From Clostridiales bacterium (lineage in GTDB: Bacteria; Bacillota; Clostridia; Christensenellales; Borkfalkiaceae): a DNA stretch of 64,000 bases. The position numbers and the translations under genes are program-made. This document shows positions 1 to 64,000 of the stretch, piece by piece. Within the stretch, counting starts at the first letter, position 1. Each line of letters opens with the position of its first letter. The notes beneath the pieces were generated by a model that was given only the letters and a program-made list of their open reading frames with translations, had not been told where the DNA came from and did no database searches. The DNA lies in contig JAMPAF010000006.1 in NCBI GenBank assembly GCA_023667345.1, positions 6,997 through 70,996 of the forward strand. Direction: 5' to 3'.

Positions 1-918
1 CTTGTCCCAAATTAAAATCCACACGCAGCACGCGCACAGCACGACGAGCGACATAAGCATTGCCTGCCTCGACTGGCTTAAAAAGCACATACCCTCGTTT
101 ACTACCGCGCCGATAAGAAAGAAATAACCGCGCGTGTGCTTGCCCGCGAGATAGAACCAAGCGGGTATTGCCATTGTGAGCATCAGTCCCGCCTGATTGT
201 ACGTGCCCCAGCCAAAAGCCAAAAGGGCGCGCCAACTGTGCTCCGACGACTTACTTAAATTGGTAAGATAGCAGATGCCGAGCTCGAGCGAAACCGCCGC
301 CGCCACCGCTATGAAATAGTAAGCTATTCTTTTAAACGTGTTTTCGCCCGTCTCGATATTGCAGTAGCAGAAGATATAAAACGCTATGATAATTCCAGAG
401 AGCGCAAGCCCGTAAAGAAGGTTCATGGGGGTATAGTGCGTATAGAAAACCCCGCTTAAACAAAGGGCGCAAGACAGCGCGACGATGCCCCAGAAGAGGG
501 GCGTAATTTTGAATTTACCCCCTACTATGCCGCGGACAAGGCGGAAAATTACGGTGCCCAAAAAGAAAACGACACCTATAATTTCCTGCGCCAGAATCGG
601 CGGGCTTACAAGGTAGTTCGAGGTATGCTCCCCGAAACGCGGGCTGTGCTGGGGCGAGGGCAACAGACTGAAAAAGAGTATTAAACACAGCACGGGCGAG
701 ACGTCCTTGCAACACACCATGATAGCCGTGCCGCAAATGCACAGATACCATATGTTGACGATATCCCACCCGAGATAGTAGCACCCCACCGACACCGCCG
801 CCGTAACCAGCGGGAAAAAGTACGACGACAGCGCACGGCTTATAAACTTTGTTACTTTATGATTTTCTATGCGCCCGCCTATCTGTTTTAAGCGTTCGCC
901 GAATTGCCTGAATGTCAT
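1..918 (-). CDS. polytopic membrane protein, O-antigen-ligase (Wzy)-like; 3' end runs off the left edge
   Basis: Absent from the ORF track because it is truncated by the window edge. The minus strand from ATG 918-916 is open to position 1 (MTFRQFGERLKQIGG...GMCFLSQSRQAMLMSLVVLCACCVWILIWDK). It has many hydrophobic segments and an S-x-S-R-x-A-x-L stretch resembling the Wzy_C loop. Family call is from memory only. Confidence 0.45.
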   Translation of the reverse strand, partial: MTFRQFGERLKQIGGRIENHKVTKFISRALSSYFFPLVTAAVSVGCYYLGWDIVNIWYLCICGTAIMVCCKDVSPVLCLILFFSLLPSPQHSPRFGEHTSNYLVSPPILAQEIIGVVFFLGTVIFRLVRGIVGGKFKITPLFWGIVALSCALCLSGVFYTHYTPMNLLYGLALSGIIIAFYIFCYCNIETGENTFKRIAYYFIAVAAAVSLELGICYLTNLSKSSEHSWRALLAFGWGTYNQAGLMLTMAIPAWFYLAGKHTRGYFFLIGAVVNEGMCFLSQSRQAMLMSLVVLCACCVWILIWDK

Positions 919-1023
919 TTAATATCCTCTCGTATAAAGCTATCTTAGATTATACGCGCGTTAGCGCCTGTAAGTCAAGTGAATTGCAATCGGGCACAAA
1001 TTTATAAATTTTGCTCAAAACAC

Positions 1024-1053
1024 TTGTACAAACAATCGTTTTGGTGGTACAAT
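1024..1053 (+). promoter_or_regulatory. sigma-A-type promoter TTGTAC-18-TACAAT (TGG extended -10)
   Basis: Read directly. The transcript would traverse repeat block 1060-1329 before the helicase ATG. Confidence 0.45.
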
Positions 1054-1059
1054 GATAAT

Positions 1060-1329
1060 AATTAGGAATTCGGAATTAAGAATTCAGAATTAAGAATGAA
1101 GAAATGAGGTCGATTTAAATAAATTATTCCGCAATTAAGCCTTCCCCCTGCGTGGGGAAGGTGGCTTAACCGTTTAGGTTAAGACGGATGAGGGGTGAAT
1201 TTAAAAGAATTCCCCTCACCACCGCTACGCGGAGCCTCCCCACCGAGGGGAAGCCTAAATTAAGGTCAGATTATTTTAAATACACTTTCCTTAACACAAT
1301 TCTACATTCCACATTCTGAATTCTACATT
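1060..1329. repeat. composite element: H array / P-Q hybrid hairpin core / inverted H array
   Basis: Six heptamers AATTAGG AATTCGG AATTAAG AATTCAG AATTAAG AATGAAG (1060-1101). Hairpins CCTTCCCC-ctgcgt-GGGGAAGG (1140-1161), GGCTTAACC-gttta-GGTTAAGAC (1163-1185), GATGAGGGG...CCCCTCAC (1187-1219), CCGC-tac-GCGG, and CTCCCC-accga-GGGGAAG. Five inverted heptamers CACAATT CTACATT CCACATT CTGAATT CTACATT (1295-1329). Lies in the 5' UTR of the helicase gene. Confidence 0.85.
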
Positions 1330-1357
1330 AATAAAACGCGGAGCAAATAACAATAAA

Positions 1358-2569
1358 ATGTTGATATTAAACGCCGACCAGACTGCCGCAGACAGGAAAA
1401 TAAGCGACTGGTTTTTTAACGGTACCAAGCAGTTTTTCGTGCTGTCGGGATACGCGGGCACGGGCAAGACCGCACTACTTAAACACGTCGTAAAGGAAAC
1501 GCTGAAACTCGACGATACGTTCAGCGCGGCTTTCGTTACGCCCACGGGCAAGGCGGCTACCGTTTTAATTAAAAACGGCGTGGCGGCGTGCACCGTGCAC
1601 CGCCTTATCTACCAATCGCAGATAACCGAACAGGAAGTCGAGGTAAACGGCAAAAAAATCAAGGTGGAGCGGCTCATATTCCGCCGCCGCGAAAATATAG
1701 ACAAGGCGATTAAGCTCATAGTTTTAGACGAGGCGTCGATGGTTTCGGACGACGTTTTGGCCGACGTTGCGAACTTCGGCGTAAAGGTGCTTTTGTGCGG
1801 CGACAACGCGCAGTTGCCGCCCGTAGAGGGCTTTAACAGCTTTCTGAAAAACCCCGACTACACGCTTACGCAAATCGTGCGCCAACAGCAGGACAACCCC
1901 ATTATCCGCTTATCCGAGCTCGCGCGCGAGGGCAAGCCCATACCCTTCGGACATTACGGCGAGCAGGCGTTCGTCATATACGGCAGAAAATTTGCGGGTT
2001 TTCAGCGCGAGCGGCTCTTAAAAAGAAGCGACCAGATTATCTGCGGGCTGAATAAAACGAGGGCGAAGATAAACGAAAAAATGCGGCGCATACTCGGCTT
2101 CGAGGGGTTGCCGCAAAACGGCGACAAGCTCATATGCACGCTGAATAACTGGGAAACGTTTATCGACGGCGAGGCGAGGTTTAACCTTGTAAACGGCATA
2201 ATCGGCACCGCCGTCGAACCCTTTTACGATTACAGTCAGCATATGGGCTTCACGCAGTTTAAGCCCGACTTTTTGGACGCGAACTGCCCCGAGGCGCTGC
2301 CCTTCGACACGGGCATTTTCGAGGACGGGGAATACCGCTACAAGCACGGCGACACGTTCGCGAAATTCGACGGGGACGGCGAGCCGACGGGCGTGTTTAC
2401 GCTGAACCGCTTCGAATACGGCTATTGCATATCCTGCCACAAAGCGCAGGGCTCGGAATTCGATAACGTGATTATCTTCGACGAGAGCTTTGCCTTTAAA
2501 GAGGATAAGAACCGCTGGCTATACACGGCACTTACGCGGGCGAGAAAAAAGCTAATTTTAATACGGTAA
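1358..2569 (+). CDS. RecD/Pif1/Dda-like SF1B DNA helicase (small, 403 aa)
   Basis: Walker A GYAGTGKT, Walker B VLDEASMV, and C-terminal CHKAQGSEFDNVIIF...LYTALTRARKKL typical of RecD-type helicases. A hairpin plus T-run terminator follows. Confidence 0.85.
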   Translation: MLILNADQTAADRKISDWFFNGTKQFFVLSGYAGTGKTALLKHVVKETLKLDDTFSAAFVTPTGKAATVLIKNGVAACTVHRLIYQSQITEQEVEVNGKKIKVERLIFRRRENIDKAIKLIVLDEASMVSDDVLADVANFGVKVLLCGDNAQLPPVEGFNSFLKNPDYTLTQIVRQQQDNPIIRLSELAREGKPIPFGHYGEQAFVIYGRKFAGFQRERLLKRSDQIICGLNKTRAKINEKMRRILGFEGLPQNGDKLICTLNNWETFIDGEARFNLVNGIIGTAVEPFYDYSQHMGFTQFKPDFLDANCPEALPFDTGIFEDGEYRYKHGDTFAKFDGDGEPTGVFTLNRFEYGYCISCHKAQGSEFDNVIIFDESFAFKEDKNRWLYTALTRARKKLILIR

Positions 2570-2570
2570 A

Positions 2571-2596
2571 AGGCGGCAAAAATGCCGCCTTTTTTA
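2571..2596 (+). terminator. intrinsic terminator after the helicase gene
   Basis: AGGCGGCA-aaaa-TGCCGCCT followed by TTTTT. Confidence 0.8.
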
Positions 2597-2635
2597 CAAT
2601 TACCCCCGTAATATGCCGCGATTAACACGTTTTTT

Positions 2636-2846
2636 TAATTAATTACGTAGCAAGAAAACCACGTTTTTGCGCAGCGCGCCCCAATTTGCGCATACTTTTT
2701 ACCTTGTCATTCTGAACGAAGTGAAGAATCTAGCGGGCATAGCCCGCGCACGGTAGAAATATTTAGAATATGCGGCTTCGCCTAGATTCTTCGGCAAGCC
2801 TCAGAATGACAGTGAAGGACGCCCCAAGCGGAAGATTTTTGCGAGG
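2636..2846 (+). repeat. split L element (2636-2697 and 2821-2846) with a 105-nt T-type hairpin (2706-2810) between the halves
   Basis: 5' part GTAGCAAGAAAACCACGTTTTTGCGCAGCGCGCCCCAATTTGCGCATAC and 3' part GCCCCAAGCGGAAGATTTTTGCGAGGA match the L ends. The middle is GTCATTCTGAACGAAGTGAAGAATCTAG...CTAGATTCTTCGGCAAGCCTCAGAATGAC with apical GCGGGC-ata-GCCCGC. Confidence 0.8.
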
Positions 2847-2847
2847 A

Positions 2848-3579
2848 TTATTCGCTTTCGGCTTGTTTTAAAATTAATTGCGCCAAATCGAGAGCCTGCG
2901 TGCACGCAACCGTGTCCGCACCCATCGTGCAAAGGTTGGAAAACGAGGTCACTCCGTCGGCTTTTTCCGCCTTGATAAGGCACTTGCCCTTTACCGCCGA
3001 CTTGACGCTTGCCACAAGTTCGCCGTCCGCGCCGTTAAGCCTTAAACAGTTTATGCCCGCGTCCGCCGCCGTAACCGCCGCCTTTAAAAGCTCCTTTTCG
3101 CTTAAAATCGCGCAGTCGAGCACAATTCGCACGGCGCAATTTTTCGCCGCTTTTTTAATTTTTTTACATTCCTTTTTGAAATATGCGAGGTTGCCGTCGC
3201 GAAGGAACGCCGTCGGCGCGCACACCTCCACCTCGTCCACGCCGTCCTTGACCGCGCGCTTAACCGCCGCCGCCTTGACTTCGGTCGTCTCCTCGCCGAA
3301 AGGATAACTTACCGCCGCAATCAGCGAAACCTGCGGGTCGTTTCCCAGTGCGTTCACGCACGCCTTTACGTAGTTCGGAAAGACGACTATTGCGCCGAGC
3401 TGCAAAGTATTTGCCGATTTGCACGTCTCTTTGAGCGAGGTCCTGTCGGTATACGGCGAAAGACAGTCGCACTCTATCTTCAAGACGTTCGCCTTCGCCT
3501 CTTCCATCCTCTTTACGCGCTTGAATTCTTTAAACTGCTCTTCTTCGGTAAGCGCCGCGGTATTATTGACGTCTTGCAT
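2848..3579 (-). CDS. DeoC/class-I aldolase-like protein (divergent)
   Basis: 243-aa ORF with an AAAGGTGA SD. Pattern SYPFG...DEVEV...IKAEKADG resembles deoxyribose-phosphate aldolase family proteins, but the usual KASGG lysine motif is altered. Confidence 0.5.
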   Translation of the reverse strand: MQDVNNTAALTEEEQFKEFKRVKRMEEAKANVLKIECDCLSPYTDRTSLKETCKSANTLQLGAIVVFPNYVKACVNALGNDPQVSLIAAVSYPFGEETTEVKAAAVKRAVKDGVDEVEVCAPTAFLRDGNLAYFKKECKKIKKAAKNCAVRIVLDCAILSEKELLKAAVTAADAGINCLRLNGADGELVASVKSAVKGKCLIKAEKADGVTSFSNLCTMGADTVACTQALDLAQLILKQAESE

Positions 3580-3636
3580 AAAATCACCTTTAAATATAAA
3601 TTTTTACATTTTTTTACCCATAAACAGTTTTATCAT

Positions 3637-3864
3637 ATGGATATGTTAGGTCTGGTGTATATTATTCTTACATTTATCGTATGTTTTGCGTTGGTGCACG
3701 TTATTAAACTTGCCGTCGTCGGTTTTTTCAGTTTAAAAAAGAAACAGCCGTCCGAGCCCGAGAAGAAAGCCGAGAAAAAGCCCGAACCCGTGTACTACAT
3801 AGTGGAAAAAAAGCGGGCGAAAAAAACCTATTCCGAACCTAAAGAAATTCAGTTTAAAAAGTGA
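3637..3864 (+). CDS. small membrane protein with Lys/Glu/Pro-rich tail (hypothetical)
   Basis: One clear TM segment (LGLVYIILTFIVCFALVHVIKLAVVGFF) followed by a charged tail. No convincing SD; start chosen at an internal ATG. Confidence 0.3.
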   Translation: MDMLGLVYIILTFIVCFALVHVIKLAVVGFFSLKKKQPSEPEKKAEKKPEPVYYIVEKKRAKKTYSEPKEIQFKK

Positions 3865-3865
3865 T

Positions 3866-4140
3866 TGTGGGATTAGCGGTAGGTATTTCATTCTATCCCA
3901 CGCTTGCGCGGCAAGACGTATCGGAAAGCAGTACACTCACCTGTCATTCTGAGCGAAAAGCGGTACGAAAATCTAAGTTGGAATAATAAAGCTTTCCCGC
4001 TTGCAGTCGAAGAATCTTTTTGTGCGCTTTTCTCGCACAAAAAGATTTTCACCCTAATAAAAGGCTTATTGAGGTTAAAGAGTATTAGAAAAGATTTCTC
4101 GACTACGCTCGAAATGACGCCTATGGCGTGGCGAAAAGGC
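3866..4140 (+). repeat. T composite (GTCATTCTGAGCG...CGCTCGAAATGAC) plus extra hairpins
   Basis: 3943-4118 has inverted ends GTCATTCTGAGCG / CGCTCGAAATGAC and an internal 14-bp stem AATCTTTTTGTGCG/CGCACAAAAAGATT. Same family as 29751-29984 and 62355-62643. Confidence 0.8.
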
Positions 4141-4155
4141 AGTCAAATTTAATTC

Positions 4156-4515
4156 CTACTCCTCAAATTTGGTTAAATTCTTTCCGTCCTCCCAAAGCCT
4201 TTCCAAACGATAAAAATCGCGCTCTTCGTCGTTGAAAATATGCACGATTACGTCCTCGTAGTCCAAAACCGCCCACCTGCCCTCGCGCACGCCCTCGCGG
4301 CGGCGGGGTGACAAACCGCACTCCTTTTCGAGTTTTTCTTCCAGATTTTCCGCAAGCGACTTGACCTGCGTCGACGACCGCCCGCTGCAAATTACGAAAT
4401 AATCGCACAGCGAACTCTTACTCTCGACGTCGATATAGACTATGCCGTACGCCTTTTTGTCGCTCAAAATTTTGCATATCTGCAAAGTCTTTTGTTTGCT
4501 TTGATTTTCACTCAT
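4156..4515 (-). CDS. rsfS: ribosome silencing factor RsfS (iojap family)
   Basis: DYFVICSGRSSTQVKSLAENL...WAVLDYEDVIVHIFNDEERDFYRLERLW is the classic RsfS signature. Start moved to ATG 4515 because the 21 upstream codons of the track ORF lie in repeat L. Confidence 0.9.
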   Translation of the reverse strand: MSENQSKQKTLQICKILSDKKAYGIVYIDVESKSSLCDYFVICSGRSSTQVKSLAENLEEKLEKECGLSPRRREGVREGRWAVLDYEDVIVHIFNDEERDFYRLERLWEDGKNLTKFEE

Positions 4516-4519
4516 ATTT

Positions 4520-4716
4520 TTTATCCTTTTTAATATAATAGACGTAGCGGCCAAAAACCGCGCTTTTTGGTCGCGCAACCCAATTTGCGCAAACTTGCGC
4601 CTCCGTAGGGGAATTGCCGCATTTTCAAATAATCAAGGGCTCTTAAATAATGCGACAAGGGGGCAACGCCCCTAAAATTCATTGATTTGTTTTTCATCCT
4701 CCCGAAAAACAAATCA
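4520..4716 (+). repeat. L element copy between nadD-yqeK stop and rsfS start
   Basis: GTAGCGGCCAAAAACCGCGCTTTTTGGTCGCGCAACCCAATTTGCGCAAACTTGCGCC...GGGGCAACGCCCCTAAAATTC, then a perfect 16-bp hairpin 4680-4719 whose right arm covers the nadD-yqeK stop codon. Confidence 0.8.
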
Positions 4717-5841
4717 ATGAGAAGCCTTGATATAATTATATGCCCTCAGCGTTTCTTCGTCTACGGGCTCCCCCGTGCTCTTCAGATAGTCGATTTGGTG
4801 GGACAGAGCCGCAAAAAGGCACTCTTTTAAATCGCTTTTGAAAATTTTCCGCAAAGCGTCGACCCCTTCGAATTTTCTGCCATCTTCCAACATATCGCAA
4901 AGGTATAAAAGCGCGTCGGCATCCGACATATTTTCCTTGCCCGTGGTGTGGCAGGCAATCGCGCTTAAAATTGTTTTGTCGCAAACCCCGAAACGCTTTT
5001 CAGCGACGTACGCGCCCGTATACTGGTGCAGAACGGGCGGTGGCACTTCTTTCGGCGGCGTGAAGCCCTTTAAAAGGGGGCTGTCGGTCGGAAGATATTT
5101 GCCGCAGTCGTGCAGAGCCGCCATGGTCACCGCCTGACTTTCGGTTAAATTTGCCCGCGCCGCATTCTTCGCGCACATTACGGCGACCCGCACGGTATGC
5201 GCGCTCCGCTCGGGCGTGAGCAGTTTTTTATAGCCTTGCAGTTCGGGCAGATAATACAGGGCGTTGTCCCTAATGTATTGCCCTACCGCCGCGTTTACAT
5301 ACCTGTCGAAATCTTCTCCCAGCGCGGCGAGCGTGCGTATCTCGGTGGAACTCACCTTTTCGCCCACGTAGGGAATGGCTGCGACTTCGGTCGAAAACAA
5401 GCTCTCCACCCGCGCCTTGCTCTCCGCAAAGCCCGACTGATTTTCGCGTGCGCACGCAGCAAGCGAAAAGTGCTCCAAAATCTTTTCGGGACTTTTCCAT
5501 TGCGGAAAATTTTCGAGCATGTCCGCGCCGATTATGAACCACCGCTTTGCGTCCTTGTAAAGCCCGGCAAAATGTTCGCACGTCAAATAGGTGTACGAAA
5601 CGCCGCCGCGGGTGAGCTCGAAATTGCTTATTTCCGCCTGCGGCACGCTCGCAAAGGCAAGACGGCACATCTCGTAGCGTTGCCAGAAATCCGCCGCAAG
5701 CTTGCCCGATTTGTGCGGGCTGACCGCCGTGGGCATAATTATTATTTTGTCGAGCTCCAACTCCCTCACCGCCGCGCGCGCCAGATTTACGTGCTCGCGG
5801 TGCACGGGATTGAAAGCCCCTCCTAAAATTCCGATTTTCAT
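4714..5841 (-). CDS. nadD: nicotinate-nucleotide adenylyltransferase NadD fused to HD-domain YqeK
   Basis: N-terminal MKIGILGGAFNPVHREH nucleotidyltransferase motif. The C-terminal half has the HD signature (SAHTVRVA...AALHDCGK). Firmicute synteny nadD-yqeK-rsfS is kept, but as one ORF. Start at ATG 5841 preceded by GAGAGAGGA. Confidence 0.9.
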   Translation of the reverse strand: MKIGILGGAFNPVHREHVNLARAAVRELELDKIIIMPTAVSPHKSGKLAADFWQRYEMCRLAFASVPQAEISNFELTRGGVSYTYLTCEHFAGLYKDAKRWFIIGADMLENFPQWKSPEKILEHFSLAACARENQSGFAESKARVESLFSTEVAAIPYVGEKVSSTEIRTLAALGEDFDRYVNAAVGQYIRDNALYYLPELQGYKKLLTPERSAHTVRVAVMCAKNAARANLTESQAVTMAALHDCGKYLPTDSPLLKGFTPPKEVPPPVLHQYTGAYVAEKRFGVCDKTILSAIACHTTGKENMSDADALLYLCDMLEDGRKFEGVDALRKIFKSDLKECLFAALSHQIDYLKSTGEPVDEETLRAYNYIKASH

Positions 5842-6050
5842 AATATCCTCTCTCGTCGATTTCTTTTTCAAGACGATGAAAAAAGAAATCCGACGATTTT
5901 TGGAGGCTCTGCCTCCCTGCCCGCAATTGCCCGGTGCCCACGTAATTATATAATTGCGGGCATTCCCACCGCTCAGGCGCAGGTATGCGCAAATTGGGGC
6001 GCGCTGCGCAAAAACGCGGTTTTGCTTGCTACGTTTATTATTTTAAAAAT
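5842..6050 (-). repeat. L element copy immediately upstream of nadD-yqeK
   Basis: Shares both L ends with 8558-8757, but the middle is replaced by other hairpins (GGAGGC-tct-GCCTCC; GCCCGCAATT...AATTGCGGGC). Confidence 0.8.
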
Positions 6051-6068
6051 GCGGCAATAAACGAACTG

Positions 6069-6818
6069 ATGAAAAAGATAAATTTCGCTCTTATTTCCGA
6101 CGTTATATTTTTTGCCCTCTGCGCGTTTGTTTTATGCTTTACGGGCGTACGGTTTTATACGCGCAACGCGCTCACCGCGCTGATTGTAGCCGTGGGCACA
6201 GCCGCCGCGTGCGGGCTCATCGCCTTTTACGTGCTTTTAGCCAAGCGCAAAAAGCGGCTTATACTATCCCTTTCCGAAAGCGAGAAAAAGTCGCTCTCGC
6301 TGCACCTTTCGGTATGCGGCGAGGAATACCTTTTGAACCTCTTCGAAAACGCGTTGGACGGCACATATGTGCGGGGTAAACGCTTGCAGGACAACGAAAA
6401 CGTGTACTTTTTCAACTTTAAAATGTCACCCTTGTCTTCCGACGATATAGCGCAGATTATACGCGTGAACAACAAAAAACGCAAGCACATATATTGCTGC
6501 GAAATCTCGCCCGCCGCCCTCTCACTTTCGGAAGATTTTTCGATAGACGTCGTGACCGTAGCTGAAATTTACGCCCTTTTAAAGGACAAAAACCTTCTCC
6601 CCGAAAAGTACGCTTTGGGCAACGTTAAAAAACCGAACGTAATAAAGCGCATCAAAAAACGCTTTAACCGCAAGCTGTGCCCCGCCCTGTTTTTCAGCGG
6701 AATCACGCTCCTTTTTTTCTCGTTCTTCACCTTTTACCCGCTCTACTACGTAATCTTCGGCGGGCTTTTAACCGCCCTTTCCGCAGTCAGCGTACTTATC
6801 AGCCAGCCGAGCCGCTGA
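6069..6818 (+). CDS. hypothetical membrane protein (2 N-terminal and 2 C-terminal TM segments)
   Basis: ORF 5985-6818 trimmed to ATG 6069 (MKKINFALISDV...), because the first 28 codons are repeat L sequence. Hydrophobic segments at both ends. Confidence 0.6.
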   Translation: MKKINFALISDVIFFALCAFVLCFTGVRFYTRNALTALIVAVGTAAACGLIAFYVLLAKRKKRLILSLSESEKKSLSLHLSVCGEEYLLNLFENALDGTYVRGKRLQDNENVYFFNFKMSPLSSDDIAQIIRVNNKKRKHIYCCEISPAALSLSEDFSIDVVTVAEIYALLKDKNLLPEKYALGNVKKPNVIKRIKKRFNRKLCPALFFSGITLLFFSFFTFYPLYYVIFGGLLTALSAVSVLISQPSR

Positions 6819-6820
6819 CT

Positions 6821-7114
6821 TTAAAGCTCTATGTGCTTAAAGTCCTTTTTCGACGACTTGCGATAAATTACCGCCTTTCTGCCTATAACTATTACGCACT
6901 CGGCGTTAAGACGCGCGGCAAGCTCCCTGCCGATATTCTGCGGGTCGCCGTCCGCGTTTTCCAAAATATGCACCTTGATAAGCTCCCGCGCCTCTAAGCA
7001 GTCGGAAAAGCTTTTTAGCAAATTTTCGCCTATCCCGTCCTTGCCCACCTGACCTATCGGGTCGATATTAGCGGCAAGGGCTTTTAATTTACTTCTCTGT
7101 TTACTCGTCAACAT
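6821..7114 (-). CDS. yhbY: YhbY/YqeI CRM-domain RNA-binding protein
   Basis: LTSKQRSKLKALAANIDPIGQVGKDGIGENLL...ELIKVHIL matches the YhbY family pattern. Sits between obg and nadD, as in the Bacillus yqe cluster. Confidence 0.85.
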   Translation of the reverse strand: MLTSKQRSKLKALAANIDPIGQVGKDGIGENLLKSFSDCLEARELIKVHILENADGDPQNIGRELAARLNAECVIVIGRKAVIYRKSSKKDFKHIEL

Positions 7115-7273
7115 ATTTTTATCCTTATTTTATTCTGAAAAGTATTTCACTCCGCTTAGAAGCGAGCAAGACAAGAAGCGGAAGCACAGACCCGACGGGA
7201 GTTTACAATGACGTAAACGACCGAGGGCGCGCATTCCGCGACGCAGTATTGCGAAGCTTATAAACGGAGAAAG

Positions 7274-8557
7274 TTAATCTACAAACTCAAATTCAACGTC
7301 GCCCACAACAACCGTATCGCCTTGATTTATGCCCATTTTTTTGAGCTGGGTAATAACTCCCTTTTCGCGCAAGATTTTCTGAAAATACGCCATTGATTCC
7401 GCGTCGTTTAACGCAACGTTGCGGCAAAGCATGTCCACAAGGCTGCCAACCAAAACGTAAGCGTCGTTTTCGTCGACGTAAATTTCGTAGTCCAAATTGC
7501 CGCTTTTGCGGTAGGTGAAGTTCTCGTCCGCCTCGACGGGGGCAGCCGCGGGCAGAGTTTTCAACAGTTCGTTCACGGCGATTATAAGCTCTTCCGTGCC
7601 CTCGCCGTTCACCGCAGTTATGGGGAAAATTTTATATTTTTTGCCGAATTTTTTTCTGAATGCCTTTACGTTTTCCTCCGCGCCCGCGATATCGCACTTA
7701 TTTAAAGCGACAATCTGCGGCAGGGCGGCAAGCTTTTCGGAATACTCTTTAAGTTCGGCGTTTATCTTTATAAAGTCGTCTATCGGGTCTCGCTCTTCAA
7801 GACCGGAAATATCGACGACGTGCACGAGCATACGCGTGCGCTCTATATGGCGCAAAAAATCGTGCCCGAGCCCCGCGCCCTTAGCCGCGCCCTCGATAAG
7901 ACCGGGGATATCCGCCGCGACGAACGCGTCGTCGAACACCTTAACCACGCCCAAATTGGGCGAAAGGGTCGTGAAATGGTAATTGGCAATCTTGGGGTGC
8001 GCCGCCGAAATTTTGGAAAGCAGCGTCGACTTACCCACGTTGGGGAAGCCTATAAGACCCACGTCGGCGATAACTTTGAGCTCTAATACAATCTCGTGAA
8101 GCTCGGTCTTTTCGCCCTTTTGCGCAAAGTTGGGCGCGTGCCGCCGCGCGGTGGTAAACCGCACGTTGCCCTTTCCGCCTCTGCCGCCCTCGGCAACTAA
8201 CTTTTTATCGCCCGCGACGAACATATCGGCGATTACCGCGCCGCTTTCGGAATCTTTAATAACCGTGCCGACGGGCACGCGGATAACTACGTTTTCGCCC
8301 CCTTTGCCGAAGCACTGGTTGGTGCCGCCGCGCTCGCCGTTTCCCGCAACGTACTTGGTTTTATAACGGAAAGGTAGCAGCGTGTTTAAAGAGGCGTCCG
8401 CGAAAAAGTACACGTCGCCGCCCTTGCCGCCGTCGCCGCCGTCCGGTCCGCACGCAGGCTTACCCTTGTAAGCCTTGAACGAGTTCATACCGTCGCCGCC
8501 GTCGCCCGACTTTATAACTATCTTAACTTTGTCTATGAAAATACTGTTATCTGCCAT
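7274..8557 (-). CDS. obg: GTPase Obg/CgtA
   Basis: Glycine-rich Obg fold (FIDKVKIVIKSGDGGDG...GGDGGKGGDVYF), G1 GFPNVGKST, G3 DIPGLIEGA, and a C-terminal OCT-like domain. Start at ATG 8557 (MADNSIFIDKV). Confidence 0.95.
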   Translation of the reverse strand: MADNSIFIDKVKIVIKSGDGGDGMNSFKAYKGKPACGPDGGDGGKGGDVYFFADASLNTLLPFRYKTKYVAGNGERGGTNQCFGKGGENVVIRVPVGTVIKDSESGAVIADMFVAGDKKLVAEGGRGGKGNVRFTTARRHAPNFAQKGEKTELHEIVLELKVIADVGLIGFPNVGKSTLLSKISAAHPKIANYHFTTLSPNLGVVKVFDDAFVAADIPGLIEGAAKGAGLGHDFLRHIERTRMLVHVVDISGLEERDPIDDFIKINAELKEYSEKLAALPQIVALNKCDIAGAEENVKAFRKKFGKKYKIFPITAVNGEGTEELIIAVNELLKTLPAAAPVEADENFTYRKSGNLDYEIYVDENDAYVLVGSLVDMLCRNVALNDAESMAYFQKILREKGVITQLKKMGINQGDTVVVGDVEFEFVD

Positions 8558-8757
8558 ATTTCTCTCTCGTCGATTTCTTTTGCTTGGGGCGCAAAACAAA
8601 TGCGACGAATTTGAGGGCGTTGCCCTAGCCGCGCGATAAATTTAAGCCCTCTATTATTAGAAATCGCGCGGCTTTACCTACTGAGGCGCAGGTATGCGCA
8701 AATTGGGGCGCGCTGCGCAAAAGCGCGGTTTTGCTTGCTACATTTATTATTTTAAAA
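8558..8757 (-). repeat. L element copy immediately upstream of obg
   Basis: The reverse complement aligns end to end with 23685-23883. Starts right after the obg ATG. Confidence 0.85.
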
Positions 8758-9084
8758 ATTTTAATTCGCAATGCGGAATTACTTATTACGGTCGGAGTAA
8801 TCAAACGCAGACTACGTAATTCTGGATTGCCACGGGCACAAGTGCCCTCGCAATGACGGCGTCCCCAACCCCTTGCCTTCCCCGTTGAAGGGACGAGCAA
8901 CACATTTCTCAAAACAGCACTGTGCGCTGTTTTGGCGTTGCGAGATGAGCAAACGCATATGTCCCGCGTTTGCGGTGACCGAACACGCCGTTTCCCTTGC
9001 GGCGTGTGAGAAAGGTGGCTGCGTAGCAGACGGAAGAGGTTGGTTCTTTTAATTATTCCTCAGCCGCATTCCTAATTCCGAATT
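8758..9084. repeat. hairpin chain: heptamers, T2 module (8807-8859), P-like hairpin, three unique hairpins, P2/P3 modules, H array (9064-9084)
   Basis: T2 = reverse complement of CCGTCATTGCGAGGGCACTTGTGCCCGTGGCAATCCAGAATTACGTAGTCTGC. Stems CAAAACAGC/GCTGTTTTG, GCAAACGC/GCGTTTGC, ACACGCCG/CGGCGTGT. GGCTGC-gta-GCAGAC. CCGCATT CCTAATT CCGAATT overlap the rho stop. Confidence 0.8.
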
Positions 9085-10513
9085 AACTTTTAAATACTTT
9101 CAAAAACGCCTGCGATTTGACGCAGAATTCCCCGTTCGTCGCCGCCTTTTTCATCGACGCGTACAGCTCTTCCTCTTTTAAGTTTTTGGCAAGCTGTCCG
9201 CGGATAACCGCCGCGCAACCGAGTTCGTTTTCGTTCAATAAAAGCTCTTCCTTCCTCGCGCCCGAAGAGCGTATGTCGATTGCGGGGAAAACCCTTCTTT
9301 CGGCAAGCTGACGGGAAAGTACGATTTCCATATTGCCCGTAGACTTGAACTCTTCGTAAATGATATCGTCAAGTCTGCTGCCCGTATCGACGAGCGCGGT
9401 TGCGATTATTGTCAGCGAGCCGCCGTTTTCGATATTGCGCGCCGCGCCGAAAAAGCGTTTGGGCTCGACGAGAGCCTGCGGGTCGAGACCGCCCGAAAGC
9501 GTTCTGCCCGAGTTCGCGAGCGCATTGTGCGCCCTTGCAAGACGGGTTATGCTGTCGAGCAAAAGAACGACGTCCCTGCCCGTTTCCGCCTGCCGCTTTG
9601 CATATTCAAGGGTAAGCCCCGCAATGTGCGTATGGTGCACGTCGCCCTTGTCGAACGTGGAATATATCACCTCAGCGCCGTCGACAGAGCGCATAATGTC
9701 GGTGACCTCTTCGGGGCGCTCGTCCACCAAAAGCACGATAACCAGCGCGTCGGGGTGGTTGCGGCGGATACCGCACGCTATGTTTTTGAGCATAGTCGTC
9801 TTGCCCGCCTTGGGGGGCGAAACTATCAGAGCCCTCTGCCCGAAGCCTATCGGCGAGAAGAGGTCGATTACCCTGTCGGTAAGATTGCCGTCGGGGTTTT
9901 CGAGAGTTATGCGTCTGTCGGGATAGCAAGGGGTGAGGCTTTCGAAAGGAATTCCGCGGGGCGTATCGGGCGAGCGTCCGTTCACGCTTAGAATATAGGT
10001 TGCGCCCGGGCACTCGTTGGGTTTTCTGCGCTTTGCTCTGCACACTATTTTATCGCCCGTGCGCAGGCGGAAACGGTTGACGAACGAGATATGCATGAAC
10101 ACGTCGTTCGCCGAAGTTATCTGCATATTCTGCGTGCGCAGAAACCAGAACTTTTCTGTGGGCTCCAAAACGCCCGAATAGGTCGCCTCTTCCTCTTCTT
10201 CCACCGAAGAAAGCGTTAAAACGCCCTTTTCGGGCGGCTCCTCGGCAGAGCTTGCAAGCTGGGCATAGTATTGCTTGCACTTTAAAATTTCCTCCACCGT
10301 CTCAAAGTCGTACTCCTCCGACTTGGGGGGCGCGCCGCGCGTGGGACGGGGGCAAGGCTCCGTCCGGTTTTTGGCGATGGCGAGAATGTCGTCGATAATC
10401 TCCGCCTTTTTCCTCTTCGTGGGGTTAGCAACGCCAACCGCCCTGCCTATCTGCCAAAGCTGGTGTATGCCCTTTGTGTCGAGCCTTAATCTGATACTGT
10501 CGGCTAAATCCAT
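9083..10513 (-). CDS. rho: transcription termination factor Rho
   Basis: Walker A SPPKAGKTT, LLVDERPEEV, and RecA-type core with ALVDTGSRLDD...EFKSTGNMEIVL. N-terminal extension of about 110 aa before the RNA-binding domain. Confidence 0.95.
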   Translation of the reverse strand: MDLADSIRLRLDTKGIHQLWQIGRAVGVANPTKRKKAEIIDDILAIAKNRTEPCPRPTRGAPPKSEEYDFETVEEILKCKQYYAQLASSAEEPPEKGVLTLSSVEEEEEATYSGVLEPTEKFWFLRTQNMQITSANDVFMHISFVNRFRLRTGDKIVCRAKRRKPNECPGATYILSVNGRSPDTPRGIPFESLTPCYPDRRITLENPDGNLTDRVIDLFSPIGFGQRALIVSPPKAGKTTMLKNIACGIRRNHPDALVIVLLVDERPEEVTDIMRSVDGAEVIYSTFDKGDVHHTHIAGLTLEYAKRQAETGRDVVLLLDSITRLARAHNALANSGRTLSGGLDPQALVEPKRFFGAARNIENGGSLTIIATALVDTGSRLDDIIYEEFKSTGNMEIVLSRQLAERRVFPAIDIRSSGARKEELLLNENELGCAAVIRGQLAKNLKEEELYASMKKAATNGEFCVKSQAFLKVFKS

Positions 10514-10692
10514 TATTGACCTCTTAAAAAATATTTTCGGAATTGATATGAAACTATACGGCGAAAAGCTTGCCGCAACGTAACGAAAAACGCAGTTTGA
10601 CTGCCCTGAAACTTTTTATAACTTTTATAACTTATGATAAGCGGAATGAAAAATATGAATTGCAAGGACGGGCAGACGCTATGAGATTAAAA

Positions 10693-11337
10693 TTACCTCA
10701 TAACGTAAACCTTTGTTGTTTCGCCGTCGACATCGTCGCGGGTGAGCTCTATCTCATCGCCCGTCTCCTCGCACTCTACGCCGTCGTCTTCCATAAGCGA
10801 AACGAATTCGTCAACTTTGTCTATGTCGATAAGGCACCCCTTCGTGCGGTAGTGCATGGGGATAACCACGTCGGGCATAATGCGGTCCACGTACTCCTTT
10901 GCCGTCTTTGCGTCTATCGTATAGTTGCCGCCGACGGGAATTAAAAGCACGTTTACAGGCAGTATTGCCTCGATAAGCTCTGCCGAACACTCCTCGCCGA
11001 GGTCGCCCAAATGGCACACGTCCAGCCCGTCCATACGGAACTTGAATATGACGTTTTCGCCGCGGAGAGAACCGCCCATACCGTCGTGACAGCTCTTTAC
11101 GGAATTTATTACCACGCCGGGCAGTTCGTAACCTTGCTCGTGAGATAAAATTACGGGGTTGCCGCCCACCGCCTTTACGTTGTTATGGTCGTAATGCCCG
11201 TGAGAGACGGTCACCGCGTCCGCCGAAACTTTCGGCATTTCGTAACCTATCGCGCCGTCGTAGGGGTCGGTAACAATCGCCGTGCCCGTACTTTCGGTTA
11301 AAAGAAAACTCGAATGTCCCAGATACTTAATCTTCAT
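10693..11337 (-). CDS. MBL-fold metallo-hydrolase
   Basis: MKIKYLGHSSFLL...VSHGHYDHNN (HxHxDH motif). Start trimmed to ATG 11337. Confidence 0.85.
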   Translation of the reverse strand: MKIKYLGHSSFLLTESTGTAIVTDPYDGAIGYEMPKVSADAVTVSHGHYDHNNVKAVGGNPVILSHEQGYELPGVVINSVKSCHDGMGGSLRGENVIFKFRMDGLDVCHLGDLGEECSAELIEAILPVNVLLIPVGGNYTIDAKTAKEYVDRIMPDVVIPMHYRTKGCLIDIDKVDEFVSLMEDDGVECEETGDEIELTRDDVDGETTKVYVMR

Positions 11338-11387
11338 ACGCGTATTATTGTAAATAAAAAAAACGAAATTGTCAAGAAAATAACCCG

Positions 11388-11765
11388 CTATTGCAACACG
11401 CTTGCCACAACGGAAAGTTTTATGACCTCGCCGCACGCACCGTACGAAAAATCGCACTCCGCCCTGCAATCAAAGCCGTCGAACCGCACGGCGAGTTTTT
11501 GCGTGCAGACGGGGAATTCGCCGCCGCTTTGCCCGTCGGATAAGCGCGCCGCCGTCGTCTGCCCCTCGATAAATTTCATACTTAAATTAAAGTCGCCGTC
11601 GCGGCTCTGCGCCATAGCGTTTTCGGCAATTTCGAGTTTATATTCCGCGCCGTCGTAGCGGTAGCAAAGAACGAGCACACCGCCGATAAAATCCCCTTCC
11701 GCGTCCGCCGCCGTGACCGTCCTTTCGCCCTCCGCGACTTGCGTTATCAAAAGCGAGTACTTCAT
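11388..11765 (-). CDS. small beta-rich protein, DUF1934/YwiB-like (tentative)
   Basis: 125-aa ORF overlapping the tyrA stop by ATGA (translational coupling). Composition and length resemble DUF1934; no diagnostic motif. Confidence 0.45.
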   Translation of the reverse strand: MKYSLLITQVAEGERTVTAADAEGDFIGGVLVLCYRYDGAEYKLEIAENAMAQSRDGDFNLSMKFIEGQTTAARLSDGQSGGEFPVCTQKLAVRFDGFDCRAECDFSYGACGEVIKLSVVASVLQ

Positions 11766-12628
11766 TTCAGCTCCGTTACGGTTATGCCGTCGCCCGTAAA
11801 TCCGCTTGCCTTGCCATTGCGGTAGGCGTTCGCGCCGACGGCGAAATATTTTTTAACTTCTTCCGCGCCGCCGCCCGCCTTCGCCCTTTTTAGCGCGGCA
11901 ATAAATTCGTTTAAGGAATTTGCAAGGTTGTTTGCGCTCACAAGCAGGTTGTCCGCGTTTATTGTAAACAGCTCCGACCACACCCCCTCGTCGACGCCCG
12001 CAATGCGCGTCATATCCTGAAAACTGCCGCCCGTAAAGCCGAGGCACCCGTCTATCTCGGGGTCGTTTACATAGCAGTTCGAAACGACGTGCGCAAGCTG
12101 CGAGGTGTAGGCAATTTTTCTGTCGTGCAGCTCGGCGGAGCACTCGACAATGCGCGCAAACCCCATATCTTTAACCAGCCCTTTTATCACCGAAAAAGCG
12201 CGTTCGTCGGCACATATGCCGCGGGTAATGACCATACTCGCCCTGTCGAAGAGGTCGGCGCACGCGTTTTCCACGCCCGAAACTTCCTTTCCCGCCATGG
12301 GGTGCGTGCCCACGTAATTTATATTGAGTTCAGCCGCGCAGACCGCGTCCTCGATAAACTTTTTCACGCCGCAGATATCCGCAACTATCGCATCCTCTTT
12401 AAAGCGGGTGTGCAAAATAAAGTCGACCGCAGGCTTTGGCGGAAGAGCGACGAATACGACGTCGTAGCTTTCAAACTCGGTCGCCGCATTATCTATTATT
12501 CCGTTCTTCAACGCAAAATCGAGCGGCGCGGCGGAGCGGTTGTAACCGTCCGTTTTATACCCCGCGCGCTTCAACGCCATACAAATCGAGCCGCCTATAA
12601 GCCCCAGCCCCGCAACGCAAATTTTCAT
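11762..12628 (-). CDS. tyrA: prephenate dehydrogenase
   Basis: N-terminal Rossmann MKICVAGLGLIGGS, GTHPMAG, and HDRKIAYTSQLAHVV motifs. Confidence 0.9.
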   Translation of the reverse strand: MKICVAGLGLIGGSICMALKRAGYKTDGYNRSAAPLDFALKNGIIDNAATEFESYDVVFVALPPKPAVDFILHTRFKEDAIVADICGVKKFIEDAVCAAELNINYVGTHPMAGKEVSGVENACADLFDRASMVITRGICADERAFSVIKGLVKDMGFARIVECSAELHDRKIAYTSQLAHVVSNCYVNDPEIDGCLGFTGGSFQDMTRIAGVDEGVWSELFTINADNLLVSANNLANSLNEFIAALKRAKAGGGAEEVKKYFAVGANAYRNGKASGFTGDGITVTELK

Positions 12629-12673
12629 AATCTGTTACCTTTTAAACTTATTATAATTTAAGTATAACATAAA
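12603..12673 (+). repeat. direct repeat copy A (tyrA start plus upstream region)
   Basis: Aligns with 13441-13510 at an offset of 838 bp. By hand count, 8 substitutions and 1 single-nt indel in about 70 nt. Confidence 0.85.
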
Positions 12674-12708
12674 ATTTAATATTTCGCAATACGGCGCACA
12701 TTACAAAT

Positions 12709-12828
12709 CAAATTTTCAATTTCCTTATCCGTAAGTTCCCTCTTTCTCGCCCTCCGCAATTTGTTTGCAACACTGAATATCAAATCTATTTTTTCCTGCG
12801 TAAGTTTTTTTCCGTTTTTGTCTATCAT
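12709..12828 (-). CDS. 39-aa basic mini-ORF (hypothetical)
   Basis: Found by hand: MIDKNGKKLTQEKIDLIFSVANKLRRARKRELTDKELKI. AAAGG SD 8 nt upstream. Divergent from the XRE gene inside the AT-rich islet. Confidence 0.3.
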
Positions 12829-13001
12829 AATTTTAACCTTTCGTTTTTTATTCACTTCTTTCGCGAAACATAAGCGTAATTAAATTATACAGACCGACCT
12901 CTTAAATTGTCAACTCGATAATTTAAAAAGTCGGTCACAATATTTGTAGAAAAATAACTATCTTTGTCGAATATTGACGAAAACAAAAAAGGCAGATTAT
13001 T

Positions 13002-13436
13002 ATGACACAAAAATTCAGCGAAACGCTTAAAGAATTATTAGACGAAAGGGGCTTAAATAATAAGCAATTCAGTAAACTTGTAGGCATTAGCGAGGCTTGC
13101 ATTTCGTTATACATTAAAAACAATAATGTTCCGTCGGTAAGTCATTTGATAAAAATTGCTGAATATTTTCAATGCTCAACCGATTTTTTATTGGGCAGAG
13201 AACAGTTTAAAGAAAATTTATCTTTCAATGTTTGTCCTTCTTTCGGCGAGCAAGTTTGTTTTTTGGAAAAATATATGAACTTTACACCGAAAGATTTTTA
13301 TTCGAGAGAAAGAATTTCCAAAAGTTCGTATTTCGATTGGAAATACAACAAACGAAAACCGACGTTGGATAGCGTCATAGCACTTGCTGAAATTTGCGAA
13401 CGCCGCGTCGATTTTATCCTCGGCAGAGAAAGTTGA
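13002..13436 (+). CDS. XRE-family transcriptional regulator with two HTH-like halves
   Basis: LKELLDERGLNNKQFSKLVGISEACISLYIKNNNVPSVSHLIKIAEYFQCSTDFLLGRE is a canonical HTH_XRE. The second half ends ...VIALAEICERRVDFILGRES, echoing the same fold. Confidence 0.8.
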   Translation: MTQKFSETLKELLDERGLNNKQFSKLVGISEACISLYIKNNNVPSVSHLIKIAEYFQCSTDFLLGREQFKENLSFNVCPSFGEQVCFLEKYMNFTPKDFYSRERISKSSYFDWKYNKRKPTLDSVIALAEICERRVDFILGRES

Positions 13437-13440
13437 ATTG

Positions 13441-13510
13441 CCCAACCCCGCAACGCAAATTTTCATAATTTGCTACATTTCAAATTTATTATAGTTTAAG
13501 TATAATATAA
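13441..13510 (+). repeat. direct repeat copy B
   Basis: See copy A. Contains the pseudo-start ATGAAAATTTGCGTTGCGGGG on the minus strand. Confidence 0.85.
13442..13466 (-). pseudogene. duplicated 5' end of tyrA (first 8 codons) with its upstream region
   Basis: ATGAAAATTTGCGTTGCGGGGTTGGG repeats the tyrA start 838 bp away. Track ORF 13218-13466 (MKICVAGLGNSTF...) is this remnant read into antisense XRE sequence. Confidence 0.7.
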
Positions 13511-13534
13511 GTTCAGGCGTAAACAAATAATAGC

Positions 13535-13563
13535 TTGACATATTTCGCCGTTCGCCTTAAAAT
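13535..13563 (+). promoter_or_regulatory. promoter TTGACA-17-TAAAAT for the SpoU-family gene
   Basis: Consensus -35 and 17-nt spacer. Confidence 0.5.
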
Positions 13564-13594
13564 AAATTTAAACAATTTATGCAGAGGGGCAATT

Positions 13595-14095
13595 ATGGTT
13601 CAGTTAAACCATTATCAAACTTTGGAAAAAATGCAGAATTGCGCTGTCAATTCCGAATTGTATCTTTTTGTCTGCGGTATTTCAGCCGAAAATTTAGGGC
13701 TTATTTTACGCTCGGCAGATATTTTCGGTGCAAAAAAAGTCATTTACTACGGGGGCGCGCCCGAACAAACGCAAAAAATCAAAAGGTTATCGCGCAATGC
13801 CGCAGTAGAGATGGTTTACACCGATAACTCCGACATACTTGAATATCTTAAAGAGCAAGGCTATAAAATACTCGCTTTGGAAATTACCGATACTGCAGAA
13901 CCTCTGAATAAGATTGACTTCGGCGATAAAAGTTGTTTAGTTGTAGGAAACGAACAACACGGTATCCCTCAGGATATTTTAAATAAATGCGACAAAGCGT
14001 ACTATATCGAGATGGCAAGCAAGAATATATCTTCGTTAAACGTTGCAGTTGCTACATCGATAGCGCTCAACAAATACCTTGAAAACCGTCTGTAA
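13595..14095 (+). CDS. SpoU/TrmH-family RNA 2'-O-methyltransferase (minimal, about 166 aa)
   Basis: NLGLILRSADIFGAKKV, LVVGNEQHGIP, and SLNVAVATSIAL motifs. Start at ATG 13595 with an AGAGGGG SD. The TTG start in the track is actually the -35 box TTGACA. Confidence 0.85.
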   Translation: MVQLNHYQTLEKMQNCAVNSELYLFVCGISAENLGLILRSADIFGAKKVIYYGGAPEQTQKIKRLSRNAAVEMVYTDNSDILEYLKEQGYKILALEITDTAEPLNKIDFGDKSCLVVGNEQHGIPQDILNKCDKAYYIEMASKNISSLNVAVATSIALNKYLENRL

Positions 14096-14120
14096 TTTTT
14101 ATTTTTACTAAGGAGTAAAT

Positions 14121-14345
14121 ATGGGAAGAATTAATTTCAACGTAGGCGAATATACGGTAAATCAAGTTGATTATAATCGCAGCAACGGAAGTAGCGACGT
14201 AGTTTGTCAAGTTAAAAAGTACGGAGCCGAAATTTGCCACTGCACCTGGCACCCCGACGGCGCAATTCACTGCAAAGACCGCAACGACAACGATTACCCC
14301 TACTCATCTTGCCCGTTGTACGCATCGTCAAATTGTCTGAGATAA
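14121..14345 (+). CDS. 74-aa cysteine-rich protein (hypothetical)
   Basis: Strong AAGGAG SD 7 nt upstream. Six Cys (C-x9-C-x-C-x9-C-x12-C-x7-C), no signal peptide, no family recognised. Confidence 0.55.
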   Translation: MGRINFNVGEYTVNQVDYNRSNGSSDVVCQVKKYGAEICHCTWHPDGAIHCKDRNDNDYPYSSCPLYASSNCLR

Positions 14346-14417
14346 ATATAATCTTGTTTACAGCTCGAATCTCCTCGGATTCGGGTTGTAAATTTAATAA
14401 GGCACTTATCAATTCAT

Positions 14418-14446
14418 TTGACAATTTTTGGTAAGTTTTTTATAAT
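14418..14446 (+). promoter_or_regulatory. promoter TTGACA-17-TATAAT for pgk
   Basis: Perfect consensus hexamers and spacing, 40 nt upstream of the pgk ATG. Confidence 0.6.
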
Positions 14447-14485
14447 GTTAAGCGAAAAAAATAAATATTTTCGAGGTGTTTTTCA

Positions 14486-15796
14486 ATGAACAAAATGTCG
14501 GTTAAAGATTTGAAAAATCTTAAAGGCAAAAAAGTACTCGTAAGGTGCGATTTCAACGTGCCTATGAAAGACGGCGTCATTACTGACGAAAACAGAATTT
14601 TAGGTGCGCTCCCCACCATTAAATATCTTTTGGACGCGGGCGCACGCGTTACCCTTTGCTCGCATATGGGCAAGCCCCACTCCATTTTCTCCGCCGAGGT
14701 CAAGCTCAACAAAAAGGACAAGAAAAAGGTCGAGGCGGGCGAAACCACCGCGGAAGCTATCGTCGAAAAGGCTAAAAAGGACGAGCCCAAAAAGCTCACC
14801 CTTGCCCCCGTCGCAAAGAGACTTGCAGAACTTACGGGCGGCAAAGTCGTGTTCGCTTCCGACGTAATAGGCGCGGACGCTAAGGCAAAGCGCGACGCGT
14901 TAAAGGACGGCGAGGCGGTTTTGCTTGAAAACCTGCGCTTCCACTGGGAAGAGGAGAAAAAGGACGAAGCGTTCTGCAAAGAGCTTGCTTACGACGCGGA
15001 AATTTACGTCAACGACGCGTTCGGCACGGCGCACCGCTCTCACGCTTCCACCGCGGCTATCGTCGAGTACGGCATTATAAAGACCGCCGTCTGCGGCTTC
15101 CTCATCGAAAAAGAGCTGTCGGTTATGGCGGCTACGCTCGAAAATCCCGAAAGACCTTTCGTCGCAATTTTGGGCGGCGCGAAGGTTGCGGATAAACTGA
15201 ACGTAATTTCCAACCTTTTGGAAAAGTGCGACACGCTGATAATCGGCGGCGGCATGGCTTACACCTTCCTTAAAGCCAAGGGCTACGAGGTGGGCACCTC
15301 GCTTTTGGACGAAGAGAAGATAGGCTACTGCAAGGAAATGCTTGAAAAAGCCGAAAAAGCGGGCAAAAAATTGCTTTTACCCGTCGACACGGTTGTGTGC
15401 AAGGCGTTCCCCGACCCCATCGACGCGCCCGTCGAGGTTGTCACCGTCGACAGCGACAAGATACCCGCGGATATGAAGGGTATGGATATAGGCGAAAAGA
15501 CGAGAAAGCTTTACGCGGACGCGGTTGCGAGCGCGAAGTCGGTCGTTTGGAACGGACCTATGGGCGTGTTCGAAAACCCCACCTTAGCTGCGGGCACGAT
15601 TGCGGTTGCCAAGGCTTTGGCGGACGTTTACGGCAAGTGCACGACAATTATCGGCGGCGGCGACAGCGCGGCGGCTGTACAGCAGCTCGGCTTTGCAGAT
15701 AAAATGAGCCATATCTCAACGGGCGGCGGCGCGTCGTTAGAGCTTTTCGAAGGCAAAGTTCTCCCTGGCATTGCTTGCCTGAACGACAAAAATTAA
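14486..15796 (+). CDS. pgk: phosphoglycerate kinase (with Lys-rich insertion)
   Basis: [17 protein letters not shown], and GGGDSAAAV motifs. 436 aa, about 35-40 aa longer than typical because of the insertion at residues about 68-100. Confidence 0.95.
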
Positions 15797-15804
15797 AATA
15801 ATTC

Positions 15805-15836
15805 AGGGGGAGGTGGCGAGTCTCCCCTTATTTTTA
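15805..15836 (+). terminator. intrinsic terminator after pgk
   Basis: GGGGAG-9 nt-CTCCCC followed by TTATTTTT. Confidence 0.6.
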
Positions 15837-15844
15837 ATACGGAA

Positions 15845-16723
15845 ATGAAGAAATTCAGGCAAAAGAAAACTTGCGGAACGTACAAAAAGCGCATAAATAT
15901 CGCATTCTTTCTATATACGCTTTATATACTGCTATGCTTTTCCTCCGTGCTTATAGTTGCCGTCTGCGTGCCGAAAGAGAGCGCGGGCATTGCCGGCTGT
16001 ATAAGCCTTGGCGCGGCGCTTGCTCTCTTTTTTGCAGGTTCGGCGGCGTTCGTATTCCGCGTAACGCCGAAGCTTAAAAAGGCACAGGCGCGGGAGGACT
16101 TTGCACGCGGAGATTTTTCTCCCTATTCTTCAGAAGCCGAAACGGAAATATTCGAACATGAATATTTTATTGCGCGGTATGTCCTTTCCGCTTCTCCCTT
16201 CGACGAGGACGAAAGCGTGATATTGCCCGACAAACGGGCGATTAATAATTACCTTTCGCAATTTTCGCGGGAAAGATTGATAAGCGAACAAACCTTTGAA
16301 CACGGCGTAAACGCATCCCCGTTTTTCGTAGGTTACTTTTTAGACGGCGATTTGAAAATACGCGCTGAGAAACGCAAGACGGGCGATGAAATCACCGTTG
16401 AGTTTTACGAGATGCACCGCGCGGAATTTTCTGAAAAGGGCGTAACCGTCGGCGGCAAATTTTACGATTACGAAACCGATATCCAAGCCAAAGTAACCGC
16501 GCGGTTCGGACGCGAAACCGACCTTTTCGTAAGCATACGGTATATTATTCTTTTAGGCGAGGACGGGGCGCTGTCGTTCGAAGCGTCGTCGCGCGTTGCG
16601 GCGGTTATTAACCGTTTCGGCATAAAAGTCGACAATCGCGCTACGTTCGATTACATATGCGCCGACCCGCTAAAAGCCTACGAACAGACGGCTTTGCAGT
16701 TGGTATTGCAAAAACTCAGATAG
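15845..16723 (+). CDS. hypothetical membrane-anchored protein
   Basis: 292-aa ORF with two N-terminal TM segments, then a soluble domain. No family recognised. Sits between pgk and tpiA. Confidence 0.6.
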   Translation: MKKFRQKKTCGTYKKRINIAFFLYTLYILLCFSSVLIVAVCVPKESAGIAGCISLGAALALFFAGSAAFVFRVTPKLKKAQAREDFARGDFSPYSSEAETEIFEHEYFIARYVLSASPFDEDESVILPDKRAINNYLSQFSRERLISEQTFEHGVNASPFFVGYFLDGDLKIRAEKRKTGDEITVEFYEMHRAEFSEKGVTVGGKFYDYETDIQAKVTARFGRETDLFVSIRYIILLGEDGALSFEASSRVAAVINRFGIKVDNRATFDYICADPLKAYEQTALQLVLQKLR

Positions 16724-16761
16724 ACGGCGACCAAATTATATCTATTTCTGCTTTTTTCGAA

Positions 16762-16790
16762 TTGCAATCGCGGTAGCAAAGTGGTATAAT
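16762..16790 (+). promoter_or_regulatory. promoter TTGCAA-17-TATAAT (TGG extended -10) for tpiA
   Basis: Read directly. Confidence 0.55.
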
Positions 16791-16819
16791 AAAAAAGATA
16801 AAATTACAGGAGTTTCGTT

Positions 16820-17566
16820 ATGTCAAGAAAACCTTTTATTGCAGGCAACTGGAAAATGAATATGACCGCCGCAAGCGGCAAGGAACTTATAAAAGAGCTT
16901 AAACCGCTCGTAAAAGGCGCGAAATGCAACGTTGCTCTGTGCGTTCCCGCGATACTCATTCCCGAAATGGTTAAAGCCGCCAAGGGCAGCAAAATCAAAA
17001 TCGGTGCGCAGAACGTGCACTGGGCGGAAAATGGCGCGTACACGGGCGAGATATCCTGCGCACAGCTTAAAGAGTACGGCGTGAGCTATGCGATAATAGG
17101 TCACAGCGAACGCCGCCAGTACTTCGGCGAGACCGACGAGGGCGTGAATAAGCGCACTCTTTCCGCGCTTGAAAACGGCATTACCCCCATAGTATGCGTC
17201 GGTGAAACGCTTGAAGAGCGCGAAAGCAGCGTTACCGAAAAGGTTTTGGAAAGGCAGCTTACCGACGGCTTAAAGGGCGTTGAGGACGTCACGAAAGTCG
17301 TTATCGCGTACGAGCCCGTATGGGCAATCGGCACGGGCAAAACCGCCACCGACGAACAGGCGGAAGAGACCATTAAATATATCCGCAAGACGCTCGGCAA
17401 GCTTTTCGGCGCGCCCGCCGCGAAGAAGGTTATAATTCAGTACGGCGGCTCGATGAACGCGGGCAACTGCAAGGGGCTTATGGCACAGCCCGACATCGAC
17501 GGCGGACTTATCGGCGGCGCATCGTTAAAGCTCGACTTCGCAACAATTGTTAATTACGATAAGTAA
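16820..17566 (+). CDS. tpiA: triosephosphate isomerase
   Basis: FIAGNWKMN, IGHSERR, and AYEPVWAIGTG motifs. Confidence 0.95.
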   Translation: MSRKPFIAGNWKMNMTAASGKELIKELKPLVKGAKCNVALCVPAILIPEMVKAAKGSKIKIGAQNVHWAENGAYTGEISCAQLKEYGVSYAIIGHSERRQYFGETDEGVNKRTLSALENGITPIVCVGETLEERESSVTEKVLERQLTDGLKGVEDVTKVVIAYEPVWAIGTGKTATDEQAEETIKYIRKTLGKLFGAPAAKKVIIQYGGSMNAGNCKGLMAQPDIDGGLIGGASLKLDFATIVNYDK

Positions 17567-17567
17567 T

Positions 17568-17690
17568 CCCCCCTTGCCTTCCCCTTTGAAGGGGAAGGTG
17601 GCTTGCGTAGCAAGACGAAAGAGGTTGAATTATAAAAACAACCTCTATCCCCTCTGCGAGGTACTTTCCCCTTAGAAAGGGGAAAGCAAG
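17568..17690 (+). repeat. type II P element (five hairpins, no H arrays) between tpiA and gpmI
   Basis: CCTTCCCC-tttga-AGGGGAAGG; GGCTTGC-gta-GCAAGAC; GAAAGAGGTTG-11 nt-CAACCTCTATC; CCCTC-tgc-GAGG; CTTTCCCC-ttagaa-AGGGGAAAG. Confidence 0.85.
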
Positions 17691-17726
17691 TTTGCGGTAA
17701 AATATTAAAATTCAAAAGGAATAAAT

Positions 17727-19280
17727 ATGACTAAAAAAACACCTTATGCAATTATCATTATGGACGGCTACGGCATAGCCCCCGCGGGCGAGGGCAACGC
17801 CATCTCGATTAACGGCAGTAAAAACGTGAACGAGCTCATAAAAACCTACCCCTCCGCCACCCTCGGCGCAAGCGGTATGTCGGTCGGGCTACCCGACGGG
17901 CAGATGGGCAATTCCGAGGTCGGGCACCTGAATATGGGCGCGGGGCGCATCGTCTATCAGGACCTGACCAAGATAACCAAGGCGATAGGCGACGGCGACT
18001 TTTTCGCAAATCCCGCCCTCATTAAGGCTATGGACAACGCGAAGGGCGGCAAAAAACTGCACCTTTTGGGACTACTTTCCAACGGCGGCGTGCACAGCCA
18101 CATAACCCACCTTTACGCCCTCTTGAAAATGGCGAAGAGCCGCGGCGTTGATGAGTGCTACGTTCACTGCTTTATGGACGGAAGGGACGTTCCCCCCACC
18201 TCGGGCGTGGAGTTTATCCGCGCGTTGCAGGCGGAAATGAAGACGCTCGGTTACGGAAAGATTGCCTCGGTTGCGGGCAGATACTACGCAATGGACAGGG
18301 ACAACAACTGGGACAGAGTCGAAAAGGCGTATGATATGCTCACGCTCGGCACGGGCAAGCCCTGCGCCGACCCCGCCACTGCGGTAGAGGACAGCTATGC
18401 CGCGGGCGACACCGACGAGTTTATCAAGCCCGTCAACGTGTTCGAAAACGGCAAGCCCGTGGGGCTTATCGAAAAGGGTGACAGCGTTGTATGCTTCAAC
18501 TTCCGCCCCGACCGCGCGAGAGAGATTACCCGCGCCATATCCCAGCGCGAATTCGTCGTTCCCAAGGGCACGGCGTTCGAGAGAAAGACGGGCTTTTTGG
18601 AACCCGTGTACGTCTGCTTCACCGTGTACGACGCTCTGTTTACGGGCGTGGAAATCGCGTTCCCCAAGACCTCGCTCGACAACACTTTGGGCGAGTACCT
18701 TTCAAAGTGCGGCAAGACGCAGCTCAGAATTGCCGAAACGGAGAAATACGCGCACGTAACCTTCTTCTTCAACGGCGGCGTAGAGGCACCCAATGAGGGC
18801 GAACAGCGCGATTTGATTCCCTCGCCCAAGGTTGCGACCTACGACTTACAGCCCGAAATGAGCGCGTACCTCGTTACCGACAAGGTGCTCGAAGAGCTTG
18901 ACAGCGGCAAGTTCGATGTGGTTATTTTGAACTTTGCCAACTGCGATATGGTCGGGCACACCGCGGTTATACCCGCCGCAGTCAAGGCGGTCGGCACTGT
19001 GGACGAGTGCGTAAAAAAGGTCTGCGACAAGATTTTGGCAATGGGCGGCTCCGCGATTTTAACCGCCGACCACGGCAACGCCGACAGGCTTTTGGGCGAC
19101 GACGGCTCGCCCTTCACGGCGCACACCACCAACCCCGTGCCCGTGGTTTTGGTTTCGGAAAAATATAAGAACGCTACCTTGCGCGACGGCGGCATTTTAG
19201 CCGACCTCGCCCCCACTCTTTTAACCGTGATGGGCTTGCCTGTCCCCGCCGAAATGACCGGAAAAAGCTTGATTAAGTAA
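17727..19280 (+). CDS. gpmI: 2,3-bisphosphoglycerate-independent phosphoglycerate mutase
   Basis: IIMDGYG...GNSEVGHLNMGAGR...ADHGNAD motifs; 517 aa. Confidence 0.95.
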   Translation: MTKKTPYAIIIMDGYGIAPAGEGNAISINGSKNVNELIKTYPSATLGASGMSVGLPDGQMGNSEVGHLNMGAGRIVYQDLTKITKAIGDGDFFANPALIKAMDNAKGGKKLHLLGLLSNGGVHSHITHLYALLKMAKSRGVDECYVHCFMDGRDVPPTSGVEFIRALQAEMKTLGYGKIASVAGRYYAMDRDNNWDRVEKAYDMLTLGTGKPCADPATAVEDSYAAGDTDEFIKPVNVFENGKPVGLIEKGDSVVCFNFRPDRAREITRAISQREFVVPKGTAFERKTGFLEPVYVCFTVYDALFTGVEIAFPKTSLDNTLGEYLSKCGKTQLRIAETEKYAHVTFFFNGGVEAPNEGEQRDLIPSPKVATYDLQPEMSAYLVTDKVLEELDSGKFDVVILNFANCDMVGHTAVIPAAVKAVGTVDECVKKVCDKILAMGGSAILTADHGNADRLLGDDGSPFTAHTTNPVPVVLVSEKYKNATLRDGGILADLAPTLLTVMGLPVPAEMTGKSLIK

Positions 19281-19297
19281 ATTACAAAGCACAAAGC

Positions 19298-19335
19298 GCC
19301 CCGCGGCGAAAATTCGCCGCGGGGCTTTACGTTTT
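19298..19335. terminator. bidirectional terminator between gpmI and the 101-aa ORF
   Basis: 13-bp stem GCCCCGCGGCGAA-aa-TTCGCCGCGGGGC, then TTTACGTTTT. Confidence 0.8.
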
Positions 19336-19639
19336 AATAAAGATAATGTCTTTCCTTTTGCGTGTTATACTCGTAAACCGAAATCGCACCCGCTTCCGCA
19401 AGCTCGTTTAATACGTCGAGAGCCGTTTTATCGGGGTCAGCCAACGGCTTTAAAAGTGGTCTCCTTTCGTCTAACCTGATAGTCTCCTTTAAATAGTCTT
19501 TATCGTATAAGCAAGTGCGCTTAATACTCTCGAAATCGCTTTTGGGTATGGCGCCCGCTCTGTAATTTTCATACACAATCAACAACACTGTGTAAAGCTC
19601 GGCAAGAGCTCTGTCTTTAAAATACGGACATTTTGACAT
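19334..19639 (-). CDS. hypothetical 101-aa protein
   Basis: GAGAGG SD. Divergently paired with an XRE regulator. No family recognised. Confidence 0.6.
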   Translation of the reverse strand: MSKCPYFKDRALAELYTVLLIVYENYRAGAIPKSDFESIKRTCLYDKDYLKETIRLDERRPLLKPLADPDKTALDVLNELAEAGAISVYEYNTQKERHYLY

Positions 19640-19696
19640 TGATTTAACCTCTCAGATATATGTTATTTAAACACTGTCCAAAAGTCAAGCAAAATT

Positions 19697-19711
19697 TTGC
19701 ACAACGTGCAA
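19697..19711. promoter_or_regulatory. palindromic putative operator TTGCAC-aac-GTGCAA
   Basis: Perfect 6+6 palindrome in the 83-nt divergent region between the 101-aa ORF and the XRE gene. Confidence 0.4.
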
Positions 19712-19722
19712 ATAATGTATAT

Positions 19723-19935
19723 ATGATAAAGATTGAAGAAATACAGTTGCGGCTTCGCGAAGCGATAAATACCAGCTATATCAGCAAATCTGAAATAGCT
19801 CGGGAACTCGGCGTTTCACCGTCTACCATAAGCAAATATTTACACGCCGACAAATTCCCCTCTATCGACACATTTGCAAACCTTTGCAGAGTTTTAGACG
19901 TTTCCGCAGACGAAATTTTAGGACTTAAAAAATAA
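19723..19935 (+). CDS. XRE-family HTH regulator (70 aa)
   Basis: ISKSEIARELGVSPSTISKYLHADKFPSIDTFANLCRVLDVSADEILG. Start trimmed to ATG 19723. Confidence 0.8.
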   Translation: MIKIEEIQLRLREAINTSYISKSEIARELGVSPSTISKYLHADKFPSIDTFANLCRVLDVSADEILGLKK

Positions 19936-19944
19936 ACGGTTTGT

Positions 19945-19979
19945 GCCCGCGCGTTTAATTACGACGCGCGGGCTTTTTA
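19945..19979 (+). terminator. intrinsic terminator after the XRE gene
   Basis: GCCCGCGCG-11 nt-CGCGCGGGC plus TTTTT. Confidence 0.8.
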
Positions 19980-19980
19980 T

Positions 19981-20009
19981 TTGCAAAAATTTTAGTAAAC
20001 GACTATAAT
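19981..20009 (+). promoter_or_regulatory. promoter TTGCAA-17-TATAAT, 9 nt upstream of the EamA ATG
   Basis: No SD between the -10 box and the ATG at 20019. Confidence 0.5.
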
Positions 20010-20018
20010 AATAGTGAA

Positions 20019-21044
20019 ATGACAGAGAACGAACAGCCGAAAGATATTCCCGAAAGTGCGGAAGAGAACGTAAACGGCGCCAACGGAAAATTTACTAAGA
20101 CAAAGCTTACGCCAGAACGGTTTTTTACCAAACCGCCCGTCGTTGCCCTTTGCGCAATTTTTTGTTGCGTGCTTTGGGGGAGCGCCTTCCCCTGCGTTAA
20201 AACGGGGTATAAGCTCTTTGAAATAGACACAAAAAACCCCGCTTCCCTAATGCTGTTTGCGGGCGTGCGCTTTGCCTTGGCGGGCGTGCTGGTTATTGCG
20301 TTCGGCTCGGTGCAAAAACGCAGGCTTTTGGTGCCTAAACCCCGTAATATATGGCGGGTAATGCTCGTCGCGCTCTTTCAGACGGCGCTTCAATACACCT
20401 TTTTTTACATCGGTTTATCCTGCGTTTCGGGAGTTAAATCGTCCGTTTTAAACGGGCTGGGCGTGTTCTTTACGATTCTTTGCGCGTGCTTTATTTTCCG
20501 CACCGAAAAATTCAATTTAATAAAGCTTGCGGGCTGTGTTTTGGGCTTCGGCGGAGTAATTTTAATCAACCTCGGCGGCGACTTTTCGTTCACCTTTTCC
20601 TTTACGGGCGAGGGGTTTTTAATTCTTTCGGGGCTGTCGTCCGCGGTTGCGGCGGGGCTCGTGAAAATTTTTTCGAAGCACGAAAACACCACCGCGCTGT
20701 GCGGCTATCAGTTTTTAATCGGCGGCGTAGTCCTCATAATAATAGGTTTAAGCTTCGGCGGGCGCATACCGCACATATCGGTCGGCGCGGCGTTTATGCT
20801 TTTATACCTCGCCTTTCTGTCCGCGTGCGCGTTCACGCTTCAAGGCTTTTTATTGAAGTACAACCCCGTATCGAAAGTGGCCGTGTACAAGAGCACCAAC
20901 CCGCTTTTCGGCGCGGTATTTTCCGCGATTATCCTGTCCGAGAGCGACCAGCTTTTAAGCTGGTACACGCTTTTAGCCATAATTTTGGTGTGCTTGGGCA
21001 TATTTATTATCAACAAATTCGGCGAAAGGCGCAAAAAAACATAA
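20019..21044 (+). CDS. EamA/DMT-family transporter
   Basis: Ten hydrophobic segments in two EamA-like halves (WGSAFPCVK...). Acidic N-terminal extension. Confidence 0.85.
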   Translation: MTENEQPKDIPESAEENVNGANGKFTKTKLTPERFFTKPPVVALCAIFCCVLWGSAFPCVKTGYKLFEIDTKNPASLMLFAGVRFALAGVLVIAFGSVQKRRLLVPKPRNIWRVMLVALFQTALQYTFFYIGLSCVSGVKSSVLNGLGVFFTILCACFIFRTEKFNLIKLAGCVLGFGGVILINLGGDFSFTFSFTGEGFLILSGLSSAVAAGLVKIFSKHENTTALCGYQFLIGGVVLIIIGLSFGGRIPHISVGAAFMLLYLAFLSACAFTLQGFLLKYNPVSKVAVYKSTNPLFGAVFSAIILSESDQLLSWYTLLAIILVCLGIFIINKFGERRKKT

Positions 21045-21072
21045 ATTTTTTATAAATGCGCCCGATTTTTCA

Positions 21073-21102
21073 TTGTCAAACGCTTTTCTTTTATGTTATA
21101 AT
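21073..21102 (+). promoter_or_regulatory. promoter TTGTCA-18-TATAAT (TGT extended) for secG
   Basis: Read directly. Confidence 0.5.
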
Positions 21103-21134
21103 TTTTCGGTAAATAAGTTAATTGAGGTTCGGAA

Positions 21135-21431
21135 ATGTTAAACATTTTGGCGGCAGCCATGGGCACGGACGCCTATACAGCCTACGTCGTTTTAAGAACA
21201 ATCGCGATAGTTGCAATGTTCCTTGCGGCTTTGGCGGCAATAATTTTGGTTCTTCTGCAACAGAGCAACTCGGAAGGTATCGAGGGAATAACCGGTTCGA
21301 GCGAGACTTTCTTCGGCAAAAACAAGGGTCAGTCGATTGAAAGCAAGCTTAAAAAGTGGAGCTGGATAAGTCTCGGCGTACTTGCCTTTTTGTCGATTAC
21401 GTTTTATATCGTGGTCATTATTCTGGGTTAA
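21135..21431 (+). CDS. secG: preprotein translocase subunit SecG
   Basis: Two TM segments flanking LLQQSNSEGIEGITGSSETFFG. Conserved secG-rnr-smpB order. Confidence 0.8.
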   Translation: MLNILAAAMGTDAYTAYVVLRTIAIVAMFLAALAAIILVLLQQSNSEGIEGITGSSETFFGKNKGQSIESKLKKWSWISLGVLAFLSITFYIVVIILG

Positions 21432-21454
21432 TTGATAAATTCTATCGTTACTGC

Positions 21455-21496
21455 GGCGGAACTCTTTTAAAAGATTTCCGCCCTTTTATTTATTTT
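21455..21496 (+). terminator. intrinsic terminator after secG
   Basis: GGCGGAACTCTTTT/AAAAGATTTCCGCC near-palindrome, then CTTTTATTTATTTT. Confidence 0.7.
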
Positions 21497-21522
21497 GCTA
21501 CAAATATTTTAACCGCAATATG

Positions 21523-21544
21523 ACCTTCCCCTTAGGGGGAAGGT
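21523..21544. repeat. solo P1 hairpin ACCTTCCCC-ttag-GGGGAAGGT
   Basis: Identical to the terminal hairpin of the type I P cores. Confidence 0.7.
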
Positions 21545-21583
21545 TAAATCAAGGAATTAAACAGATAAAAAAACAATTTACAT

Positions 21584-23665
21584 ATGGACATATTGAGAAA
21601 AAAGCTTACCGACGGATTTAAGAGCGGTAAATTGCAATTAAAATCGCAAAACGAAATACTGCGCGCTCTGCGCCTCTCCCCCTCGTACAAAAAGGGACTG
21701 CGCGCGGCGATAAACCAGCTTGTAAAAGAGGGCATAATCATAAAGGACGGCGGCGGGCTGTACGCTACTCCGCAGGCTTTGGGCGCGTTCACGGCGCGGG
21801 TGAAAGCCAACCCGCAGGGCTACGCGTTTTTAATTCCCGACGGCGCGGCAGAGCGCGAAAACGATTACTTTGTACCCAAAAAGCACCTTGGCGACGCGCT
21901 TGACGGCGACACCGTTATCGCCGTGCCCGTGCGCGGCACCGACGACGAGGCGCGCGTCATTAAAATTATATCGCGCGGGCGGGCGCGCGTTATCGGCGTG
22001 TTTCAGTCCGACAGGCACGCGGGCTATGTTATCCCCGACGACCGCGCTTTTTTGAGCGACGTCTACATTCCCCTCTCCCTCTCGGGCGGCGCGGAGGACG
22101 GCGACAAGGTTGTTGCCGAGGTAACATCTTACCCCAAAGGCAAAGCCGTGGGCGGGAAGATTGTCGAGGTTTTGGGCAGGGACGGCGACTTTTTCGTCGA
22201 GGAAGAGGCGATTTTGAAAAGCTACGGCTACGCCTCCTCCTTCCCCGACTACGTTGAAATTACCGCCGAAAAGGCTGCCGCCGAACCTGTGCGGCTTGGC
22301 GGCAGGCGGGATTTGCGCGGCCTTCTGACAATCACCATCGACGGCGTTGACACGCGGGATATCGACGACGCCGTTTCGCTGGAAATGCAGGGCGAAAATT
22401 ACCGCCTCGGCGTGCATATCGCCGACGTGAGCCATTACGTAAAATTCAACGGCTGTATCGACAAAGAAGCGTACGGGCGCGGCACGAGCGTGTACTTCCC
22501 CGACCGCGTTATACCCATGCTGCCGAAGAGCCTTTCTAACGGCGCGTGCAGTTTAAACGAGGGCGAGGACAGATACGCAATGAGCTGTTTTATGACCTTT
22601 GACAAGCGGGGCAACCGCGTAAACTTCGAGCTGTGCGAGAGCGTTATTAAAAGCGATAAGCGCATGACCTACGACGAGGTTACAAACATTTTAAACGGCA
22701 CGAATACCGACGGGGCTTACCCCGAAATCGCACCCATGCTAAGGGGTATGGCGGAGCTCTGTCTGCTCCTCGAAGGCAAGCGGAAAGAGGCGGGCGAGGT
22801 GAGCTTAGACGTGAAAGAGGCGCACATATACCTCATCGAATCGGGCGAGATAGTAATTCCCGACTACGAGCGCGCCCTTTCGCACCGCATAATAGAGCAG
22901 TTTATGGTGAGCGCGAACGAGGCTGTCGCAGAGTTTGCCGAAAGGCGGAAAGCTCCCTTTTTGTACCGCATACACGAACAGCCCGCGCCCGAAAAGACGA
23001 GCCTTTTGTACGGCTTTCTGCGCGATTTGGGCGTGAACGCAAAGGGCGACACGGACGACGCGCACCCCGCCGACTACCAAAGAATTTTAACCGAGGTTGC
23101 GGACAAGCCGTTTTCCTCGGTCGTGAACAAGGTTATGCTCCGCTCCATGCAAAAGGCGAGATATTCCGAGGAAAACAAGGGGCACTTCGGCTTGGCGAGC
23201 GGGTGCTACTGCCACTTCACCTCGCCCATACGCCGCTACCCCGACCTGTTTGTGCACCGAGTGCTTAAAATGCTTTTGCAAGGGGATATTGCGGGGGCAA
23301 CCGCAAAATTTTCGCCCGTTGCAAAGGCGGCGGCGATTGACACGAGCGAGCGCGAGAGACAGGCGGATACAGCCGAACGCGACGTGGACGATTTGTACAA
23401 GGTTGCGTATATGCAGACCCGCTTGGGCGAGGAATACGACGCTGTAATTTCGGGCGTTATCGAGAGCGGAATTTTTGCCGAGCTTGCGAACACCGTCGAG
23501 GGATTTATCCGCTACGAAGCTCTGCCCGACGACCACTATTTTTACGTGCCGGAAAAGTTTAAACTGTACGGAAGAAAACACTCCTTCCGCATAGGCGACA
23601 AGGTGCGCATTAAGGTTGCCGCTTGCGATTTAGGCTCGCGGAAAATTCAATTTGTTCTCGTTTAA
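21584..23665 (+). CDS. rnr: ribonuclease R
   Basis: RNB catalytic signature (TIDGVDTRDIDDAVS), CSD-like N-terminal domains, and a C-terminal S1 domain (EYDAVISGVIESGIFAEL). Confidence 0.95.
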   Translation: MDILRKKLTDGFKSGKLQLKSQNEILRALRLSPSYKKGLRAAINQLVKEGIIIKDGGGLYATPQALGAFTARVKANPQGYAFLIPDGAAERENDYFVPKKHLGDALDGDTVIAVPVRGTDDEARVIKIISRGRARVIGVFQSDRHAGYVIPDDRAFLSDVYIPLSLSGGAEDGDKVVAEVTSYPKGKAVGGKIVEVLGRDGDFFVEEEAILKSYGYASSFPDYVEITAEKAAAEPVRLGGRRDLRGLLTITIDGVDTRDIDDAVSLEMQGENYRLGVHIADVSHYVKFNGCIDKEAYGRGTSVYFPDRVIPMLPKSLSNGACSLNEGEDRYAMSCFMTFDKRGNRVNFELCESVIKSDKRMTYDEVTNILNGTNTDGAYPEIAPMLRGMAELCLLLEGKRKEAGEVSLDVKEAHIYLIESGEIVIPDYERALSHRIIEQFMVSANEAVAEFAERRKAPFLYRIHEQPAPEKTSLLYGFLRDLGVNAKGDTDDAHPADYQRILTEVADKPFSSVVNKVMLRSMQKARYSEENKGHFGLASGCYCHFTSPIRRYPDLFVHRVLKMLLQGDIAGATAKFSPVAKAAAIDTSERERQADTAERDVDDLYKVAYMQTRLGEEYDAVISGVIESGIFAELANTVEGFIRYEALPDDHYFYVPEKFKLYGRKHSFRIGDKVRIKVAACDLGSRKIQFVLV

Positions 23666-23684
23666 CTTTACAACATCAAAATTT

Positions 23685-23883
23685 TATTATAAAATAATAA
23701 ACGTAGCAAGCAAAACCACGCTTTTGCGCAGCGCGACCCAATTTGCGAAAACTTTCGCCTCAGTAGGTAAAGCCGCACGATTTCTAATAATCGAGGGCTA
23801 AAACCTATCGTGCGGCTAGGGCAACGCCCTCAAATTCGCAGAAAATATTTTGCGCCCCAAGCAAAAGATTTTTGCGAGAGAGG
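23685..23883 (+). repeat. L element copy immediately upstream of smpB
   Basis: AAAATAATAAACGTAGCAAGCAAAACCACGCTTTTGCGCAGCGCGACCCAATTTGCG...GCCCCAAGCAAAAGATTTTTGCGAGAGAGG, then 5 nt to the ATG. Confidence 0.85.
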
Positions 23884-23888
23884 TTTTT

Positions 23889-24335
23889 ATGAAGCAGATA
23901 GCGTACAACAAGTCCGCCTCATTCGAATATTTTATCGAGACCAAATTCGAGGCGGGAATAGTTTTGGAGGGCGCGGAAGTCAAGTCTTTGCGGGCGGGCA
24001 ACTGCAACCTGAAAGACAGCTTCTGCTTTATACGGGACGGCGAAGTCACCCTAAAAAATATGCACATACCCGTCTACGACAAGAGTGGCGCGTTCAACTC
24101 AAAGGACAGCAAGCGCGATAGAAAGCTTTTACTGCACAAGTACGAAATAGACAAAATCGTCGGCAAGATAAACCAAAAGGGTATGACGCTCGTGCCCATA
24201 TCCCTCTACTTTAAGGACAACTTAATCAAGGTTGAGGTTGCGCTTTGCCGCGGCAAACAGAACTACGACAAAAAGCAGTCCATAAAAGCGCGCGATATAG
24301 ACCGCGACACAAAAAGACAGATAAAAGATTATTAA
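23889..24335 (+). CDS. smpB: SsrA-binding protein SmpB
   Basis: NKSASFEYFIETKFEAGIVLEGAEVKSLR...RKLLLHKYEI. Start at ATG 23889 preceded by GAGAGAGG. Confidence 0.95.
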   Translation: MKQIAYNKSASFEYFIETKFEAGIVLEGAEVKSLRAGNCNLKDSFCFIRDGEVTLKNMHIPVYDKSGAFNSKDSKRDRKLLLHKYEIDKIVGKINQKGMTLVPISLYFKDNLIKVEVALCRGKQNYDKKQSIKARDIDRDTKRQIKDY

Positions 24336-24625
24336 TTCGGAATTATGAATGCGGAATTCGGAATTAAAATAGACCGCATTATTACCTTCCCCTTAGGGGG
24401 AAGGTGGGTTGACCGATTAGGTCAAGCCGAATGAGGGGTTGGCTATTTAAAACCGACTAACCCCTCATCCGTCCCAACCTTACGGTTGCGACACCTTCCC
24501 CCTAAGGGGAAGGTCAAACAGCGGAATAAATTATTTAAATAATTCAACTCGGTATAATTCCGCCCCGCGCTTGCGCAGCACGGAGCGTAGCGCAGTAATT
24601 ACGAATTCTTCATTAAATAAAGGAG
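24334..24625 (+). repeat. full element: H array (24334-24368), type I P core (24384-24514), linker GCGGAATAAATTATTTA, U module (about 24571-24612)
   Basis: Five-hairpin core bounded by ACCTTCCCC-ttag-GGGGAAGGT and ACCTTCCCC-ctaa-GGGGAAGGT. The first heptamer overlaps the smpB stop. Confidence 0.9.
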
Positions 24626-24635
24626 TTTAAACTTT

Positions 24636-25910
24636 ATGCAAAATTACAAAATCGACACACTGTGCGTGCAGGCGGGCTATAAGCCCAAGACGGGCGAGAG
24701 CAGAATACCACCTATAAGCCAGTCTACAACCTATTTTTACGGCGACACGCAGGCCATGGCGGACTGCTTCGACCTTAAAAGTTCGAGCTACTTCTACTCC
24801 CGCCTTGCCAACCCCACCGTTGCGGCGTTCGAGGGAAAAGTCGCCGCGTTAGAGGGCGGCGTTGCGGCGATAGGCTGTGCCTCGGGAATGTCGGCTACCA
24901 CCCTTGCAACCTTTACCGTTGCGGGCGCGGGCGACAACATCATAAGCTCGTCCGCGGTGTACGGCGGCACGTATAACCTTTTCGGCACCACTCTTCCCAA
25001 ACTCGGCATCGAGTGCCGTTTCGTAGACCCCGACGCGCCCGCCGAAGAAATTGAAAAACTTATCGACGACAAGACAAAGCTCGTCTTTGTCGAGACGGTC
25101 GCAAACCCCGCGATATCGGTTATCGACTTTGAAAAATTCGCCAAAATCTGCGAAAAACACGGCGTTCTTTTAATGGTTGACAACACGCTCGCCACCCCCG
25201 CGCTATGCCGCCCCAAGGAGTTCGGCGCGAACATTATCATTCACTCCTCGTCGAAATATCTCGACGGGCACGCGGCGGCTCTCGGCGGCGTAATAGTCGA
25301 TTTAGGCAATTTTAACTACAAGGGCAACCCCCGCTACGCAAGCTTTAACGTGCCCGACGAAAGCTACCACGGTTTGGTTTATTCCGACCTGCCCGCCGCG
25401 GTGTTTGCAACCAAGTGCCGCGCGCAGATGATACGCGATATGGGCGCGATAATGTCGCCGCAGAACGGCTTTTTATCCTACATAGGCTGCGACACGCTGG
25501 CACTCAGAATGGAGAGGCACTCCTCGAACGCCGCTAAGGTTGCCGAATACCTTGCAAACCACCCGAAGATAGAGTGGGTGCGCCACCCCTCGCTTGCCGA
25601 CAGCAAATACCACGCCTTGGCAATGAAGTATATGCCGAACGGTCAGGGCGGCATGCTCAGCTTCGGCATAAAGGGCGACGTTAAGGTGTGCGCGAAATTT
25701 ATGGAGAGCTTACAGCTCATCACGCAGGAAACGCACGTTGCGGACGTGAGAAGCTGCGTTCTGCACCCCGCTTCCACCACGCACAGACAGCTTTCGAAAG
25801 AGGACTTGGTCAAGGCGGGCGTACCCGAAAATCTTATCCGCCTTTCGGTGGGTATCGAAAGCCCCGACGACATAATAGCCGACATCGAACAGGCGTTGGA
25901 GAAAGTTTAA
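24636..25910 (+). CDS. metY: O-acetylhomoserine sulfhydrylase (PLP-dependent)
   Basis: Cys/Met-metabolism PLP family: YSRLANPT, and HSSSKYLDGH (PLP lysine). AAAGGAG SD. Confidence 0.9.
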   Translation: MQNYKIDTLCVQAGYKPKTGESRIPPISQSTTYFYGDTQAMADCFDLKSSSYFYSRLANPTVAAFEGKVAALEGGVAAIGCASGMSATTLATFTVAGAGDNIISSSAVYGGTYNLFGTTLPKLGIECRFVDPDAPAEEIEKLIDDKTKLVFVETVANPAISVIDFEKFAKICEKHGVLLMVDNTLATPALCRPKEFGANIIIHSSSKYLDGHAAALGGVIVDLGNFNYKGNPRYASFNVPDESYHGLVYSDLPAAVFATKCRAQMIRDMGAIMSPQNGFLSYIGCDTLALRMERHSSNAAKVAEYLANHPKIEWVRHPSLADSKYHALAMKYMPNGQGGMLSFGIKGDVKVCAKFMESLQLITQETHVADVRSCVLHPASTTHRQLSKEDLVKAGVPENLIRLSVGIESPDDIIADIEQALEKV

Positions 25911-25913
25911 GGC

Positions 25914-25941
25914 AATTCGGAATGCGGAATGCGGAATTAAG
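25914..25941 (+). repeat. H array, 4 units (AATTCGG AATGCGG AATGCGG AATTAAG)
   Basis: Starts 3 nt after the metY stop and is followed by a terminator hairpin. Confidence 0.8.
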
Positions 25942-25952
25942 GTAAAAAGAGT

Positions 25953-25984
25953 GCCGCGCGGCAAAGTTGCCGCGCGGCTTTTAA
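25953..25984. terminator. bidirectional terminator between the convergent metY and metA
   Basis: GCCGCGCGGCAA-ag-TTGCCGCGCGGC, with TTTT downstream and AAAAA upstream. Confidence 0.8.
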
Positions 25985-26022
25985 TATTCACCGAAATTGC
26001 GCATAGCTAATTGCTAATTATT

Positions 26023-26931
26023 TTACAGCTTATACGGCGTAACCTGATATACGTAGTAGTTAAGCCAGTTTATGTAGAAAAGGTTCGAGGTGGACGACCA
26101 GTTCATTTTAACCTTTGTGCACTCCATGTCGGCAAAGTAGTTTTCGGGCGGCTTTATGGGCAAGCCCTTCGCCTTGTCGCGCTCGTACTCCCTTTTAAGA
26201 GTGTCGCGGTCGTACTCCATATGCCCCGTGACGAACACCTGACGGTTGTCAATACTCTTTATAATGCTCGCGCCCGCCTTTTTGGAATACGCCAAAATTT
26301 TCAGCTCTTTAACGTGCCTTATGTCGTCGGCGTAAATTACGGTGTGGCGGGAATGGGGCATGTGGAACTCGTCCGATATGCCGCGCATAAGCGGTTCGGG
26401 CGCGCCGTCCAACACGCGTTGGTGGGCGAATATGCCGAAGCATTTCTCCTTTAACGGGTGTTTTTTTATGCCGTAAAAGTAGTGCAGAGCCGCCTGCGCA
26501 CCCCAGCAGATAAACAGCGTGCACGTGACGTTTGTTTTCGTCCAGTTTAAAATGTCTTTCAGCTCCTGCCAGTACGCGACGTCCTCGAATTCGAGGTTTT
26601 CCACGGGCGCGCCGGTTATAATCATGCCGTCGAATTTTTTGCCCTTTATCTCGTCGAAATTTTTATAAAAGCGCGAAAGGTACTCCGCCTCTACGTGGGT
26701 GGGGTTGTACGTTTCGGTGCGCACCAAAGTAATGTTGACCTGCAAAGGCGAGTTGGATAAAAGGCGCATAAACTGCGTTTCCGTCGTCTCCTTTGTGGGC
26801 ATTAAATTGAGTATGGCAATCTCGATGGGGCGGATATCCTGCACGCCCGCGCGGTCCGTATCCATAACGAATATTTTTTCGCCCGTTAAAATTTTGTAGG
26901 CGGGTATGTCTTTATCAATTACTATCGGCAT
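26023..26931 (-). CDS. metA: homoserine O-acyltransferase MetA
   Basis: MPIVIDKDIPAYKIL...ILNLMPTKETTETQFMRLL...FICWGAQAAL is the MetA (HTS/HTA) signature. Confidence 0.9.
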   Translation of the reverse strand: MPIVIDKDIPAYKILTGEKIFVMDTDRAGVQDIRPIEIAILNLMPTKETTETQFMRLLSNSPLQVNITLVRTETYNPTHVEAEYLSRFYKNFDEIKGKKFDGMIITGAPVENLEFEDVAYWQELKDILNWTKTNVTCTLFICWGAQAALHYFYGIKKHPLKEKCFGIFAHQRVLDGAPEPLMRGISDEFHMPHSRHTVIYADDIRHVKELKILAYSKKAGASIIKSIDNRQVFVTGHMEYDRDTLKREYERDKAKGLPIKPPENYFADMECTKVKMNWSSTSNLFYINWLNYYVYQVTPYKL

Positions 26932-26979
26932 ATATTGTTCTCTTTGGGAAAAATTTTGTGATGTTTGTGGAATTTTTAA

Positions 26980-27178
26980 ATAAATTATTTCTTCAGCTTA
27001 ACCTTCCCCTTAGGGGGAAGGTGGCATTTTCGAAGAATGAGAAAATGTCGAATGAGGGGTTGGTTGGTTTGAACGCACTAACCCCTCATCCGTCGCCGCA
27101 TTAAGTGCGGCGACACCTTCCCCCTAAGGGGAAGGTCACAGTGCGGTTTTCATTCTTAATTCTTAATTCTTAATTTTC
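26980..27178 (+). repeat. type I P core (27001-27136) with flank AAATAAATTATTT and inverted H array (27151-27178)
   Basis: Same five-hairpin plan as 24384-24514 but with different P2 and P4 stems. The array covers the sdaA stop codon. Confidence 0.9.
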
Positions 27179-28363
27179 CTTGTACAGCTTCGCTAAGCCG
27201 CCCTCGCCCGTTTCGCGGTAACGCCCAGACAGGTCGCGCCCCGTTTCGTACATGGTTGTGATAATCGTATCGAGCGAAACTTTGCGCGTATACGTCAAAA
27301 AATTTGCAATATTCACGGCGTTTATGGCGCGCATTGCCGCAACCGCGTTACGCTCTATGCACGGAATTTGTACCAAACCGTTCACGGGGTCGCACGTAAG
27401 CCCCAAATGGTGTTCCATGGCAACCTCCGCCGCGTACTCAATCTGCTCGATATCCATATCGTAGAGCTCCGCCAAGCCCGCCGCCGCCATCGAGCACGCC
27501 GAGCCTATTTCCGCCTGACAGCCGCACTCCGCGCCCGAAATCGACGCGTTAGTCTTTATTAAATTCCCCACGATGCCCGCCGCCGCCAAAGCGCGCACAA
27601 TCTTTTCGTCGGAAAATTTGCGCTGCTTTTTCATATAGTACATGACGGCGGGAACGACCCCGCAACTGCCGCACGTGGGCGCGGTTACCACCCTGCCGCC
27701 CGCCGCGTTCTGCTCGCTCGCCGCAAACGCGTACGCGCAGATTATGCGGTTTTCGGCAATTTCGTCCGTTTCGCCTATGTGCTTGCTCTGCCAAAGATAC
27801 TTCGCCTTGCGCAGAACGTGTAAGCCGCCGGGGAGCTCGCCCTCGGCGTTCAGCCCCTCTTTTATAGTCGAGCGCATCTGCGCCCACGCCTCGGTCAGAT
27901 ACTCCTGCACGTCTGGTTCCGCGGCGAACACGTAGTCGGGAAGGCGCATTTCGTTTTCGGATAAGTACTTTTTAATTTCCCCGAAGGTGTTCAACGCGTA
28001 GACTTCGGGCGTTTCGGCAACCTTTTCGCCGACGAAAACTATTCTGCCGCCGCCCACAGATAAAACGGTGTGGGTTTTAACCTCTTTTCCGCCCTCCAAA
28101 ACGCTTATAAGCATAGTGTTGGGGTGGGGCAAATCTTCGCGGTTACAGTCGAAAATTATTTCGGCGTCGTCGCCCAAAACGCGCTTTAAAACAGCGTCGG
28201 TGCCGTGCCCCTTGCCAGTGAGCGCGAGCGAGCCGCACAGCGTAATTTTAAATTTCGCCTGCGGGTGCAGTTCCCTCAATTTTATAGCCGCCGCCTCCGG
28301 CCCCATACTGTGCGAGCTCGAAGGACCGGCGCCCATTCTGTATAACTCTTTTAAAGATTTCAT
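27170..28363 (-). CDS. sdaA: L-serine ammonia-lyase (Fe-S type, single chain)
   Basis: GAGPSSSHSMGP at the N-terminus and CGCQAEIGSACSMAA cluster motif. Confidence 0.9.
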   Translation of the reverse strand: MKSLKELYRMGAGPSSSHSMGPEAAAIKLRELHPQAKFKITLCGSLALTGKGHGTDAVLKRVLGDDAEIIFDCNREDLPHPNTMLISVLEGGKEVKTHTVLSVGGGRIVFVGEKVAETPEVYALNTFGEIKKYLSENEMRLPDYVFAAEPDVQEYLTEAWAQMRSTIKEGLNAEGELPGGLHVLRKAKYLWQSKHIGETDEIAENRIICAYAFAASEQNAAGGRVVTAPTCGSCGVVPAVMYYMKKQRKFSDEKIVRALAAAGIVGNLIKTNASISGAECGCQAEIGSACSMAAAGLAELYDMDIEQIEYAAEVAMEHHLGLTCDPVNGLVQIPCIERNAVAAMRAINAVNIANFLTYTRKVSLDTIITTMYETGRDLSGRYRETGEGGLAKLYKEN

Positions 28364-28369
28364 ATTCCC

Positions 28370-29698
28370 TTAATAAACTTCTTCGAATGTAGCAAAAGTC
28401 AAATTCTGCGTGACCTCTTCCTTGCCGCGCAGCACGGTGATTGCCACCGTATCGCCCGACCTTACCGAGAGCATCGCATCGTGAAAATTGTGTTCGCGGT
28501 TGATATCCAAATCCTCGATAACCCGCTGTCCGCGCGTAATTTTTATATGCCTTAAAATATCGCCGCTTTCAAGCTTGCCCGAAGCCGCTGAGCCGTAGTT
28601 CACGCCCGTTATCTGCACCTGCTCGTAAATTTCGGCAAAGCCGCTGGTATTGAGCCCCGTCGAGTACATATCGGCGACGGTTACCGTAATGCCGTGCTTA
28701 ACCCGCCTTAAACAGTGCACCTCGCCTCCCGCGGACGCGTAGGTATCCAAAAGGTTTTGCACCGCGCGTTTGGTGGAAGCCGCCGTTAAGGCGTAGCCCA
28801 TACCGCTTACGTCCGACTTGCCCTTGGCATTTACCAGCCCCGAAAGCTCGCCGCCTAAATTGTAGAGCCCGCCGCCCGAGTTGCCCGAATTTATCGCCGC
28901 CGAGGTGCGCAAGACGCTGTAATTGTATACCTCCGACTTTGCAGTCGTGCCGAGGTCCACCTGAATGAGTTCCAAATCTTTTGAGATATAGCCGACGTTT
29001 GCGCTTAGCTTTTGGCTGTTGGCGTTGCCGATTGCGTACACCGTTTCGCCGAGGTACGCCTCTTCCGCCGCCGACCACTCCGCCGCGCGCGCCTGCGATT
29101 TTTTTACGAGGTCGCTGCCCGTGACCTTTAAAACCGCAACGTCGTACGTCTTACTTGCCGCAACGAGCTTTGCGGAGATTGCGTTGTTTTTATAGGTCTG
29201 CTCGTAGTCGCTCTCCGAGCCGTATAGCCACACATGGATATTGTCCGAATAGCCGTCGTCGGTGGAATACCGCCGCGATTTAGCCGAATACACGACGTGG
29301 CAGTTGGTAACCACCGTCATATTGCCGCTTGTCTTGTCGATATCTATAATTACGCCCGAGCCGCTGTACGCCGCGGTGACGCCATTTTCCGTAAACTGCG
29401 TCTGAATAGAGACGGACGATAACAGCGAGCGGTTTATAGAGGTCTGCAACGTGACGGCGTTTTCTATCTCGTCGGGGTTGTAGGAAAGGTAATCGCGCAG
29501 AAACTCGGTAAAGGTCATATCCGGATTGCCGCTTTCGACCTTAGCCGCCTCGTAAATGTCGTAAATATTCAAATCCTTGCCGTCTACGCCGTCGCGCGCG
29601 GCTGTTTTGTTACAGCCGCCGAAAACCGCCGCGCCCCCCAACGTGAGCGCCGCGATTAAAGTGGCTATTAACTTTTTGATTTTAGTGTGATTTTTCAT
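28370..29698 (-). CDS. HtrA-like S1 serine protease lipoprotein with PDZ domain
   Basis: Lipobox AVFGGC, catalytic TNCHVV and GNSGGGL, and a C-terminal PDZ-like segment. Start trimmed to ATG 29698. Confidence 0.85.
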   Translation of the reverse strand: MKNHTKIKKLIATLIAALTLGGAAVFGGCNKTAARDGVDGKDLNIYDIYEAAKVESGNPDMTFTEFLRDYLSYNPDEIENAVTLQTSINRSLLSSVSIQTQFTENGVTAAYSGSGVIIDIDKTSGNMTVVTNCHVVYSAKSRRYSTDDGYSDNIHVWLYGSESDYEQTYKNNAISAKLVAASKTYDVAVLKVTGSDLVKKSQARAAEWSAAEEAYLGETVYAIGNANSQKLSANVGYISKDLELIQVDLGTTAKSEVYNYSVLRTSAAINSGNSGGGLYNLGGELSGLVNAKGKSDVSGMGYALTAASTKRAVQNLLDTYASAGGEVHCLRRVKHGITVTVADMYSTGLNTSGFAEIYEQVQITGVNYGSAASGKLESGDILRHIKITRGQRVIEDLDINREHNFHDAMLSVRSGDTVAITVLRGKEEVTQNLTFATFEEVY

Positions 29699-29750
29699 AA
29701 TGTTTTTATATATCCCTTGCAAAGCAATAAGGGAAAATCAAAGAAAAATT

Positions 29751-29984
29751 GTCATTCTGTCCCGCCGTAAGGCGGCACGAAGTAGCGGAAAGCGGTTACG
29801 TCATTCTGAGCGGAAAGCGGTACTGAAAAGTAAGTTGAAACAGTAAAGCTTTCCCGCTTGCAGTCGAAGAATCTTTTTGCGCGCCATTTCTCGCGCAAAA
29901 CACTTTTTCCTTTGATACGACGTTATTTAAGGTAAAAAAGTATCGGAAAAGATTTCTCCACTCACTACGTTCGGTCGAAATGAC
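29751..29984 (+). repeat. T composite (two GTCATTCTG modules, long internal stems, CGAAATGAC end)
   Basis: GTCATTCTGTCCCGCCGTAAGGCGGCACGAAGTAGCGGAAAGCGGTTACGTCATTCTGAGCGGAAAGCGG...TTTTGCGCGCCATTTCTCGCGCAAAA...GGTCGAAATGAC. Collinear with 3943-4118 and inverted relative to 62355-62643. Confidence 0.85.
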
Positions 29985-30039
29985 GCGCGTTGCGCGGATA
30001 CACCAATCTCCCACATTAACTGCACAATGCGCATTTAAT

Positions 30040-31257
30040 TTAAATCTCAATTCCGTTCTTTTTAAGCAAAGCGCGGGCGGTGTCGACGCTGTCAGTACCA
30101 AACATGTTTTTGACGGGCGCAAACTCCTTTTCCCTTTCCACCTCGACCCCGATACAGCTTCCCATAAGCTTTACGATGTCCACGGCGAGCGTCTCCATCT
30201 TGTAGGCGTTGGGCTCTTCGGGAACAAACTCTTTGCCGTCCTTTATGCAGTTTATCTTCTTTATAGCGCGGTGATAGGGCAGTTTTCCGCTCACGCCGTT
30301 GAGCTTTTTTACGTTGAAAATGTAGTTGAGCGTTACGCCGAAGCGGTATAAAAGTTCGCCGTCCGCGTCCCTTTCGGTTTTATTTTCTTCCGGCATTTCA
30401 AAATATTCCACCACCGTGGGCAAGCCGTTTTCCTTGCATAAAACGCCCACCTTTTCCTCGGGGCAGGTCTTTTTTACCACCTTGCTCGAACAGTCCGCGC
30501 CGCTTAAAAGGGTTGCGCCGATAAACAGCGGGTCGCATATCTTCTGCAACACGTTATCCACGCCGAACACATTCAGCCACTCTATGCCCTCTTGCTCTAA
30601 AATTTTGCCGCACTCCGCCTCTTTGAGCGAGGTGTACCAACCGCCGTTGCCGTTGGGCGCGAGCGCGGGCTTATGCTTTTTTTCGAGCAAAATCTTACCC
30701 TCGAACGAGAACGCGGGCGCAGTTTTCTGCAAGTAAAAGTGTACCTTGCCGCTATCGTACCCGAAATAGCCGTTCTCCTTAAAAAACGCCCTCGTGTCCT
30801 TATCGTTAATATCGCTCGTCATTATAAACAGGTGAGGAAAGACCCCAGCCATTTTAACGACGCGCATAAGCCCGTTCATTAAACATTCGAATATCGAAAG
30901 ACGTCTTGTGACGCCGATATTAAAGGTGCCCTTGGGCGCGTTCAGCCCCAGCCGCGTGCCCTGACCGCCCGCAAGCAGTACGGCGGCGACTTTGCCTTCC
31001 TTCAAGGCTTTCAGCCCCGCTTCCCCGAACTCCGCCCTTTTAGCCGCGACCTCGCCTAAGGTGAGCGCGTCGGCGGGCGAAAGCCTGCCCACCTCTCTTT
31101 CGGTATTAAAATCGAACCCCGCAAAAGCCGCGAAATCTATCCCCTCTATCGAGGATAATAGCTCCCGCCGCTCGCTTTCCGTAAGTTCGTCATAATAGTC
31201 CAGAAGCTGTAACTGTCCGTATTCTTCAAGCAGCGCTTTCGCCGCGTCTAAGGTCAT
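30040..31257 (-). CDS. UDPGP-family UDP-sugar (UDP-N-acetylhexosamine) pyrophosphorylase
   Basis: LLAGGQGTRLGLNAPKG motif of the eukaryotic-type UDPGP/UAP family. Start at ATG 31257 with a GGGGGA SD. Confidence 0.8.
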   Translation of the reverse strand: MTLDAAKALLEEYGQLQLLDYYDELTESERRELLSSIEGIDFAAFAGFDFNTEREVGRLSPADALTLGEVAAKRAEFGEAGLKALKEGKVAAVLLAGGQGTRLGLNAPKGTFNIGVTRRLSIFECLMNGLMRVVKMAGVFPHLFIMTSDINDKDTRAFFKENGYFGYDSGKVHFYLQKTAPAFSFEGKILLEKKHKPALAPNGNGGWYTSLKEAECGKILEQEGIEWLNVFGVDNVLQKICDPLFIGATLLSGADCSSKVVKKTCPEEKVGVLCKENGLPTVVEYFEMPEENKTERDADGELLYRFGVTLNYIFNVKKLNGVSGKLPYHRAIKKINCIKDGKEFVPEEPNAYKMETLAVDIVKLMGSCIGVEVEREKEFAPVKNMFGTDSVDTARALLKKNGIEI

Positions 31258-31348
31258 ATCCGTTCCCCCGAGACGGCATAATACCGCCATCTTCTATCAT
31301 TATATAATATTAGTGAATGTATGTCAAACCCATTTTTTGCCTGCGATA

Positions 31349-31377
31349 TTGACATTTAGCGCAAAAAGTTTTATAAT
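31349..31377 (+). promoter_or_regulatory. promoter TTGACA-17-TATAAT for the NUDIX-lemA-DUF2207 genes
   Basis: Perfect consensus. Confidence 0.6.
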
Positions 31378-31402
31378 TTAATGTGAGACAGGAGGAAAAT
31401 TT

Positions 31403-31894
31403 ATGTATTGTCCCGTATGCGGGGAAAAACTTGCCCTCTATGTACACGACCAGGAGGGGTTGGTGCCCTTTTGCAAGCACTGCGAGAAGTTCCGCTTTCC
31501 GCAGTTCGCCACTGCCGTCTCAATGGTCGCCGTGAACAGAGACAAGAATAAGATACTGCTTGCAAAGCACAAGGGGCAGGACGACTTTATTTTATTCGCT
31601 GGCTACGTTAAAAAGGGCGAAACCGCCGAAAAGACGGTAACGCGCGAATTCCGCGAGGAGACGCGCCTTAACGTGGTAAAATACAAGTATATGTCCAGCC
31701 GCTATCACGAGCCGCACAACGTTTTAATGCTCAACTTTCTGATAGTCGCCGAAAACGGCGAGATTGCGCTCGACACGAGCGAGCTTGACGACGCGGTGTG
31801 GTTCGACTTCGACGGGGCGTTGAAAGCCGTGAGAAAGGACTCGGACGCGGAGGCGTTTTTGAAGAATGCCATCGCGGAATTAAAAAAACAATAA
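31403..31894 (+). CDS. NUDIX hydrolase with N-terminal zinc ribbon (NudC-like)
   Basis: CPVCG...CKHC ribbon and Nudix box GYVKKGETAEKTVTREFREETRL. AGGAGG SD. Confidence 0.85.
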   Translation: MYCPVCGEKLALYVHDQEGLVPFCKHCEKFRFPQFATAVSMVAVNRDKNKILLAKHKGQDDFILFAGYVKKGETAEKTVTREFREETRLNVVKYKYMSSRYHEPHNVLMLNFLIVAENGEIALDTSELDDAVWFDFDGALKAVRKDSDAEAFLKNAIAELKKQ

Positions 31895-31912
31895 AGGATA
31901 AAGGTGAACAAT

Positions 31913-32509
31913 ATGAATTTACTTGCTACATTAAGTAAGGGCGCAATCGCCGGCATTGCAATCGCCGCGGTTTTTGCGCTGCTTGTGATTATTCTCGTGT
32001 GCTGGGGCGTAGGCGCGAGGAACAACTTCGTAAGAATGAAAAACAGTTGCGAAGAGGCATTTTCGACAATCGACATTTACCTTAAAAAGAGGTACGATTT
32101 AATCCCCAATTTAGTTGAGACGGTTAAAGGCTACGCAAAGCACGAAAGCGAGACTCTCGAAAGGGTAGTCGCCGCGAGAAACCGCGCCGCTTCCGCCTCC
32201 ACCACCGCCGAAAAGATTGAGGCTGACGCCAACGTTTCGAACGCGATTAAGAGCATTAATATGGTAGCCGAAAAGTACCCCGAACTGAAAGCCGACAGAA
32301 ACTTTACGGAACTTATGAACCAGCTTAAAGCCATCGAAACCCAACTCGCCGACCAAAGGCGTTACTACAACGGCACGGTTAAAAAGTTCAATACCGAAAA
32401 GGACATCTTCCCCAAGTCGGTTATCGCAAGCATGATGCACCTTAAAGAGATGTCTTATTTCCAGCTTGACAGCGCCGAGGAAAGACAGAACGTAAAAGTA
32501 CAGTTTTAA
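31913..32509 (+). CDS. lemA: LemA family protein
   Basis: N-terminal TM, then NNFVRMKNSCEEAFSTIDIYLKKRYDLIPNLVETVKGYAKHE, the LemA signature. Confidence 0.85.
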   Translation: MNLLATLSKGAIAGIAIAAVFALLVIILVCWGVGARNNFVRMKNSCEEAFSTIDIYLKKRYDLIPNLVETVKGYAKHESETLERVVAARNRAASASTTAEKIEADANVSNAIKSINMVAEKYPELKADRNFTELMNQLKAIETQLADQRRYYNGTVKKFNTEKDIFPKSVIASMMHLKEMSYFQLDSAEERQNVKVQF

Positions 32510-32561
32510 TTTAACTCAGGGCGGCTTTAATAAAGGCACGCCCTTTTGTTTTGGTGAGAAA

Positions 32562-34490
32562 ATGAAAAAAATCAAAAAACTTCCTTGTTTAATTTTTGCG
32601 CTTTTCATCGCGCTTGCTGTTTTTTTCATAGCCTTTCTGTGCGGCGGCGGGGAAAAGGTTTACGCCGCAAGCGACTACGACCCGTATTCCTTCGAATACA
32701 GCCGTTTTTACGCAACTTACGATATACGTGCCGACCGCACTATGGACGTGACCCTCGACCTCGGCGTGCACTACACCGGTTACAGCAGTACGGGTATTCT
32801 GTTCGATATACCCGTAAACTCGGGCGACAGAGTGCGCAATCTTAAAGCGTACGAATTAGACGGCGACGGCAAAGAGGTCTACCTTGCATACGACGTAAAA
32901 AGCGAGGAAACTAACCTTATCACCGTCGATATGGGCGACTACACAAACAAGTATAACCAAACGCACTACTACCGCATTAAATACGAATATGCGATAACAA
33001 AGCCCGCGAAAAACGAAAAAAACTGCATATTTCTCAATGCAATAGGCTTCGGTCATCAGGCAGTTATAAGCGACGCAAAGATAACCTTGAATCTTCCCGA
33101 CGGGTTTACGGGCGCGCAGTGCTGGTCGGGACCGAGAGGCACTTCAACGGGCTACGAAAAGACGGACGAAATAGTTATTGACGGCAACACCGTCACCTAC
33201 GAAATTCCCGTTCTGCACAAGCTCACCGGCGTTACCTTTCAGCTCGGGTTCGAGAACGGCATACTCTCAACCAAACCCGATATGACCCCATACTGGGTCA
33301 TAATCGCCGCGTGCGTTATCCTTGCAATTTTATTTGCAATGAAATTTTTGCTCTTCAATAGAGACGGGCTCACCCCTATCGTCAACGTGGAAGCCCCCGA
33401 CGGTATGGACCCGCTGGTTATGGGCAAGCTCATAGACAACAAGGTAGACAAATCGGACGTCACCTCGCTCATCTACTACTGGGCGAACAAGGGCTACATA
33501 AAAATAGGTATGCCCGACGGGAATTCCGACGACGATATAGAACTTATTCAAATTCGCACCAAATTGCCCGAGGGCTCGCCCAACTATCAGGTAAAAATGT
33601 ATGAAAAGCTCTTTCAGAAGGGGGCGCTCGTAAAGCTTTCGGAGCTGACGTACACCTTTTACCCGACGGTTGAAAGGGTTACCAAAGAGGTCAACGCCCA
33701 AAACAGCAAGCTGTACAGCGGCAAGAGTTTTGCGTTCGCCGTGCTGTTTGCGCTTATAGGCGGGCTCGTGATGGCGCTTACCCCCATCGTTTTAACGCTG
33801 ACTACGGTTTCCGCAAAGCTGTTTTTGATAGCGCCGCTCATAATGCTCGTGCCCGCGTTCATAATTTACGGGCTAACGCTGACCGTGCGCTACAACAGGC
33901 TCAAACTGAAAAAGAGCAAGCTTGCGCTCTTTTATGCGGGCATTGCGTTGCTTGCCGCGGTGTTCAGCGTAATTTACGTACTGATACTGCCCTCGTATTT
34001 CGTCGAAACGGTGCCGAAAATTATACTGTGCGTCGTGGGCTTTGCGATAGTTATGCTGTCGGCAACGCTTGTAAGCCGCACCGAAAGTTACGTGGAAAAA
34101 CTCAACCATATCGTAGGCTTCCGCGACTTTATTATGCTTACCGAAAAGGATAAGCTCGAAGCCATGCTCGAAGAAAACCCCGAGCTCTACTATCAGGTAT
34201 TGCCGTACGCCATCGTTTTGGGCGTTTCGGATATCTGGGAAAACAAGTTTGCCTCAATTACTATTGCGCCGCCGAGCTGGACGACGCAGAGGTACGCCGA
34301 CGGAGCGTTCGACTTTATTATTTTCAATTCGGCTATGCGGCGCGTGAATATGCGTATGACTACTGCGTTCATATCCCGCCCCGCGTCAAGTCCGTCGTCG
34401 GGCAGTTTTTCGGGCGGAGGCAGTCACGGCGGAAGCTTCGGCGGCTTCTCGGGCGGAGGTCACGGCGGCGGCGGTTCCCGCGGTCGCTAA
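32562..34490 (+). CDS. DUF2207-type membrane protein with Gly-rich tail
   Basis: Signal/TM, large extracytoplasmic domain, TM cluster, and C-terminal SGGGSHGGSFGGFSGGGHGGGG. Conserved pairing with lemA. Confidence 0.8.
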   Translation: MKKIKKLPCLIFALFIALAVFFIAFLCGGGEKVYAASDYDPYSFEYSRFYATYDIRADRTMDVTLDLGVHYTGYSSTGILFDIPVNSGDRVRNLKAYELDGDGKEVYLAYDVKSEETNLITVDMGDYTNKYNQTHYYRIKYEYAITKPAKNEKNCIFLNAIGFGHQAVISDAKITLNLPDGFTGAQCWSGPRGTSTGYEKTDEIVIDGNTVTYEIPVLHKLTGVTFQLGFENGILSTKPDMTPYWVIIAACVILAILFAMKFLLFNRDGLTPIVNVEAPDGMDPLVMGKLIDNKVDKSDVTSLIYYWANKGYIKIGMPDGNSDDDIELIQIRTKLPEGSPNYQVKMYEKLFQKGALVKLSELTYTFYPTVERVTKEVNAQNSKLYSGKSFAFAVLFALIGGLVMALTPIVLTLTTVSAKLFLIAPLIMLVPAFIIYGLTLTVRYNRLKLKKSKLALFYAGIALLAAVFSVIYVLILPSYFVETVPKIILCVVGFAIVMLSATLVSRTESYVEKLNHIVGFRDFIMLTEKDKLEAMLEENPELYYQVLPYAIVLGVSDIWENKFASITIAPPSWTTQRYADGAFDFIIFNSAMRRVNMRMTTAFISRPASSPSSGSFSGGGSHGGSFGGFSGGGHGGGGSRGR

Positions 34491-34589
34491 GCGTCGTGAC
34501 AGGGCGTCCCTGCACCCGAGCCCTTTAATTGTTTGCACGTAAAACAAACTTTATCACAGCAAAACAGTGCGCCCATGCACCCAAGCCCT

Positions 34590-35031
34590 GCCGCATGCCG
34601 TGACACGCAGTAGCGGAAAGCGGTACACACCCACCCGTCATTATGAGGTATTTGCGGCATTGCGGACTTGTTTGAAACATTTAAGCATTTAGCCGCAAAA
34701 ACCGTAATAATCTTTTTGCGCGCCTCGAAGAGGTACTCTCGCGCAAAACTAACCTTGCCGCATTACAACGCTATTTAAGACGAACACCCGCAAACTCCGT
34801 AATTCTGGATTGCCACGTCGCTACGCTCCTCGCAATGACGGTAACCAAACACCCGCTATGCTGACGGGTCGAAATGATATGTCTTAATGTGCTCGCAAAA
34901 CAATTAAAAAAGTCGCGGGGCGAATTTTTTCGCCCCGCGACTTTTAAAATTTTTACTTTAATTCCGCCCCTTATGCTTGCAACGACACGGAGCGTAGCGC
35001 CGTAATTCCGAATTCCGAATTCCGAATTCCT
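34590..35031. repeat. mosaic block: T modules, T3 copy (34636-34766), T2 copy (34797-34841), terminator hairpin, U module, H array (35004-35031)
   Basis: T3 aligns with 43795-43924. T2 here has the apical segment GAGGAGCGTAGCGACG. AATTCCG x3 plus AATTCCT end 2 nt before the rplI stop. Confidence 0.85.
34905..34945 (-). terminator. terminator downstream of rplI (also usable on the + strand)
   Basis: 17-bp stem AAAAGTCGCGGGGCGAA/TTCGCCCCGCGACTTTT flanked by A and T runs. Confidence 0.75.
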
Positions 35032-35033
35032 AA

Positions 35034-35480
35034 CTACTCTTCCCCTCTTACAAGCACTGTAATCTTAGAAGAAATTCCCTCGGCAAGTTTAAGCGAAACC
35101 TCGTAATCGCCCACCATTTTTATGGGGTTTGCGATTACGATTTTCTTTTTGTCCACGTCGTAGCCCGCCGCCTTTAAGCTGTCGGATATATCCTGCGCGG
35201 TAACCGAGCCGAACACCTTGCCGTTTGCGCCGACCTTGATATTTACCGTGAATTTTTTGTCCTTAATCTCGTCCGCGAGCGCCTTCATAGCCTTTAATTC
35301 TTCGCGCTTGTGGTACTCGTCCGCGCTCTTGCGCTGGTTGAGCTCGTTTATCTTAGTGGGCGTTGCCGCCTCCGCAAGCCCCTTTTTAATTAAAAAATTG
35401 CGGGCGTAACCCTCGTTGACGTCTAATAAATCGCCCTTTTTGCCCTGTCCTTTCACGTCTTGCAACAAAATGATTTTCAT
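35034..35480 (-). CDS. rplI: 50S ribosomal protein L9
   Basis: MKIILLQDVKGQGKKGDLLDVNEGYARNFLIKKGLA. Start trimmed to ATG 35480. Confidence 0.95.
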   Translation of the reverse strand: MKIILLQDVKGQGKKGDLLDVNEGYARNFLIKKGLAEAATPTKINELNQRKSADEYHKREELKAMKALADEIKDKKFTVNIKVGANGKVFGSVTAQDISDSLKAAGYDVDKKKIVIANPIKMVGDYEVSLKLAEGISSKITVLVRGEE

Positions 35481-35584
35481 AACGTACTCCTTTTGATATA
35501 TTTTACCTTTTCCCCGCCTTTTTGTCAATAGCCGCGCATAATTTGAGCTTATGCGGCGCACAATAATTTTACGGAGGTAAACAT

Positions 35585-35737
35585 ATGGAAACCATCAATT
35601 TCGGCATTGCTTGCGACGTTTCGAACTGCAAGTATAACCACAACGGCTGTAACTGCACTCTCGATAAAATTCACGTGGGCTGCACTTGCGACAGCAATCA
35701 CTGCACGTGCTGTGAAAGTTTCTCCGATAAGGTTTAA
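35585..35737 (+). CDS. DUF1540-like cysteine-rich mini-protein (50 aa)
   Basis: Below the track cutoff; found by hand: METINFGIACDVSNCKYNHNGCNCTLDKIHVGCTCDSNHCTCCESFSDKV. GGAGG SD, and a strong terminator follows. Confidence 0.65.
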   Translation: METINFGIACDVSNCKYNHNGCNCTLDKIHVGCTCDSNHCTCCESFSDKV

Positions 35738-35755
35738 ACTTTTAAGGTAAGTTTA

Positions 35756-35796
35756 AGCGGCGCGGACTTTTTCTAAGTCCGCGCCGCTCTTTTTAT
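35756..35796 (+). terminator. intrinsic terminator after the DUF1540 gene
   Basis: AGCGGCGCGGACTT-5 nt-AAGTCCGCGCCGCT plus CTTTTTATC. Confidence 0.8.
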
Positions 35797-35802
35797 CTTT
35801 AT

Positions 35803-36954
35803 TTAATTTTTGAACCAGCCGCGGAGCGGGAACGCCTCGAACGCCGAGCCCATAGGGTTGCAGGAATATATGCCGTCGCCGAGGCACGCCTTTTTTGCGT
35901 ACTCGTTTAGCTGCGCCATAAACGGCAAGTCGTTGAGCGTGTACGCAATGCCGCCGAAAACAAGCAACAAAACGGTTACCACCGCGCACATAAATACCGC
36001 GCCGAGTATGCCGTCAACCGCGTTGAAGATTTTATTTTCGCGGAATCTGTCGACGACTTTGGGCAAAAATATGCCCACCAAAATTACTACTATAAGCGAC
36101 AGCGCGAATATGAGCACCGCTATAATCGCCTTTGCAACCGTATCCGCCGCGCCGCCGAGCGACGAGGCGAAGGTTGAAAGAAGTCCGTTTTTAAGCATTT
36201 CCACGGCGGGGGCGCACACCTCACTTGAAGCGATTGACCAGGACGCAACCGCAAAGCCCGCGAGCAAACCTAAAACCGCAACTATGCTGATAGCCGAGCT
36301 TATGCCACCCCTGTAACCAATTCTTATGCTTAAAGACAGCGCGCAGATTACTAAAAAGTCAAGCGCGATATCCGTGCCGAGCCCCTTCCAGTTCGACGAC
36401 GAAAGCGATGCGGAAAACGCGTTTTTGAATGCGGCTATGCCCGACATATCGGCAAACAGCAATAGGAAAATTATTACCGCGCCTATGCCCGCAAGCGCGT
36501 TGATACAGCCGCTTGCCGCGCCGAAAATTCTGTCTAAAACGCCCCAGACGCCCGCGGAATCCTTAATCTTTTTACTCTTTCTAAGCTGCCGTCTGTACTC
36601 GCGTCTGTCGTTGTTGTCAACGGCGTTTAAAATGAGCTCCTCGCTCTCCGCTCTGTCGTCGTAGTTTTTGTACCCCGAAAGCTTTTTGCGCGCGTCGACC
36701 GCTTTTGCGAGCAACTGCCTTAACGCCAAAAGCACAGCCGAAACCACCAACAGCACGATTATCGCGGTTAAAAGTACCGCAAGTCCGTAGCCGTCGGAGC
36801 TCTTTTTTGCAGACGTGCCGACCATTCTTTCGAACAACAGCGCAATAAGCACCGTAAGCCCCCAGAACGACGTCTTTGTAAATTTTCGGAAAAAGCCCGC
36901 CAGCGCGCCGACGACGGCGCCCACGCAGACCAAAACTATTAAAACAGCCGACAT
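35803..36954 (-). CDS. hypothetical polytopic membrane protein
   Basis: 383-aa ORF with at least 8 hydrophobic segments and a charged central loop. No family recognised. Confidence 0.7.
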   Translation of the reverse strand: MSAVLIVLVCVGAVVGALAGFFRKFTKTSFWGLTVLIALLFERMVGTSAKKSSDGYGLAVLLTAIIVLLVVSAVLLALRQLLAKAVDARKKLSGYKNYDDRAESEELILNAVDNNDRREYRRQLRKSKKIKDSAGVWGVLDRIFGAASGCINALAGIGAVIIFLLLFADMSGIAAFKNAFSASLSSSNWKGLGTDIALDFLVICALSLSIRIGYRGGISSAISIVAVLGLLAGFAVASWSIASSEVCAPAVEMLKNGLLSTFASSLGGAADTVAKAIIAVLIFALSLIVVILVGIFLPKVVDRFRENKIFNAVDGILGAVFMCAVVTVLLLVFGGIAYTLNDLPFMAQLNEYAKKACLGDGIYSCNPMGSAFEAFPLRGWFKN

Positions 36955-36992
36955 AAAACTCCTTATTTAATGTGTAATTGCGGTCTAATTAT

Positions 36993-37204
36993 CAACCTCT
37001 ATCCCCTCTTCGAGGTACTTTCCCCTTCAAAGGGGAAAGCAAGGGTTCCGCAGACTACGTAATTCTGGATTGCCACGGCGGCAAGCCGCCAGCGCAATGA
37101 CGGCTCCCAGCTCTCGCCTTCCACTTTGAAGGGGAAGGTGTCACCGCAGGTGACGGAAGAGGTTGGTTCAATTAAATTTTTGCCACAATTCCGCATTGCG
37201 CATT
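36993..37204. repeat. type II P element, circularly permuted and interrupted by a T2 module (37049-37103), plus H array (37184-37204)
   Basis: CAACCTCTATC (36993) and GAAGAGGTTGG (37156) now pair across the whole element. The array unit GCGCATT overlaps the glnS stop. Confidence 0.85.
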
Positions 37205-38852
37205 ACTTATTAAAGTTGTCTTTAAGCGAGACGATTTCCGAAAGGCGCGCCTTGCCGCCTTCGCAACCGCATACCTTGTAGTAGCCCGTGCGCATAAGCT
37301 GAAAGCTCTTACCCGCGCTCTCCGCCGCGTACGGCTCGACCTTGCCCCAACGGGTGTTAATACTGTCCTTATTCAGCCTTTCGGCGTAGTCCTGGTCGGG
37401 GTATTCCTCGTCCTTTAATAGGGGCTTGTAGGCGACGAACTCCGCGTCAACGCCGTACTTGCAATCCACCCACTGGATAACGCCCTTCGCCTTAATTTCG
37501 CTCTTGACCTCGCTTCCCGAGCGGGTTTCGGGGAAGTAGGTGCACAAAATTTCCTTTACCTCGCCGCTTTCGTCCAAAACGACGTCATCGCAACGCACAA
37601 TATACGCCGCCTTCAACCTTACGGTGCCGCCCTTATACAGCCTTTTGAACTTGGGCGGGGGCACGAGCGCAAAGTCGGACCTTTCAATATACACGCTGCC
37701 GGTAAACTTTACGGGGCGGGTTTCGCCGCTTCCGTCCGTGGGGTTTTTCTCGAAGCCGAGCTCCTCTTCGCCGTCGTAATTGGTTATGGTAAGTTTTACG
37801 GGGTCGGTGACCGCCATAGCCCTCTCCGCCGTGGCGTTGAGCTCGTCGCGCACGCACTCGTCAAGCTGTGCGATATTGACGACGCCGTAATTTTTGGCAA
37901 CCCCGACGTCGGCGCAGAATTTGCGCAGTGCCATGGGCGGCACGCCGCGGTTTTTCAAGCCCATAAGCGTGGGCATGCGCGGGTCGTCCCAGCCCGAGAC
38001 GAACCCCTCGTCCACAAGCTTTTTTAAATACCGCTTGGACATAAGCGTGTTGGTTATGTTCAGCCGCGCGAACTCAATCTGCCGCGGCACGGGCTGAGCA
38101 AAGCCCGCCTTTTCTATCACCCAGTCGTACAGGGGGCGGTGATTTTCGAATTCCAAAGAACAGAGAGAGTGCGTTATGCCCTCGATTGCGTCGGATACGG
38201 GGTGCGCGAAATCGTACATAGGATAGATGCACCACTTGTCGCCCTGACGGTAGTGCGGCACGTGCGCTATGCGGTAGATTACAGGGTCGCGCATATTGAT
38301 ATTGGGCGACGACATATCTATTTTCGCGCGCAAAACTTTTGCGCCGTCGGGGTACTTGCCCTCTTTCATTTCGCGGAAGAGCTGCAAATTTTCCTCTACG
38401 CTTCTGTTTCTGTACGGGCTCTCTTTGCCCGCTTCGGTGAGCGTGCCGCGCGTAGCCGTTATCTCGTCGGCGGACAAATCGCACACATAGGCGTTGCCCT
38501 CGCGGATATACTTTTCGGCAATCCCGTACATTTCGTCGTAGTAGTCGGACGCGAAGAACAGATTGTCGTAGTCAAAGCCCAGCCACTTTACCGCGTCGAT
38601 TATGGAATTTACGTATTCGTAATCTTCCTTTGCGGGGTTGGTGTCGTCCATACGAAGGTTAATCTTGCCGTTGTACTTTTCCTTTACGCCGAAATTTATG
38701 CAGAGCGCTTTTACGTGCCCTATGTGCAGATAGCCGTTGGGCTCGGGCGGAAAGCGCACGCAGATTTTGTTGCCGCGCCCCTCGTACTTGCCGCTTTTTA
38801 TATCCTCGTTAATAAACTGTTCTATAAAATTTGTTGCCTCGGGAAGTTCCAT
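37203..38852 (-). CDS. glnS: glutamine--tRNA ligase
   Basis: Class I HIGH (PEPNGYLHIGH) and KMSKS-like LMSKR. Length and N-terminal NFIEQFINEDI are typical of GlnRS. Confidence 0.9.
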   Translation of the reverse strand: MELPEATNFIEQFINEDIKSGKYEGRGNKICVRFPPEPNGYLHIGHVKALCINFGVKEKYNGKINLRMDDTNPAKEDYEYVNSIIDAVKWLGFDYDNLFFASDYYDEMYGIAEKYIREGNAYVCDLSADEITATRGTLTEAGKESPYRNRSVEENLQLFREMKEGKYPDGAKVLRAKIDMSSPNINMRDPVIYRIAHVPHYRQGDKWCIYPMYDFAHPVSDAIEGITHSLCSLEFENHRPLYDWVIEKAGFAQPVPRQIEFARLNITNTLMSKRYLKKLVDEGFVSGWDDPRMPTLMGLKNRGVPPMALRKFCADVGVAKNYGVVNIAQLDECVRDELNATAERAMAVTDPVKLTITNYDGEEELGFEKNPTDGSGETRPVKFTGSVYIERSDFALVPPPKFKRLYKGGTVRLKAAYIVRCDDVVLDESGEVKEILCTYFPETRSGSEVKSEIKAKGVIQWVDCKYGVDAEFVAYKPLLKDEEYPDQDYAERLNKDSINTRWGKVEPYAAESAGKSFQLMRTGYYKVCGCEGGKARLSEIVSLKDNFNK

Positions 38853-38866
38853 ACTTTTTTACCTTT

Positions 38867-39943
38867 TCAACTGTCGAAATTTTCTTTCAATGCGGTTATG
38901 GCGGATTTGTAACCTTTTGCCGCGGATTTTTGCCACAGCTCCTTTGCCTTGTATATATCTTGCCTTACGCCGTCTCCGTTATAATAGCAAACGCCTAAAT
39001 TGTACATTCCCGCGGCGCTGCCTTTTTCCGCGGATTTTGAATACCAGTTTACGGCTTTTGCGTAATCTTGCTTCACGCCCGTCCCGTTAAGATAGCAACT
39101 GCCCAAATTGCTCATAGAGTCGCCGTTGCCCGCTTCGGCGGCTTTCAAGTACCAGTACATAGCTTTCGAATAGTCCTGTGCAACTCCGTTGCCGCTCTCG
39201 TAACATACTCCTAAATTGGCTTGCGCGGAGACGTTGCCTTGCGCCACGGATTTTTCGTACCAACATACCGCCTTTTCGTAATCCGTTTTCGTTCCTAAAC
39301 CGTTATAATAGCAATAGCCCAGTCTGAACTGCGCCTTTGCGTTGCCTTGCTCGGCGGACTTTATAAACAAGCCGAAAGCCCTTTCGTAATCCTGTTTTAC
39401 CCCGACGCCAAAATAATAAAATTCGCCAAGATATAACTGCGCTACGGAAACTCCCTGTTCGGAGGATTTTTCGAACAAGTGAAAAGCTTTTACAACGTCC
39501 TTGCCTGTGCCGAGACCGTTAATATACATTTCGCCGAGATGGCATTGCGCGTATCCGTTTCCCTGCTCGGCGGACTTTGTATACCAATAGAGAGCCTTCT
39601 GAAAATCCTGCTTTACGCCGTAACCTTTAAAGTAACAGTCACCTAAAAGACACTGCGCAAAGTGATGACCCTGCACGGCGGCTTTTTCGTACCAGTACGC
39701 CGCCTTTGCAAAATCTTTATCCACGCCTAAACCGCGGGAATATGCGTCGCCCATATTGCGCTGCGCGCTTGCAAACCCCTGTTCGGCGGATTTTAGCCAC
39801 CAATACACCGCTTTTTTATAATCTTTCGGAATGCCGTCGCCCGTAAAATAACGCGTGCCCAAAAGGCACTGCGCACCGGCGTCGCCCCGTTCGGCGGATA
39901 TTAAAAGTTGTTCTATGCTTGCTTTAAGTTCTTTACCCGCCAT
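38867..39943 (-). CDS. Sel1-like (SLR/TPR) repeat protein
   Basis: About nine 36-aa repeats of the form A..WY.KSAEQGN..AQ..LG.CY..G.GV.QDY.KA. No signal peptide. Confidence 0.85.
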   Translation of the reverse strand: MAGKELKASIEQLLISAERGDAGAQCLLGTRYFTGDGIPKDYKKAVYWWLKSAEQGFASAQRNMGDAYSRGLGVDKDFAKAAYWYEKAAVQGHHFAQCLLGDCYFKGYGVKQDFQKALYWYTKSAEQGNGYAQCHLGEMYINGLGTGKDVVKAFHLFEKSSEQGVSVAQLYLGEFYYFGVGVKQDYERAFGLFIKSAEQGNAKAQFRLGYCYYNGLGTKTDYEKAVCWYEKSVAQGNVSAQANLGVCYESGNGVAQDYSKAMYWYLKAAEAGNGDSMSNLGSCYLNGTGVKQDYAKAVNWYSKSAEKGSAAGMYNLGVCYYNGDGVRQDIYKAKELWQKSAAKGYKSAITALKENFDS

Positions 39944-39967
39944 TTGCGCCCCCGAAAGCCGTTTTAT

Positions 39968-41632
39968 TTACGACAAGCCAGTTATCTTGCCGCTTGCGTC
40001 GATGTCTATTTTTTCCGCGCAAGGCACTTTGCCGAGCCCGGGCATAAGCATTACAGAGCCCGCAACAGCCACCAAAAAGCCCGCTCCGCCGCGGTACTCT
40101 ATATCGCGCACGAAAATTTTAAAGCCCTTTGGCGCGGATAAAAGCGCGGGATTATCCGAAAGGGAATACTGCGTTTTTGCGATTATTACGGGCAAGCCTC
40201 TGCCGAGCCCCTTAGCTTCTAACGCGGCAATTTTCTGTTCGGCAAGAGCGGAATATTCCGCGCCGTCGCCGCCGTAGATATTCTTTACGACGCCCTCTAT
40301 CTTCGCCTTTACGCTATCGTTTAAATCATATGCAAAGTGCAGCTCGCTTATTTCGTCGCACGCCGAAATTACCGCCGCGGCAAGCTCTTTGCCACCCTCG
40401 CCGCCCTTTAAAAACACGTCGGTGAACACGGCTTTCGCGCCCGCCTCTTTGCAGGCGTTCATAACCGTTTCAATCTCCCTTTCCGTGTCGGTCACAAACC
40501 TGTTCATCGCCACGACGACGGGTTTTTTATACACGTTTTTCATGTTGTCCACGTGTTTCAATAAATTGGGCAAACCCGCGGTTAGTGCGGGGATATCCTC
40601 GTTCGAAAGGGAATTTTTGTCCGCCCCGCCGTGGAGCTTCAATGCCTTTACGGTAGCAACCACCACCACGCACTGGGGCTCTATACCCGCAATACGGCAT
40701 TTTGCGTCCAAAAACTTTTCCGCGCCCAAATCCGCGCCGAAGCCCGCTTCGGTTACAGTATAGTCGGAAAGGCTCATGGCGGCGAGCGTCGCGCGCACCG
40801 AGTTACAGCCGTGCGCGATATTTGCAAACGGACCGCCGTGCACTATCGCGGGCGTGCCCTCCAAAGTCTGCACAAGGTTGGGGTTTATGGCGTCCTTTAA
40901 AAGGGTCGCCATCGCGCCCGCCGCGTTCAGCTCTCTTGCGTAAACGTATTCGCCTTTCGAGTTTTCGCCCACGACGATATTGCCCAAACGCTCCTTTAAA
41001 TCGGCGATATCGCGCGCAAGGCACAAAATCGCCATGACCTCGCTTGCCGCGGTTATCGAAAAGCTTTCCTTTCTCTGATAACTCTCGCAACCCTTCATAT
41101 TGCCCGCGGAGCAGTCGAGGGTGATATCGCGAAGCGCCCTATCGTTCATATCCATACAGCGGTGGAAATGCACCGTCTGGATATCGAGCGCGTTGTCGCG
41201 GAAAATGTGATTGTCTATCATTGCGCATAAGAGGTTGTTAGCCGCGGTTATCGCGTGCAAGTCGCCCGTAAAGTGCAAATTTATATCCGCCATGGGCACG
41301 ACCTGCGCATAGCCGCCGCCCGCCGCGCCGCCTTTAATGCCGAACACGGGTCCTAAGGAAGGTTCGCGCAATGCAAGGCACGCCTTTTTGCCGAGTTTGG
41401 AAAGTCCGTCGGCAAGACCTATCGAAACGGTCGTCTTGCCCTCGCCGCTCGCCGTGGGGTTTATGGCGGTGACCAAAACAAGCTTAGCTTTGGGCGAATA
41501 TTCCTTTAAATTTATCTTCGCCTTATACTTTCCGTAAAGTTCAAGCCCGTCCTCGTCAAGTCCTAATTTTTTCGCGATTTGGCGCACGTCTGAAAGCTTT
41601 GCGCTCTCTGCAATCTCGATATCACTAAGCAT
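39968..41632 (-). CDS. fhs: formate--tetrahydrofolate ligase
   Basis: NPTASGEGKTTVSIGL P-loop and overall FTHFS pattern; 554 aa. Confidence 0.95.
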   Translation of the reverse strand: MLSDIEIAESAKLSDVRQIAKKLGLDEDGLELYGKYKAKINLKEYSPKAKLVLVTAINPTASGEGKTTVSIGLADGLSKLGKKACLALREPSLGPVFGIKGGAAGGGYAQVVPMADINLHFTGDLHAITAANNLLCAMIDNHIFRDNALDIQTVHFHRCMDMNDRALRDITLDCSAGNMKGCESYQRKESFSITAASEVMAILCLARDIADLKERLGNIVVGENSKGEYVYARELNAAGAMATLLKDAINPNLVQTLEGTPAIVHGGPFANIAHGCNSVRATLAAMSLSDYTVTEAGFGADLGAEKFLDAKCRIAGIEPQCVVVVATVKALKLHGGADKNSLSNEDIPALTAGLPNLLKHVDNMKNVYKKPVVVAMNRFVTDTEREIETVMNACKEAGAKAVFTDVFLKGGEGGKELAAAVISACDEISELHFAYDLNDSVKAKIEGVVKNIYGGDGAEYSALAEQKIAALEAKGLGRGLPVIIAKTQYSLSDNPALLSAPKGFKIFVRDIEYRGGAGFLVAVAGSVMLMPGLGKVPCAEKIDIDASGKITGLS

Positions 41633-41657
41633 AACTACCTAACGCTCCCGATAATTT

Positions 41658-41880
41658 AATTAAGAATTATGAATTAAGAATTAAGAATTATGAATTAAGA
41701 ATTCGGAATTCGGAATTGTATACCCCCCTCAGTCACCGTTGGTGACAGCTCCCCCCTCTATAAAGAAGGGTGAGCCTTGCCTTAGCGCAACCCGTGGCAT
41801 ACCCCTTTTCAAGGGGGAGGCTCCCGCTTTGCGGGTGGTGGGGGTTCAATTCTTAATTCTACATTCTACATTCTGAATCA
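41658..41880 (-). repeat. full element: 9-unit H array (41658-41720), Q core (41718-41848), inverted H array (41848-41880)
   Basis: The Q core is the reverse complement of 58696-58818, with stem-loop differences. Lies between the divergent fhs and glyQS. Confidence 0.9.
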
Positions 41881-41974
41881 GAACAATTCCATACCCAATT
41901 ATATCACACGCACGCGCGAAAGTATATAATTTACACGGTAATTTTTTCGAAAATTTGCCCGCCTTGCAATTTAC

Positions 41975-42003
41975 TTGACATTTTTTTTGCGCAGGCATAA
42001 ACT
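41975..42003 (+). promoter_or_regulatory. promoter TTGACA-17-TAAACT for glyQS
   Basis: Read directly. The short leader has one hairpin and no T-box. Confidence 0.45.
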
Positions 42004-42059
42004 TAAAGCAAATTATTTAAGGGCGCATTATTGCCAAATGCGCGCCGAAGGAGCAAATT

Positions 42060-43463
42060 ATGGCGGATAAAAAGAGAGCGGTTACGCAGGACAAGCTTGT
42101 AGCCCTCTGCAAAAACAGAGGCTTCATTTTTCCGGGGAGCGAAATTTACGGCGGACTTGCCAACACCTGGGACTACGGTCCTTTGGGCGTTGAGTTTAAA
42201 AACAATGTTAAAAGAGCCTGGTGGAAAAAGTTCGTGCAGGAAAACACGCTGAACACGGGGCTCGACTGCGCGATTTTGATGAACACGCGTACCTGGAAGG
42301 CGAGCGGACACCTCGGCGGGTTTTCCGACCCTTTAATGGACTGCAAGAACTGCAAGACCCGTCACCGCGCCGACAATCTTGTGGAGACGTACTGCGCAAA
42401 GCACGGACTGGATGTAAAGGTCGAGGCAATGGACAACGACGCGTTGGAAGCGTTTATCGCCGAAAAACAGATTGTCTGCCCCGCGTGCGGCAAGAGCGAC
42501 TTTACCCCTATCCGCAAATTCAACCTTATGTTCAAGACCTTTCAGGGGGTCACCGAGGACAGCGTAAACACCGTCTACCTCCGCCCCGAAACGGCGCAGG
42601 GCATATTCGTCAACTTTAAAAACGTGCAGAGGGCTTCCCGCATGCGCGTGCCCTTCGGCATAGGGCAGATAGGCAAGTCGTTCCGCAACGAGATAACGCC
42701 GGGCAACTTTATATTCCGCGTGCGAGAGTTCGAGCAGATGGAGCTTGAATTTTTCTGCAAGCCGGGCACGGACTTAGAGTGGTTCAACTACTGGAAAAAT
42801 TACTGCAAGGACTTCCTTTTATCGCTCGGCATGAAAGAGGAAAATCTGCGCCTTCGCGACCACTCGCCCGAAGAGCTTTGCTTCTACTCAAAGGCGACGA
42901 CCGACTTCGAGTACAACTTCGCGTTCGGCTGGGGCGAGCTTTGGGGCGTTGCCGACAGAACGGACTACGATTTGACCCAGCACCAGACGGAGAGCGGCGA
43001 GAGCATGGAATATATCGACCCCGCGACAAACGAAAAGTACGTGCCGTACGTAATAGAGCCGTCGCTCGGCGTCGAGAGAATGGTGCTCGCGTACCTCACC
43101 GACGCGTACGACGAAGAGGTTCTGGACGAGGCAAAGGGCGACGTGCGCACCGTTCTGCGCCTGCACCCCTTCCTCGCGCCCTACAAGGCGGCAATTCTTC
43201 CCCTGCAAAAGGGGCTTTCGGACAAGGCGGACGAGGTGTACAGAAAGCTTGCCAAAAAGTTTTCGGTTACCTACGACGTGACGGGTTCTATCGGCAAACG
43301 CTATCGCCGTCAGGACGAGATTGGCACGCCGTACTGCATAACAATAGATTTCGACACACTCGAAAACGATACGGTGACCGTGCGCGACAGAGACAGCATG
43401 CAGCAGATAAGATTGCCGATATCCGAACTCGAAGCATACATTGAAAAGAGTTTGGAGTTTTAA
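42060..43463 (+). CDS. glyQS: glycine--tRNA ligase (alpha2 type)
   Basis: [24 protein letters not shown] and [25 protein letters not shown] class II motifs. Confidence 0.95.
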
Positions 43464-43596
43464 ATGAAAAAGTTTTTAGTTGCTGCGGCGACCGCATTTC
43501 GGACACTTATTCATACGACTTTATAGTAGGTATGTACGACGCGGAAGCCCGTACGGTTTACTACTATGAACAGCACACTTAAAATCATAAAAATTC

Positions 43597-43636
43597 AATT
43601 CGCCGCGGGATATCCCGCGGCGAATTAATTTTTTTG
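43597..43636 (+). terminator. intrinsic terminator downstream of glyQS
   Basis: AATTCGCCGCGGGA-ta-TCCCGCGGCGAATT plus AATTTTTTT. Confidence 0.8.
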
Positions 43637-43648
43637 CACCTTATTATG

Positions 43649-44106
43649 ACCTTCCCCTTAGGGGGGTCTGTTGCGGTAAAAAAGCATTTAAGAAAAGATT
43701 TCTCGATTTCGCTTACGCTCCACTCGAAATGACGCTTCTCAATCGCTACTGCGTGCCGCTTTGCGGCGGGGGCGAAATGACGCCTACTCTACCCCGTCAT
43801 TATGAGGTTTTTGCGGCATTGCGGACTTGTTTGAAACGTTAAAGTATTTAGCCGTAAAAACCGTAATAATCTTTTTGCGCGCCTCGAAGAGGTATTCTCG
43901 CGCAAAACTAACCTGCCGCATTACTGCGCAATTTAAGGTGTAAATAACACATCCCTCATCCGTCTTGACCTTAACGGTCAAGCCACCTTCCCCCTTTATT
44001 AAGGTGGAAGGCACGATTGCGGTAAAAAATTAGCCGCGCGGCTATTTGCCGCGCGGCTTAACTTTTACTTTCATTCTTAATTCTGAATTCTTAATTCTTA
44101 ATTCAC
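43649..44106. repeat. mosaic block: P1 hairpin, T ends, T3 copy (43795-43924), inverted P3-P2-P1 modules (43950-44012), palindrome GCCGCGCGGC x2, H array (44072-44106)
   Basis: The reverse complement of 43950-44012 matches 47140-47200 except for the P2 stem (CTTGACC-gttaa-GGTCAAG versus CTGC-gta-GCAG). Confidence 0.85.
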
Positions 44107-44123
44107 AACGATTGCGCGTTGAA

Positions 44124-45203
44124 TTACTCTTCCTCTTCGCTCTTCTTCCTTTTGGGCTTGCGGGCAAAAATCGAGGGGCGCTTGCGCTTTTCCTCGGTCG
44201 GCTTTTTGTTCTTGCCCTCAAGGTCGATATTCCCCTCAAGCTCCATATCCTTGCACGGGTTGACCTTTACGTAGCCGCACTCCTCGGCGTAATCGAAAAT
44301 TTCCTTGGTCATCCATTCCGCGATATTCCTCTCATCCGCGGGCACGCTGTCCAAAAGCTTTATGAGCGCGGCGGGGTCGACCGCATACATATACTTTTTG
44401 CCGAACGCGGGCAGAAAATAATTATCGAGCAGCGCGCTCATTCTTTCGCCGTACTTTCTTGTAGCTTTTCTTATAGCCTTATTGAGTTGCTGTTCGCTTG
44501 TGAGCGACTGGTACCACTCGATAGCCACGAACGAAAATCTGTACTTGACCTTTGCGGGCGAAATGAGCCAGCGGAAAAAGCCCGCCATGCCGCCGAATAT
44601 CAGAGGCAAGCCCGTGAAGATTATCGACATTACCGCAAACACTATGGCAACCGTGTCGAATGTGGCGCCAACGGGGCTCTTCGTCCCGCGTGAGGCGGAA
44701 ATAACCAGCGCGGTTATCGCGATTGCAAGCGAGGCGAGCCGCACCACGAACAGCACGATTTTGCGCGTCTTTTTGTGCTTTTTCGCCATCGCGGTCGTCG
44801 TGCTTTTGCCCGACGCGATTGTCACTATAAACAACGCCAAAATGGTTACGACGTACACGCCTATGCACACGTACACGGCTACGTCGAGCCCGAGCGACAA
44901 ATCTTTATACAGCTTACCCAAAAGCAAAAAGGGTATGTAGAGCATAAAGAAGATTATGGATATTGCCGTGGACACCGCGTTTAAGCGGCGGAATATCTGG
45001 GCGCGGTTGTCGTAGATGGGCTTTACCCAGCTTGTGTACGCGTCCTGCACGGTGGGGATAAAATTTATTACCCCCGATATGGTCTTGAAAAGCGACTGCC
45101 TTGTCTGCTTTGCGTCCTTTTCGCTTACCGCTTCCTTAATTTCGTCGTCCTTGCCGTCTGCTATGACGGTGACCGCCGTTTCGTCGGTTTCGTTCTTTTT
45201 CAT
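44124..45203 (-). CDS. hypothetical membrane protein with cytoplasmic C-terminal domain and Lys/Glu tail
   Basis: AGGTGA SD 8 nt after the ABC-F stop. About six hydrophobic segments. No family recognised. Confidence 0.7.
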   Translation of the reverse strand: MKKNETDETAVTVIADGKDDEIKEAVSEKDAKQTRQSLFKTISGVINFIPTVQDAYTSWVKPIYDNRAQIFRRLNAVSTAISIIFFMLYIPFLLLGKLYKDLSLGLDVAVYVCIGVYVVTILALFIVTIASGKSTTTAMAKKHKKTRKIVLFVVRLASLAIAITALVISASRGTKSPVGATFDTVAIVFAVMSIIFTGLPLIFGGMAGFFRWLISPAKVKYRFSFVAIEWYQSLTSEQQLNKAIRKATRKYGERMSALLDNYFLPAFGKKYMYAVDPAALIKLLDSVPADERNIAEWMTKEIFDYAEECGYVKVNPCKDMELEGNIDLEGKNKKPTEEKRKRPSIFARKPKRKKSEEEE

Positions 45204-45211
45204 AAAATCAC

Positions 45212-47104
45212 CTAATCTATAAGTTGCCCGTACCTTTCGTACAGTTTTTCAAGGTCGCCGCGCGTTTTTTCAAGCTCGGCAACCGCTTCGCTGAGTTTTT
45301 TGTAATCGCCCGTAACCTCGGGGTCGGAAAGGCGGGCGTTTATCTCCGCTTCCCGCTCTTCGAGCGCGCTAATCTCCGCCTCGACAGCTTTGAGCTCTGC
45401 GCGGCGGTTTGCCTCCGCCGCCCGCTCTCTTTTCGAGCGGTAGCTCTTCGCGCGCTCCTCTTCCGCCTCCCTGCGGCGCGCCTCTTCCTCTTTTCGGCGC
45501 TCGCCTTCGGCGGCTTCCGCCTTAGCTTTTTTGTAGCCCTCGTACCCGCCGCCGTAAGCCTTTAAAGCCCTGTCCTCTATCTCGACGATACGTTCCGCCA
45601 CCGCCGAAATGAAATATCTGTCGTGCGAGACGAAGATTACCGTGCCGTCGAAATTTTTGAGAGCGTCCTCCAAACTTTCCCTTGCGGGAAGGTCGAGATG
45701 GTTTGTAGGCTCGTCCAAAACGAGCACGTTGCCGCACGCGTTTTCGAACACGCACAGCGCGAGCTTCGCCCGCTCGCCGCCCGAGAGCGACGACACCTTT
45801 TTGTCGACGTCCTCCGCACTCAGCCCGCACCGCGCGAGCGACGAGCGCACCTCGGTTAAAGAATACGAAACGTGCCTCTCCCACAGCTCCGCCTGAACGG
45901 TATTTTCGCCGTTCAAGTTCGCCATTTCCTGGTCGTAGTAAGCTATTTTTACGTACCGCCCCAAGGTTATCGCGGGGTCGCCGCCGACGATTGCACGCAG
46001 AAGAGTGGACTTCCCCGCGCCGTTTTCGCCGAGAATTGCCACCTTTTCGCCGCGCAGAATTTGCAGTTGACCCCCTACTATCAGCGATTTACCGCCTATT
46101 CCGAGGTTTAGCCCGCAGATTGTGAGAACCTCTTTCGCGGACTGCTGCGAATACGTAAAAGAGAACTTCGGCGGGCGGGGCGGCAGGTACGGCTTTTCTA
46201 AAACGTCCATGCGTTCGAGCTGCTTTACGCGCGACTGCGCGCTCTTTGCCGTGGTTGCGCGCACTATGTTTTTGTCGACGTACGTTTGCAGTTTTTTAAT
46301 CTCTTCCTGCTGCTTTTCGTACTCCTTCAAAGCGCGCTCGTATCTTTCCGCCTTTAAAATTTTGTACTTGCTGTAATTGCCCGCATACGCGTTCAGCCGC
46401 TTGTTTTCGATTTCGAGTATCTTCGTAACCGTTCTGTCGAGAAAATATCTGTCGTGCGAGACGACGAACACCGCGCCCCTGAACGCGGACAGATAATCTT
46501 CCAGCCAGTACAGCGTCTTTACGTCGAGGTGGTTTGTGGGCTCGTCCAAAACGAGCAAATCGGGGCTTTCAAGAAGAAGGCGGGCAAGGCGCAACCTCGT
46601 CTTTTCGCCGCCCGACATAGTGTCGATTACGCGGTCGTAAAAATTTTCGAACCCCATACCGTTTAACACGGTCTTTATCTTAACGTCGACGTTGTAGCAA
46701 TCGCGCGAGGCGACGAATTTATTTAACGCCTCGATTTTTGCCGACAGTATTTTATATTCCTTGCCGCCGTACTCGCAATCGACAAGTTCGGCGTTGAGCG
46801 ACGCCAGCCTTTCGACGGCGGCAATTTCTTCGCCGAATACCGCGCGCATTTCGGCGTATACGGTGTTGCCGCTCTCGTAGCCGCCGTTCTGTTCGAGATA
46901 GCCTATGCGCACGCCGTTCTTTTTTATGACCTCGCCGCTATCGGGCAAAAGCCGCCCGAGCATAAGCTTTATGAGCGTGGTTTTGCCCGCGCCGTTATCG
47001 CCGACGAGCCCGACGCGCTCCCCCTCGTTTACGGCAAAGGCGACGCCTTGGATTATTAAGTTGTCGCCGTAGCCGAACCCTACGGAAGATAGCGATATAA
47101 GCAT
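45212..47104 (-). CDS. ABC-F family ATPase (two ABC domains plus C-terminal coiled coil)
   Basis: Two Walker A (GDNGAGKTT, GENGAGKST) and two signatures (MSGGEKTRL, LSGGERAKL). No TMD. Arg/Glu-rich C-terminal helix. Confidence 0.9.
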   Translation of the reverse strand: MLISLSSVGFGYGDNLIIQGVAFAVNEGERVGLVGDNGAGKTTLIKLMLGRLLPDSGEVIKKNGVRIGYLEQNGGYESGNTVYAEMRAVFGEEIAAVERLASLNAELVDCEYGGKEYKILSAKIEALNKFVASRDCYNVDVKIKTVLNGMGFENFYDRVIDTMSGGEKTRLRLARLLLESPDLLVLDEPTNHLDVKTLYWLEDYLSAFRGAVFVVSHDRYFLDRTVTKILEIENKRLNAYAGNYSKYKILKAERYERALKEYEKQQEEIKKLQTYVDKNIVRATTAKSAQSRVKQLERMDVLEKPYLPPRPPKFSFTYSQQSAKEVLTICGLNLGIGGKSLIVGGQLQILRGEKVAILGENGAGKSTLLRAIVGGDPAITLGRYVKIAYYDQEMANLNGENTVQAELWERHVSYSLTEVRSSLARCGLSAEDVDKKVSSLSGGERAKLALCVFENACGNVLVLDEPTNHLDLPARESLEDALKNFDGTVIFVSHDRYFISAVAERIVEIEDRALKAYGGGYEGYKKAKAEAAEGERRKEEEARRREAEEERAKSYRSKRERAAEANRRAELKAVEAEISALEEREAEINARLSDPEVTGDYKKLSEAVAELEKTRGDLEKLYERYGQLID

Positions 47105-47112
47105 AGTTTTTT

Positions 47113-47373
47113 AATGCGGAATGCGGAATGCGTCGTCCCTTGCCTTCCACCTTAATAAAGGGGGAAGGTGGCTGCGTAGCAGACGGATGAGGGATGTGTA
47201 ATATGACTGCATTATAAATAAGGTCAGATTACCGAAACCTCTATCCCCTTGACCTTGACGGTCAAGGTACTTTCCCCTTAAACGCAAGGGGAAAGCAAGT
47301 ATAAGGTGATAATTCCTAATTCCTAATTCCTAATTCCTAATTCTTAATTCTTAATTCTGCATTCTTAATTAAC
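47113..47373 (+). repeat. full type II P element with both H arrays (47113-47133; 47311-47373)
   Basis: AATGCGG AATGCGG AATGCGT ... CCTTCCACC-ttaataaa-GGGGGAAGG, GGCTGC-gta-GCAGAC, GGATGAGGG...CCTCTATCC enclosing GTAATATGAC/GTCAGATTAC, CCTTGACC-ttga-CGGTCAAGG, CTTTCCCC-ttaaacgca-AGGGGAAAG, then nine CNNAATT units. Confidence 0.9.
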
Positions 47374-48224
47374 TAAAAGTCCCACTTTGGTATAAACGCC
47401 GTTTCCGCGCTGTCTTTATCCTGCAAAAACACGTTTTTTAGCCCTAACTTTCGCACGCGGCTTAACACCTTGTCGTACTCTCTGTCCGTAACCTTGCGTT
47501 CAAGCTCGGGGAATTTTTCCGCCTCGCCGAACGGCGTGTACTGCCGCATCAGCGAAAAATATGTGTCCTCGGGTAGTTCCGCGACGAATTCCGCAACCTT
47601 TACGCTGTCGTACGAGGCGAGCGGCAAGATTAAGTGCCGCACTATGCACCCAGATAAAAGTTTACCGTCGCCGGAAAGCTTTTTCGGCTTTTTCGACATA
47701 AACTCCACCGCTGGCAGAGCAAAGTCGGCATAGTCCGCGCGCCCCGTGTAGCGCTCCGCCAGAAAGCCGTCGATAAACTTTAAGTCGGGCAAATAGATAT
47801 CCGTGAACGTGTCCGCGATTTTAAGCGTCGAAAGTTTTTCGTAACCGTGCGTGTTGTACACAACGGGAATTTTCGGGCGGTATATGGAAAACGCCTCGGC
47901 AATCTTGTCCACGTAGTGCGTGGGCGTAACCAAATTTATGTTGTCCGCGCCCCGCTCTTCAAGCTCTTTGAATATGCCCGCAAGCTCCGAGGCGGTTATT
48001 TCCTTTCCCCTTTCGTTGCGCGAAAGTTCGAAGTTCTGGCAGAAAACGCACCGCAAGGAACACCCGCAGAAAAACACGCAACCGCTTCCGTTTTTAAAGG
48101 AGATTACGGGCTCCTCGAACGGGTGAAGATAGTATTTTGCGATTTTAATTCCGCCCACGCCGCAACGCCCCGCACTCTTTTCGCGGTCGGCATTGCACGA
48201 AACGGGGCAAAGCGAGCATTTCAT
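47373..48224 (-). CDS. radical SAM protein, PflX-like activase family
   Basis: CSLRCVFCQN (CxxxCxxC) plus an N-terminal Cys cluster CSLCPVSC. Confidence 0.85.
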   Translation of the reverse strand: MKCSLCPVSCNADREKSAGRCGVGGIKIAKYYLHPFEEPVISFKNGSGCVFFCGCSLRCVFCQNFELSRNERGKEITASELAGIFKELEERGADNINLVTPTHYVDKIAEAFSIYRPKIPVVYNTHGYEKLSTLKIADTFTDIYLPDLKFIDGFLAERYTGRADYADFALPAVEFMSKKPKKLSGDGKLLSGCIVRHLILPLASYDSVKVAEFVAELPEDTYFSLMRQYTPFGEAEKFPELERKVTDREYDKVLSRVRKLGLKNVFLQDKDSAETAFIPKWDF

Positions 48225-48233
48225 ACATATTTA

Positions 48234-48262
48234 ATTGTACCACATAAAATACGGCTTGTAAA
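48234..48262 (-). promoter_or_regulatory. promoter TTTACA-17-TACAAT (TGG extended), 9 nt upstream of the radical-SAM ATG
   Basis: Minus-strand reading. No SD. Confidence 0.5.
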
Positions 48263-48306
48263 CTGCTGTAATTTAATTGACATCGGAAAAATATGTATAT
48301 ATAATA

Positions 48307-48400
48307 AATTCGGAATTAGGAATGCGGAATTCGGAATTATTCCGCAAACGTGCTTTCCACCTTAATAAAAGGGAATGCAAGAGAAGAGGTTCTATTCCGA
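48307..48400 (+). repeat. H array (5 units, 48307-48341) plus degenerate P1/P3 modules upstream of the metK riboswitch
   Basis: AATTCGG AATTAGG AATGCGG AATTCGG AATTATT; CTTTCCACC-ttaataaaa-GGGAATG; GAAGAGGTT. Confidence 0.7.
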
Positions 48401-48426
48401 ATTTCAAAAATAATTTGTTTAAAATA

Positions 48427-48556
48427 TTAACCATAGAGAGTGTGCGAGAGAACGGCTCCGCGACCACACAGCAACCTGCTTTGCAAGGTGCTAAGACCGT
48501 ACCGATGGGTAGAAATACGTTTTTTAAACCCCGTTCGGTTGCGAGCGGGGCTTTTA
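48427..48556 (+). promoter_or_regulatory. SAM-I (S-box)-like riboswitch with terminator, metK leader
   Basis: CCATAGAGAGTGTGCGAGAGAACGGCTCCGCGACCACACAGCAACCTGCTTTGCAAGGTGCTAAGACCGTACCGATGGGTAG carries the conserved AGAGAG, AGCAACC and GGTGCTAA blocks with plausible P1-P4 pairings. CCCCG...CGGGG plus CTTTT follows (48529-48555). Some core positions deviate from the consensus I remember. Confidence 0.65.
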
Positions 48557-48577
48557 AATTAGCAATAGAGGTACATT

Positions 48578-49762
48578 ATGAAGAAGTTTTTTACGAGCGA
48601 GAGCGTGACCGAAGGTCACCCCGATAAACTGTGCGACGCGATTTCGGACGCGTGCGTAGACGCGATTTTGGCAAAGGACCCGCTTGCCCGCTGCGCCGTC
48701 GAGTGCTGTGCGGCTTACGACGGACTGTTGATTATGGGCGAGGTTACCTCGACCGTGAGCGCGGACTACGAAAAAATTGCCCGCGAGACGATTAAAAAGA
48801 TAGGCTACACGTTCGGCACGTTTGCCTGTGACGAGGTTAAAATAACCGTCGCCGTGCACGGTCAGAGCCCCGACATTGCGCAAGGGGTCGACAGTTCGCT
48901 CGAAAGAAGAAGCGGCGAGAGCGACGACGCTGACGAGTTGGGCGCGGGCGACCAGGGCATGATGTTCGGCTACGCATGCAGCGAAACCGAAGAGCTTATG
49001 CCCCTGCCCGTAATGCTTGCGCACAAGCTTGCAAAGCGGCTTACCGACGTAAGAAAGAGCGGACTTTTGCCCTATCTTCGCCCCGACGGCAAGACGCAGG
49101 TTACAATCGAGTACGACGGCAACACGCCCAAGAGGGTCGACGCCGTAGTCGTTTCCACCCAGCACGACGAGAGCGTTACGCAGGAAATTTTACGCGCGGA
49201 CGTAATCGAAAACGTAATTAAAAAAATAATTCCGTCCAATCTTTTGGATGGCGGCACGCGCATATTCGTCAACCCGACGGGAAGGTTTTTGATAGGCGGA
49301 CCGGAGGGCGACAGCGGCTTGACGGGAAGGAAAATTATCGTCGATACCTACGGCGGTGCGTGCGCGCACGGCGGCGGAGCTTTTTCGGGCAAGGACCCCA
49401 CGAAAGTCGACCGTTCGGCGGCATATATGGCGCGGTATATCTGCAAAAATGCGGTTGCCGCAGGGCTGTGCGAAAAGATAGAATTGCAGGTTGCGTACGC
49501 CATCGGCGTATCGCGCCCCGTATCCGTTTTCGTCGATACGTTCGGCACGGGCGTTCTGAGCGACGGCGAGATTGCGGATATTATCGTAAAGGAATTCGAT
49601 ATGCGCCCCCGCGCCATAATCGAAACGCTCAATCTTCGCCAACCCATCTATTCGCAGACGGCGGCTTACGGGCACTTCGGCAAGCCCTACCTTCCCTGGG
49701 AACAGTGCGACAGAGTTGACGATTTAAGGCGTTTCGTCTCCGCCAAGTCCCTTAACCGCTAA
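48578..49762 (+). CDS. metK: S-adenosylmethionine synthetase
   Basis: [28 protein letters not shown], and [16 protein letters not shown] motifs. Confidence 0.95.
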
Positions 49763-49792
49763 ATTGCAGTCAGACTTATCACCGCAAAACGA

Positions 49793-49834
49793 AGCGTGGC
49801 GCAACAAAAGTTGCGCCACGCTCTTTATATTTTT
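49793..49834 (+). terminator. intrinsic terminator after metK
   Basis: AGCGTGGCGCAAC-aaaa-GTTGCGCCACGCT plus CTTTATATTTTT. Confidence 0.8.
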
Positions 49835-49900
49835 ACATAAATTTGACCATTGCAAGGGTGTAGCGGAACGAGGTACACCACCCGCCGCCGTTGGGGTATG

Positions 49901-50056
49901 CCGTCATTGCGAGGGCACTTGTGCCCGTGGCAATCCAGAATTACGTAGTCCGCGGTGTTCGCTTCCTACTTGTCGCCGTATTACCACGAGGGGATTCTCT
50001 CGGTCAATCGCCCGCTTTCAGCGGGTCTCATATCCCTCGAAATGACACACCTTAAT
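49901..50056 (+). repeat. T2 module (49901-49953) plus T4 module (inverted copy of 62355-62425)
   Basis: CCGTCATTGCGAGGGCACTTGTGCCCGTGGCAATCCAGAATTACGTAGTCCGC; then ...CCACGAGGGGATTCTCTCGGTCAATCGCCCGCTTTCAGCGGGTCTCATATCCCTCGAAATGACAC. Confidence 0.85.
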
Positions 50057-50067
50057 GTGCTTGTAAA

Positions 50068-50105
50068 TCATTTAAAAGCCGCCGCGCAAAATTTGCGCGG
50101 CGGCT
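50068..50105 (-). terminator. intrinsic terminator after ligA
   Basis: AGCCGCCGCGCAAA/TTTGCGCGGCGGCT, with TTTTAAA on the minus strand. Confidence 0.7.
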
Positions 50106-50128
50106 AAAATTTTTATTTTACCTTAATT

Positions 50129-50154
50129 GCGCATTGCCCATTGCACATTGCGAA

Positions 50155-50156
<2 letters not shown>
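50129..50156 (-). repeat. H array variant (GCGCATT GCCCATT GCACATT GCGAATT)
   Basis: Four 7-nt units. The last one overlaps the ligA stop codon (50155-50157). Confidence 0.75.
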
Positions 50157-52307
<2,151 letters not shown>

Positions 52308-52320
<13 letters not shown>

Positions 52321-54680
52321 ATCGTCAGCGGGGCAATCGAAGCCGACAGCTCCTTTATCCCTTGCCCTTCGAACGCAATGTTTACTACACTGCCGCCGTT
52401 TTTGACGGCGATTACCGTGCCCGTGCCGAACTTGGGGTGGCGCACCTTACAGCCGACGTAAAAATTTTTCGCCGCCGGTTTTTGCTTGGGCGCGGTTGAA
52501 AACGCCGACGCCGCCGAAAAGCTCTTCTGAGGCTTTGCGGGCTGAGAATAACCTGCCTGGGAATAGGAAGGCGAAGGGTCGGGCGCGTAGCCGTCGTCGG
52601 AAGAATAGACGCCCCGTCCGCGGCCGCGCTCGCCGTCCCAGAAGTCGCCCTCGTACCCGCTTCCGTAGGTTGAACGCGAGCCGTAGCCGCCAGAACGCGA
52701 GTAGCCGCTTCCGTAACCCGAGCCGCCGTACCCGCCGCCATATGCGCGCTTGGTATATGACGAAGTTTCGCGCTCGCTGCTTTTTATTTTGTCGCCCATC
52801 TCCTTAATAAACGGCGAGGGCGCGGTGCGCTCCCTGTGCCCGTACAGATAGCGGCTTTTGGAGCGGGTGAGCCACAACTGCTTCTTTGCGCGGGTCACCG
52901 CGACGTACATAAGCCGCCTTTCCTCTTCGAGCGCGGAGGGGTCGTCCTTGGCGCGCGACGTCGGCATAATGCCCTCTTCCAGCCCTACGATAAATACGTT
53001 TTTGAATTCGAGCCCTTTGACCGAGTGAATGGTGGCGAGAGTCACGTAGTTGCCGTCGTCCATTTCGTCGGTGTCGGAAGCGAGCGTGACCTGATTTAAA
53101 TAGTCGTTTAAAGTTGCCGTCGGGTTGAGCCGCGCAAAGTCGTCTACCGCCGCGATAAATTCGTCTATATTGGCAAGTTTGCTGTCCCCGTCGTCCGTGC
53201 CGTCGTCGTAAGCCGACTTTAAGTCGGTGGTAAGAATAATTTCGCGCACCAAACTGCCCACGTCGGACGACTGCGCGGATATGACGAACTGTTTGACCGT
53301 CGAGGCGAAGCCCGCAATCTTTTCCTTTGCAGATTTGGGCAGAGGCAACCCGTCAACGTCGATACACGCGTCGTACAGCGAAAGCCCGCCGCTCTCCTGC
53401 GCGTAGCTTTCCATAACCTCTATCGTCTTTGCGCCTATGCCGCGGCGTGGCACGTTGATAATGCGCGCGAACGCCTCGTTGTCGAACGGGTTGGAAACAA
53501 GGCGCATATAGGCTAAAATATCTTTAATTTCCTTGCGCTCGAAGAACTTGAAGCCGCCGAAAACCTTGTACGGTATGCCGTACTTTGCGAACTCCTGCTC
53601 GTACGAGCGGGTGAGCGCGTTTATGCGCATTAAAACGGCGAAGTCAGAGTAATTGCCCCCCGCATATACCGCGGCGTTTATGGTTTTTGCCGCAAATAAC
53701 GCCTCGTCCTTTTCCTCTTCCGACTGCACGTATTCGGGCTTTATTCCCTCCTCTGCCTCCGTCCAGAGCGTCTTTTTGCGGCGCACTCCGTTGTGGGCTA
53801 TGACCTTGTTCGCAAGGTCTAAAATAGACTTTGTCGAGCGGTAGTTGCGTTGCAGCTTATATACCTTCGCTTGGGGATAGTCCTTATCGAACTTTAAAAT
53901 ATTCTCTATCTCCGCGCCTCGCCAGCCGTATATCGACTGGTCGTCGTCGCCCACAGCGAAAAGGTTACCGTGCTTGCTTGCGAGCAGCCTTATAATGTTG
54001 TACTGCACGGTGTTCGTGTCCTGAAATTCGTCGACGTGAATATATTTAAACTTGTCGGAAAGATAGCCGCGCACCTCGGCGTTGCCGCGAAGAAGCCTTA
54101 GCGTCTGCACGAGTAAATCGTCGAAATCGAGCGCGTTGCACTCGGCTAAATAGGCGTTATACTTTTCGTATACGTCGCACGCGACGCGTATGTTGTCCTC
54201 GTGCTTGTAGCGAACGCCGTACTCGTCGGGGTCCAGCCCGAGCATTTTCGCGTTGCCTATGTGGTACTTAACCGACTTCATTAACTTTTCGTCGTAGCCG
54301 AGCTCCTTGAAAACCTTTTTGATTACGTTTGACCGCTCGGTTTCGCTGTAAATCGAAAAGTTGGGCTGAATTCCGCCCGCATCGCCGTATCTGCGCAATA
54401 TCCGCACGCACATCGAGTGAATGGTGCAAATCCACATATTTCCGATATCGCCGAGGGAATAGGCGACCCTCTCTTTCATTTCGCGCGCCGCCTTGTTAGT
54501 AAAGGTTATCGCGAGGATATTCGAGGGGGAACAGAGCTTTTTTTCGAGTATGTAGGCAATTCGCGAGGTTAAAACGCGCGTTTTGCCGCTGCCTGCGCCC
54601 GCGAGCACGAGCACCGCGCCCTGCGTATCCGTGACGGGCTTTATCTGTTCTTCGTTTAAGTTCTTCAAAATTTCTTCCAT
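52308..54680 (-). CDS. pcrA: ATP-dependent DNA helicase PcrA/UvrD with G/S/Y-rich linker and C-terminal Tudor-like domain
   Basis: AGAGSGKT, DEFQDTN, VTLATIHSVKGLEF, and YVAVTRAKKQL motifs. Conserved pcrA-ligA order. Start at ATG 54680 (MEEILKNLNEEQ). Confidence 0.95.
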
Positions 54681-54689
54681 TACGTATTT

Positions 54690-54718
54690 ATTATACAACA
54701 ATCCACGCCCCAAAGCAA
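54690..54718 (-). promoter_or_regulatory. promoter TTGCTT-17-TATAAT, 9 nt upstream of the pcrA ATG
   Basis: Minus-strand reading. No SD. Confidence 0.45.
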
Positions 54719-54728
54719 GAAAAAGGTT

Positions 54729-54893
54729 GTCAATTCAGAATTAAGAATTAAGAATTTGAGTCAATTCGGAATTAGGAATTTATGTCAATTCGGAATTATG
54801 AATGCGGAATGCGTAATTATGCTAAGGTAAAAATATTTACAACAATCCGACCGTCACTCTTAATTCTACATTCTTAATTCTGCATTAATTCCG
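54729..54893. repeat. block upstream of pcrA: H units, 72-nt IR core (54784-54855), H array (54859-54893)
   Basis: The reverse complement of 54784-54855 differs from 52228-52299 at 3 of 72 positions. The flanking heptamers also correspond. Confidence 0.9.
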
Positions 54894-54898
54894 CGTTG

Positions 54899-55279
54899 CT
54901 ATATCGCGTTTTCCTTTTCTTTGCGGTACTTTTCGAGTGCGGCTAAGTACTTTGCCGAAATCTCCATGGTGTAGCGTTGCCGCTCCTCATACGACAGCGT
55001 TTGAAAATATTCCTTATCCGTCAGCCGCCCGATTGCGTCCGACACCTCGCCGTGCTCGTCCAAAAGCTTTTTGACCTTTAAATAAAAGCCGTCCTCCTCT
55101 TCGCCGCGGATTACGCTTTTCACCTTGTCGTACATGCGCGACTTTACCTTTGCCGCGCTTTTGCCGCTCTCTTCGGCGAGCTTCGCCGTCTTGTCGAAGT
55201 CCTCCTTGCACCTCTTCCAAAAATCGCCCGCAAGCCGCCGCTTCGCCTGTTTTGCCATCGCCTTTAAATCGTCCATCAC
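54899..55279 (-). CDS. hypothetical helical protein (126 aa)
   Basis: Charged, helix-prone ORF. No family recognised. Confidence 0.55.
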   Translation of the reverse strand: MMDDLKAMAKQAKRRLAGDFWKRCKEDFDKTAKLAEESGKSAAKVKSRMYDKVKSVIRGEEEDGFYLKVKKLLDEHGEVSDAIGRLTDKEYFQTLSYEERQRYTMEISAKYLAALEKYRKEKENAI

Positions 55280-55334
55280 ACCCTTCCCCGTCGGCTCAAC
55301 TCTGCAAAAACCGACATATTACGACAAATTATTC

Positions 55335-55374
55335 AATGAAAAAACTCTACCCAAGTTTATCTTAGGTAGAGTTT
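55335..55374 (-). terminator. intrinsic terminator after rpsU
   Basis: AAACTCTACC-13 nt-GGTAGAGTTT, then TTTTT on the minus strand. Confidence 0.7.
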
Positions 55375-55380
55375 AAAATT

Positions 55381-55557
55381 TTAATTCTTGTTTCTTTTTC
55401 TTGCCGCTTCGCTCTTTTTACGCCTCTTTACGGAAGGGGATTCGTAAAATTCTTTCTTCCTCAAATCGCCGATAATTCCGTCGCGCGAGCACTTTCTCTT
55501 AAATCTGCGAAGAGCGCTTTCAACCGACTCGTTCTCGCCCACTTTGATAGTTGACAT
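55381..55557 (-). CDS. rpsU: 30S ribosomal protein S21
   Basis: Below the track cutoff; found by hand: [70 protein letters not shown], with its own promoter and terminator. Confidence 0.9.
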
Positions 55558-55613
55558 TGATATTCACCTCCCCTTTTCAAAGGCTGTCCCCCATTTTTTC
55601 GGAACGCTTACAA

Positions 55614-55643
55614 ATTATACCAAAGCCCGCAAACAAAAGTCAA
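55614..55643 (-). promoter_or_regulatory. promoter TTGACT-18-TATAAT (TGG extended) for rpsU
   Basis: Minus-strand reading. Overlaps the terminator hairpin of the upstream transporter gene. Confidence 0.5.
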
Positions 55644-55681
55644 TCGTTTTGCGGGCTCACTTTTTATATTTTTTATTTGCT

Positions 55682-56575
55682 TTACACCGTTATTCCCGCC
55701 ACAACGCAGATAACGTTTATGACAATGCCGACTATTACGGAAATCGCGTACAGCGACACAACGAGCAGAATATTGCGCTTAATCTTTTTCGTGTTCCGCA
55801 GAAGCACCACGAGCCCGAGCCCCGCATTCGTGCACAGCCCCGCTATGCAACTGCCGAATTTAATTCCGCCCAAAACGAAGGTTTCGGTTATGACCGTCGA
55901 CGACGCGCAGTTGGGTATAAGCCCTATCGCCGCGGCGATAAACGGCTCGTAATAAGTGCCGCCGATAAGCCCCGCCGCAATTCTTTCCTCGCCAACGGCG
56001 GAAATGATAAAGCCCAAAATCAGGTTCACCATTAAAATGAACGCCGTCACTTTGAGCGCGTGAAGCAGGGGTTCGACAATATAGAGCTTTACCGACGACT
56101 TGTTTTCGTGGCTGTGACCGCACGAATAGGTGTACGCCTCGCCGCCGTCGACATGCGCGAGCGGCACGCGCTCTATTTTATCTGGCACTATCGCGTTGAC
56201 GAGATAGCCCACGGCAACCGCAACTAAAAGCTTTATTAAAATGAGCGGCAGAATCGACTGTGCGGCGTGCGCGCTTAAAGGGCTGTTGACAAGCAGAATT
56301 ATCAAAGCTTCGTCGCTGGTTGCAAGGAACACCGCCATGATAGTGCCCGTGCGTATCAGCCCCCTGTCGTAAAGCTTTGCCGCCATAACCGAAAAGCCGC
56401 ACTGCGGAACAAGCCCCGTAGCCCCGCCCAAAAGGGGAGCGAGCGGACCTTGCAGCGCGCTGCGGCTCTTGCCGGCTGCCGTGCCGTTTTCCATAAGCTC
56501 GATGAGCATATAGATTATTAAGATAAAAGGGAATACGATTGCCGTATCCTTTAACGCGTCGAGTATAACTTCCAA
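55682..56575 (-). CDS. ArsP_2-type putative metal (Mn) transporter
   Basis: About 10 TM. GLVPQCGFSVMAAKLY and FLATSDEALIIL resemble the PF11449-type permeases (from memory). Confidence 0.55.
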   Translation of the reverse strand: MEVILDALKDTAIVFPFILIIYMLIELMENGTAAGKSRSALQGPLAPLLGGATGLVPQCGFSVMAAKLYDRGLIRTGTIMAVFLATSDEALIILLVNSPLSAHAAQSILPLILIKLLVAVAVGYLVNAIVPDKIERVPLAHVDGGEAYTYSCGHSHENKSSVKLYIVEPLLHALKVTAFILMVNLILGFIISAVGEERIAAGLIGGTYYEPFIAAAIGLIPNCASSTVITETFVLGGIKFGSCIAGLCTNAGLGLVVLLRNTKKIKRNILLVVSLYAISVIVGIVINVICVVAGITV

Positions 56576-56648
56576 AACAATACCTTTACGGACTTTTAAG
56601 CCGCTATACGGTTATTGCCCGAAAACCTTACCGATATACAAATTTGCC

Positions 56649-57872
56649 TTATTTCTTCTTTTTCGGCTCGGCTTTGGGCAGCGAGAATTTCTTTTTGAGC
56701 GTCTCTTCCTCTTCGAACGCTAAGGGGGTCACGTCCGCGTCGGGGTAGTCCGTCTTTTCGTAACCCGCGTCGCGCTCCAAAAGCGTGAGCCTCGTTTCCG
56801 CGTCGAAAAGGTACGCGTGCGTCATATCCGCCGTCAGATTTACCGTATCGCCCTTATTTACGCCGTCCGCCCGAACGACAAACGAGAGCTTGCCCGCGTT
56901 GCCGTCGCAGTCGGCATAGGCGCACCCCGCAATCTCCTCCGCCGCGCTTACTGTAGCCTGCATAAAGCCGCTTTCGCCGACCGACATATCCTCGGGGCGC
57001 AAGCCCAGAATCACCTTTTTGCCCGTGCCCGCATAAGCGTCGAGGGAAGCAAAGCGCGCGGTGATATTTTCGGGCAACTGCCAGCGCACGTCGCCGTAAA
57101 CCGCGTAGACCGCCGTGCCCTCCCTTTCGATTGTCGCGCCGTTCACGAAGTTAATCGTGGGCGAACCGACGGTAAAAGCGACGAACGCGTTCGCGGGGTA
57201 ATCGTAGAGGTTTGCGGGCGTATCTATCTGCTGAATAAACCCCTCGCGGAGAACGACAATGCGCGTTGCCATGGTGAGAGCCTCGTTCACGTTTTTGGTG
57301 GCGTAAACGAAGGTGCCGTTCATTCTCACCTGCAAATTTATGAGCACCGAACGCAGTTTCTCGCGCATAGCTTTATCAAGACCGGATAAGGGGTCGTCCA
57401 AAAGATATAATTTCGGCTCCCTTGCAATCGCTCTGCCGAAAACGGCTCTCTGCTTTTGCTCGGTGGTGAGTGCCTTAGGCTTGCGGTACAGAACGTCGGT
57501 TAAACCCAAAAGCTCCGCCGCCGCCTTTACGCGCTGTTCGATTACCGTATTCGAAGTCTTGCGAAGGCGGAGTCCGTACGCAATGTTTTCGTAAACGTTG
57601 ACCGCGGGAAACAGAGTGTTGCCCTGAAATATCATCGCTATATCCCTGTCCTTCGAAGGCTCGCCCGTCACGTCCTTGTCGCCAATGAGGATTGTGCCCT
57701 CGGTCACCTCGTCGAGCCCCGCAATCAGGCGCAAGAGGGTAGTTTTGCCGCACTTTTCGCCGCCGACGACCGCAATAAACTCGCTGTCGGATAATTGAAG
57801 ATTGTTCTTGTAGAGGGCAAGCTCGCCCGAGGGATATATTTTGCTCACGCTTTTAAGCTGTAAATTTGCCAC
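56649..57872 (-). CDS. MalK/UgpC-like ABC transporter ATP-binding protein (no adjacent permease)
   Basis: Walker A GGEKCGKTT, signature LSGLDKAMR region, and a C-terminal regulatory TOBE-like domain. I start at GTG 57872 (GGGAG SD 8 nt upstream); the upstream part of the track ORF looks non-coding. Confidence 0.8.
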   Translation of the reverse strand: MANLQLKSVSKIYPSGELALYKNNLQLSDSEFIAVVGGEKCGKTTLLRLIAGLDEVTEGTILIGDKDVTGEPSKDRDIAMIFQGNTLFPAVNVYENIAYGLRLRKTSNTVIEQRVKAAAELLGLTDVLYRKPKALTTEQKQRAVFGRAIAREPKLYLLDDPLSGLDKAMREKLRSVLINLQVRMNGTFVYATKNVNEALTMATRIVVLREGFIQQIDTPANLYDYPANAFVAFTVGSPTINFVNGATIEREGTAVYAVYGDVRWQLPENITARFASLDAYAGTGKKVILGLRPEDMSVGESGFMQATVSAAEEIAGCAYADCDGNAGKLSFVVRADGVNKGDTVNLTADMTHAYLFDAETRLTLLERDAGYEKTDYPDADVTPLAFEEEETLKKKFSLPKAEPKKKK

Positions 57873-58001
57873 AGTTGTCACTCCCGCCGTTATATTCTTT
57901 TTTTCAATAATACCACGAATTGAATTTTTTACCAACCGCTGAGAGCTTATTTTTAAAAATTTATAAAATTTTTTCGCTTTGGCGTGACCGCCGCGTTTTC
58001 C

Positions 58002-58030
58002 TTGCAAAAACCGAACGCTTGCTGTACAAT
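58002..58030 (+). promoter_or_regulatory. promoter TTGCAA-17-TACAAT abutting the queH start
   Basis: The -10 box ends 1 nt before ATG 58031 and 6 nt before ATG 58037. Confidence 0.45.
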
Positions 58031-58636
58031 ATGGGTATGAACGCAGTCAACTACAATGCCGAAATGCGCAAAATAACAGAGAGCTTAAACGGCGAAAAAA
58101 AGAAACTGTTGTTGCACGCGTGCTGCGCTCCGTGCTCTTCCGCCTGCCTTGAAAGGCTTAAAGACTTTTTCGACGTGACGGTCTTTTTCTACAACCCCAA
58201 CATCGAGAACGGGGAATACGCAAAGCGCAAGGCGGAGCTTATCCGCTTAATTGCCGAAACGGGCTGGGCGAATATTTCGGATTGCGGGCACGACACCTCC
58301 GCCTTTTACGCGGCGGTTCGCGGCTACGAAAATTGCAAAGAAGGCGGAGAAAGGTGCGAAAAGTGCTTTAAACTGCGCCTTAGCGAAACGGCGAAAGCCG
58401 CGGCGGCGGGCGGCTTCGACTACTTTTGCACCACCCTTACGCTAAGCCCTTTAAAGGACGCGAAACTCATAAATTCAATCGGGGCGGAGCTTGCAAAGGA
58501 ACACGGCGTAAGCTGGCTGTTTTCGGATTTTAAGAAGGAAAACGGGTATTTGCGGAGTTTGCAGCTCTCGAAAGAGCACTCGCTTTACCGCCAAAACTAT
58601 TGCGGTTGCGTATTCTCGCAAAAACCGCTTGATTAA
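58031..58636 (+). CDS. queH: epoxyqueuosine reductase QueH (DUF208)
   Basis: LLLHACCAPCSS and NYCGCVFS cysteine motifs. Start ATG 58031 or 58037. Confidence 0.85.
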   Translation: MGMNAVNYNAEMRKITESLNGEKKKLLLHACCAPCSSACLERLKDFFDVTVFFYNPNIENGEYAKRKAELIRLIAETGWANISDCGHDTSAFYAAVRGYENCKEGGERCEKCFKLRLSETAKAAAAGGFDYFCTTLTLSPLKDAKLINSIGAELAKEHGVSWLFSDFKKENGYLRSLQLSKEHSLYRQNYCGCVFSQKPLD

Positions 58637-58663
58637 AATTGCACAGCGTGGTAAAATTTAATC

Positions 58664-58840
58664 AATTTAGAATTAGAAATTCGGAATTCGTAATTAACCC
58701 CCACCACCGCTACGCGGAGCCTCCCCCTTGAAAAGGGGTATGCCGCGGGTTGCGACAGACAAGGCTCACCCCTTAGTAAGGGGGGAGCTGTCACGCAAGT
58801 GACAGAGGGGGGGGTATATAATTCAGTATTCCGCATTAAA
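58664..58840 (+). repeat. full element: H array (58664-58698), Q core (58696-58818), degenerate inverted H units
   Basis: AATTTAG AATTAGA AATTCGG AATTCGT AATTAAC; AACCCCCACCACCGCTACGCGGAGCCTCCCCCTTGAAAAGGGGTATGCCGCGGGTTGCG...GGGGGGAGCTGTCACGCAAGTGACAGAGGGGGGGGTATA. Sits in the 5' UTR of the transcarbamylase gene. Confidence 0.9.
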
Positions 58841-58850
58841 CGAGGCTACT

Positions 58851-59789
58851 ATGGACATCAACAGATATTCACCGAGCTATTCGGTAAACCAAAAACATAT
58901 GACGCGGCTCGCCGACTATTCCACCGAGGAATTGTTCGAGCTTTTGTACGCCGCAAAACAGATGAAAGCCAAATTCGCCGCGCACGAAAACACGGCGATT
59001 TTACAGGGCGTCACCATCGCGCTACTCTTCGGCGACTCGTCGCTGCGCACCCGCTCGGCACTCGAAATAGGTATCCGCCAGCTCGGCGGCGAGAGCGTGA
59101 ATCTTCCTTACAGCGAAAAGGATATGCGCGCGGGCGAAAACATTAAGGACGTAGTAAACGTTATCTGCCGCTACGGCGTGGGCGCGCTTATAACCCGCGG
59201 CATCGCGCAGAGCGAGCTCGACAACTTCGCCGAAGTGTCGCCCATACCCGTAATAAATTCGACAAACTCCGACTTCGTGCCCATGCAAGCGCTGAGCGAT
59301 TTGTTCACGATATGGGAAATGAAAAAGAAATTAGAGGGCGTGAAGCTCGCGTTTATAGGAAAGGGCACGAACGTTGCCGCATCTCTTCTTATGGGCGCGG
59401 TCAAGTGCGGAATGGAAGTTTCGGTGGCAACGCCCGAAACGTTCACGGTTAAAACGGCGCATTTGGAACGCGCCGAACAGTACGGCAACATTACCATAAC
59501 CGACGACCCTCTGTTTGCTGCAAAGAACGCCGACGTTATCTATACCGACAGCTACCACTACCATTCGCAGCTTTCGGAAGAGGAAGCCGAAGCGCTCGCC
59601 CCGTACAGAGTGAACAACCGCATAATGGCAGCCGCGGCGGGCACCGCGATATTTATGCACCCCTTGCCCGCGCGCCGCGGCGTAGAGGTTTCGCCCGAGG
59701 TAATAGACGGCAAACAGAGCGTGGTTTACACCCAAGCCGAAAACAAACTGCACGCCATAAAAGCGATACTTGCCTTGCTTATTAAGTGA
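58851..59789 (+). CDS. aspartate/ornithine carbamoyltransferase-family protein (divergent)
   Basis: Carbamoyl-phosphate motifs SLRTR and HPLP are present. The HPxQ position reads VPMQ. No OTC-type SMG loop is seen. Confidence 0.75.
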   Translation: MDINRYSPSYSVNQKHMTRLADYSTEELFELLYAAKQMKAKFAAHENTAILQGVTIALLFGDSSLRTRSALEIGIRQLGGESVNLPYSEKDMRAGENIKDVVNVICRYGVGALITRGIAQSELDNFAEVSPIPVINSTNSDFVPMQALSDLFTIWEMKKKLEGVKLAFIGKGTNVAASLLMGAVKCGMEVSVATPETFTVKTAHLERAEQYGNITITDDPLFAAKNADVIYTDSYHYHSQLSEEEAEALAPYRVNNRIMAAAAGTAIFMHPLPARRGVEVSPEVIDGKQSVVYTQAENKLHAIKAILALLIK

Positions 59790-59811
59790 CAAGCGTGCCA
59801 TTGAAAATCAT

Positions 59812-59850
59812 AAAGCCGCGCGGCGTTAATCTAACGCCGCGCGGCTTTTA
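59812..59850 (+). terminator. terminator after the transcarbamylase gene
   Basis: 17-bp stem AAAGCCGCGCGGCGTTA-atc-TAACGCCGCGCGGCTTT, then TTA. Confidence 0.7.
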
Positions 59851-59860
59851 CCTTGTTGTG

Positions 59861-60050
59861 ACCTTCCCCTTAGGGGGAAGGTGGCATTTTCGAGGAACGA
59901 GAAATGTCGGATGAGGGGTTGGCTCTTATAAACCTACTAACCCCTCATCCGTCCCAACCTTACGGTTGCGACACCTTCCCCCTAAGGGGAAGGTTAAATT
60001 GCGGATAAATTATTTAATTTTACCTTAATTCTTAATTCTACCTTAATTAC
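59861..60050 (+). repeat. type I P core (59861-59994), linker GCGGATAAATTATTTA, inverted H units (60024-60050)
   Basis: P2 resembles the 27001 copy, while P3-P5 are as in the 24384 copy. The array covers the metallophosphoesterase stop codon. Confidence 0.9.
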
Positions 60051-60831
60051 TAATTGTAATAACCACTATTTCCGGTCGGTTAAAAAGGCGCAACGGGCAC
60101 TGCGAATTGCCCAGTCCGCGAGAGATTACCTGCCGCATATTTCCGCACGAATGTATTCCCGAACAGTATTTGGGGAACAGTCCCTGCCCCGGTGAATAGA
60201 TGCCTATTTTCGTAAACGGCACCCGCCACTGACCGCCGTGCGCGTGCCCGCATAAAGTTAAATCGTACCCCGCCAAAGAGTACCTTTCGATATACTGCGG
60301 AAGGTGGGTTAAAAGCAGATTGAACCCCTCTTCTGCGCACAGCGAAAAGAAGCCGCCGCACTTTATTTTGGCGCAGTTTACGCCCGCAATATTTATGCCG
60401 AACGCCTCTATGCACTCGCCCTCAGGCACGGTTGCGCCCGCCTCTTTTATCCGCTCTTTAAGTGTGCGGTACTCCGTGCTCCGCATTTCGTGGTTGCCGC
60501 TTACGTAGTACACGGGCGCGATTTTGCAAAGCTCCTTTATAATCGCCAGCGCGACGGCGATATCGCGCGCGCGGTACTTATGGATAATATCGCCGGTGAT
60601 TGCGATAAAGTCGGGGCTCTCCCTTTCTATCTTTTTCAAAAGCCGCTTATTCCCCTTGCCGAACGACTTGCCGTGCAAATCGGAAAGGTGGACTATCTTA
60701 ACCCCCTTTTCGGGCGCTTTTTCGCTTTCGACTTTATACCGCGTAATTGTTATTAAGTTGTTGGAGTACAGGCAAAACAGCGCTATAAGCACAACGCCCG
60801 CAACACACCCCAAAGTTATATACAGCCACAT
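60043..60831 (-). CDS. membrane-anchored metallophosphoesterase (YkuE-like)
   Basis: N-terminal TM. HLSDLHG, GDIIH, GNHE, and GHAHGG calcineurin-like motifs. ATG abuts the trmB stop (TGAATG). Confidence 0.85.
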   Translation of the reverse strand: MWLYITLGCVAGVVLIALFCLYSNNLITITRYKVESEKAPEKGVKIVHLSDLHGKSFGKGNKRLLKKIERESPDFIAITGDIIHKYRARDIAVALAIIKELCKIAPVYYVSGNHEMRSTEYRTLKERIKEAGATVPEGECIEAFGINIAGVNCAKIKCGGFFSLCAEEGFNLLLTHLPQYIERYSLAGYDLTLCGHAHGGQWRVPFTKIGIYSPGQGLFPKYCSGIHSCGNMRQVISRGLGNSQCPLRLFNRPEIVVITISN

Positions 60832-61500
60832 TCAGTTCTTTGCAACTATCCTGTAAATATTTTTGCCCATATCGGCAAACTTTTTTTCGTGCTCGGTCAC
60901 AATGTTTTCCCCGTCGTTCAAGGCGTGCAGGTCCTCGCACTTTTCAACTATTTCAAAGCCGCACTCCTCAAAACTTTGAAGCGAAAATTTATAAAAATCG
61001 CCGTCGTCAGTCTTTTGCACAATCTCCCCGCCGCTCTTTAAAAACAGCTTGTATTCCCGCAGAAATTTGGGGTGCGTGAGCCGCTGTTTCGCATACCCGA
61101 GCTTGGGCAAGGGGTTGGAAAAATTCAGATAAATTTTGTCTATGCTCCCCTCTTTCAGATAGCGCGGCAACACCTCGGCGGCGCTGTTTATGAAGTGAAC
61201 GTTTGTAAGCCCCTCTTCCTTCGCGCGCTCTACCGCCTCTATTAAAACGTTCGAAATTTTTTCGACGGCAATAAAGTTGATATCGGGGCGACGGGCGGCA
61301 AGCTCGCAGATAAATTTACCTTTTCCGCAACCTATTTCGAGGTGTACGGGGTTATTATTGCCGAAAATTTCGGCAAAATTCAGCTCATCTTTTTGCGCCG
61401 CGGCGTTTTTCATATTTTTATCGGCTAAATCGGCGGCCGTCAAAAGCGACCCGCACGCCGACAACCTTTCGTCCAAATGTGATTTTCTGTGCATTCTCAT
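60832..61500 (-). CDS. trmB: tRNA (guanine46-N7)-methyltransferase
   Basis: LEIGCGKGKF SAM motif, YLNFSNPLPK, and HEKKF. Start trimmed to ATG 61500. Confidence 0.9.
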   Translation of the reverse strand: MRMHRKSHLDERLSACGSLLTAADLADKNMKNAAAQKDELNFAEIFGNNNPVHLEIGCGKGKFICELAARRPDINFIAVEKISNVLIEAVERAKEEGLTNVHFINSAAEVLPRYLKEGSIDKIYLNFSNPLPKLGYAKQRLTHPKFLREYKLFLKSGGEIVQKTDDGDFYKFSLQSFEECGFEIVEKCEDLHALNDGENIVTEHEKKFADMGKNIYRIVAKN

Positions 61501-61706
61501 AACGCAGATTTTACCACACAAACGCGCCTTCCCGCAAGTGAAATGTTCACGTATTAATTTTATTTTTATTTTGAATAGCCGCGTTTTATGCACGCCGCTT
61601 TTGCTTACAAATAAGCGTCGGGTGAAAATAATTAAATTAACGGGGCATTGAAAAGCCTTTTTTATTGCGTCGGGTGGACTTTTAAAAGCCCCGAAAGGAG
61701 TAAAAA

Positions 61707-62255
61707 ATGACCGTTATTGAAATTATAGACGCCTTTACGTTTTACGGGCTCGATATCATTGCGCTTGCCGCGGCAACGAGCGTTTTCGTGCAGATTTTAA
61801 AGCTTACGCTGCTTAAAAACTGCCAGAAAAAGGTCGTTACCTTTCTGCCCTTTCTGATAGGCGCGCTCCTCTACACAGGTTACAGCGCGCTTGTCAATCT
61901 AAGCTTCCGCTACGTCATAGACAACTACGTAGACGTGCTCGAACACGGCTTTTCGGTGGGCGCGCTTTCCACCCTTATCTACGTTTGGTACGAGCAGTTT
62001 GTGCGCAACAAAACCAAGGGGAGCGCGACAGCGGGCGTGATATCCACTCTGATAGAGGAATACGTTCCCAAGGAAGAGGTTGAAAAGATTGCGGCGGATA
62101 TTGCGCACGCTATCGAAAAGGACGTTACGGGCGACGGAGCTAAAAAGTGTGCGGAAATTTTGGCGGCGCACAGCCTCGAAGAGGTGACGGAAAACGATAT
62201 AAAGGTGCTCTCGCGCCTTATTATCGAAACGCTTGCGCATATCGGCACGTCTTGA
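61707..62255 (+). CDS. hypothetical membrane protein (182 aa)
   Basis: AAAGGAG SD. 3-4 TM segments, then an acidic helical tail. A terminator follows. Confidence 0.6.
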   Translation: MTVIEIIDAFTFYGLDIIALAAATSVFVQILKLTLLKNCQKKVVTFLPFLIGALLYTGYSALVNLSFRYVIDNYVDVLEHGFSVGALSTLIYVWYEQFVRNKTKGSATAGVISTLIEEYVPKEEVEKIAADIAHAIEKDVTGDGAKKCAEILAAHSLEEVTENDIKVLSRLIIETLAHIGTS

Positions 62256-62275
62256 TATTTATACCGTAAAACAGC

Positions 62276-62311
62276 GATATCCACCCCTCCGCGGGTGGAT
62301 ATCTGCGTTTT
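62276..62311 (+). terminator. intrinsic terminator after the 182-aa membrane protein gene
   Basis: GATATCCACCC-6 nt-GGGTGGATATC plus TGCGTTTT. Confidence 0.75.
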
Positions 62312-62354
62312 AAAAGCGAATATAATTATACACTTTTACAAGCTTATAGGAGCG

Positions 62355-62823
62355 TGTCATTTCGAGCGATTGAGAATCCCGCGTAGCGGGTTCGATTGAG
62401 TCGAGAGAATCCCCTCGTGGTAATACGTGAAAAATTGGGAAGTGATATCACCTTAAATAACATTGTAATGTGGCAAGATTAGTTTTGCGCGAGAAAGGGC
62501 GCGCAAAAAGATTCTTCGACTGCAAGCGGGAAAACTTTATTATTTCATCTTACTTTATCATACCGCTTTTCGCTCAGAATGACAGTTGGCGGTGATACCG
62601 CTTTTTCGCTACTCCGTGCCGCCTGCGGCGGGGCAGAATGACGGATTGAGAATTGCTTTCGCTACTGCGGACAAAGGCATACCCCTTTTCATTCTTTACG
62701 AAAGTAAGTTTAAGATAATAAGAAGATTTGGGTGCAGCGACACGCTGCCTCCCGCGTAACGGGTGGTGGGGGTTTCATTCTGAATTCTGAATTCTAAATT
62801 CTGAATTCTTAATTCTTAATTCT
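62355..62823 (-). repeat. T4 plus inverted T composite (62355-62643), Q fragment (62677-62775), 7-unit H array (62775-62823)
   Basis: GTGTCATTTCGAGCGATTGAGAATCCCGCGTAGCGGGTTCGATTGAG...; CGCTCAGAATGAC...GGGGCAGAATGACGG; GGGTGGTGGGGGTT. The array ends 2-4 nt before the gerXC stop. Confidence 0.85.
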
Positions 62824-62825
62824 CT

Positions 62826-64000
62826 TCATCCGTTCGATTTAAGCTTTATCTCGCACTTGGGTTTAGCCTTGCTTAACAGCTCGTCCGAATACTTGTCGTA
62901 CTTTTTGTAAAAGTTTTTATAAAGCTGCGTTCTGAGCCCCAAAACGTCGCAATCGAGCGTCTTAACGCTCTCGAAAAGGCTTTCGAAAAGGTTGCAGATT
63001 TTTTCTTCCCCCTGCTTTAAAACCTCTTTTTTGACGTTCGCCTTTTTCGCGTCCTCGGGCGAGAAGCCCTCGCCCCCGTCCTGTATTTTAGCGGTGGCTT
63101 TGAACGAGAATTCAACTACGGGTTCGCCGTTTTCAATCTTTAAACCGACGCCGCCCTTGCAATTGCGCAAGCCCAAAATTTTGACCTCCTGCTCCCCGCC
63201 GCTCTCTACGAACGCGTGACGCACTTCGTTGAACAAAAGATTGAGCGCGAAGGTCTGCTCAACGGGCAGAACGCCCTTGAAATAGCCCTTTGAAAACACG
63301 GCGCACTTGTTGCACGTGAGCTCGCTCTCTTCGCACTGCTGACTGCCGCCTCCGCCGCTATCGCCCCCGCCGCTTCCGCCGCTCTCGCCTCCGCCGCCTT
63401 CCTCTTCAACCTTGCCGTTTTCAAGATAGGGCATATAGCACGCCTCACTCTTGGAAAACAGCTTTTCGCCTATATCTTTAACAGTAGCCGCGGCGACGTT
63501 GCCCGAAGCCTGCGCCTCGGACGAGAGCAGCTTGTCTATGACGTCGGTTGCCGAGTTGCCGCAAGGAAACTGTTGGGCAATAAGCTCGGAAGCCTTCCCC
63601 TCGCACGCCGCCACGCTTAGAGTGAGCCCCGTGTATTCGTTGCGGTAAAAGTAGTCCAAAAGCGTTTTGATATCCTCTTTAAAACAGCTTTCGCCGAGAA
63701 TTATGAGCTTGCAAAAGACGAGCTTAGGGTAAAAGCCCGTTTTAACGTTCACCTCGTTTAAAGCCGCCGCGACCGTCGAGCCCTTGCCCGTGACCACGTT
63801 GAACTTTGTGTTTTCGCCGTTTTCGGCGGGTTGAGGCACGGCGAGTTGCGCGGTAAGCACGACCTCTTCCTCCTCAATATCCAGCCCCACGCCTATTACG
63901 ACCGAGGTTTTACGCAAGTCCAGAAGTCCGAAATCGTTGGTAAAAAACAGAAAGGACAGCACCGCGAATATTAATAGATAGAAAATTGTAAGCGAACGCT
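62826..64000 (-). CDS. Ger(x)C-family spore germination protein (5' end off the right edge)
   Basis: The frame stays open to the window end. LDLRKTSVVIGVGLD...LTAQLAVPQ and the C-terminal part match the GerAC/GerBC pattern. Contains a Gly/Ser insertion. Confidence 0.8.
   Translation of the reverse strand, partial: RSLTIFYLLIFAVLSFLFFTNDFGLLDLRKTSVVIGVGLDIEEEEVVLTAQLAVPQPAENGENTKFNVVTGKGSTVAAALNEVNVKTGFYPKLVFCKLIILGESCFKEDIKTLLDYFYRNEYTGLTLSVAACEGKASELIAQQFPCGNSATDVIDKLLSSEAQASGNVAAATVKDIGEKLFSKSEACYMPYLENGKVEEEGGGGESGGSGGGDSGGGGSQQCEESELTCNKCAVFSKGYFKGVLPVEQTFALNLLFNEVRHAFVESGGEQEVKILGLRNCKGGVGLKIENGEPVVEFSFKATAKIQDGGEGFSPEDAKKANVKKEVLKQGEEKICNLFESLFESVKTLDCDVLGLRTQLYKNFYKKYDKYSDELLSKAKPKCEIKLKSNG

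Follow-up and report, generated by a model that had tools for sequence, protein, structure and literature searches.

Unrelated families of short palindromic repeats are interleaved in the intergenic gaps of a Christensenellales chromosome

The window, that is, the whole stretch of DNA analyzed here, comprises 64,000 nt of contig JAMPAF010000006.1 (assembly GCA_023667345.1) from the chromosome of an uncultured gut member of the Christensenellales (Clostridia). Twenty-five repeat blocks lie between its genes and add up to 5,643 nt, or 57% of the 9,772 non-coding nt (Table 1), in agreement with the first-pass annotation, which had counted about 25 blocks and roughly 6 kb. The annotation had almost every gap filled; repeats do occupy 25 of the 42 gaps of at least 40 nt, but the wording was somewhat overstated. 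The flanking genes are intact, syntenic with those of relatives, and functionally unrelated to one another. Self-comparison of the window and repeat finding recovered all named modules and, together with folding, bore out the description of the blocks as modular, re-assorting, and hairpin rich. Four entries of the mechanical ORF list (3904-4152, 8625-8912, 48277-48627, and 49764-50045) merely translate repeats, as had been suspected. The real intrinsic terminators in the repeat gaps of the window are separate hairpins, and the modules themselves are not intrinsic terminators. The window is an unusually dense case of known bacterial junk-or-regulatory repeat DNA, with no novel kind of element.

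The repeats are a mosaic of at least four unrelated families. The single superfamily proposed earlier does not hold, because the H arrays, the PhE-type units (P and Q), the CGTC-type T elements, and L have no common sequence and elsewhere occur mostly apart. Their interleaving resembles BIME and RIME, and the likeness drawn to BIME, BOX, and Correia mosaics was reasonable. The P and Q modules are "PhE" units with two hairpins each, of the form CCTTCCCC-loop-GGGGAAGG-TG-variable hairpin-CGGATGAGGGG, in which a G/C hairpin is followed by TG, a mini-hairpin that varies, and a G-rich tail. Most often the units form an inverted doublet of about 145 to 190 nt that folds as a cloverleaf; a solo P hairpin is also present and is likely a remnant. 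T consists of REP hairpins tagged CGTC or TGTC, mostly in head-to-head dimers of 100 to 230 nt. H consists of heptamer arrays, (AAT[T/G]NNG)n, inward-facing pairs of which flank GC-rich cores; array pairs no more than 300 nt apart are arranged forward then reverse in 23 cases versus reverse then forward in 4. Terminal inverted repeats and doublets are found in the elements. L and U, and also M, appear private to the lineage. The assignments of a degenerate P at 8866-8895 and of short arrays of two units are weak. The annotation recognized no named family, and an Rfam search of the window modules indeed returned zero matches. However, T shares its tag, stem start, tail, and dimer habit with the CGTC-tagged REP superfamily described by Di Nocera et al. 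in 2013 (PMC3733652), and, judged by sequence, it is a member.

Table 1. Repeat blocks of the window (strand ".", none assigned; z, fold z score)
Block	Coordinates	Strand	Composition	Site or remark
1	1056..1345	.	Forward heptamer array 1060-1097; PhE unit (P 1140-1161, variable hairpin, E 1186-1221); Q-like half; M linker at 1264; reverse heptamer array 1299-1329	Divergent gap; ends 13 nt 5' of gene 1358 RBS
2	2645..2815	.	L fragment 2645-2698; head-to-head T dimer 2705-2811 (TGTCATTCTGA...TCAGAATGACA), z -4.7	
3	3941..4125	.	T element, tags TGTCATTCTGAG (3942) and CTCGAAATGACG (4108-4119)	89% identity to copy at 29800-29884
4	4554..4680	+	L copy	nadD/rsfS gap
5	5972..6050	-	L fragment	96% identity to 8681-8759
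6	8600..9089	.	L 8600-8759; short forward array 8763-8779; M linker; CGTC hairpin 8806-8860; degenerate P; other hairpins; PhE-like unit ~9000-9050; reverse array 9068-9084	Reverse array abuts rho stop codon
7	17567..17712	.	PhE heterodimer, P 17577-17598 and P2 17664-17686, z -6.8	tpiA stop codon/gpmI RBS
8	21507..21560	.	Solo P hairpin, element termini kept (TTAACCGCAAT...)	Probably a collapsed dimer
9	23682..23868	+	L element	rnr/smpB gap
10	24334..24620	.	Forward heptamer array 24334-24364; P-h-E-h'-P' cloverleaf 24385-24513, z -9.6; U module 24545-24600; short reverse array	smpB stop codon (overlapped by forward array)/metY RBS
11	25914..25941	+	Lone forward heptamer array	3 nt past metY stop; ordinary terminator hairpin next
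12	26985..27175	.	P-h-E-h'-P' cloverleaf 27002-27135, z -12.3; reverse heptamer array 27152-27175	Array overlaps stop codon of gene 27170-28363
13	29760..29995	.	T elements, tag at 29799, CGAAATGAC end near 29985	
14	34590..35033	.	T elements 34636-34840; terminator; U module 34950-35003; (AATTCCG)4 array 35004-35030	34634-34755 95% identical to 43793-43914; array abuts rplI stop codon
15	36993..37204	.	Split PhE heterodimer, P2 37018-37039 and P-h-E 37117-37162; CGTC hairpin between the halves; short reverse array after	
16	41658..41885	.	Forward array, 8.5 units, 41658-41717; reverse-oriented Q 41718-41848; reverse array 41849-41878; z -6.4	Divergent gap
17	43633..44105	.	Half P; T elements (43723, 43795); PhE 43954-44011 on minus strand; terminator hairpins; reverse array 44073-44103	Array adjoins stop codon of gene 44124
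18	47113..47372	.	Forward array 47113-47132; P-h-E 47143-47192; M linker; P2 half 47270-47295; 8.5-unit reverse array 47310-47370; z -5.9	Array abuts gene 47373 stop codon
19	48307..48380	+	Forward array 48307-48337; P2-like hairpin	Directly 3' of consensus promoter TTGACA-17-TATAAT (48277-48305), upstream of SAM riboswitch, hence within metK leader
20	49895..50156	.	T element, CGTCATTGCGAGGGCACTTGTGCCCGTGGCAATCCAG at 49902, end tag 50036-50047; terminator; AATGNGC-type reverse array 50126-50156	
21	52112..52320	.	Forward array; reverse-oriented U 52112-52190; H-M-H element 52197-52307; z -4.3	Outer arrays form inverted repeat of ~28 nt, ~89% match
22	54732..54890	.	Three forward arrays; M core; reverse array	54787-54895 is reverse complement of 52197-52307, about 88-90% identity by eye
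23	58663..58840	.	Forward array 58663-58695; Q 58696-58822 (heterodimer of two PhE-like units); short reverse array; z -5.0	
24	59845..60048	.	P-h-E-h'-P' cloverleaf 59862-59993, z -12.6; reverse array 60014-60048	Cloverleaf 92-95% identical to copies at 24428 and 27001; array overlaps gene 60043 stop codon
25	62355..62823	.	T elements (62355-62584, further GAATGAC ends); Q half 62720-62775; 6.7-unit reverse array 62777-62823	Array abuts gene 62826 stop codon

The modules fold as stem-loops, as had been proposed. The P-h-E-h'-P' elements reach -49 to -56 kcal/mol, with z scores of -9.6 to -12.6. The heptamer-bracketed blocks have z scores of -4.3 and -6.4, and the T dimers have z scores of -3 to -4.7. 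L folds more weakly (-2.2 and -3.3). The compensatory swapping of stems between constant linkers described by the annotation was found in the window and also in 148 unique units from other sources, and a covariation check gave a strong signal in the stems of the variable hairpin. The middle hairpin of PhE is wholly different between most copies of this genome, with the linkers unchanged. Such variation would not arise if a single master had simply been copied and pasted in recent times; it points to old subfamilies, selection on structure, or a hairpin-regenerating process. The loops of the variable hairpins are mostly GAA, GCA, GTA, or GGA triloops, or CGCA, and they include GCGAAGC itself, which, from the work of Hirao et al., is said to be an exceptionally stable DNA mini-hairpin. 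DNA-type GNA triloops are far commoner than the RNA-type GNRA and UNCG loops. Together with the orientation of the H arrays, which is unbiased relative to genes (25 versus 29), these loop types hint at single-stranded DNA.

We compared the window with colinear loci of Christensenellales MAGs (L001 and L003 to L008), whose genes are 70 to 88% identical to it at the nucleotide level. The blocks are insertions, and the polymorphism that the annotation had asked about is clear. The tpiA>gpmI gap is 160 nt in the window versus 6 to 7 nt in L001 and L004, and the smpB>metY gap is 300 nt versus 12 to 15 nt in L003, L004, and L007. Likewise, the rnr>smpB gap is 218 nt versus 20 to 31 nt in relatives, the htrA<galU gap (the site of block 13) is 317 nt versus about 0 to 21 nt, and the obg<rho gap is 483 nt versus about 0 nt in L001. 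Thus, gaps of 160 to 483 nt here correspond to gaps of about 0 to 31 nt there. A scan of 0.8 Mb of the relatives' loci found no H arrays and one PhE unit. Copies within the window are 89 to 96% identical, which exceeds the similarity of orthologous genes in relatives and therefore indicates recent copying. At the compared gaps, no target-site duplication is clearly readable, because AATT and TTAA abound in the element ends as well as in the targets.

The three main repeat types, PhE, H, and T, are cosmopolitan and occur in many other bacteria and in phages, so these sequences are less unfamiliar than the annotation had held. Scans of viral contigs found each type in at least 120 stretches. PhE occurs in gut phage contigs, in gut metagenomes (87 metagenome stretches), and in replicons of Rhizobium, Sinorhizobium, and Xanthomonas, and it matches 200 plasmid records (Rhizobium, Sinorhizobium, Shinella, Azospirillum, Xanthomonas, and Planctomyces). 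Heptamer arrays are also present in many phage contigs, with a contig GC of 0.22 to 0.66 among the matches listed. T has the same build as at least 124 distinct phage-contig hairpins. Conservation of the PhE linkers extends from Clostridia to Rhizobiaceae and Xanthomonas and suggests that they have a conserved function or binding partner rather than being drifting junk. Among the matches listed, single PhE units in phage contigs have a strand bias relative to genes of 49 versus 2, a count that may be inflated because the contigs are possibly interrelated; the mRNA reads E'-h'-P', with the RBS next. Neutral DNA would explain this bias less well than an RNA-level role or insertion biased by replication. 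Chromosomal PhE units from metagenomes have no such bias (10 versus 11).

Pfam and NCBIfam searches found no transposase or recombinase in the 64-kb window, as the annotation had stated, and the sole related signal was a sub-threshold Phage_int_M match in 44124-45203. The annotation had thought this absence noteworthy, but it is unremarkable. According to the REPIN/RAYT literature, the enzyme that serves REP-type repeats is normally single copy and encoded at another site, and a window without a transposase is expected if the elements are served in trans. The repeats are probably non-autonomous palindromic elements of the REP, REPIN, or MITE type that spread in trans and are tolerated between genes. 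In this scenario, several independent short palindromic families would have colonized normally tiny spacers and would now form mosaics in which they adjoin or are nested. We infer that the copies are made or moved by at least one enzyme whose gene lies outside the window, most plausibly a hairpin-recognizing single-stranded-DNA nuclease or transposase that is HUH/RAYT-like. Spread would probably proceed via single-stranded DNA hairpins, and replication slippage may lengthen and shorten the heptamer arrays. Insertions would survive only where nothing breaks, typically immediately past a stop codon and upstream of the RBS that comes next. The blocks must be transcribed, because they lie inside operons and leaders, and a secondary effect on the stability or processing of mRNA, exerted as RNA hairpins, is probable. 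The poor readability of target-site duplications, the exchanged middle hairpins of PhE, the widely conserved linkers, and the strand bias in phage contigs weigh against this scenario.

It is rather unlikely that the modules are mainly cis-acting RNA structures under selection, serving as intercistronic stabilizers, RNase processing sites, or translation-start modulators and owing their high copy number to recruitment rather than selfish spread. The SD-like GGGGAAGG of PhE would then be paired with the anti-SD-like CCUUCCCC just 5' of RBSs. Such roles would agree with the strong covariation, the linkers that are constant across phyla, the phage strand bias, and the placement of blocks from stop codon to RBS within operons and from promoter to riboswitch in the metK leader. 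The stems also contain 10 G-T versus 3 A-C pairs, a weak signal. However, the window units are nearly all inverted doublets and so present both orientations at each site, the metagenome chromosomal units and the H arrays are unbiased, and the phage count may be inflated. In addition, the same genes of close relatives manage without these elements, the neighboring genes are functionally unrelated, the loops are mainly of the DNA type, and Rfam holds no matching family. Spread in trans of tolerated elements is the reading that we prefer.

Almost no weight can be given to an artefact, whether from misassembly, from low-complexity sequence arising by chance, or from mistaking ordinary terminators for a repeat system. 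Some hairpins in the repeat gaps are ordinary intrinsic terminators, and a few pieces are weak. However, the pattern of three AATTNNG units plus AATT matches 19 times in the window versus 0 in 100 shuffles. This count, the fold z scores, the identity of the multi-copy families, the modules in hundreds of independent public contigs, and the intact synteny effectively refute the artefact. The heptamer arrays might also be sites to which a small DNA-binding protein binds in the manner of an operator or centromere, with the hairpin cores as incidental passengers. The omega protein of plasmid pSM19035, a ribbon-helix-helix protein, binds 7-bp heptad arrays cooperatively, and the window arrays may be comparable. 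Within the heptamer, five positions are conserved (AAT[T/G]..G) and two vary freely, the runs are direct or inverted and inward facing, there are superperiods of 14 and 21 nt, and the arrays have no strand bias. The wide range of contig GC among the matches listed argues for sequence-specific retention. We nevertheless regard such a function as improbable, because no candidate binding protein was found, an operator or centromere would not usually have hundreds of sites per genome, and arrays are inherited within copied elements, as in the H-M-H element of block 21 and its inverted copy in block 22. Slippage alone yields heptamer arrays in many genomes, according to work by Mrazek as cited in PMC4679880. 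The arrays lie close against stop codons, a position easier to reconcile with tolerated insertion than with regulation.

Several families of non-autonomous palindromic repeats, densely expanded in this lineage, are interleaved as mosaics in the window. Its gene content is ordinary housekeeping: recD2-like, nadD-yqeK, rsfS, obg, rho, pgk, tpiA, gpmI, secG, rnr, smpB, metY, metA, sdaA, htrA, galU, rplI, glnS/gltX, fhs, a proS-like gene, an ABC-F gene, metK behind a SAM riboswitch, ligA, pcrA, queH, a pyrB-like gene, trmB and gerAC. The GC content is about 50%, and the cumulative GC skew falls steadily over the entire window. The RNase R shares 73 to 84% identity with proteins from uncultured Clostridia that carry the labels Christensenella, Coproplasma or Borkfalkiaceae.

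We delimited the repeat blocks by reading each gap and mapping motifs. The 25 blocks total 5,643 nt (57% of the 9,772 non-coding bases) and occupy 25 of the 42 gaps of at least 40 nt, close to the first-pass annotation of about 25 blocks and roughly 6 kb. Tandem Repeats Finder, a repeat finder and self-BLAST all recovered the modules, and the pattern (AATTNNG)3AATT matched 19 times in the window and not once in 100 shuffles. As had been claimed, no transposase was detected in the window, nor any recombinase domain, and four ORFs merely translate repeats. However, the repeats are not the one superfamily that had been proposed, because at least four unrelated families are present. The modules are heptamer arrays (H), PhE units (a P hairpin, a variable hairpin h and an E tail, with the forms P, P2 and Q), CGTC-tagged hairpins (T), and L, U and M. 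They are combined in orders such as H-PhE2-U-H, H-Q-H, H-U-H-M-H, L-H-M-T-P-H, T-U-H and T-Q-H.

Coordinates of repeat modules and neighboring features (window positions unless another record is named)
Feature	Record	Position	Strand
T tags, CGTCATT/TGTCATT	window	2705, 3942, 29799, 34636, 43795, 49902, 62355	+
T tags	window	2800, 4108, 8847, 34829, 43723, 50036, 62573	-
T head-to-head pairs	window	2705/2811, 3942/4119, 34636/34840, 49902/50047, 62355/62584	
T copies of the ATTGC type with tail GGCAATCCAG	window	8806-8860, 34790-34850, 37060-37110, 49902-49950	
T copies with about 50 nt inside the hairpin	window	3942, 29799	
H-M-H element	window	52197-52307	
H-M-H element, reversed copy	window	54787-54895	
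Perfect promoter, TTGACA-17-TATAAT	window	48277-48305	
H array and hairpin	window	48307-48380	
SAM riboswitch	window	48428-48511	
ORFs that translate repeats	window	3904-4152, 8625-8912, 48277-48627, 49764-50045	
Genuine intrinsic terminators	window	25950-25990, 44032-44058, 50077-50105, 59812-59848	
L module	window	8554-8733	
Match to this L module	metagenome contig L361	7666-7845	
PhE units related to the tandem units of L352	window	24459-24513, 59935-60007	
Four tandem units with PhE	L352 (WFLX010094249.1)	12600-13300	
PhE units	phage contig L058	355-397, 1346-1389, 4767-4810	
CCCTCACCC...GGGAGAGGG motif, example	E. coli NZ_CP141080.1	455022-455058	
Largest repeat block	window	43633-44105	
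359-aa protein	window	44124-45203	-
70-nt direct repeat	window	12603-12672, 13441-13510	
HTH_3 (Xre-type) gene	window	13002-13436	
Short cysteine-rich ORFs	window	14121-14340, 35586-35738	+

Comparison with relatives reveals the blocks as insertions. Between 8 and 35 kb, the window is colinear with syntenic loci of other Christensenellales metagenome-assembled genomes (L001 and L003-L008). The tpiA>gpmI gap is 6 to 7 nt in these relatives and 160 nt in the window. Likewise, smpB>metY is 12 to 15 nt against 300 nt, rnr>smpB 20 to 31 nt against 218 nt, htrA<galU about 0 to 21 nt against 317 nt, and obg<rho about 0 nt against 483 nt. The presence/absence polymorphism anticipated by the first-pass annotation is thus found at five orthologous gaps, which are empty in the relatives. 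The inserts are bounded by the stop codon on one side and, on the other, by the RBS, which is retained. The relatives' loci, 0.8 Mb in all, hold a single PhE unit, eight T tags and not one H array, a density of nearly zero, as compared with 29.7 H, 17.2 PhE and 20.3 T per 100 kb in the window. Copies within the window are 89 to 96% identical, a similarity above that of the relatives' orthologous genes, and the expansion is therefore recent and lineage-specific. The smpB>metY insert has a readable TTAA on each side, and block 1 does not. Because element ends and targets are both rich in AATT/TTAA, no target-site duplication could be read from the comparison of filled and empty sites.

The PhE unit consists of CCTTCCCC-loop-GGGGAAGG, a TG, a perfect but highly variable mini-hairpin, and then CGGATGAGGGG. 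Most units form inverted doublets, P-h-E(loop)E'-h'-P', with the additional termini TTACCGCAAT...ATTGCGGTAA. When single-stranded, a doublet folds into a cloverleaf with three arms, in which the two P halves make a closing stem of about 24 bp (dG -49 to -56 kcal/mol, z -9.6 to -12.6). P2 (CTTTCCCC/GGGGAAAG) and both halves of Q follow the same plan with different sequences. We gathered 148 unique PhE units with a search pattern that fixed P and E and left the middle hairpin free. Pairs were counted by end-anchored positions; MAFFT misaligned the 5' half of the unit owing to differences in loop length. The anchored pairs of the variable hairpin are Watson-Crick in 78 to 97% of the units, as compared with 29 to 54% (maximum 62%) in shuffles at pairs 0, 2, 3, 4 and 5. 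Pairs 0, 2, 4 and 5 each show all four pair types, and pair 1 carries no covariation signal because it is a nearly invariant C-G. There are 53 distinct stems among the 148 units, and the ten variable hairpins of the window are nearly all different. A coupled change is also seen in the P stem, from CCTTCCCC/GGGGAAGG to CCTTCTCC/GGAGAAGG. These results confirm that the copies differ by compensatory stem changes. The loops of the variable hairpin are mostly GAA, GCA, GTA or GGA triloops, or CGCA, and GCGAAGC is the commonest variable hairpin in PhE and T alike. Hirao et al. are said to have found GCGAAGC to be an exceptionally stable DNA mini-hairpin. Metagenome contig L352 has a tandem array of four units, each about 205 nt long and with a PhE unit 90 to 95% identical to two window copies; this tandem arrangement is absent from the window.

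The T hairpins fit a described class; the first-pass annotation had recognized no named family among the modules. In a T unit the tag (CGTC or TGTC) is followed by ATTGC or ATTCT and then GAG; beyond the inner hairpin come CGYG, the matching GCAAT or AGAAT, and a CCA-like tail. The window has 13 to 14 such tags, each an unpaired CGTC or TGTC at one end of a palindrome, and most T units are head-to-head dimers of 100 to 230 nt. The stem directly after the tag is ATTGC...GCAAT or ATTCT...AGAAT, so that A-T pairs come first, and copies of the ATTCT type end in AGAATCT. The CGTC-tagged REP superfamily (Di Nocera, De Gregorio & Rocco 2013), which includes dRS3 of Neisseria and RPE-4/-6 of Rickettsia, has a CGTC tag (variants TGTC and CCTC), a consensus CCA tail and mostly head-to-head dimers; its stem is 8 to 9 bp with a loop of 4 to 5 nt and A-T pairs at the first and second positions (PMC3733652). 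T agrees with this superfamily in its tag, the A-T start of the stem, its intergenic location, and head-to-head dimers with spacers of 20 to 100+ nt; a CCA-like tail is carried by the ATTGC type. However, T has a 5-bp outer stem, a GAG/CGYG internal loop and a variable inner hairpin. Since this is not a plain 8- to 9-bp stem, we place T inside the superfamily as a variant that falls outside families 1 to 4. The published hosts are Proteobacteria, Chlorobi, Bacteroidetes, Spirochaetes and Thermotogae, with Firmicutes and Clostridia unmentioned (PMC3733652), and T extends CGTC-type repeats to Clostridia. Among the CGTC hairpins of viral contigs (L382-L498) and the window, the outer stem and internal loop are constant and the inner hairpin, often GCGAAGC, varies freely. 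This logic of constant linkers around a variable hairpin is common to CGTC hairpins and PhE, which have no sequence in common.

The H arrays have the form (AAT[T/G]NNG)n. There are about 25 of them, with 2 to 8.5 units each, and all are intergenic. Nearly all occur as inward-facing forward...reverse pairs around a GC-rich core of U, Q, M or PhE, and the outer array often begins within or directly after a stop codon. Counts of H arrays give 23 inward-facing pairs versus 4 opposite ones and no bias of orientation relative to genes (25 against 29). In block 21 the two arrays are an inverted repeat of about 28 nt with a match of about 89%, and in block 16 only the AATT..G skeleton matches. One H-M-H element recurs in reverse within the window, which indicates that the arrays are copied together with their element. 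We rejected the idea that H arrays are footprints of target-site duplication, since the paired arrays within each block are in inverted, not direct, orientation. The closest published analogue is the TAACTGA array, an intergenic heptamer direct repeat of Beggiatoaceae, Cyanobacteria and Bacteroidetes (MacGregor 2015, PMC4679880), along with the heptanucleotide long simple-sequence repeats (LSSRs). Both H and TAACTGA arrays have a tandem 7-nt unit, are confined to intergenic DNA beside the ends of genes, in many cases include or overlap a stop codon, and have a scattered phyletic distribution that suggests horizontal spread. Unlike the fixed TAACTGA heptamer, AAT[T/G]NNG has two free positions, and the H arrays form inverted pairs around GC-rich hairpins with no bias towards a downstream start codon. 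Upstream of metK, a perfect promoter is followed at once by an H array and hairpin, and then by the SAM riboswitch and the gene; therefore, this repeat appears to be an insertion within the leader of the riboswitch.

PhE and H are common to distant phyla and many phage contigs. PhE occurs in at least 120 stretches of IMG/VR, in 21 GenBank phages from human feces, and in 87 metagenome stretches with a GC content of 0.39 to 0.66. It is also present in 200 plasmid or chromid records (Rhizobium 89, Sinorhizobium 64, Shinella 18, Azospirillum 16, plus Xanthomonas and Planctomyces), including S. meliloti pSymB; these plasmid records carry no repeat annotation. The AT-rich PhE doublet of the window gave no BLAST match to plasmids, and the GC-rich consensus was required. 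A PhE/Q-like motif, CCCTCACCC..CCCTCTCCC-loop-GGGAGAGGG, is found one to four times each in 4,548 of 5,426 complete E. coli genomes, where it is unannotated; the E. coli K-12 record has no repeat features. H is present in at least 120 viral stretches (GC 0.22 to 0.66 among the matches listed), with the identical conserved skeleton and free NN, often as inward-facing pairs around GC hairpins and sometimes beside CGTC hairpins. A BLAST search of GenBank phages with a heptamer array found no match, probably owing to low-complexity masking. T hairpins of exactly the same build occur in at least 120 viral stretches, with at least 124 distinct sequences. Elsewhere the modules seldom share a locus: among the matches listed, H was seen in 4 of 120 PhE loci and PhE in none of 120 H loci. 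The special feature of this genome is the joint high density of the modules. L and U, from the contigs compared, appear essentially private to this lineage: outside this genome, L is known from one metagenome contig (80% identity) and one viral match (L499), and U had no viral match. PhE and H are absent from Rfam and from the literature searched, in which the T, PhE and H sequence strings yielded only primers, unrelated matches or nothing.

We regard spread in trans, through hairpins on single-stranded DNA, as the most likely mechanism and a reasonably probable one. The inverted doublets that fold into one long hairpin or cloverleaf resemble REPINs (Bertels & Rainey 2011, PMC3116915; Nunvar et al.). 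So do the many near-identical, lineage-specific intergenic copies, and the mobilizing enzyme would be encoded by a single-copy gene elsewhere. Unlike in REPINs, no module has a terminal GTAG head (GTAG is seen only inside hairpin loops, as in CTGC-GTA-GCAG), the PhE unit is two hairpins and a tail instead of one hairpin, and the PhE linkers are conserved across phyla. Because GTAG heads are absent, the modules are unlikely to be E. coli-type REPs (Y/Z, GTAG-3 family). No gene for a RAYT (Y1 HUH transposase) lies within the 64-kb window, and we know of none for this lineage. The modules are also MITE-like (Correia/NEMIS, RUP, BOX, bcr1), being non-coding, 100 to 300 nt long and strongly folding, with presence/absence polymorphism and insertion beside or inside transcription units. 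Terminal inverted repeats of the MITE type are found in T dimers, PhE doublets and H-M-H elements. In contrast to MITEs, the modules have, to our knowledge, no parent IS, and none with matching ends is in the window. Nor do we know of a mobilizing enzyme or dedicated transposase for the CGTC class. When we looked for autonomous elements elsewhere, the ORFs between inverted H arrays or between neighboring PhE units of other contigs were ordinary phage genes. The resemblance to BOX (boxA-boxB-boxC) and Correia elements (26-bp inverted repeats, TA duplication, IHF site) is architectural only. The blocks are likewise similar in architecture to E. coli BIMEs and to RIMEs, in which palindromic units and conserved linkers form intergenic mosaics in varied orders, with a secondary or unassigned function; the repeat density here (57% of non-coding DNA) is far above that of BIME or RIME genomes. 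The likeness of PhE to RIME1, RIME2 and the Sm-repeats is drawn from architecture, and PhE may be the same as one of them. RIMEs, Sm-repeats and 'AB, C palindromes' (the last named in PMC2573895) are repeats of Sinorhizobium meliloti.

The main rival to spread in trans is a primary function at the RNA level, with the modules as cis-acting RNA structures under selection, which we consider rather unlikely. The orientation of PhE bears on it, and was scored by an open-frame and codon-position test; longest-ORF gene calls were too noisy in high-GC contigs. For single PhE units between co-directional genes of viral contigs, we counted 49 antisense and 2 sense, although these are not independent because the contigs may be related to each other. 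In these cases the mRNA order is E'-h'-P' and then the RBS, with the end of the P hairpin 5 to 15 nt before the RBS and start codon, and successive units within one viral contig (L051-L170) are oriented alike. In metagenome contigs, PhE units are mostly heterodimers and show no bias (10 versus 11). The window copies are uninformative, because almost all of them are doublets. Rfam 15, in both gathering and E-value modes, matched only the SAM riboswitch in the window and nothing relevant in eight other PhE/H loci, in keeping with the first-pass annotation, which recognized no named family. L (about 180 nt, five copies) folds weakly (z -2.2 and -3.3). It had been called a leader, but it is not one, because not all copies point the same way with respect to transcription (4554 against 23712). 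L is also not ssrA, despite adjoining smpB; a tRNA/tmRNA scan of the window found none. The modules are not intrinsic terminators either, and the real terminators are separate hairpins with T tails in the same gaps. These terminators resemble one another (AGCCGCGCGGC...GCCGCGCGGCT, then the T tail) and often lie just outside or between modules.

Two features go beyond the routine: the cross-phylum linkers around a freely varying hairpin, and the strand bias of single PhE units in phage contigs. One reading, which is unlikely in our judgment, is that PhE and the CGTC hairpin are a single ancient cross-phylum cis element that is read by a conserved protein, and not drifting selfish DNA. Phages would use this element in one orientation upstream of the RBS, and H would be a second, independent protein-binding code. 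The recognized features would be the constant linkers, GGTG...CGGATGAGGGG and GAG...CGYG, together with the free inner hairpin. One candidate partner would be an enzyme specific for hairpins in single-stranded DNA, and another an RNA-binding factor. If so, this Christensenellales genome would be a natural 'amplified' system for finding the partner proteins. Few parts of bacterial genomes are as poorly understood as their small palindromic repeats (REP, BIME, RIME, MITE). Because the modules make up more than half of the non-coding DNA here and sister species have almost none, this is a favorable system in which to look for the enzyme or binding proteins, and one where the effect on expression of 150- to 500-nt hairpin inserts between translationally coupled genes could be measured. 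In practice, the repeats create spurious ORFs, and short-read assemblies of this clade are probably broken by them.

A few other features of the window were recorded. Next to the largest repeat block is the gene of a 359-aa protein of no family, whose sub-threshold Phage_int_M match is the only recombinase-like signal in the window; the protein is probably unrelated to the repeats. A 70-nt direct repeat flanks a small HTH_3 gene in the stretch of lowest GC (0.41), and the region from 12603 to 13510 may be a small inserted or duplicated unit separate from the hairpin repeats. Finally, two short cysteine-rich ORFs lie in gaps that are otherwise free of repeats.

Follow-up and report, generated by a model that had tools for sequence, protein, structure and literature searches.

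A family of non-coding, structured repeats of approximately 195 nucleotides (nt) resides at gene junctions in Borkfalkia- and Coproplasma-like MAGs of the Christensenellales. The predicted RNA fold of these repeats covaries, copies are dispersed among unrelated loci and also form arrays, orthologous junctions carry the repeat in some species and lack it in others, and the 3ʹ end of the repeat lies flush with a start or a stop codon. It is probable that these lineage-restricted elements are gained and lost at gene junctions and persist there as near-neutral adapters. From their sequences we infer that they may additionally take part in promoter function, Shine-Dalgarno (SD) use, transcription termination and RNA processing.

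Copies of the repeat within the window

In the window, which is the entire 64,000-nt stretch of DNA analysed, the repeat is present in five copies, of which four are complete and one is split. The core motif GCGCNNCCCAATTTGCG occurs five times in the window, compared with 0.6 occurrences expected from shuffles. Alignment of the five copies with MAFFT reveals a common 5ʹ block, a common 3ʹ block and a more variable middle portion, and the obg and smpB copies match at 87% across 196 nt. When the window is searched with a covariance model of the 5ʹ domain (R1), the matches are exactly the five known copies, whereas a model of the portion spanning helices P4 to P6 (R2) matches the four complete copies. 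All five copies of the original prediction, including the split copy and the copy of opposite polarity, are thus found at their proposed positions. The copies and their parts are as follows.

23690-23883, forward strand: complete smpB-side copy, between the rnr stop codon (23665) and the smpB ATG (23889)
23690-23702, forward strand: AT-rich end of the smpB copy, with TAAAAT as a putative -10 box and host TTTACA at 23667
23706-23732 (P1), 23746-23757 (P2), 23772-23816 (P4), 23818-23830 (P5) and 23838-23875 (P6), forward strand: helices of the smpB copy
23736-23744, forward strand: invariant ACCCAATTT of the smpB copy
23876-23883, forward strand: tail GAGAGAGG of the smpB copy
8561-8754, reverse strand: complete obg-side copy, 5ʹ of obg (ATG 8557-8555, reverse strand)
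8569-8606 (P6), 8614-8626 (P5), 8628-8672 (P4), 8687-8698 (P2) and 8712-8738 (P1), reverse strand: helices of the obg copy
8742-8754 and 8561-8568, reverse strand: AT-rich end and tail GAGAGAGA, respectively, of the obg copy
5847-6045, reverse strand: complete nadD-yqeK-side copy, 5ʹ of nadD-yqeK (ATG 5841-5839, reverse strand)
5917-5962 (P4) and 5903-5915 (P5), together the alternative P4/P5 module, 5855-5894 (P6) and 5847-5854 (tail GAGAGAGG), reverse strand: parts of the nadD copy
4531-4724, forward strand: complete yqeK-rsfS copy, antisense to its neighbours nadD-yqeK and rsfS
2642-2846, forward strand: split copy, recognized by the R1 model and by a 3ʹ remnant
2821-2846, forward strand: 3ʹ half of P6 and tail of the split copy, GCCCCAAGCGGAAGATTTTTGCGAGG

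Pfam searches identify the neighbouring genes as encoding Obg, a NadD-HD (YqeK) fusion and RsfS, and SmpB is identified through homologues that carry PF01668, so the gene names given previously hold. The purine tails GAGAGAGA (obg), GAGAGAGG (nadD) and GAGAGAGG (smpB) end 3-4, 5 and 5 nt before the ATG, respectively, rather than the 5-7 nt described earlier.

The nadD copy occupies a divergent gap that extends as far as an open reading frame (ORF) starting at 6069 on the forward strand. In the copy between yqeK and rsfS, the TGA stop codon of nadD-yqeK (4714-4716) lies inside the 3ʹ arm of P6, such that the last codons of NadD-YqeK (..ASH*) are encoded by the repeat, and the 5ʹ end of the same copy is approximately 15 nt from the rsfS ATG (4515-4513). 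The 5ʹ domain of the split copy gives an R1 match at 2642-2717 (56 bits), of which only 2642 to approximately 2697 is true repeat and the remainder overlaps an insert. In the middle of this copy (approximately 2700-2815), an element from a different inverted-repeat family (GTCATTCTGA...TCAGAATGAC) has taken the place of the repeat sequence, and a convergent ORF has its stop codon (2848-2850) directly beside the 3ʹ remnant.

Distribution of the repeat beyond the window

A scan of species-representative genomes with a 19-base pattern taken from the 5ʹ block of the repeat yielded 102 stretches, of which three are chance matches in unrelated phyla and 99 reside in 40 species-level Christensenellales MAGs. 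The carriers are labelled Clostridia, Christensenella, Christensenellaceae, Borkfalkia or Borkfalkiaceae, and derive from rabbit, mouse, chicken and other guts. Within 697 kb of fetched loci (hereafter designated by L numbers), R1 gives 123 matches to the 5ʹ domain and R2 gives 75 matches to the 3ʹ domain; because the loci (8-20 kb each) were chosen by an exact motif, divergent copies are under-sampled in these counts. At least two deeper subfamilies have only the 5ʹ domain in common with the repeat of the window. Nearly all R2 matches adjoin a 5ʹ domain, and therefore there is no excess of 5ʹ-truncated copies. Truncation of the kind left by retro-elements was rejected as a candidate, given that the matches to the 3ʹ-part model are essentially all full-length copies.

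Copies are also arranged head to tail in arrays, as at locus L019, where the period is approximately 196 nt. For copies that occupy different loci in different species, identity can be as high as 93%, and such copies may resemble each other more closely than copies from one genome do. For example, the smpB copy is 93% identical to a copy upstream of purA in L080, versus 87% for the obg copy of the window, and the nearest neighbour of a copy lies in the same genome in only 10 of 44 cases. The coding DNA of the closest relatives found (L103, L107 and L108) is mostly 70-85% identical to that of the window.

A scan of the window against Rfam 15 at gathering thresholds reports a SAM riboswitch elsewhere and nothing on the repeat, and scans of the repeat copies at E<=10 return only matches at chance level. 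No copy was found in IMG/VR, GenBank phages or PLSDB plasmids, and hence no vector for the repeat is evident. The R1 and R2 covariance models could serve as strain or lineage markers for Borkfalkia- and Coproplasma-like bacteria.

A covarying fold of five to six helices

Analysis of 58 full-length copies with RNAalifold predicts a fold of five to six helices: P1, which is extended on its outer side, P2, the weak P3, P4 and the imperfect P6, both of which are long, and P5, which is short and rich in GC. Compensatory double changes are present in 30 of the 39 base pairs. With the structure held fixed, 94.1% of paired cells in the alignment form standard pairs, compared with 75.1% in column shuffles and 39-51% when the 3ʹ partners are slid. 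Double changes occupy 443 cells versus 144 in the shuffles, and the covariation score is 0.50 versus 0.16 for shuffles and 0.08-0.13 for slid partners, a value reached by none of 500 shuffles. The paired differences initially noted among the copies of the window therefore extend across the family.

The hairpins occur as discrete sequence variants, or modules, that are recombined among copies and are common to several species. The middle of the nadD copy, which had been regarded as unrelated hairpins, is a P4/P5 module of an alternative type, which is found again in other species (L098, L085, L014 and L092), and the L098 copy is 88% identical to the nadD copy overall. The unpaired sequence ACCCAAUUUGC between P1 and P2 is invariant. 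It is retained even in a divergent copy in L110, in which P1 has covaried to CUACCGAAAA/UUUUCGGUAG.

Three copies at one common insertion site (L037, L042 and L095) differ at 1-3 of 78 paired columns and at 5-17 of 98-99 unpaired columns, with L037 and L042 differing at 1 of 78 paired versus 17 of 98 unpaired columns. Sequence comparison at this site suggests that selection on the stems continues after insertion. Together, the conserved unpaired ACCCAAUUUGC and purifying selection on the stems suggest a function beyond neutrality.

Several additional structural or sequence readings were considered and dropped. A pseudoknot between CCCAAUUUG and the P5-P6 linker was rejected because the linker is variable without covariation, and a pseudoknot between the P4 loop and P5 was rejected because P5 variants shift without matching changes in the P4 loop. 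A sigma-54-like reading of the invariant motif was judged by eye and abandoned.

Orthologous junctions with and without the repeat

The orthologous obg, nadD, yqeK-rsfS and smpB junctions of relatives that lack the repeat have gaps of 0-49 nt, compared with approximately 200-525 nt in the window. Individual sites compare as follows.

rnr-smpB: gap of 223 nt in the window; 49, 32 and 37 nt in L103, L107 and L108, where SmpB identity is 96%, 91% and 88%, respectively
obg: gap of approximately 525 nt in the window, with the repeat and other repeat families; obg overlaps the upstream gene in L110
nadD: the repeat fills the divergent gap in the window; approximately 40 nt between divergent starts and no obvious SD in L110, L111 and L113
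yqeK-rsfS: repeat present in the window; genes overlap (ATGA-type junction) and repeat absent in L110 and L113
dnaG: filled in L086, with a 214-nt spacer; 21 nt in L010; DnaG identity 97.8%
GlnRS site: filled in L060; empty in the window
obg-yhbY spacer: an antisense copy in L110; none detected in the window

In three other loci (L113, L053 and L038), obg is likewise without the repeat and has its own signals. The C-terminus of NadD-YqeK reads ..IKEKFYE* in relatives and ..IKASH*, encoded by the repeat, in the window. Sites 5ʹ of glgB, prfB, uxaC, the ORF that follows the L032 copy, rpsP and other genes are also filled in one species and empty in another. The 21 nt that remain at dnaG in L010 resemble the first approximately 22 nt of the repeat and are probably the scar of a deleted copy, not a site that never carried one. 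The absence of the repeat from orthologous leaders, along with its presence and absence at dnaG, indicates an interspersed repeat that is both gained and lost, and not a conserved leader.

The 3ʹ end of the repeat and the Shine-Dalgarno sequence

The genomic context of the 58 full copies was counted using crude gene calls made by an ORF heuristic. By this measure, 26 copies (45%) have a co-oriented ATG 9-25 nt past the last pair of P6, and at least 13 copies have the stop codon of a convergent gene at -5 to +9 nt of the P6 end. For a few copies, the next gene in the same orientation begins 44-85 nt further on and is equipped with an SD of its own, and some copies directly precede another copy. 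In either orientation the 3ʹ end of the repeat is flush with a coding boundary, be it a start codon or a convergent stop codon. The distance between the 5ʹ end and its neighbour ranges from -2 to several hundred nt. A record of orientation and distance, proposed at the outset as a check, hence reveals a consistent placement of the 3ʹ end accompanied by only a mild orientation bias relative to the downstream gene (approximately 60:40).

The proteins encoded downstream include several related to translation (SmpB, Obg, S16, L34, RF2, NFACT/RqcH and an S4-domain protein), along with NadD, DnaJ, HslV, SMC, DnaG, RuvX, PurA, a GlgB-like enzyme, an amylase, an M29 peptidase, V-ATPase subunit F, a UxaC-like protein and others. 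L34, DnaJ and a few more of these were recognized by sequence only and are presumed assignments.

The tail that follows P6 begins with GA in 25 of the 26 start-codon copies and in 27 of the 32 others. An SD core (GGAG, GAGG, AGGA, AAGG or GGGA) is present within 12 nt in 21 of the 26 start-codon copies, versus only one of the 32 others. The start-codon-adjacent copies have a uniform GAGARAGG tail, the invariant end of the repeat is ...GA(GA), and the longest tail common to copies without a start codon is GAGAAAG. In one subfamily the tails diverge beyond this point, with L096 continuing as ACAC, L024 (GAGAAG) as CTTAG and the rsfS copy of the window (GAGAAG) as CCTTG. Because tails are common up to GAGAAAG and then diverge, the 5ʹ purines of the SD come from the repeat. 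The GG core is positioned exactly at the boundary between repeat and flank, where it may either be derived from the host or be kept only where it is used. The proposal that the SD of these genes is repeat sequence consequently applies to the 5ʹ purines, whereas the GG core falls at the boundary.

A further check proposed at the outset was whether the SD is sequestered in the terminal stem. The mean unpaired probability of the SD is 0.55, versus 0.12 for the adjacent arm of P6, and consistent sequestration was rejected on this basis.

The AT-rich 5ʹ end and its relation to promoters

A TAAAAT-like box is located at a fixed distance from the structured part of the repeat, and some copies carry a full predicted promoter (TTTACA-17-TAAAAT for smpB, and also L032 and L086). 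Most copies have no -35 box. Moreover, the -35 boxes upstream of start-codon-adjacent copies are no better than those upstream of other copies, and therefore the -10-like end is generally not a complete promoter. The candidate reading of a complete promoter at the AT-rich end was rejected on this comparison.

In two filled/empty pairs, the TAAAAT-like 5ʹ end of the repeat aligns with a -10 box of the host. The empty rnr-smpB sites carry a TTTACA-17-TATAAT promoter, with the ATG approximately 0-8 nt past the -10 box in L107 and L108, and 17 nt past it, with AGG, in L103. At the rnr-smpB junction of the window, the -35 box is again TTTACA, and 17 nt past it lies the repeat's own TAAAAT.

Strand preference and a terminator-like antisense hairpin

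When helices are folded on both strands, stability favours the sense strand for P3 in 48 of 58 copies and for P6 in 45 of 58, and it favours the antisense strand for the 5ʹ domain in 51 of 58. The antisense preference arises because the 5ʹ domain can form an alternative hairpin, P1ʹ (sense CCRCGY-UUUU-GCGCNG), in which C-A and A-C mismatches of the sense strand become G-U pairs on the antisense strand. Of 92 copies, 62 form more P1ʹ pairs when read as the antisense strand, and five when read as the sense strand. A simple terminator scan calls the antisense P1ʹ terminator-like in four of the five copies of the window, at the following positions.

23715-23732, reverse strand: antisense terminator-like hairpin of the 5ʹ domain, CUGCGC-AAAA-GCGUGG followed by UUUUGCUUGCUACGUUUAUUAUUUU
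8712-8729, forward strand: equivalent hairpin from the terminator scan
6003-6020, forward strand: equivalent hairpin from the terminator scan
2658-2675, reverse strand: equivalent hairpin from the terminator scan

The antisense 5ʹ domain thereby has the predicted form of an intrinsic terminator, in which a GC-rich hairpin is followed directly by a U-run. On the sense strand, the same scan finds no hairpin followed by a U-run, and P6 leads into GAGA.

Evidence bearing on mobility

All-against-all clustering of the 589 ORFs in the 8-20 kb loci revealed no recurrent neighbour, and thus no transposase or recombinase partner and no TnpA, TnpB or RAYT-like gene that recurs beside copies. Terminal inverted repeats are absent from the consensus as read directly. 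No excess of common 3-5-mers was found at fixed offsets, as would be left by target-site duplications of at least 3 nt, and the longest direct repeat per copy averages 5.52, compared with 5.53 in the permuted control. With neither a transposase partner, nor terminal inverted repeats, nor target duplication, mobility is deduced from presence and absence only. These features are compatible with a single-strand mechanism of the IS200/IS605 or RAYT type, or with site-specific recombination at TAAAAT-like boxes. The traits of PATE-type elements that are present, namely the lack of inverted repeats and target duplication together with subterminal hairpins, are likewise compatible with such a mechanism but are not specific to it.

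Possible origins and functions of the repeat

The repeat probably persists because it is a near-neutral adapter that is pre-adapted to both orientations. In the sense orientation, a copy would begin with the -10-like TAAAAT, contain no terminator and end with the purine tail GAGARAG, which together with GG could form an SD 5-9 nt before the ATG. A gene with a short or absent leader, or one that depends on translational coupling, would therefore still be translated, and the insertion would be survivable. The copies at obg, nadD-yqeK and smpB are the candidate examples of this arrangement in the window. In the antisense orientation, the repeat would follow a stop codon, which it may itself supply (nadD-yqeK), and would form a structured 3ʹ untranslated region ending in a hairpin and U-run that resemble an intrinsic terminator. 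More speculatively, and by analogy with Correia and REP elements (PMC2229807, PMC3049150), the long imperfect P6 beside the SD might be an RNase III site or a 5ʹ stabilizer.

Regulation by a shared leader, whether riboswitch-like or protein-binding, could in principle place many housekeeping and ribosome-associated genes under one signal that acts through the invariant 5ʹ domain. The multi-helix fold with strong covariation, the invariant single-stranded ACCCAAUUUGC, the location of 26 of 58 copies exactly at the position of a 5ʹ untranslated region, the stems kept in copies of the same context and the set of translation-related genes (SmpB, Obg, S16, L34, RF2, NFACT/RqcH and the S4-domain protein) are all features that such a leader would exhibit. 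However, we consider it improbable, because orthologues of obg, smpB, nadD, dnaG, prfB, glgB and rpsP in relatives lack the repeat, at least 13 of 58 copies follow stop codons in antisense orientation, some copies are arranged in tandem, and the downstream genes also encode SMC, DnaG, PurA, GlgB, amylase and a UxaC-like protein. Furthermore, the copies show neither SD sequestration nor alternative pairing in any consistent manner, the sense strand has no terminator, and no Rfam family matches. The original prediction had offered co-regulation of ribosome-associated genes as one of two readings, and it is the one that is not supported, given the repeat-free obg, smpB and nadD leaders, the diversity of downstream genes, the approximately one-third of copies that are antisense behind stops and the accessible SD. 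Its other reading, a mobile element with an outward-facing ribosome binding site and an AT-rich, promoter-like opposite end, is largely supported in that copies are dispersed in 40 species, orthologous sites can be empty, 26 of 58 copies are ATG-adjacent and the TAAAAT end aligns with -10 boxes, although only part of the SD is repeat sequence, the orientation bias is mild (about 60:40) and no transposition mechanism was found.

If the repeats are mobile, they might be non-autonomous derivatives of single-stranded DNA transposons (PATEs of the IS200/IS605 type, or REP/RAYT-like elements), for which a Y1/HUH enzyme acting in trans would read the subterminal hairpins and insert the element beside an AT-rich target such as TAAAAT. 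The element is indeed asymmetric, without terminal inverted repeats or target duplication, and has hairpins near its ends, with P1 approximately 16-20 nt from the 5ʹ end and P6 approximately 6-8 nt from the 3ʹ end. Covariation in the stems is expected if structure rather than sequence is recognized, and in two filled/empty pairs the 5ʹ junction of the element falls at a TAAAAT/TATAAT box of the host. We nonetheless regard this origin as unlikely, since the 589 ORFs of the loci include no recurrent TnpA, TnpB or RAYT-like gene, the AT-rich segment lies within the array unit and so is not simply target DNA, and the helix-dependent G-U asymmetries are better explained by selection at the RNA level on both strands than by a mechanism that recognizes one DNA strand. 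It is very unlikely that the copies are independently transcribed small RNA genes whose -10-like promoters are their own and whose proximity to start codons is incidental. Such genes would explain the TAAAAT-like box at a fixed distance, the full promoter of the smpB, L032 and L086 copies and the stable conserved fold, but their transcripts would continue into the next gene for lack of a sense-strand terminator, most copies have no -35 box, and the 3ʹ end is flush with coding boundaries.

A further reading, which we view as doubtful, is that the repeat is a portable leader cassette, complete in itself and kept by selection, in which a structured RNA bearing an invariant loop for recognition is combined with a -10 box and an SD. 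The spread of this cassette would have turned leaderless or coupled housekeeping genes into SD-dependent ones and wired dozens of them to one trans factor that reads ACCCAAUUUGC and the P1-P2 domain. If this were true, a mobile cis-regulatory RNA would have built a regulon by transposition.

For the near-neutral adapter that we favour, the start signals of essential genes (obg, nadD and smpB) are partly built from a selfish-looking repeat, while neighbouring species use short or absent leaders. Gene starts with and without the repeat thus provide a natural experiment on how repeats remodel the starts and ends of genes. The repeat also presents an annotation hazard, in that it creates spurious upstream extensions of ORFs from TTG or GTG and mimics a covarying 'riboswitch', and its copies can break MAG assemblies.

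Comparison with known structured repeats

The bcr1 repeat of the Bacillus cereus group, the closest of the analogues described, is, as summarized in PMC3184786, approximately 155 bp in length, is transcribed and has a distribution that is not conserved among related strains. Like bcr1 (PMC3184786), the present repeat is a non-coding, intergenic element of a Firmicute, 150-200 nt long, with no transposase of its own and with a predicted multi-stem RNA fold kept by compensatory changes. The bcr1 repeat is flanked by 5-bp direct repeats and forms a two-stem cruciform (PMC3184786), whereas no direct repeats are detectable around the present repeat, whose fold comprises five to six helices along with a single-stranded motif that is invariant. 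Two further differences are that the present family has been found in 40 species-level genomes and that its 3ʹ end continues directly into the SD of the gene that follows.

BOX elements of Streptococcus pneumoniae are similarly modular, with a conserved 5ʹ module and exchangeable internal hairpins (PMC3049150). They resemble the present repeat further in that they are intergenic and show no clear functional class among their neighbours, and they give tightly folded transcripts that are co-transcribed with these neighbours (PMC3049150), as may the present repeat. However, BOX elements have terminal inverted repeats that pair together and a proposed insertion sequence partner, ISSpn2 (PMC3049150), neither of which was found for the present repeat, and they are enriched downstream of genes (PMC3049150), whereas the present repeat lies directly upstream of start codons in 45% of copies. 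The pneumococcal SPRITE, like the present repeat, carries a hairpin and U-rich tract on one strand and resides near the 3ʹ ends of convergent genes, a position that suggests co-option as terminators (PMC3049150). SPRITE is approximately 105 nt and essentially only a hairpin (PMC3049150), whereas the present repeat is larger and its other strand is a putative leader.

Correia/NEMIS and ERIC elements are small repeats that alter how adjacent genes are expressed, in that they create promoters, are co-transcribed and form long RNA hairpins open to RNase cleavage, with orientation-dependent effects (PMC2229807, PMC3049150), and the present repeat may share these traits. They are true MITEs with terminal inverted repeats, which the present repeat lacks, and Correia additionally has a TA duplication (PMC2229807, PMC3049150). 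They also belong to other taxa (Neisseria and enterobacteria, respectively), are not reported to supply an SD and have no similarity to the present repeat in sequence or in Rfam. REP/BIME and REPIN elements are, like the present repeat, high-copy extragenic structured repeats that follow stop codons and form arrays (PMC3116915, PMC3733652). However, REPs are single palindromes of 20-40 nt with a GTAG or CGTC tag and a link to RAYT (PMC3116915, PMC3733652), whereas the present repeat is asymmetric and has five times their length. Only some of its subfamilies contain GTAG, which is replaced by GGCG or TGCG in others.

Judged by their defining tests, then, the repeat is neither a MITE, nor a REP, nor a riboswitch. 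It is a new family within the known class of structured small interspersed repeats, and its nearest analogues are bcr1, BOX and SPRITE. Among these, the family is distinguished by its breadth across 40 species, its very strong covariation, its dual-strand design and its SD-forming 3ʹ end.

Expanded, repeat-filled intergenic regions

Further repeated DNA lies in the gap (8757-9083) that precedes the obg copy of the ~195-nt repeat; it includes one member of a 61-nt pair that is 95% identical (match I7). The gene pair flanking this gap overlaps in the relative L110, and the intergenic regions of the window genome are therefore strongly expanded and filled with repeats compared with those of its relatives. 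The gap between smpB and metY spans 300 nt in the window versus only 40 nt in the relative L103.

Two additional repeat families were found in the window. The second family has as its core the perfect hairpin ACCTTCCCCTTAGGGGGAAGGT, and an extended version of ~100 nt also occurs (matches D5, D6 and D9). The third family carries inverted ends of the GTCATTCTGAGCG...CGAAGAATC type (D16, I3 and I4), and one of its members replaces the middle of the split ~195-nt copy.

Repeats other than the ~195-nt element in the window
8806-8866 / 49894-49954, I7 repeat pair
21523-21566, 24384-24525, 27001-27146, 43633-43665, 59861-60016, second family (ACCTTCCCCTTAGGGGGAAGGT hairpin)
3938-4027, 29800-29933, 62450-62588, third family (GTCATTCTGAGCG...CGAAGAATC)
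~2700-2815, third family, nested in the split copy
1056-1103, 24328-24365, 25914-25937, 27152-27175, 35004-35030, heptamer arrays, either strand
41658-41717, 44073-44104, 47113-47132, 47310-47370, 48307-48338, heptamer arrays, either strand
52197-52228, 54732-54803, 54858-54886, 60014-60055, 62777-62823, heptamer arrays, either strand

Loci in relatives that lack the ~195-nt repeat

At the dnaG locus of L010, the spacer (reverse strand, ~28-50 nt past oriented position 1156) is only 21 nt long, AATAAAGCGCAAGAAAAACTT, and is similar to the first ~22 nt of the ~195-nt repeat. A full copy is present at the dnaG locus of L086, whose DnaG is 97.8% identical to that of L010. The short spacer looks like a deletion scar of the repeat.

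Where relatives lack the repeat, the ATG of several of the genes concerned follows a TATAAT- or TAAAAT-like box by ~0-8 nt, and no clear SD precedes it. This suggests that leaderless or near-leaderless mRNAs are common in the clade. The exception is smpB of L103 (9951-10001), where the ATG comes 17 nt after the box and an AGG is present.

Gene starts that follow a box by ~0-8 nt and lack a clear SD
smpB, L107 9968-10001; L108 9963-10001
obg, L053 880-940
nadD, L110 6960-7003; also L111 and L113
L022 ORF, orthologous to the one that follows the L032 copy

Other features and heptamer arrays

The Rfam scan of the window returned a SAM riboswitch (RF00162, 48428-48511, plus strand, 47 bits) and no other family above its gathering score. 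A 47-nt segment occurs six times at 39101-39903, spaced by 108 nt or multiples thereof (D4), and probably encodes a repeated protein motif. An 801-aa ORF (52308-54713, minus strand) is flanked by 129-nt inverted arms (52192-52320 / 54763-54891) that are 93% complementary and consist in part of heptamer repeats.

This 7-nt unit (AATTMRG / GAATTAA-type) forms short tandem arrays of 2-7 units, on either strand, in at least 13 intergenic regions of the window. Members of the ACCTTCCCCTTAGGGGGAAGGT family often adjoin such arrays, for instance within the smpB-metY gap. The arrays resemble the TAACTGA heptamer arrays of Beggiatoaceae (PMC4679880), which likewise are intergenic and built from a 7-nt unit.

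Follow-up and report, generated by a model that had tools for sequence, protein, structure and literature searches.

Heptanucleotide arrays at gene ends and repeat-block borders in a gut Clostridia lineage, and their possible recent expansion

Arrays of 7-nt units recur at gene ends throughout a 64-kb stretch of DNA from an uncultured, Christensenellales-like gut bacterium (the window). On balance, we favor the view that these heptanucleotide arrays have recently expanded in one species-level lineage of gut Clostridia, where they border mosaic intergenic repeat blocks. The data examined were these 64 kb of one metagenome-assembled genome and short contigs of one sister strain.

Results

The window contains numerous arrays of a defined 7-nt unit

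We called arrays as runs of at least three GAATKNN units with at most one mismatch per unit. The detector made 25 calls in the window, which correspond to 22 distinct arrays, compared with a chance expectation of ~0.1 from Markov shuffles; about eight further arrays are degenerate. A search for three GAATTNN units followed by GAATT gave 15 matches in the window and none in 100 shuffles. Moreover, a motif-blind scan found 12 arrays at period 7, all 12 of the AATT/AATG type, whereas each of the other periods from 4 to 12 yielded 0-2 arrays. All 17 array loci listed in a preliminary description of this DNA were recovered, and Tandem Repeats Finder also reported period-7 arrays at these places. 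Four of the 17 are degenerate (37184-37205, 50121-50157, 58664-58698 and 60023-60055). That list lacked a nested pair (52196-52230 / 52263-52297), the array at 54762-54820 and four degenerate partners (8759-8782, 24595-24617, 25991-26022 and 58818-58838).

The unit consensus is G-A-A-T-T/G-N-N, or equivalently AAT-T/G-N-N-G. Across 109 units, A2, A3 and T4 are conserved at 99-100% and G1 at 83%, either T or G occupies position 5, and positions 6-7 vary freely, though only the freedom of positions 6-7 is an unbiased result because the detector itself demands positions 1-5. The variable triplet is identical in 23% of adjacent units, compared with 12% after permutation (P = 0.001). Arrays typically contain 4-5 units, which have no internal palindrome, and a literature search for the unit sequences returned primers only. 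We rejected the idea that the arrays serve as all-frame stop codons, since 8 of the 22 close three frames compared with 7.0 for shuffled arrays.

Table 1. Arrays and core modules in the window
Feature	Position	Strand	Remarks
Forward array, 7 units	1059-1107	+	Left border of composite element 1059-1330
Reverse array, 5 units	1296-1330	-	Right border of 1059-1330; 27 nt upstream of gene 1358 start; identical in sister strain
Degenerate array, 2-3 units	8759-8782	+	Distal partner of array downstream of rho
3-unit array over rho stop (TAA-TTCGG)	9065-9085	-	Sister strain: 2 units, then different module
Forward array, 5 units, over smpB stop	24333-24367	+	
Degenerate reverse array	24595-24617	-	Ends right before metY ribosome-binding site (AAGGAG)
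Forward array, 4 units	25913-25940	+	3 nt past metY stop, ahead of terminator hairpin
Degenerate reverse array (AATTAGC type)	25991-26022	-	Directly past metA stop, opposite side of metY-metA terminator
4-unit array	27149-27176	-	Holds last Asn codon and TAA of serine dehydratase alpha gene (sdaA) within unit
4 GAATTCG units (palindromic core)	35002-35030	-	4 nt past rplI TAG; sister strain: CG, AG, AG, AG, AG units
Degenerate 3-unit array over glnS stop	37184-37205	-	Remaining intergenic region wholly different in sister strain
Forward array, 9 units	41657-41719	+	Left border of type-B element
Type-B core (ATACCCCCC...GGTGGGGGTT, ~125 nt)	41720-41845	+	Second copy 58699-58817; partial copy near 62700-62773
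Reverse array, 4 units	41846-41873	-	Right border of type-B element
5-unit array	44070-44104	-	19 nt past gene 44124 stop; native terminator kept ~600 nt beyond
Forward array, 3 AATGCGG units	47112-47132	+	7 nt from ABC-F gene start
Structured core modules between arrays	47133-47308	.	Whole element folds with z = -4.9
Array of 9 units flagged in the preliminary description	47309-47371	-	2 nt past radical-SAM TAG; sister strain: outermost unit kept, inner units differ (TA x4)
Forward array, 5 units	48306-48340	+	Upstream of SAM riboswitch and metK; identical in sister strain
Degenerate array (AATKNGC units; C replacing G) over ligA stop	50121-50157	-	Inserted between stop and native terminator
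Outer forward array	52111-52145	+	12 nt from ligA start; sister strain: one additional AATTCCG unit
129-nt unit (array, 33-nt AT-rich core, array)	52192-52320	.	Inverted copy 54763-54891, 93% identity
Outer reverse array	52301-52321	-	Source of pcrA last codons (IIQN) and TAA
Three forward arrays (4, 3, 5 units), 24-nt higher-order repeat	54731-54820	+	Upstream of pcrA
Reverse array, 5 units	54853-54887	-	11 nt past ORF 54899 TAG
Degenerate forward array	58664-58698	+	Borders second type-B core
Degenerate reverse array	58818-58838	-	Far side of second type-B core, near argF start
Degenerate array over metallophosphoesterase stop	60023-60055	-	C-terminus unlike those of relatives and sister strain
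7-unit array	62774-62823	-	4 nt past gerXC TGA

Arrays face inward and border repeat blocks

In every intergenic region, AATTNNG is read inward from the gene side, with forward arrays on the left and reverse arrays on the right; the opposite order does not occur. Convergent forward-reverse pairs start at 1059/1296, 41657/41846, 47112/47309, 52111/52301, 52196/52263 and 54786/54853. The arrays bracket structured repeat modules, forming elements 130-270 nt long that carry an inverted array at each end. The earlier suggestion that inverted arrays form element termini is thus borne out, and these termini face inward and border the inserted repeat blocks. We distinguished at least six types of module inside the arrays, which recur as the boundary repeat. 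Near-identical copies within the 64 kb are limited to one 129-nt pair (93%) and two to three type-B cores. Many arrays are solo, some of them between a stop codon and the native terminator, and in two regions the right borders carry the ribosome-binding-site-like sequence CATTAAATAAGGAG.

An Rfam search with the cores gave no match except the SAM riboswitch. One module, "a", has 58 distinct metagenome instances. We considered whether the arrays are a component of this module and rejected the idea, because only 1 of 109 fetched loci contained an array call, ~7 kb from the motif. Since gut metagenomes widely carry this module without arrays, the arrays are a layer separate from it.

Arrays are essentially absent from syntenic loci of related species

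Synteny with the corresponding loci of relatives (n = 80; 1.38 Mb) was complete, and these loci gave two detector calls and no motif-blind period-7 arrays. Because the 80 loci are essentially array-free, the arrays are, on sequence comparison, a recent lineage-specific gain. The syntenic junctions compared span 3-70 nt in the nearest species (L122), with the three gene-to-gene junctions at 3-15 nt, and 100-657 nt here. Native terminators are retained beyond the inserts. In two relatives (L121 and L122), pcrA and ligA abut, with the ligA ATG directly after the pcrA stop codon. Relative to the syntenic sister species, the arrays are insertions into former 3-15-nt gene junctions or short gaps between stop codon and terminator. 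Arrays in such confined sites therefore start at the stop codon, where T followed by AATT reads TAA, and where the junction lies a few bases inside the gene, the array gives a new stop within a few codons.

Lineage-specific gain would also fit true MITEs, in which the arrays would be reiterated transposase-binding sites that act as terminal inverted repeats, moved by cut-and-paste by a transposase encoded elsewhere that prefers TAA, TTAA or AATT at gene ends. The bracketing of cores by inward-facing inverted arrays, the duplicated 129-nt block and the recurrence of the type-B core between arrays all point in this direction, as does the T-AATT or T-AATG start of 12 of the 22 arrays, several of which have no adjoining stop codon. 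We nevertheless consider this reading unlikely. No direct repeat that could represent a target-site duplication recurs consistently at the five complete elements, judged against the available empty sites, which come from species 18% diverged. The window encodes no transposase, and solo arrays lie between stop codons and native terminators. Viral genes flanked by such arrays are ordinary phage genes with no transposase among them, and we therefore rejected an autonomous element between forward-reverse pairs in the viral loci. Furthermore, unit composition varies between strains while the flanks are unchanged, a pattern more in keeping with turnover of repeats than with transposition.

Overlap with stop codons and effects on gene ends

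The preliminary description placed the TAA stop within an array unit for seven genes (rho, smpB, sdaA, glnS, ligA, pcrA and the metallophosphoesterase gene) and placed five other stops (metY, rplI, radical SAM, gerXC and ORF 54899) 2-8 nt from an array. All seven overlaps and the gaps are correct, and the gene names were checked and verified. Proximity to stop codons in the window also exceeds chance: 8 of 19 array blocks lie at most 8 nt from a stop, compared with 1.2 on average and at most 6 for random placement (5000 permutations within the present intergenic space). Most of the overlap results from short ancestral junctions together with the fact that T plus AATT reads TAA. The proposed targeting of TAA/AATT at gene ends is inseparable from simple constraint, because junctions of 3-15 nt or short stop-to-terminator gaps leave a tolerated insertion no place except next to the stop.

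Remodeling of 3' ends by array-supplied stops, as had been proposed, holds for pcrA and the metallophosphoesterase gene. PcrA ends in ..PLTIIQN here, two residues longer than the ..PLEII of L121 and L122, and in ..PLTIVE in L123. The metallophosphoesterase ends in ..ITISN here, ..INIIKE in relatives and ..ITISNCASSCLPL in the sister strain. In contrast, five of the seven comparable genes (ligA, radical SAM, ORF 54899, gerXC and gene 44124) keep the native last residue found in relatives. The family profiles of glnS, smpB and rplI extend to the C-terminus.

Arrays and cassettes differ in a sister strain

In a sister strain with genes 97-98% identical to those of the window, unit number, unit type and whole cassettes differ. 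The gene-proximal unit is often retained between the two strains, and inner units or the whole cassette differ. The short-read contigs of this strain break inside arrays, as might be expected if the arrays had arisen through faulty assembly or binning of the metagenome-assembled genome. However, such an artefact is extremely improbable, given that matching arrays occupy matching gene ends in this independent assembly, that sister-strain contigs L648 (48306-48340) and L647 (1296-1330) span whole arrays, and that reading frames continue into the arrays without interruption.

Arrays in viral contigs and possible roles

We rejected a universal GAATT system across viruses, because viral contigs contain other AT-rich heptamers just as often: 36 7-unit arrays were found for GAATT, compared with 50 for GATTA and 32 for GTTAA as control cores, and GAATT at period 8 gave 21. 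At viral loci, arrays are less strongly polarized with respect to the closest gene (104 vs 60) than in the window. Comparison of array-rich viral contigs with cultured phages gave no near matches; protein similarity places L099 among Mu-like Bacteroidetes phages.

The arrays could be functional DNA sites, namely cooperative binding arrays for a lineage-specific protein that organizes or insulates gene ends. Candidates would be a ribbon-helix-helix protein on 7-bp heptads or a nucleoid protein that favors the AATT minor groove. Position-specific conservation, with AAT and G fixed and NN free, and the usual size of 4-5 units are consistent with this idea. There is also a precedent in plasmid pSM19035, whose operator/centromere consists of contiguous 7-bp heptads in direct and inverted orientation that are bound by the omega ribbon-helix-helix protein, with at least four contiguous units needed for function in the omega/ParB system (PMC9499535). 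The arrays here likewise comprise contiguous 7-bp units in both orientations, but they are chromosomal and follow stop codons, whereas the pSM19035 heptads are plasmid-borne and have a known binding protein. The omega heptad consensus, WATCACW, also differs from the unit described here, for which we know of no cognate protein. Binding sites are very unlikely in our view: close relatives carry the same genes without arrays, number and composition vary between strains at one locus, the arrays lie after stops and outside promoters, viral contigs are not enriched in GAATT arrays over control heptamers, and we identified no candidate protein. The suggestion that the 7-nt period could produce bent DNA also fares poorly as regards planar bending, since geometric reasoning indicates that AATT tracts rotate by ~240 degrees per unit and three units cancel.

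Alternatively, the arrays may act in RNA, where their pairing would bring an upstream stop beside a downstream start and preserve translational coupling, or would shape how mRNA is processed or degraded in 3' UTRs and where operon genes meet. Folding of the pcrA-ligA insert (z = -3.5 against shuffled sequence) is predicted to pair its outer arrays, and this insert separates genes that abut in L121 and L122; the ribosome-binding-site-like right borders would also suit such a role. In the predicted fold of the 47105-47375 element, however, the arrays pair incompletely, and in the centroid structure this pairing disappears. Many arrays are solo, rapid turnover speaks against a tuned signal, and we rejected a strand-specific RNA signal because viral-contig arrays have no orientation bias relative to transcription (59 vs 68). 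We give an RNA-level role little credence. A conserved 3'-UTR signal, one of the options offered earlier, is unlikely for the same lack of viral orientation bias and because the arrays vary between strains and are absent from species with 82% identical genes.

Discussion

The arrays change through gain or loss of units and local duplication of 1-3 units, and array-core-array blocks are present as near-identical copies at separate places. Under the favored reading of a recent expansion, we infer that growth occurs through replication slippage, in line with the variable triplets shared by adjacent units and the additional sister-strain unit upstream of ligA. Dispersed arrays may recombine or switch templates, or alleles may be replaced between strains, and for spread and cassette swapping we favor these routes over a classical transposase of the cut-and-paste kind. 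Old polymorphisms reshuffled by allelic recombination, instead of ongoing turnover, could also account for the strain differences. The arrays are probably selfish or neutral, and may be tolerated because pairing of forward with reverse arrays can give a foldback and the right border often carries the ribosome-binding site of the next gene.

Slippage alone leaves the strict inward polarity and the fixed AAT..G with drifting NN unexplained, and therefore some sequence-specific process or selection is implied. A further point against this reading is that no array showed a clean empty site indicative of mobility; the sole clean presence/absence case (2618-2846) concerns repeat families of other kinds. 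The arrays might be portable "handles", and not passive microsatellites, for a lineage-specific recombinase, nuclease or heptad-binding protein that sets polarity and drives integron-like swaps of non-coding cassettes and, in phages, swaps of small array-flanked genes. This is quite unlikely, but if true it would provide a mechanism for the heptanucleotide repeat class.

The loci offer an evolutionary snapshot, with empty sites in sister species and other unit numbers, unit types and cassettes in the sister strain. Arrays can rewrite gene ends and separate formerly abutting operon genes. On the practical side, short-read assemblies break at these arrays, and the annotation of gene ends in metagenome-assembled genomes from the gut can be led astray.

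Comparison with known repeat systems

The BIMEs of E. coli (REP) and the Neisseria NIMEs flanked by dRS3 are intergenic mosaics of short repeat modules with a boundary repeat. They are located in 3' UTRs and between operon genes and are prone to recombination. The blocks described here share these locations, probably the tendency to recombine, and the combination of several modules with a recurrent boundary repeat, but that repeat is a tandem 7-nt array instead of a single 20-35-nt palindrome, and there is no sequence similarity. Neither a REP-type transposase (RAYT) nor an IS110-type enzyme is known to accompany the arrays, unlike in the BIME/NIME systems. REPs and REPINs are defined by a RAYT gene and a REP hairpin whose 5' tetranucleotide is conserved, whereas the units here lack a palindrome and no RAYT-like ORF was noted in the window. 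Correia/NEMIS, ERIC and RUP elements are foldback-type bacterial MITEs whose inverted repeats are unique sequences and whose target duplications are defined (TA in Correia). The elements here resemble them as non-coding inserts of 100-270 nt with inverted ends and hairpin folds that lie at gene ends, where they are presumably co-transcribed, and are occasionally fused to reading frames, but have microsatellite-like ends and no visible duplication.

Lineage-restricted bursts of intergenic heptamers are known from the cyanobacterial STRR repeats. Another such family, TAACTGA, occurs in marine Beggiatoaceae, cyanobacteria and Bacteroidetes (PMC4679880). Like the arrays here, TAACTGA repeats form lineage-restricted bursts of a single heptamer family in intergenic DNA adjoining gene boundaries. 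They differ in unit, lie mostly just upstream of start codons and have a single orientation, with one inverted pair reported (PMC4679880).

The arrays are a further instance of the known class of bacterial heptanucleotide repeats, and not a new type of system. Heptanucleotide repeats are reported to be over-represented among simple-sequence repeats in many bacterial genomes, a finding attributed to a 2007 survey, and heptameric intergenic repeats include GGGAATC in Xanthomonas and GGGGAYT in Nostoc (Rehm et al. 2015, PMC4692102). The GGGAATC-type repeats comprise 2-26 heterogeneous units with fixed and free positions, most commonly four, and ~90% are intergenic, 28 nt from the upstream gene end and 160 nt from the next gene (PMC4692102). 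They occupy the coding strand downstream of genes and the non-coding strand upstream, form many convergent inverted pairs, and vary in length and sequence among close relatives (PMC4692102). The arrays here share their unit heterogeneity, proximity to gene ends, polarity, convergent pairs, variation among close relatives and lineage-restricted abundance. Moreover, GGGAATC rotated is AATCGGG, close to the AATTCGG and AATGCGG units. The host, however, is a Firmicute, and the bordering of modules, stop-codon overlap and C-terminal remodeling were not described for the Xanthomonas and Nostoc repeats in that work (PMC4692102). Those repeats are G-rich and have been interpreted through G-quadruplexes, a definition that covers the G-rich subclass only. 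In contrast, units such as GAATTAA and GAATTAT contain no G runs, and AATTAAG-type units cannot form quadruplexes. An AT-rich, quadruplex-incapable form thus follows a matching grammar, indicating that G-quadruplexes are not the general explanation for this class.

Results

Heptanucleotide arrays are a real, statistically robust feature of the window that changes fast between strains. At 47311-47375 we found nine consecutive 7-nt units, and Tandem Repeats Finder returned period-7 arrays at every place listed in the preliminary description. Four of these arrays are degenerate, and several additional ones had been overlooked. The pattern GAATTNN x3 + GAATT matched 15 times in the window and not once in 100 shuffles. 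With a threshold of at least three GAATKNN units, our detector made 25 calls, corresponding to 22 distinct arrays, compared to approximately 0.1 in Markov shuffles. A motif-blind period-7 scan of the window recovered 12 arrays, 12/12 being AATT/AATG-type; for each remaining period between 4 and 12, the count was 0-2. Across 109 units, A2, A3 and T4 were conserved at 99-100% and G1 at 83%, position 5 was T (72%) or G (27%) and positions 6-7 varied; positions 1-5 are demanded by the detector, so the unbiased result is the freedom of positions 6-7 only.

Within the window, arrays always lie at the outer edge of the intergenic region and read (AATTNNG)n from the gene side inward. The proposed inverted arrangement is borne out, as, on the plus strand, forward arrays stand left of reverse arrays in all regions and the opposite order never occurs. 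The arrays enclose at least six kinds of structured module. Compared with shuffled sequence, whole elements give better folds (z = -4.9 for 47105-47375 and -3.5 for the pcrA-ligA insert), and the outer arrays of the pcrA-ligA insert pair in the predicted fold. The termini had been called MITE-like: the inverted ends agree with this, but we found no consistent target-site duplication flanking complete elements, and neither a transposase nor an autonomous partner element in the window.

Features of the window and junction lengths relative to L122, the nearest-species reference
Feature	Position in window	L122	Window	Remarks
129-nt unit (array, 33-nt AT-rich core, array)	52192-52320; 54763-54891 (inverted copy)			93% identity, gapless
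Module 'a' motif	~1140-1200, 24384-24525, 27001-27146, 43941-43995, 47142-47200, 59861-60005			also loci L537-L645
Second repeat family	2706-2820, 3938-4027, 8830-8866, 29800-29933, 34810-34845, 37085-37125, 49894-49954, 62450-62588
Third repeat	2655-2698, 4554-4641, 5959-6050, 8562-8757, 23687-23882
SAM riboswitch	48428-48511			upstream of metK; Rfam, 47 bits
pcrA / ligA junction		8 nt between aligned blocks	226 nt	L122: ATG directly after stop
Radical SAM / ABC-F junction		3 nt	270 nt
ORF 54899 / pcrA junction		15 nt	186 nt
Gene 44124 / glyQS junction		59 nt	657 nt

A LigA scan yielded 80 loci. Their gut genomes are Christensenellales-like and carry the names Candidatus Coproplasma or Borkfalkiaceae; identity reaches 90% (amino acid) and ~82% (nucleotide) in the best loci. 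Over the 1.38 Mb of these loci, the detector made two calls, both weak, and the motif-blind scan found no period-7 array. The 37.7-63.4 kb interval of the window is collinear with three syntenic loci from related species (L121, L122 and L123). Every intergenic region comparable with L122 was longer in the window, where native intrinsic terminators are retained on the far side of the inserts. Together, the array-poor relatives, longer junctions and displaced terminators show that the arrays and most modules are recent, lineage-specific insertions.

All seven stop-codon overlaps described previously were correct, with gene identities checked, as were all five stop-array gaps of 2-8 nt. This closeness exceeds chance: 8 of the 19 array blocks have a stop no more than 8 nt away, compared to a mean of 1.2 (maximum 6) for random placement in the window's present-day intergenic space, to which the ancestral spacer is the better null. 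Most insertion points were junctions of 3-15 nt or stop-to-terminator gaps of 8-12 nt, spaces so tiny that a tolerated insert has no alternative to abutting the stop. T+AATT, which creates TAA, is an additional source of overlap.

Replacement of native stops, also proposed, held for part of the genes with syntenic orthologues: the end was remodelled in two of seven, and the native last residue was kept in five (ligA, radical SAM, ORF 54899, gerXC and gene 44124), usually in a stop context unlike that of relatives. PcrA ends in PLTIIQN in the window, PLEII in L121 and L122, and PLTIVE in L123. The metallophosphoesterase ends in ITISN, and in INIIKE in relatives; in an independently assembled sister strain its frame continues into a different module, ending in ITISNCASSCLPL. 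Because those five genes keep their last residue and the family profiles of glnS, smpB and rplI extend to the C-terminus, stop codons supplied by arrays are real but a minority outcome.

In five convergent regions (34491-35033, 43464-44123, 49763-50154, 59790-60042 and 62256-62825), an array abuts the stop of the minus-strand gene only and never the plus-strand gene; most genes in this part of the window are on the minus strand. Arrays adjoin both stops in a sixth (25911-26022). GC skew is negative across the whole window.

Adjacent units share the same variable triplet in 23% of cases versus 12% after permutation (P = 0.001), with similar sharing at lags 2 and 3, which points to array change by local duplication of 1-3 units. 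The sister strain (run SRR18716857; genes 97-98% identical), whose contigs end mostly within arrays, has unchanged arrays upstream of gene 1358, at 48306 and downstream of ligA, and one additional AATTCCG unit upstream of ligA. At two further arrays the unit types differ in runs: the rplI array units are CG, CG, CG, AC in the window and CG, AG x4 in the sister strain; those of radical SAM are AA, CA (an AATG unit), AA, AA, AG x4, AT and AA, CA, TA x4, respectively. Downstream of rho and the metallophosphoesterase and upstream of ABC-F, the outer unit is common and the cassette behind it differs. The glnS / gene 35803 region is replaced entirely (248 nt in the window versus 201 nt), with unlike modules and ribosome-binding site.

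A 229-nt block of non-array repeats (2618-2846) is missing from the sister strain (empty site GCC-TTAA-TTATTC), the sole clean presence/absence polymorphism found. The pgk product (15770-15800) ends in LNDKN in the window and LNDKRDA in the sister strain (L203 1-200), followed by unrelated DNA.

Module 'a' consists of CCTTCCCC-TTAG-GGGGAAGG, TG, a covarying-stem hairpin and GGATGAGGGG (also written G(G/A)ATGAGGGG). It has no Rfam match; among Rfam families, the SAM riboswitch alone passed the threshold in the window. We found 58 distinct gut-metagenome instances, usually directly after a gene stop. Only 1 of 109 retrieved module loci contained an array call, ~7 kb from the motif, and the arrays are therefore a separate layer. 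In L611, a module locus, four tandem 205-nt palindromic copies lie between a duplicated terminator.

The second repeat family (GTCATT...GAATGAC, or GGATTGCCACG...CTCGCAATGACGG hairpins) is common to distant relatives (L139, L175, L183 and L190; 91-100% identity), and adjoins an array in viral locus L065. The relatives L133 and L143 also carry the third repeat (AAAACCACG...GCGCAGCGCGCCCCAATTTGCGCATAC, up to ~190 nt, five window copies). Within ORF 38867-39943, six matches of 47 nt lie at intervals of 108 or 216 nt (39101-39903), which suggests a product built of ~36-residue repeats.

Viral contigs contain many matches to the array pattern, with bursts in some (e.g. a Mu-like Bacteroidetes phage with 10 arrays within 12.7 kb). 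Among the matches listed, viral arrays are intergenic, start most commonly one base into a stop codon, favour inward-facing pairs and point away from the nearest gene (104 versus 60), without a preferred orientation relative to transcription (59 versus 68). Control cores of equal composition (GATTA and GTTAA) are likewise abundant among the matches listed; seven-unit arrays numbered 36 for GAATT, 50 for GATTA and 32 for GTTAA, and GAATT at period 8 numbered 21. Because control counts are comparable, we rejected the idea that GAATT heptamers are special across viruses. The phenomenon is one of lineage-specific bursts of one heptamer family.

In array-rich phage contigs L099 (1538-3293) and L117 (1591-2006), single small genes (72-98 aa) are framed exactly by a pair of arrays that face inward and overlap the gene's start and stop; they look like gene cassettes.

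Discussion

On balance, we lean towards a model in which slippage-prone heptanucleotide arrays form the inverted borders of mosaic intergenic inserts that would be selfish or neutral. Insertion into tiny spacers would produce the stop-codon overlap mainly as a by-product, occasionally accompanied by C-terminal remodelling. The model does not account for the strict polarity and fixed AAT..G core, which leave room for a sequence-specific factor.

The window arrays belong to an already known, poorly understood kind of heptanucleotide repeat, and share every general feature of that class. Xanthomonas GGGAATC repeats have heterogeneous units in 2-26 copies (mode 4), are ~90% intergenic, lie closer to the end of the preceding gene (28 nt) than to the following one (160 nt), form 70-75 convergent pairs and vary between close species; no function was assigned to them (Rehm et al. 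2015, PMC4692102). That study cites prior evidence of heptamer over-representation in bacteria, and a polymerase-slippage hypothesis. TAACTGA repeats are an additional case (PMC4679880). The window arrays have the same coding-strand/non-coding-strand polarity as GGGAATC repeats, but have no potential to form G-quadruplexes; this argues against quadruplexes as the explanation of the class. Contiguous heptads can serve as protein sites (PMC9499535). In its mosaic organisation, the window resembles BIMEs and NIMEs.
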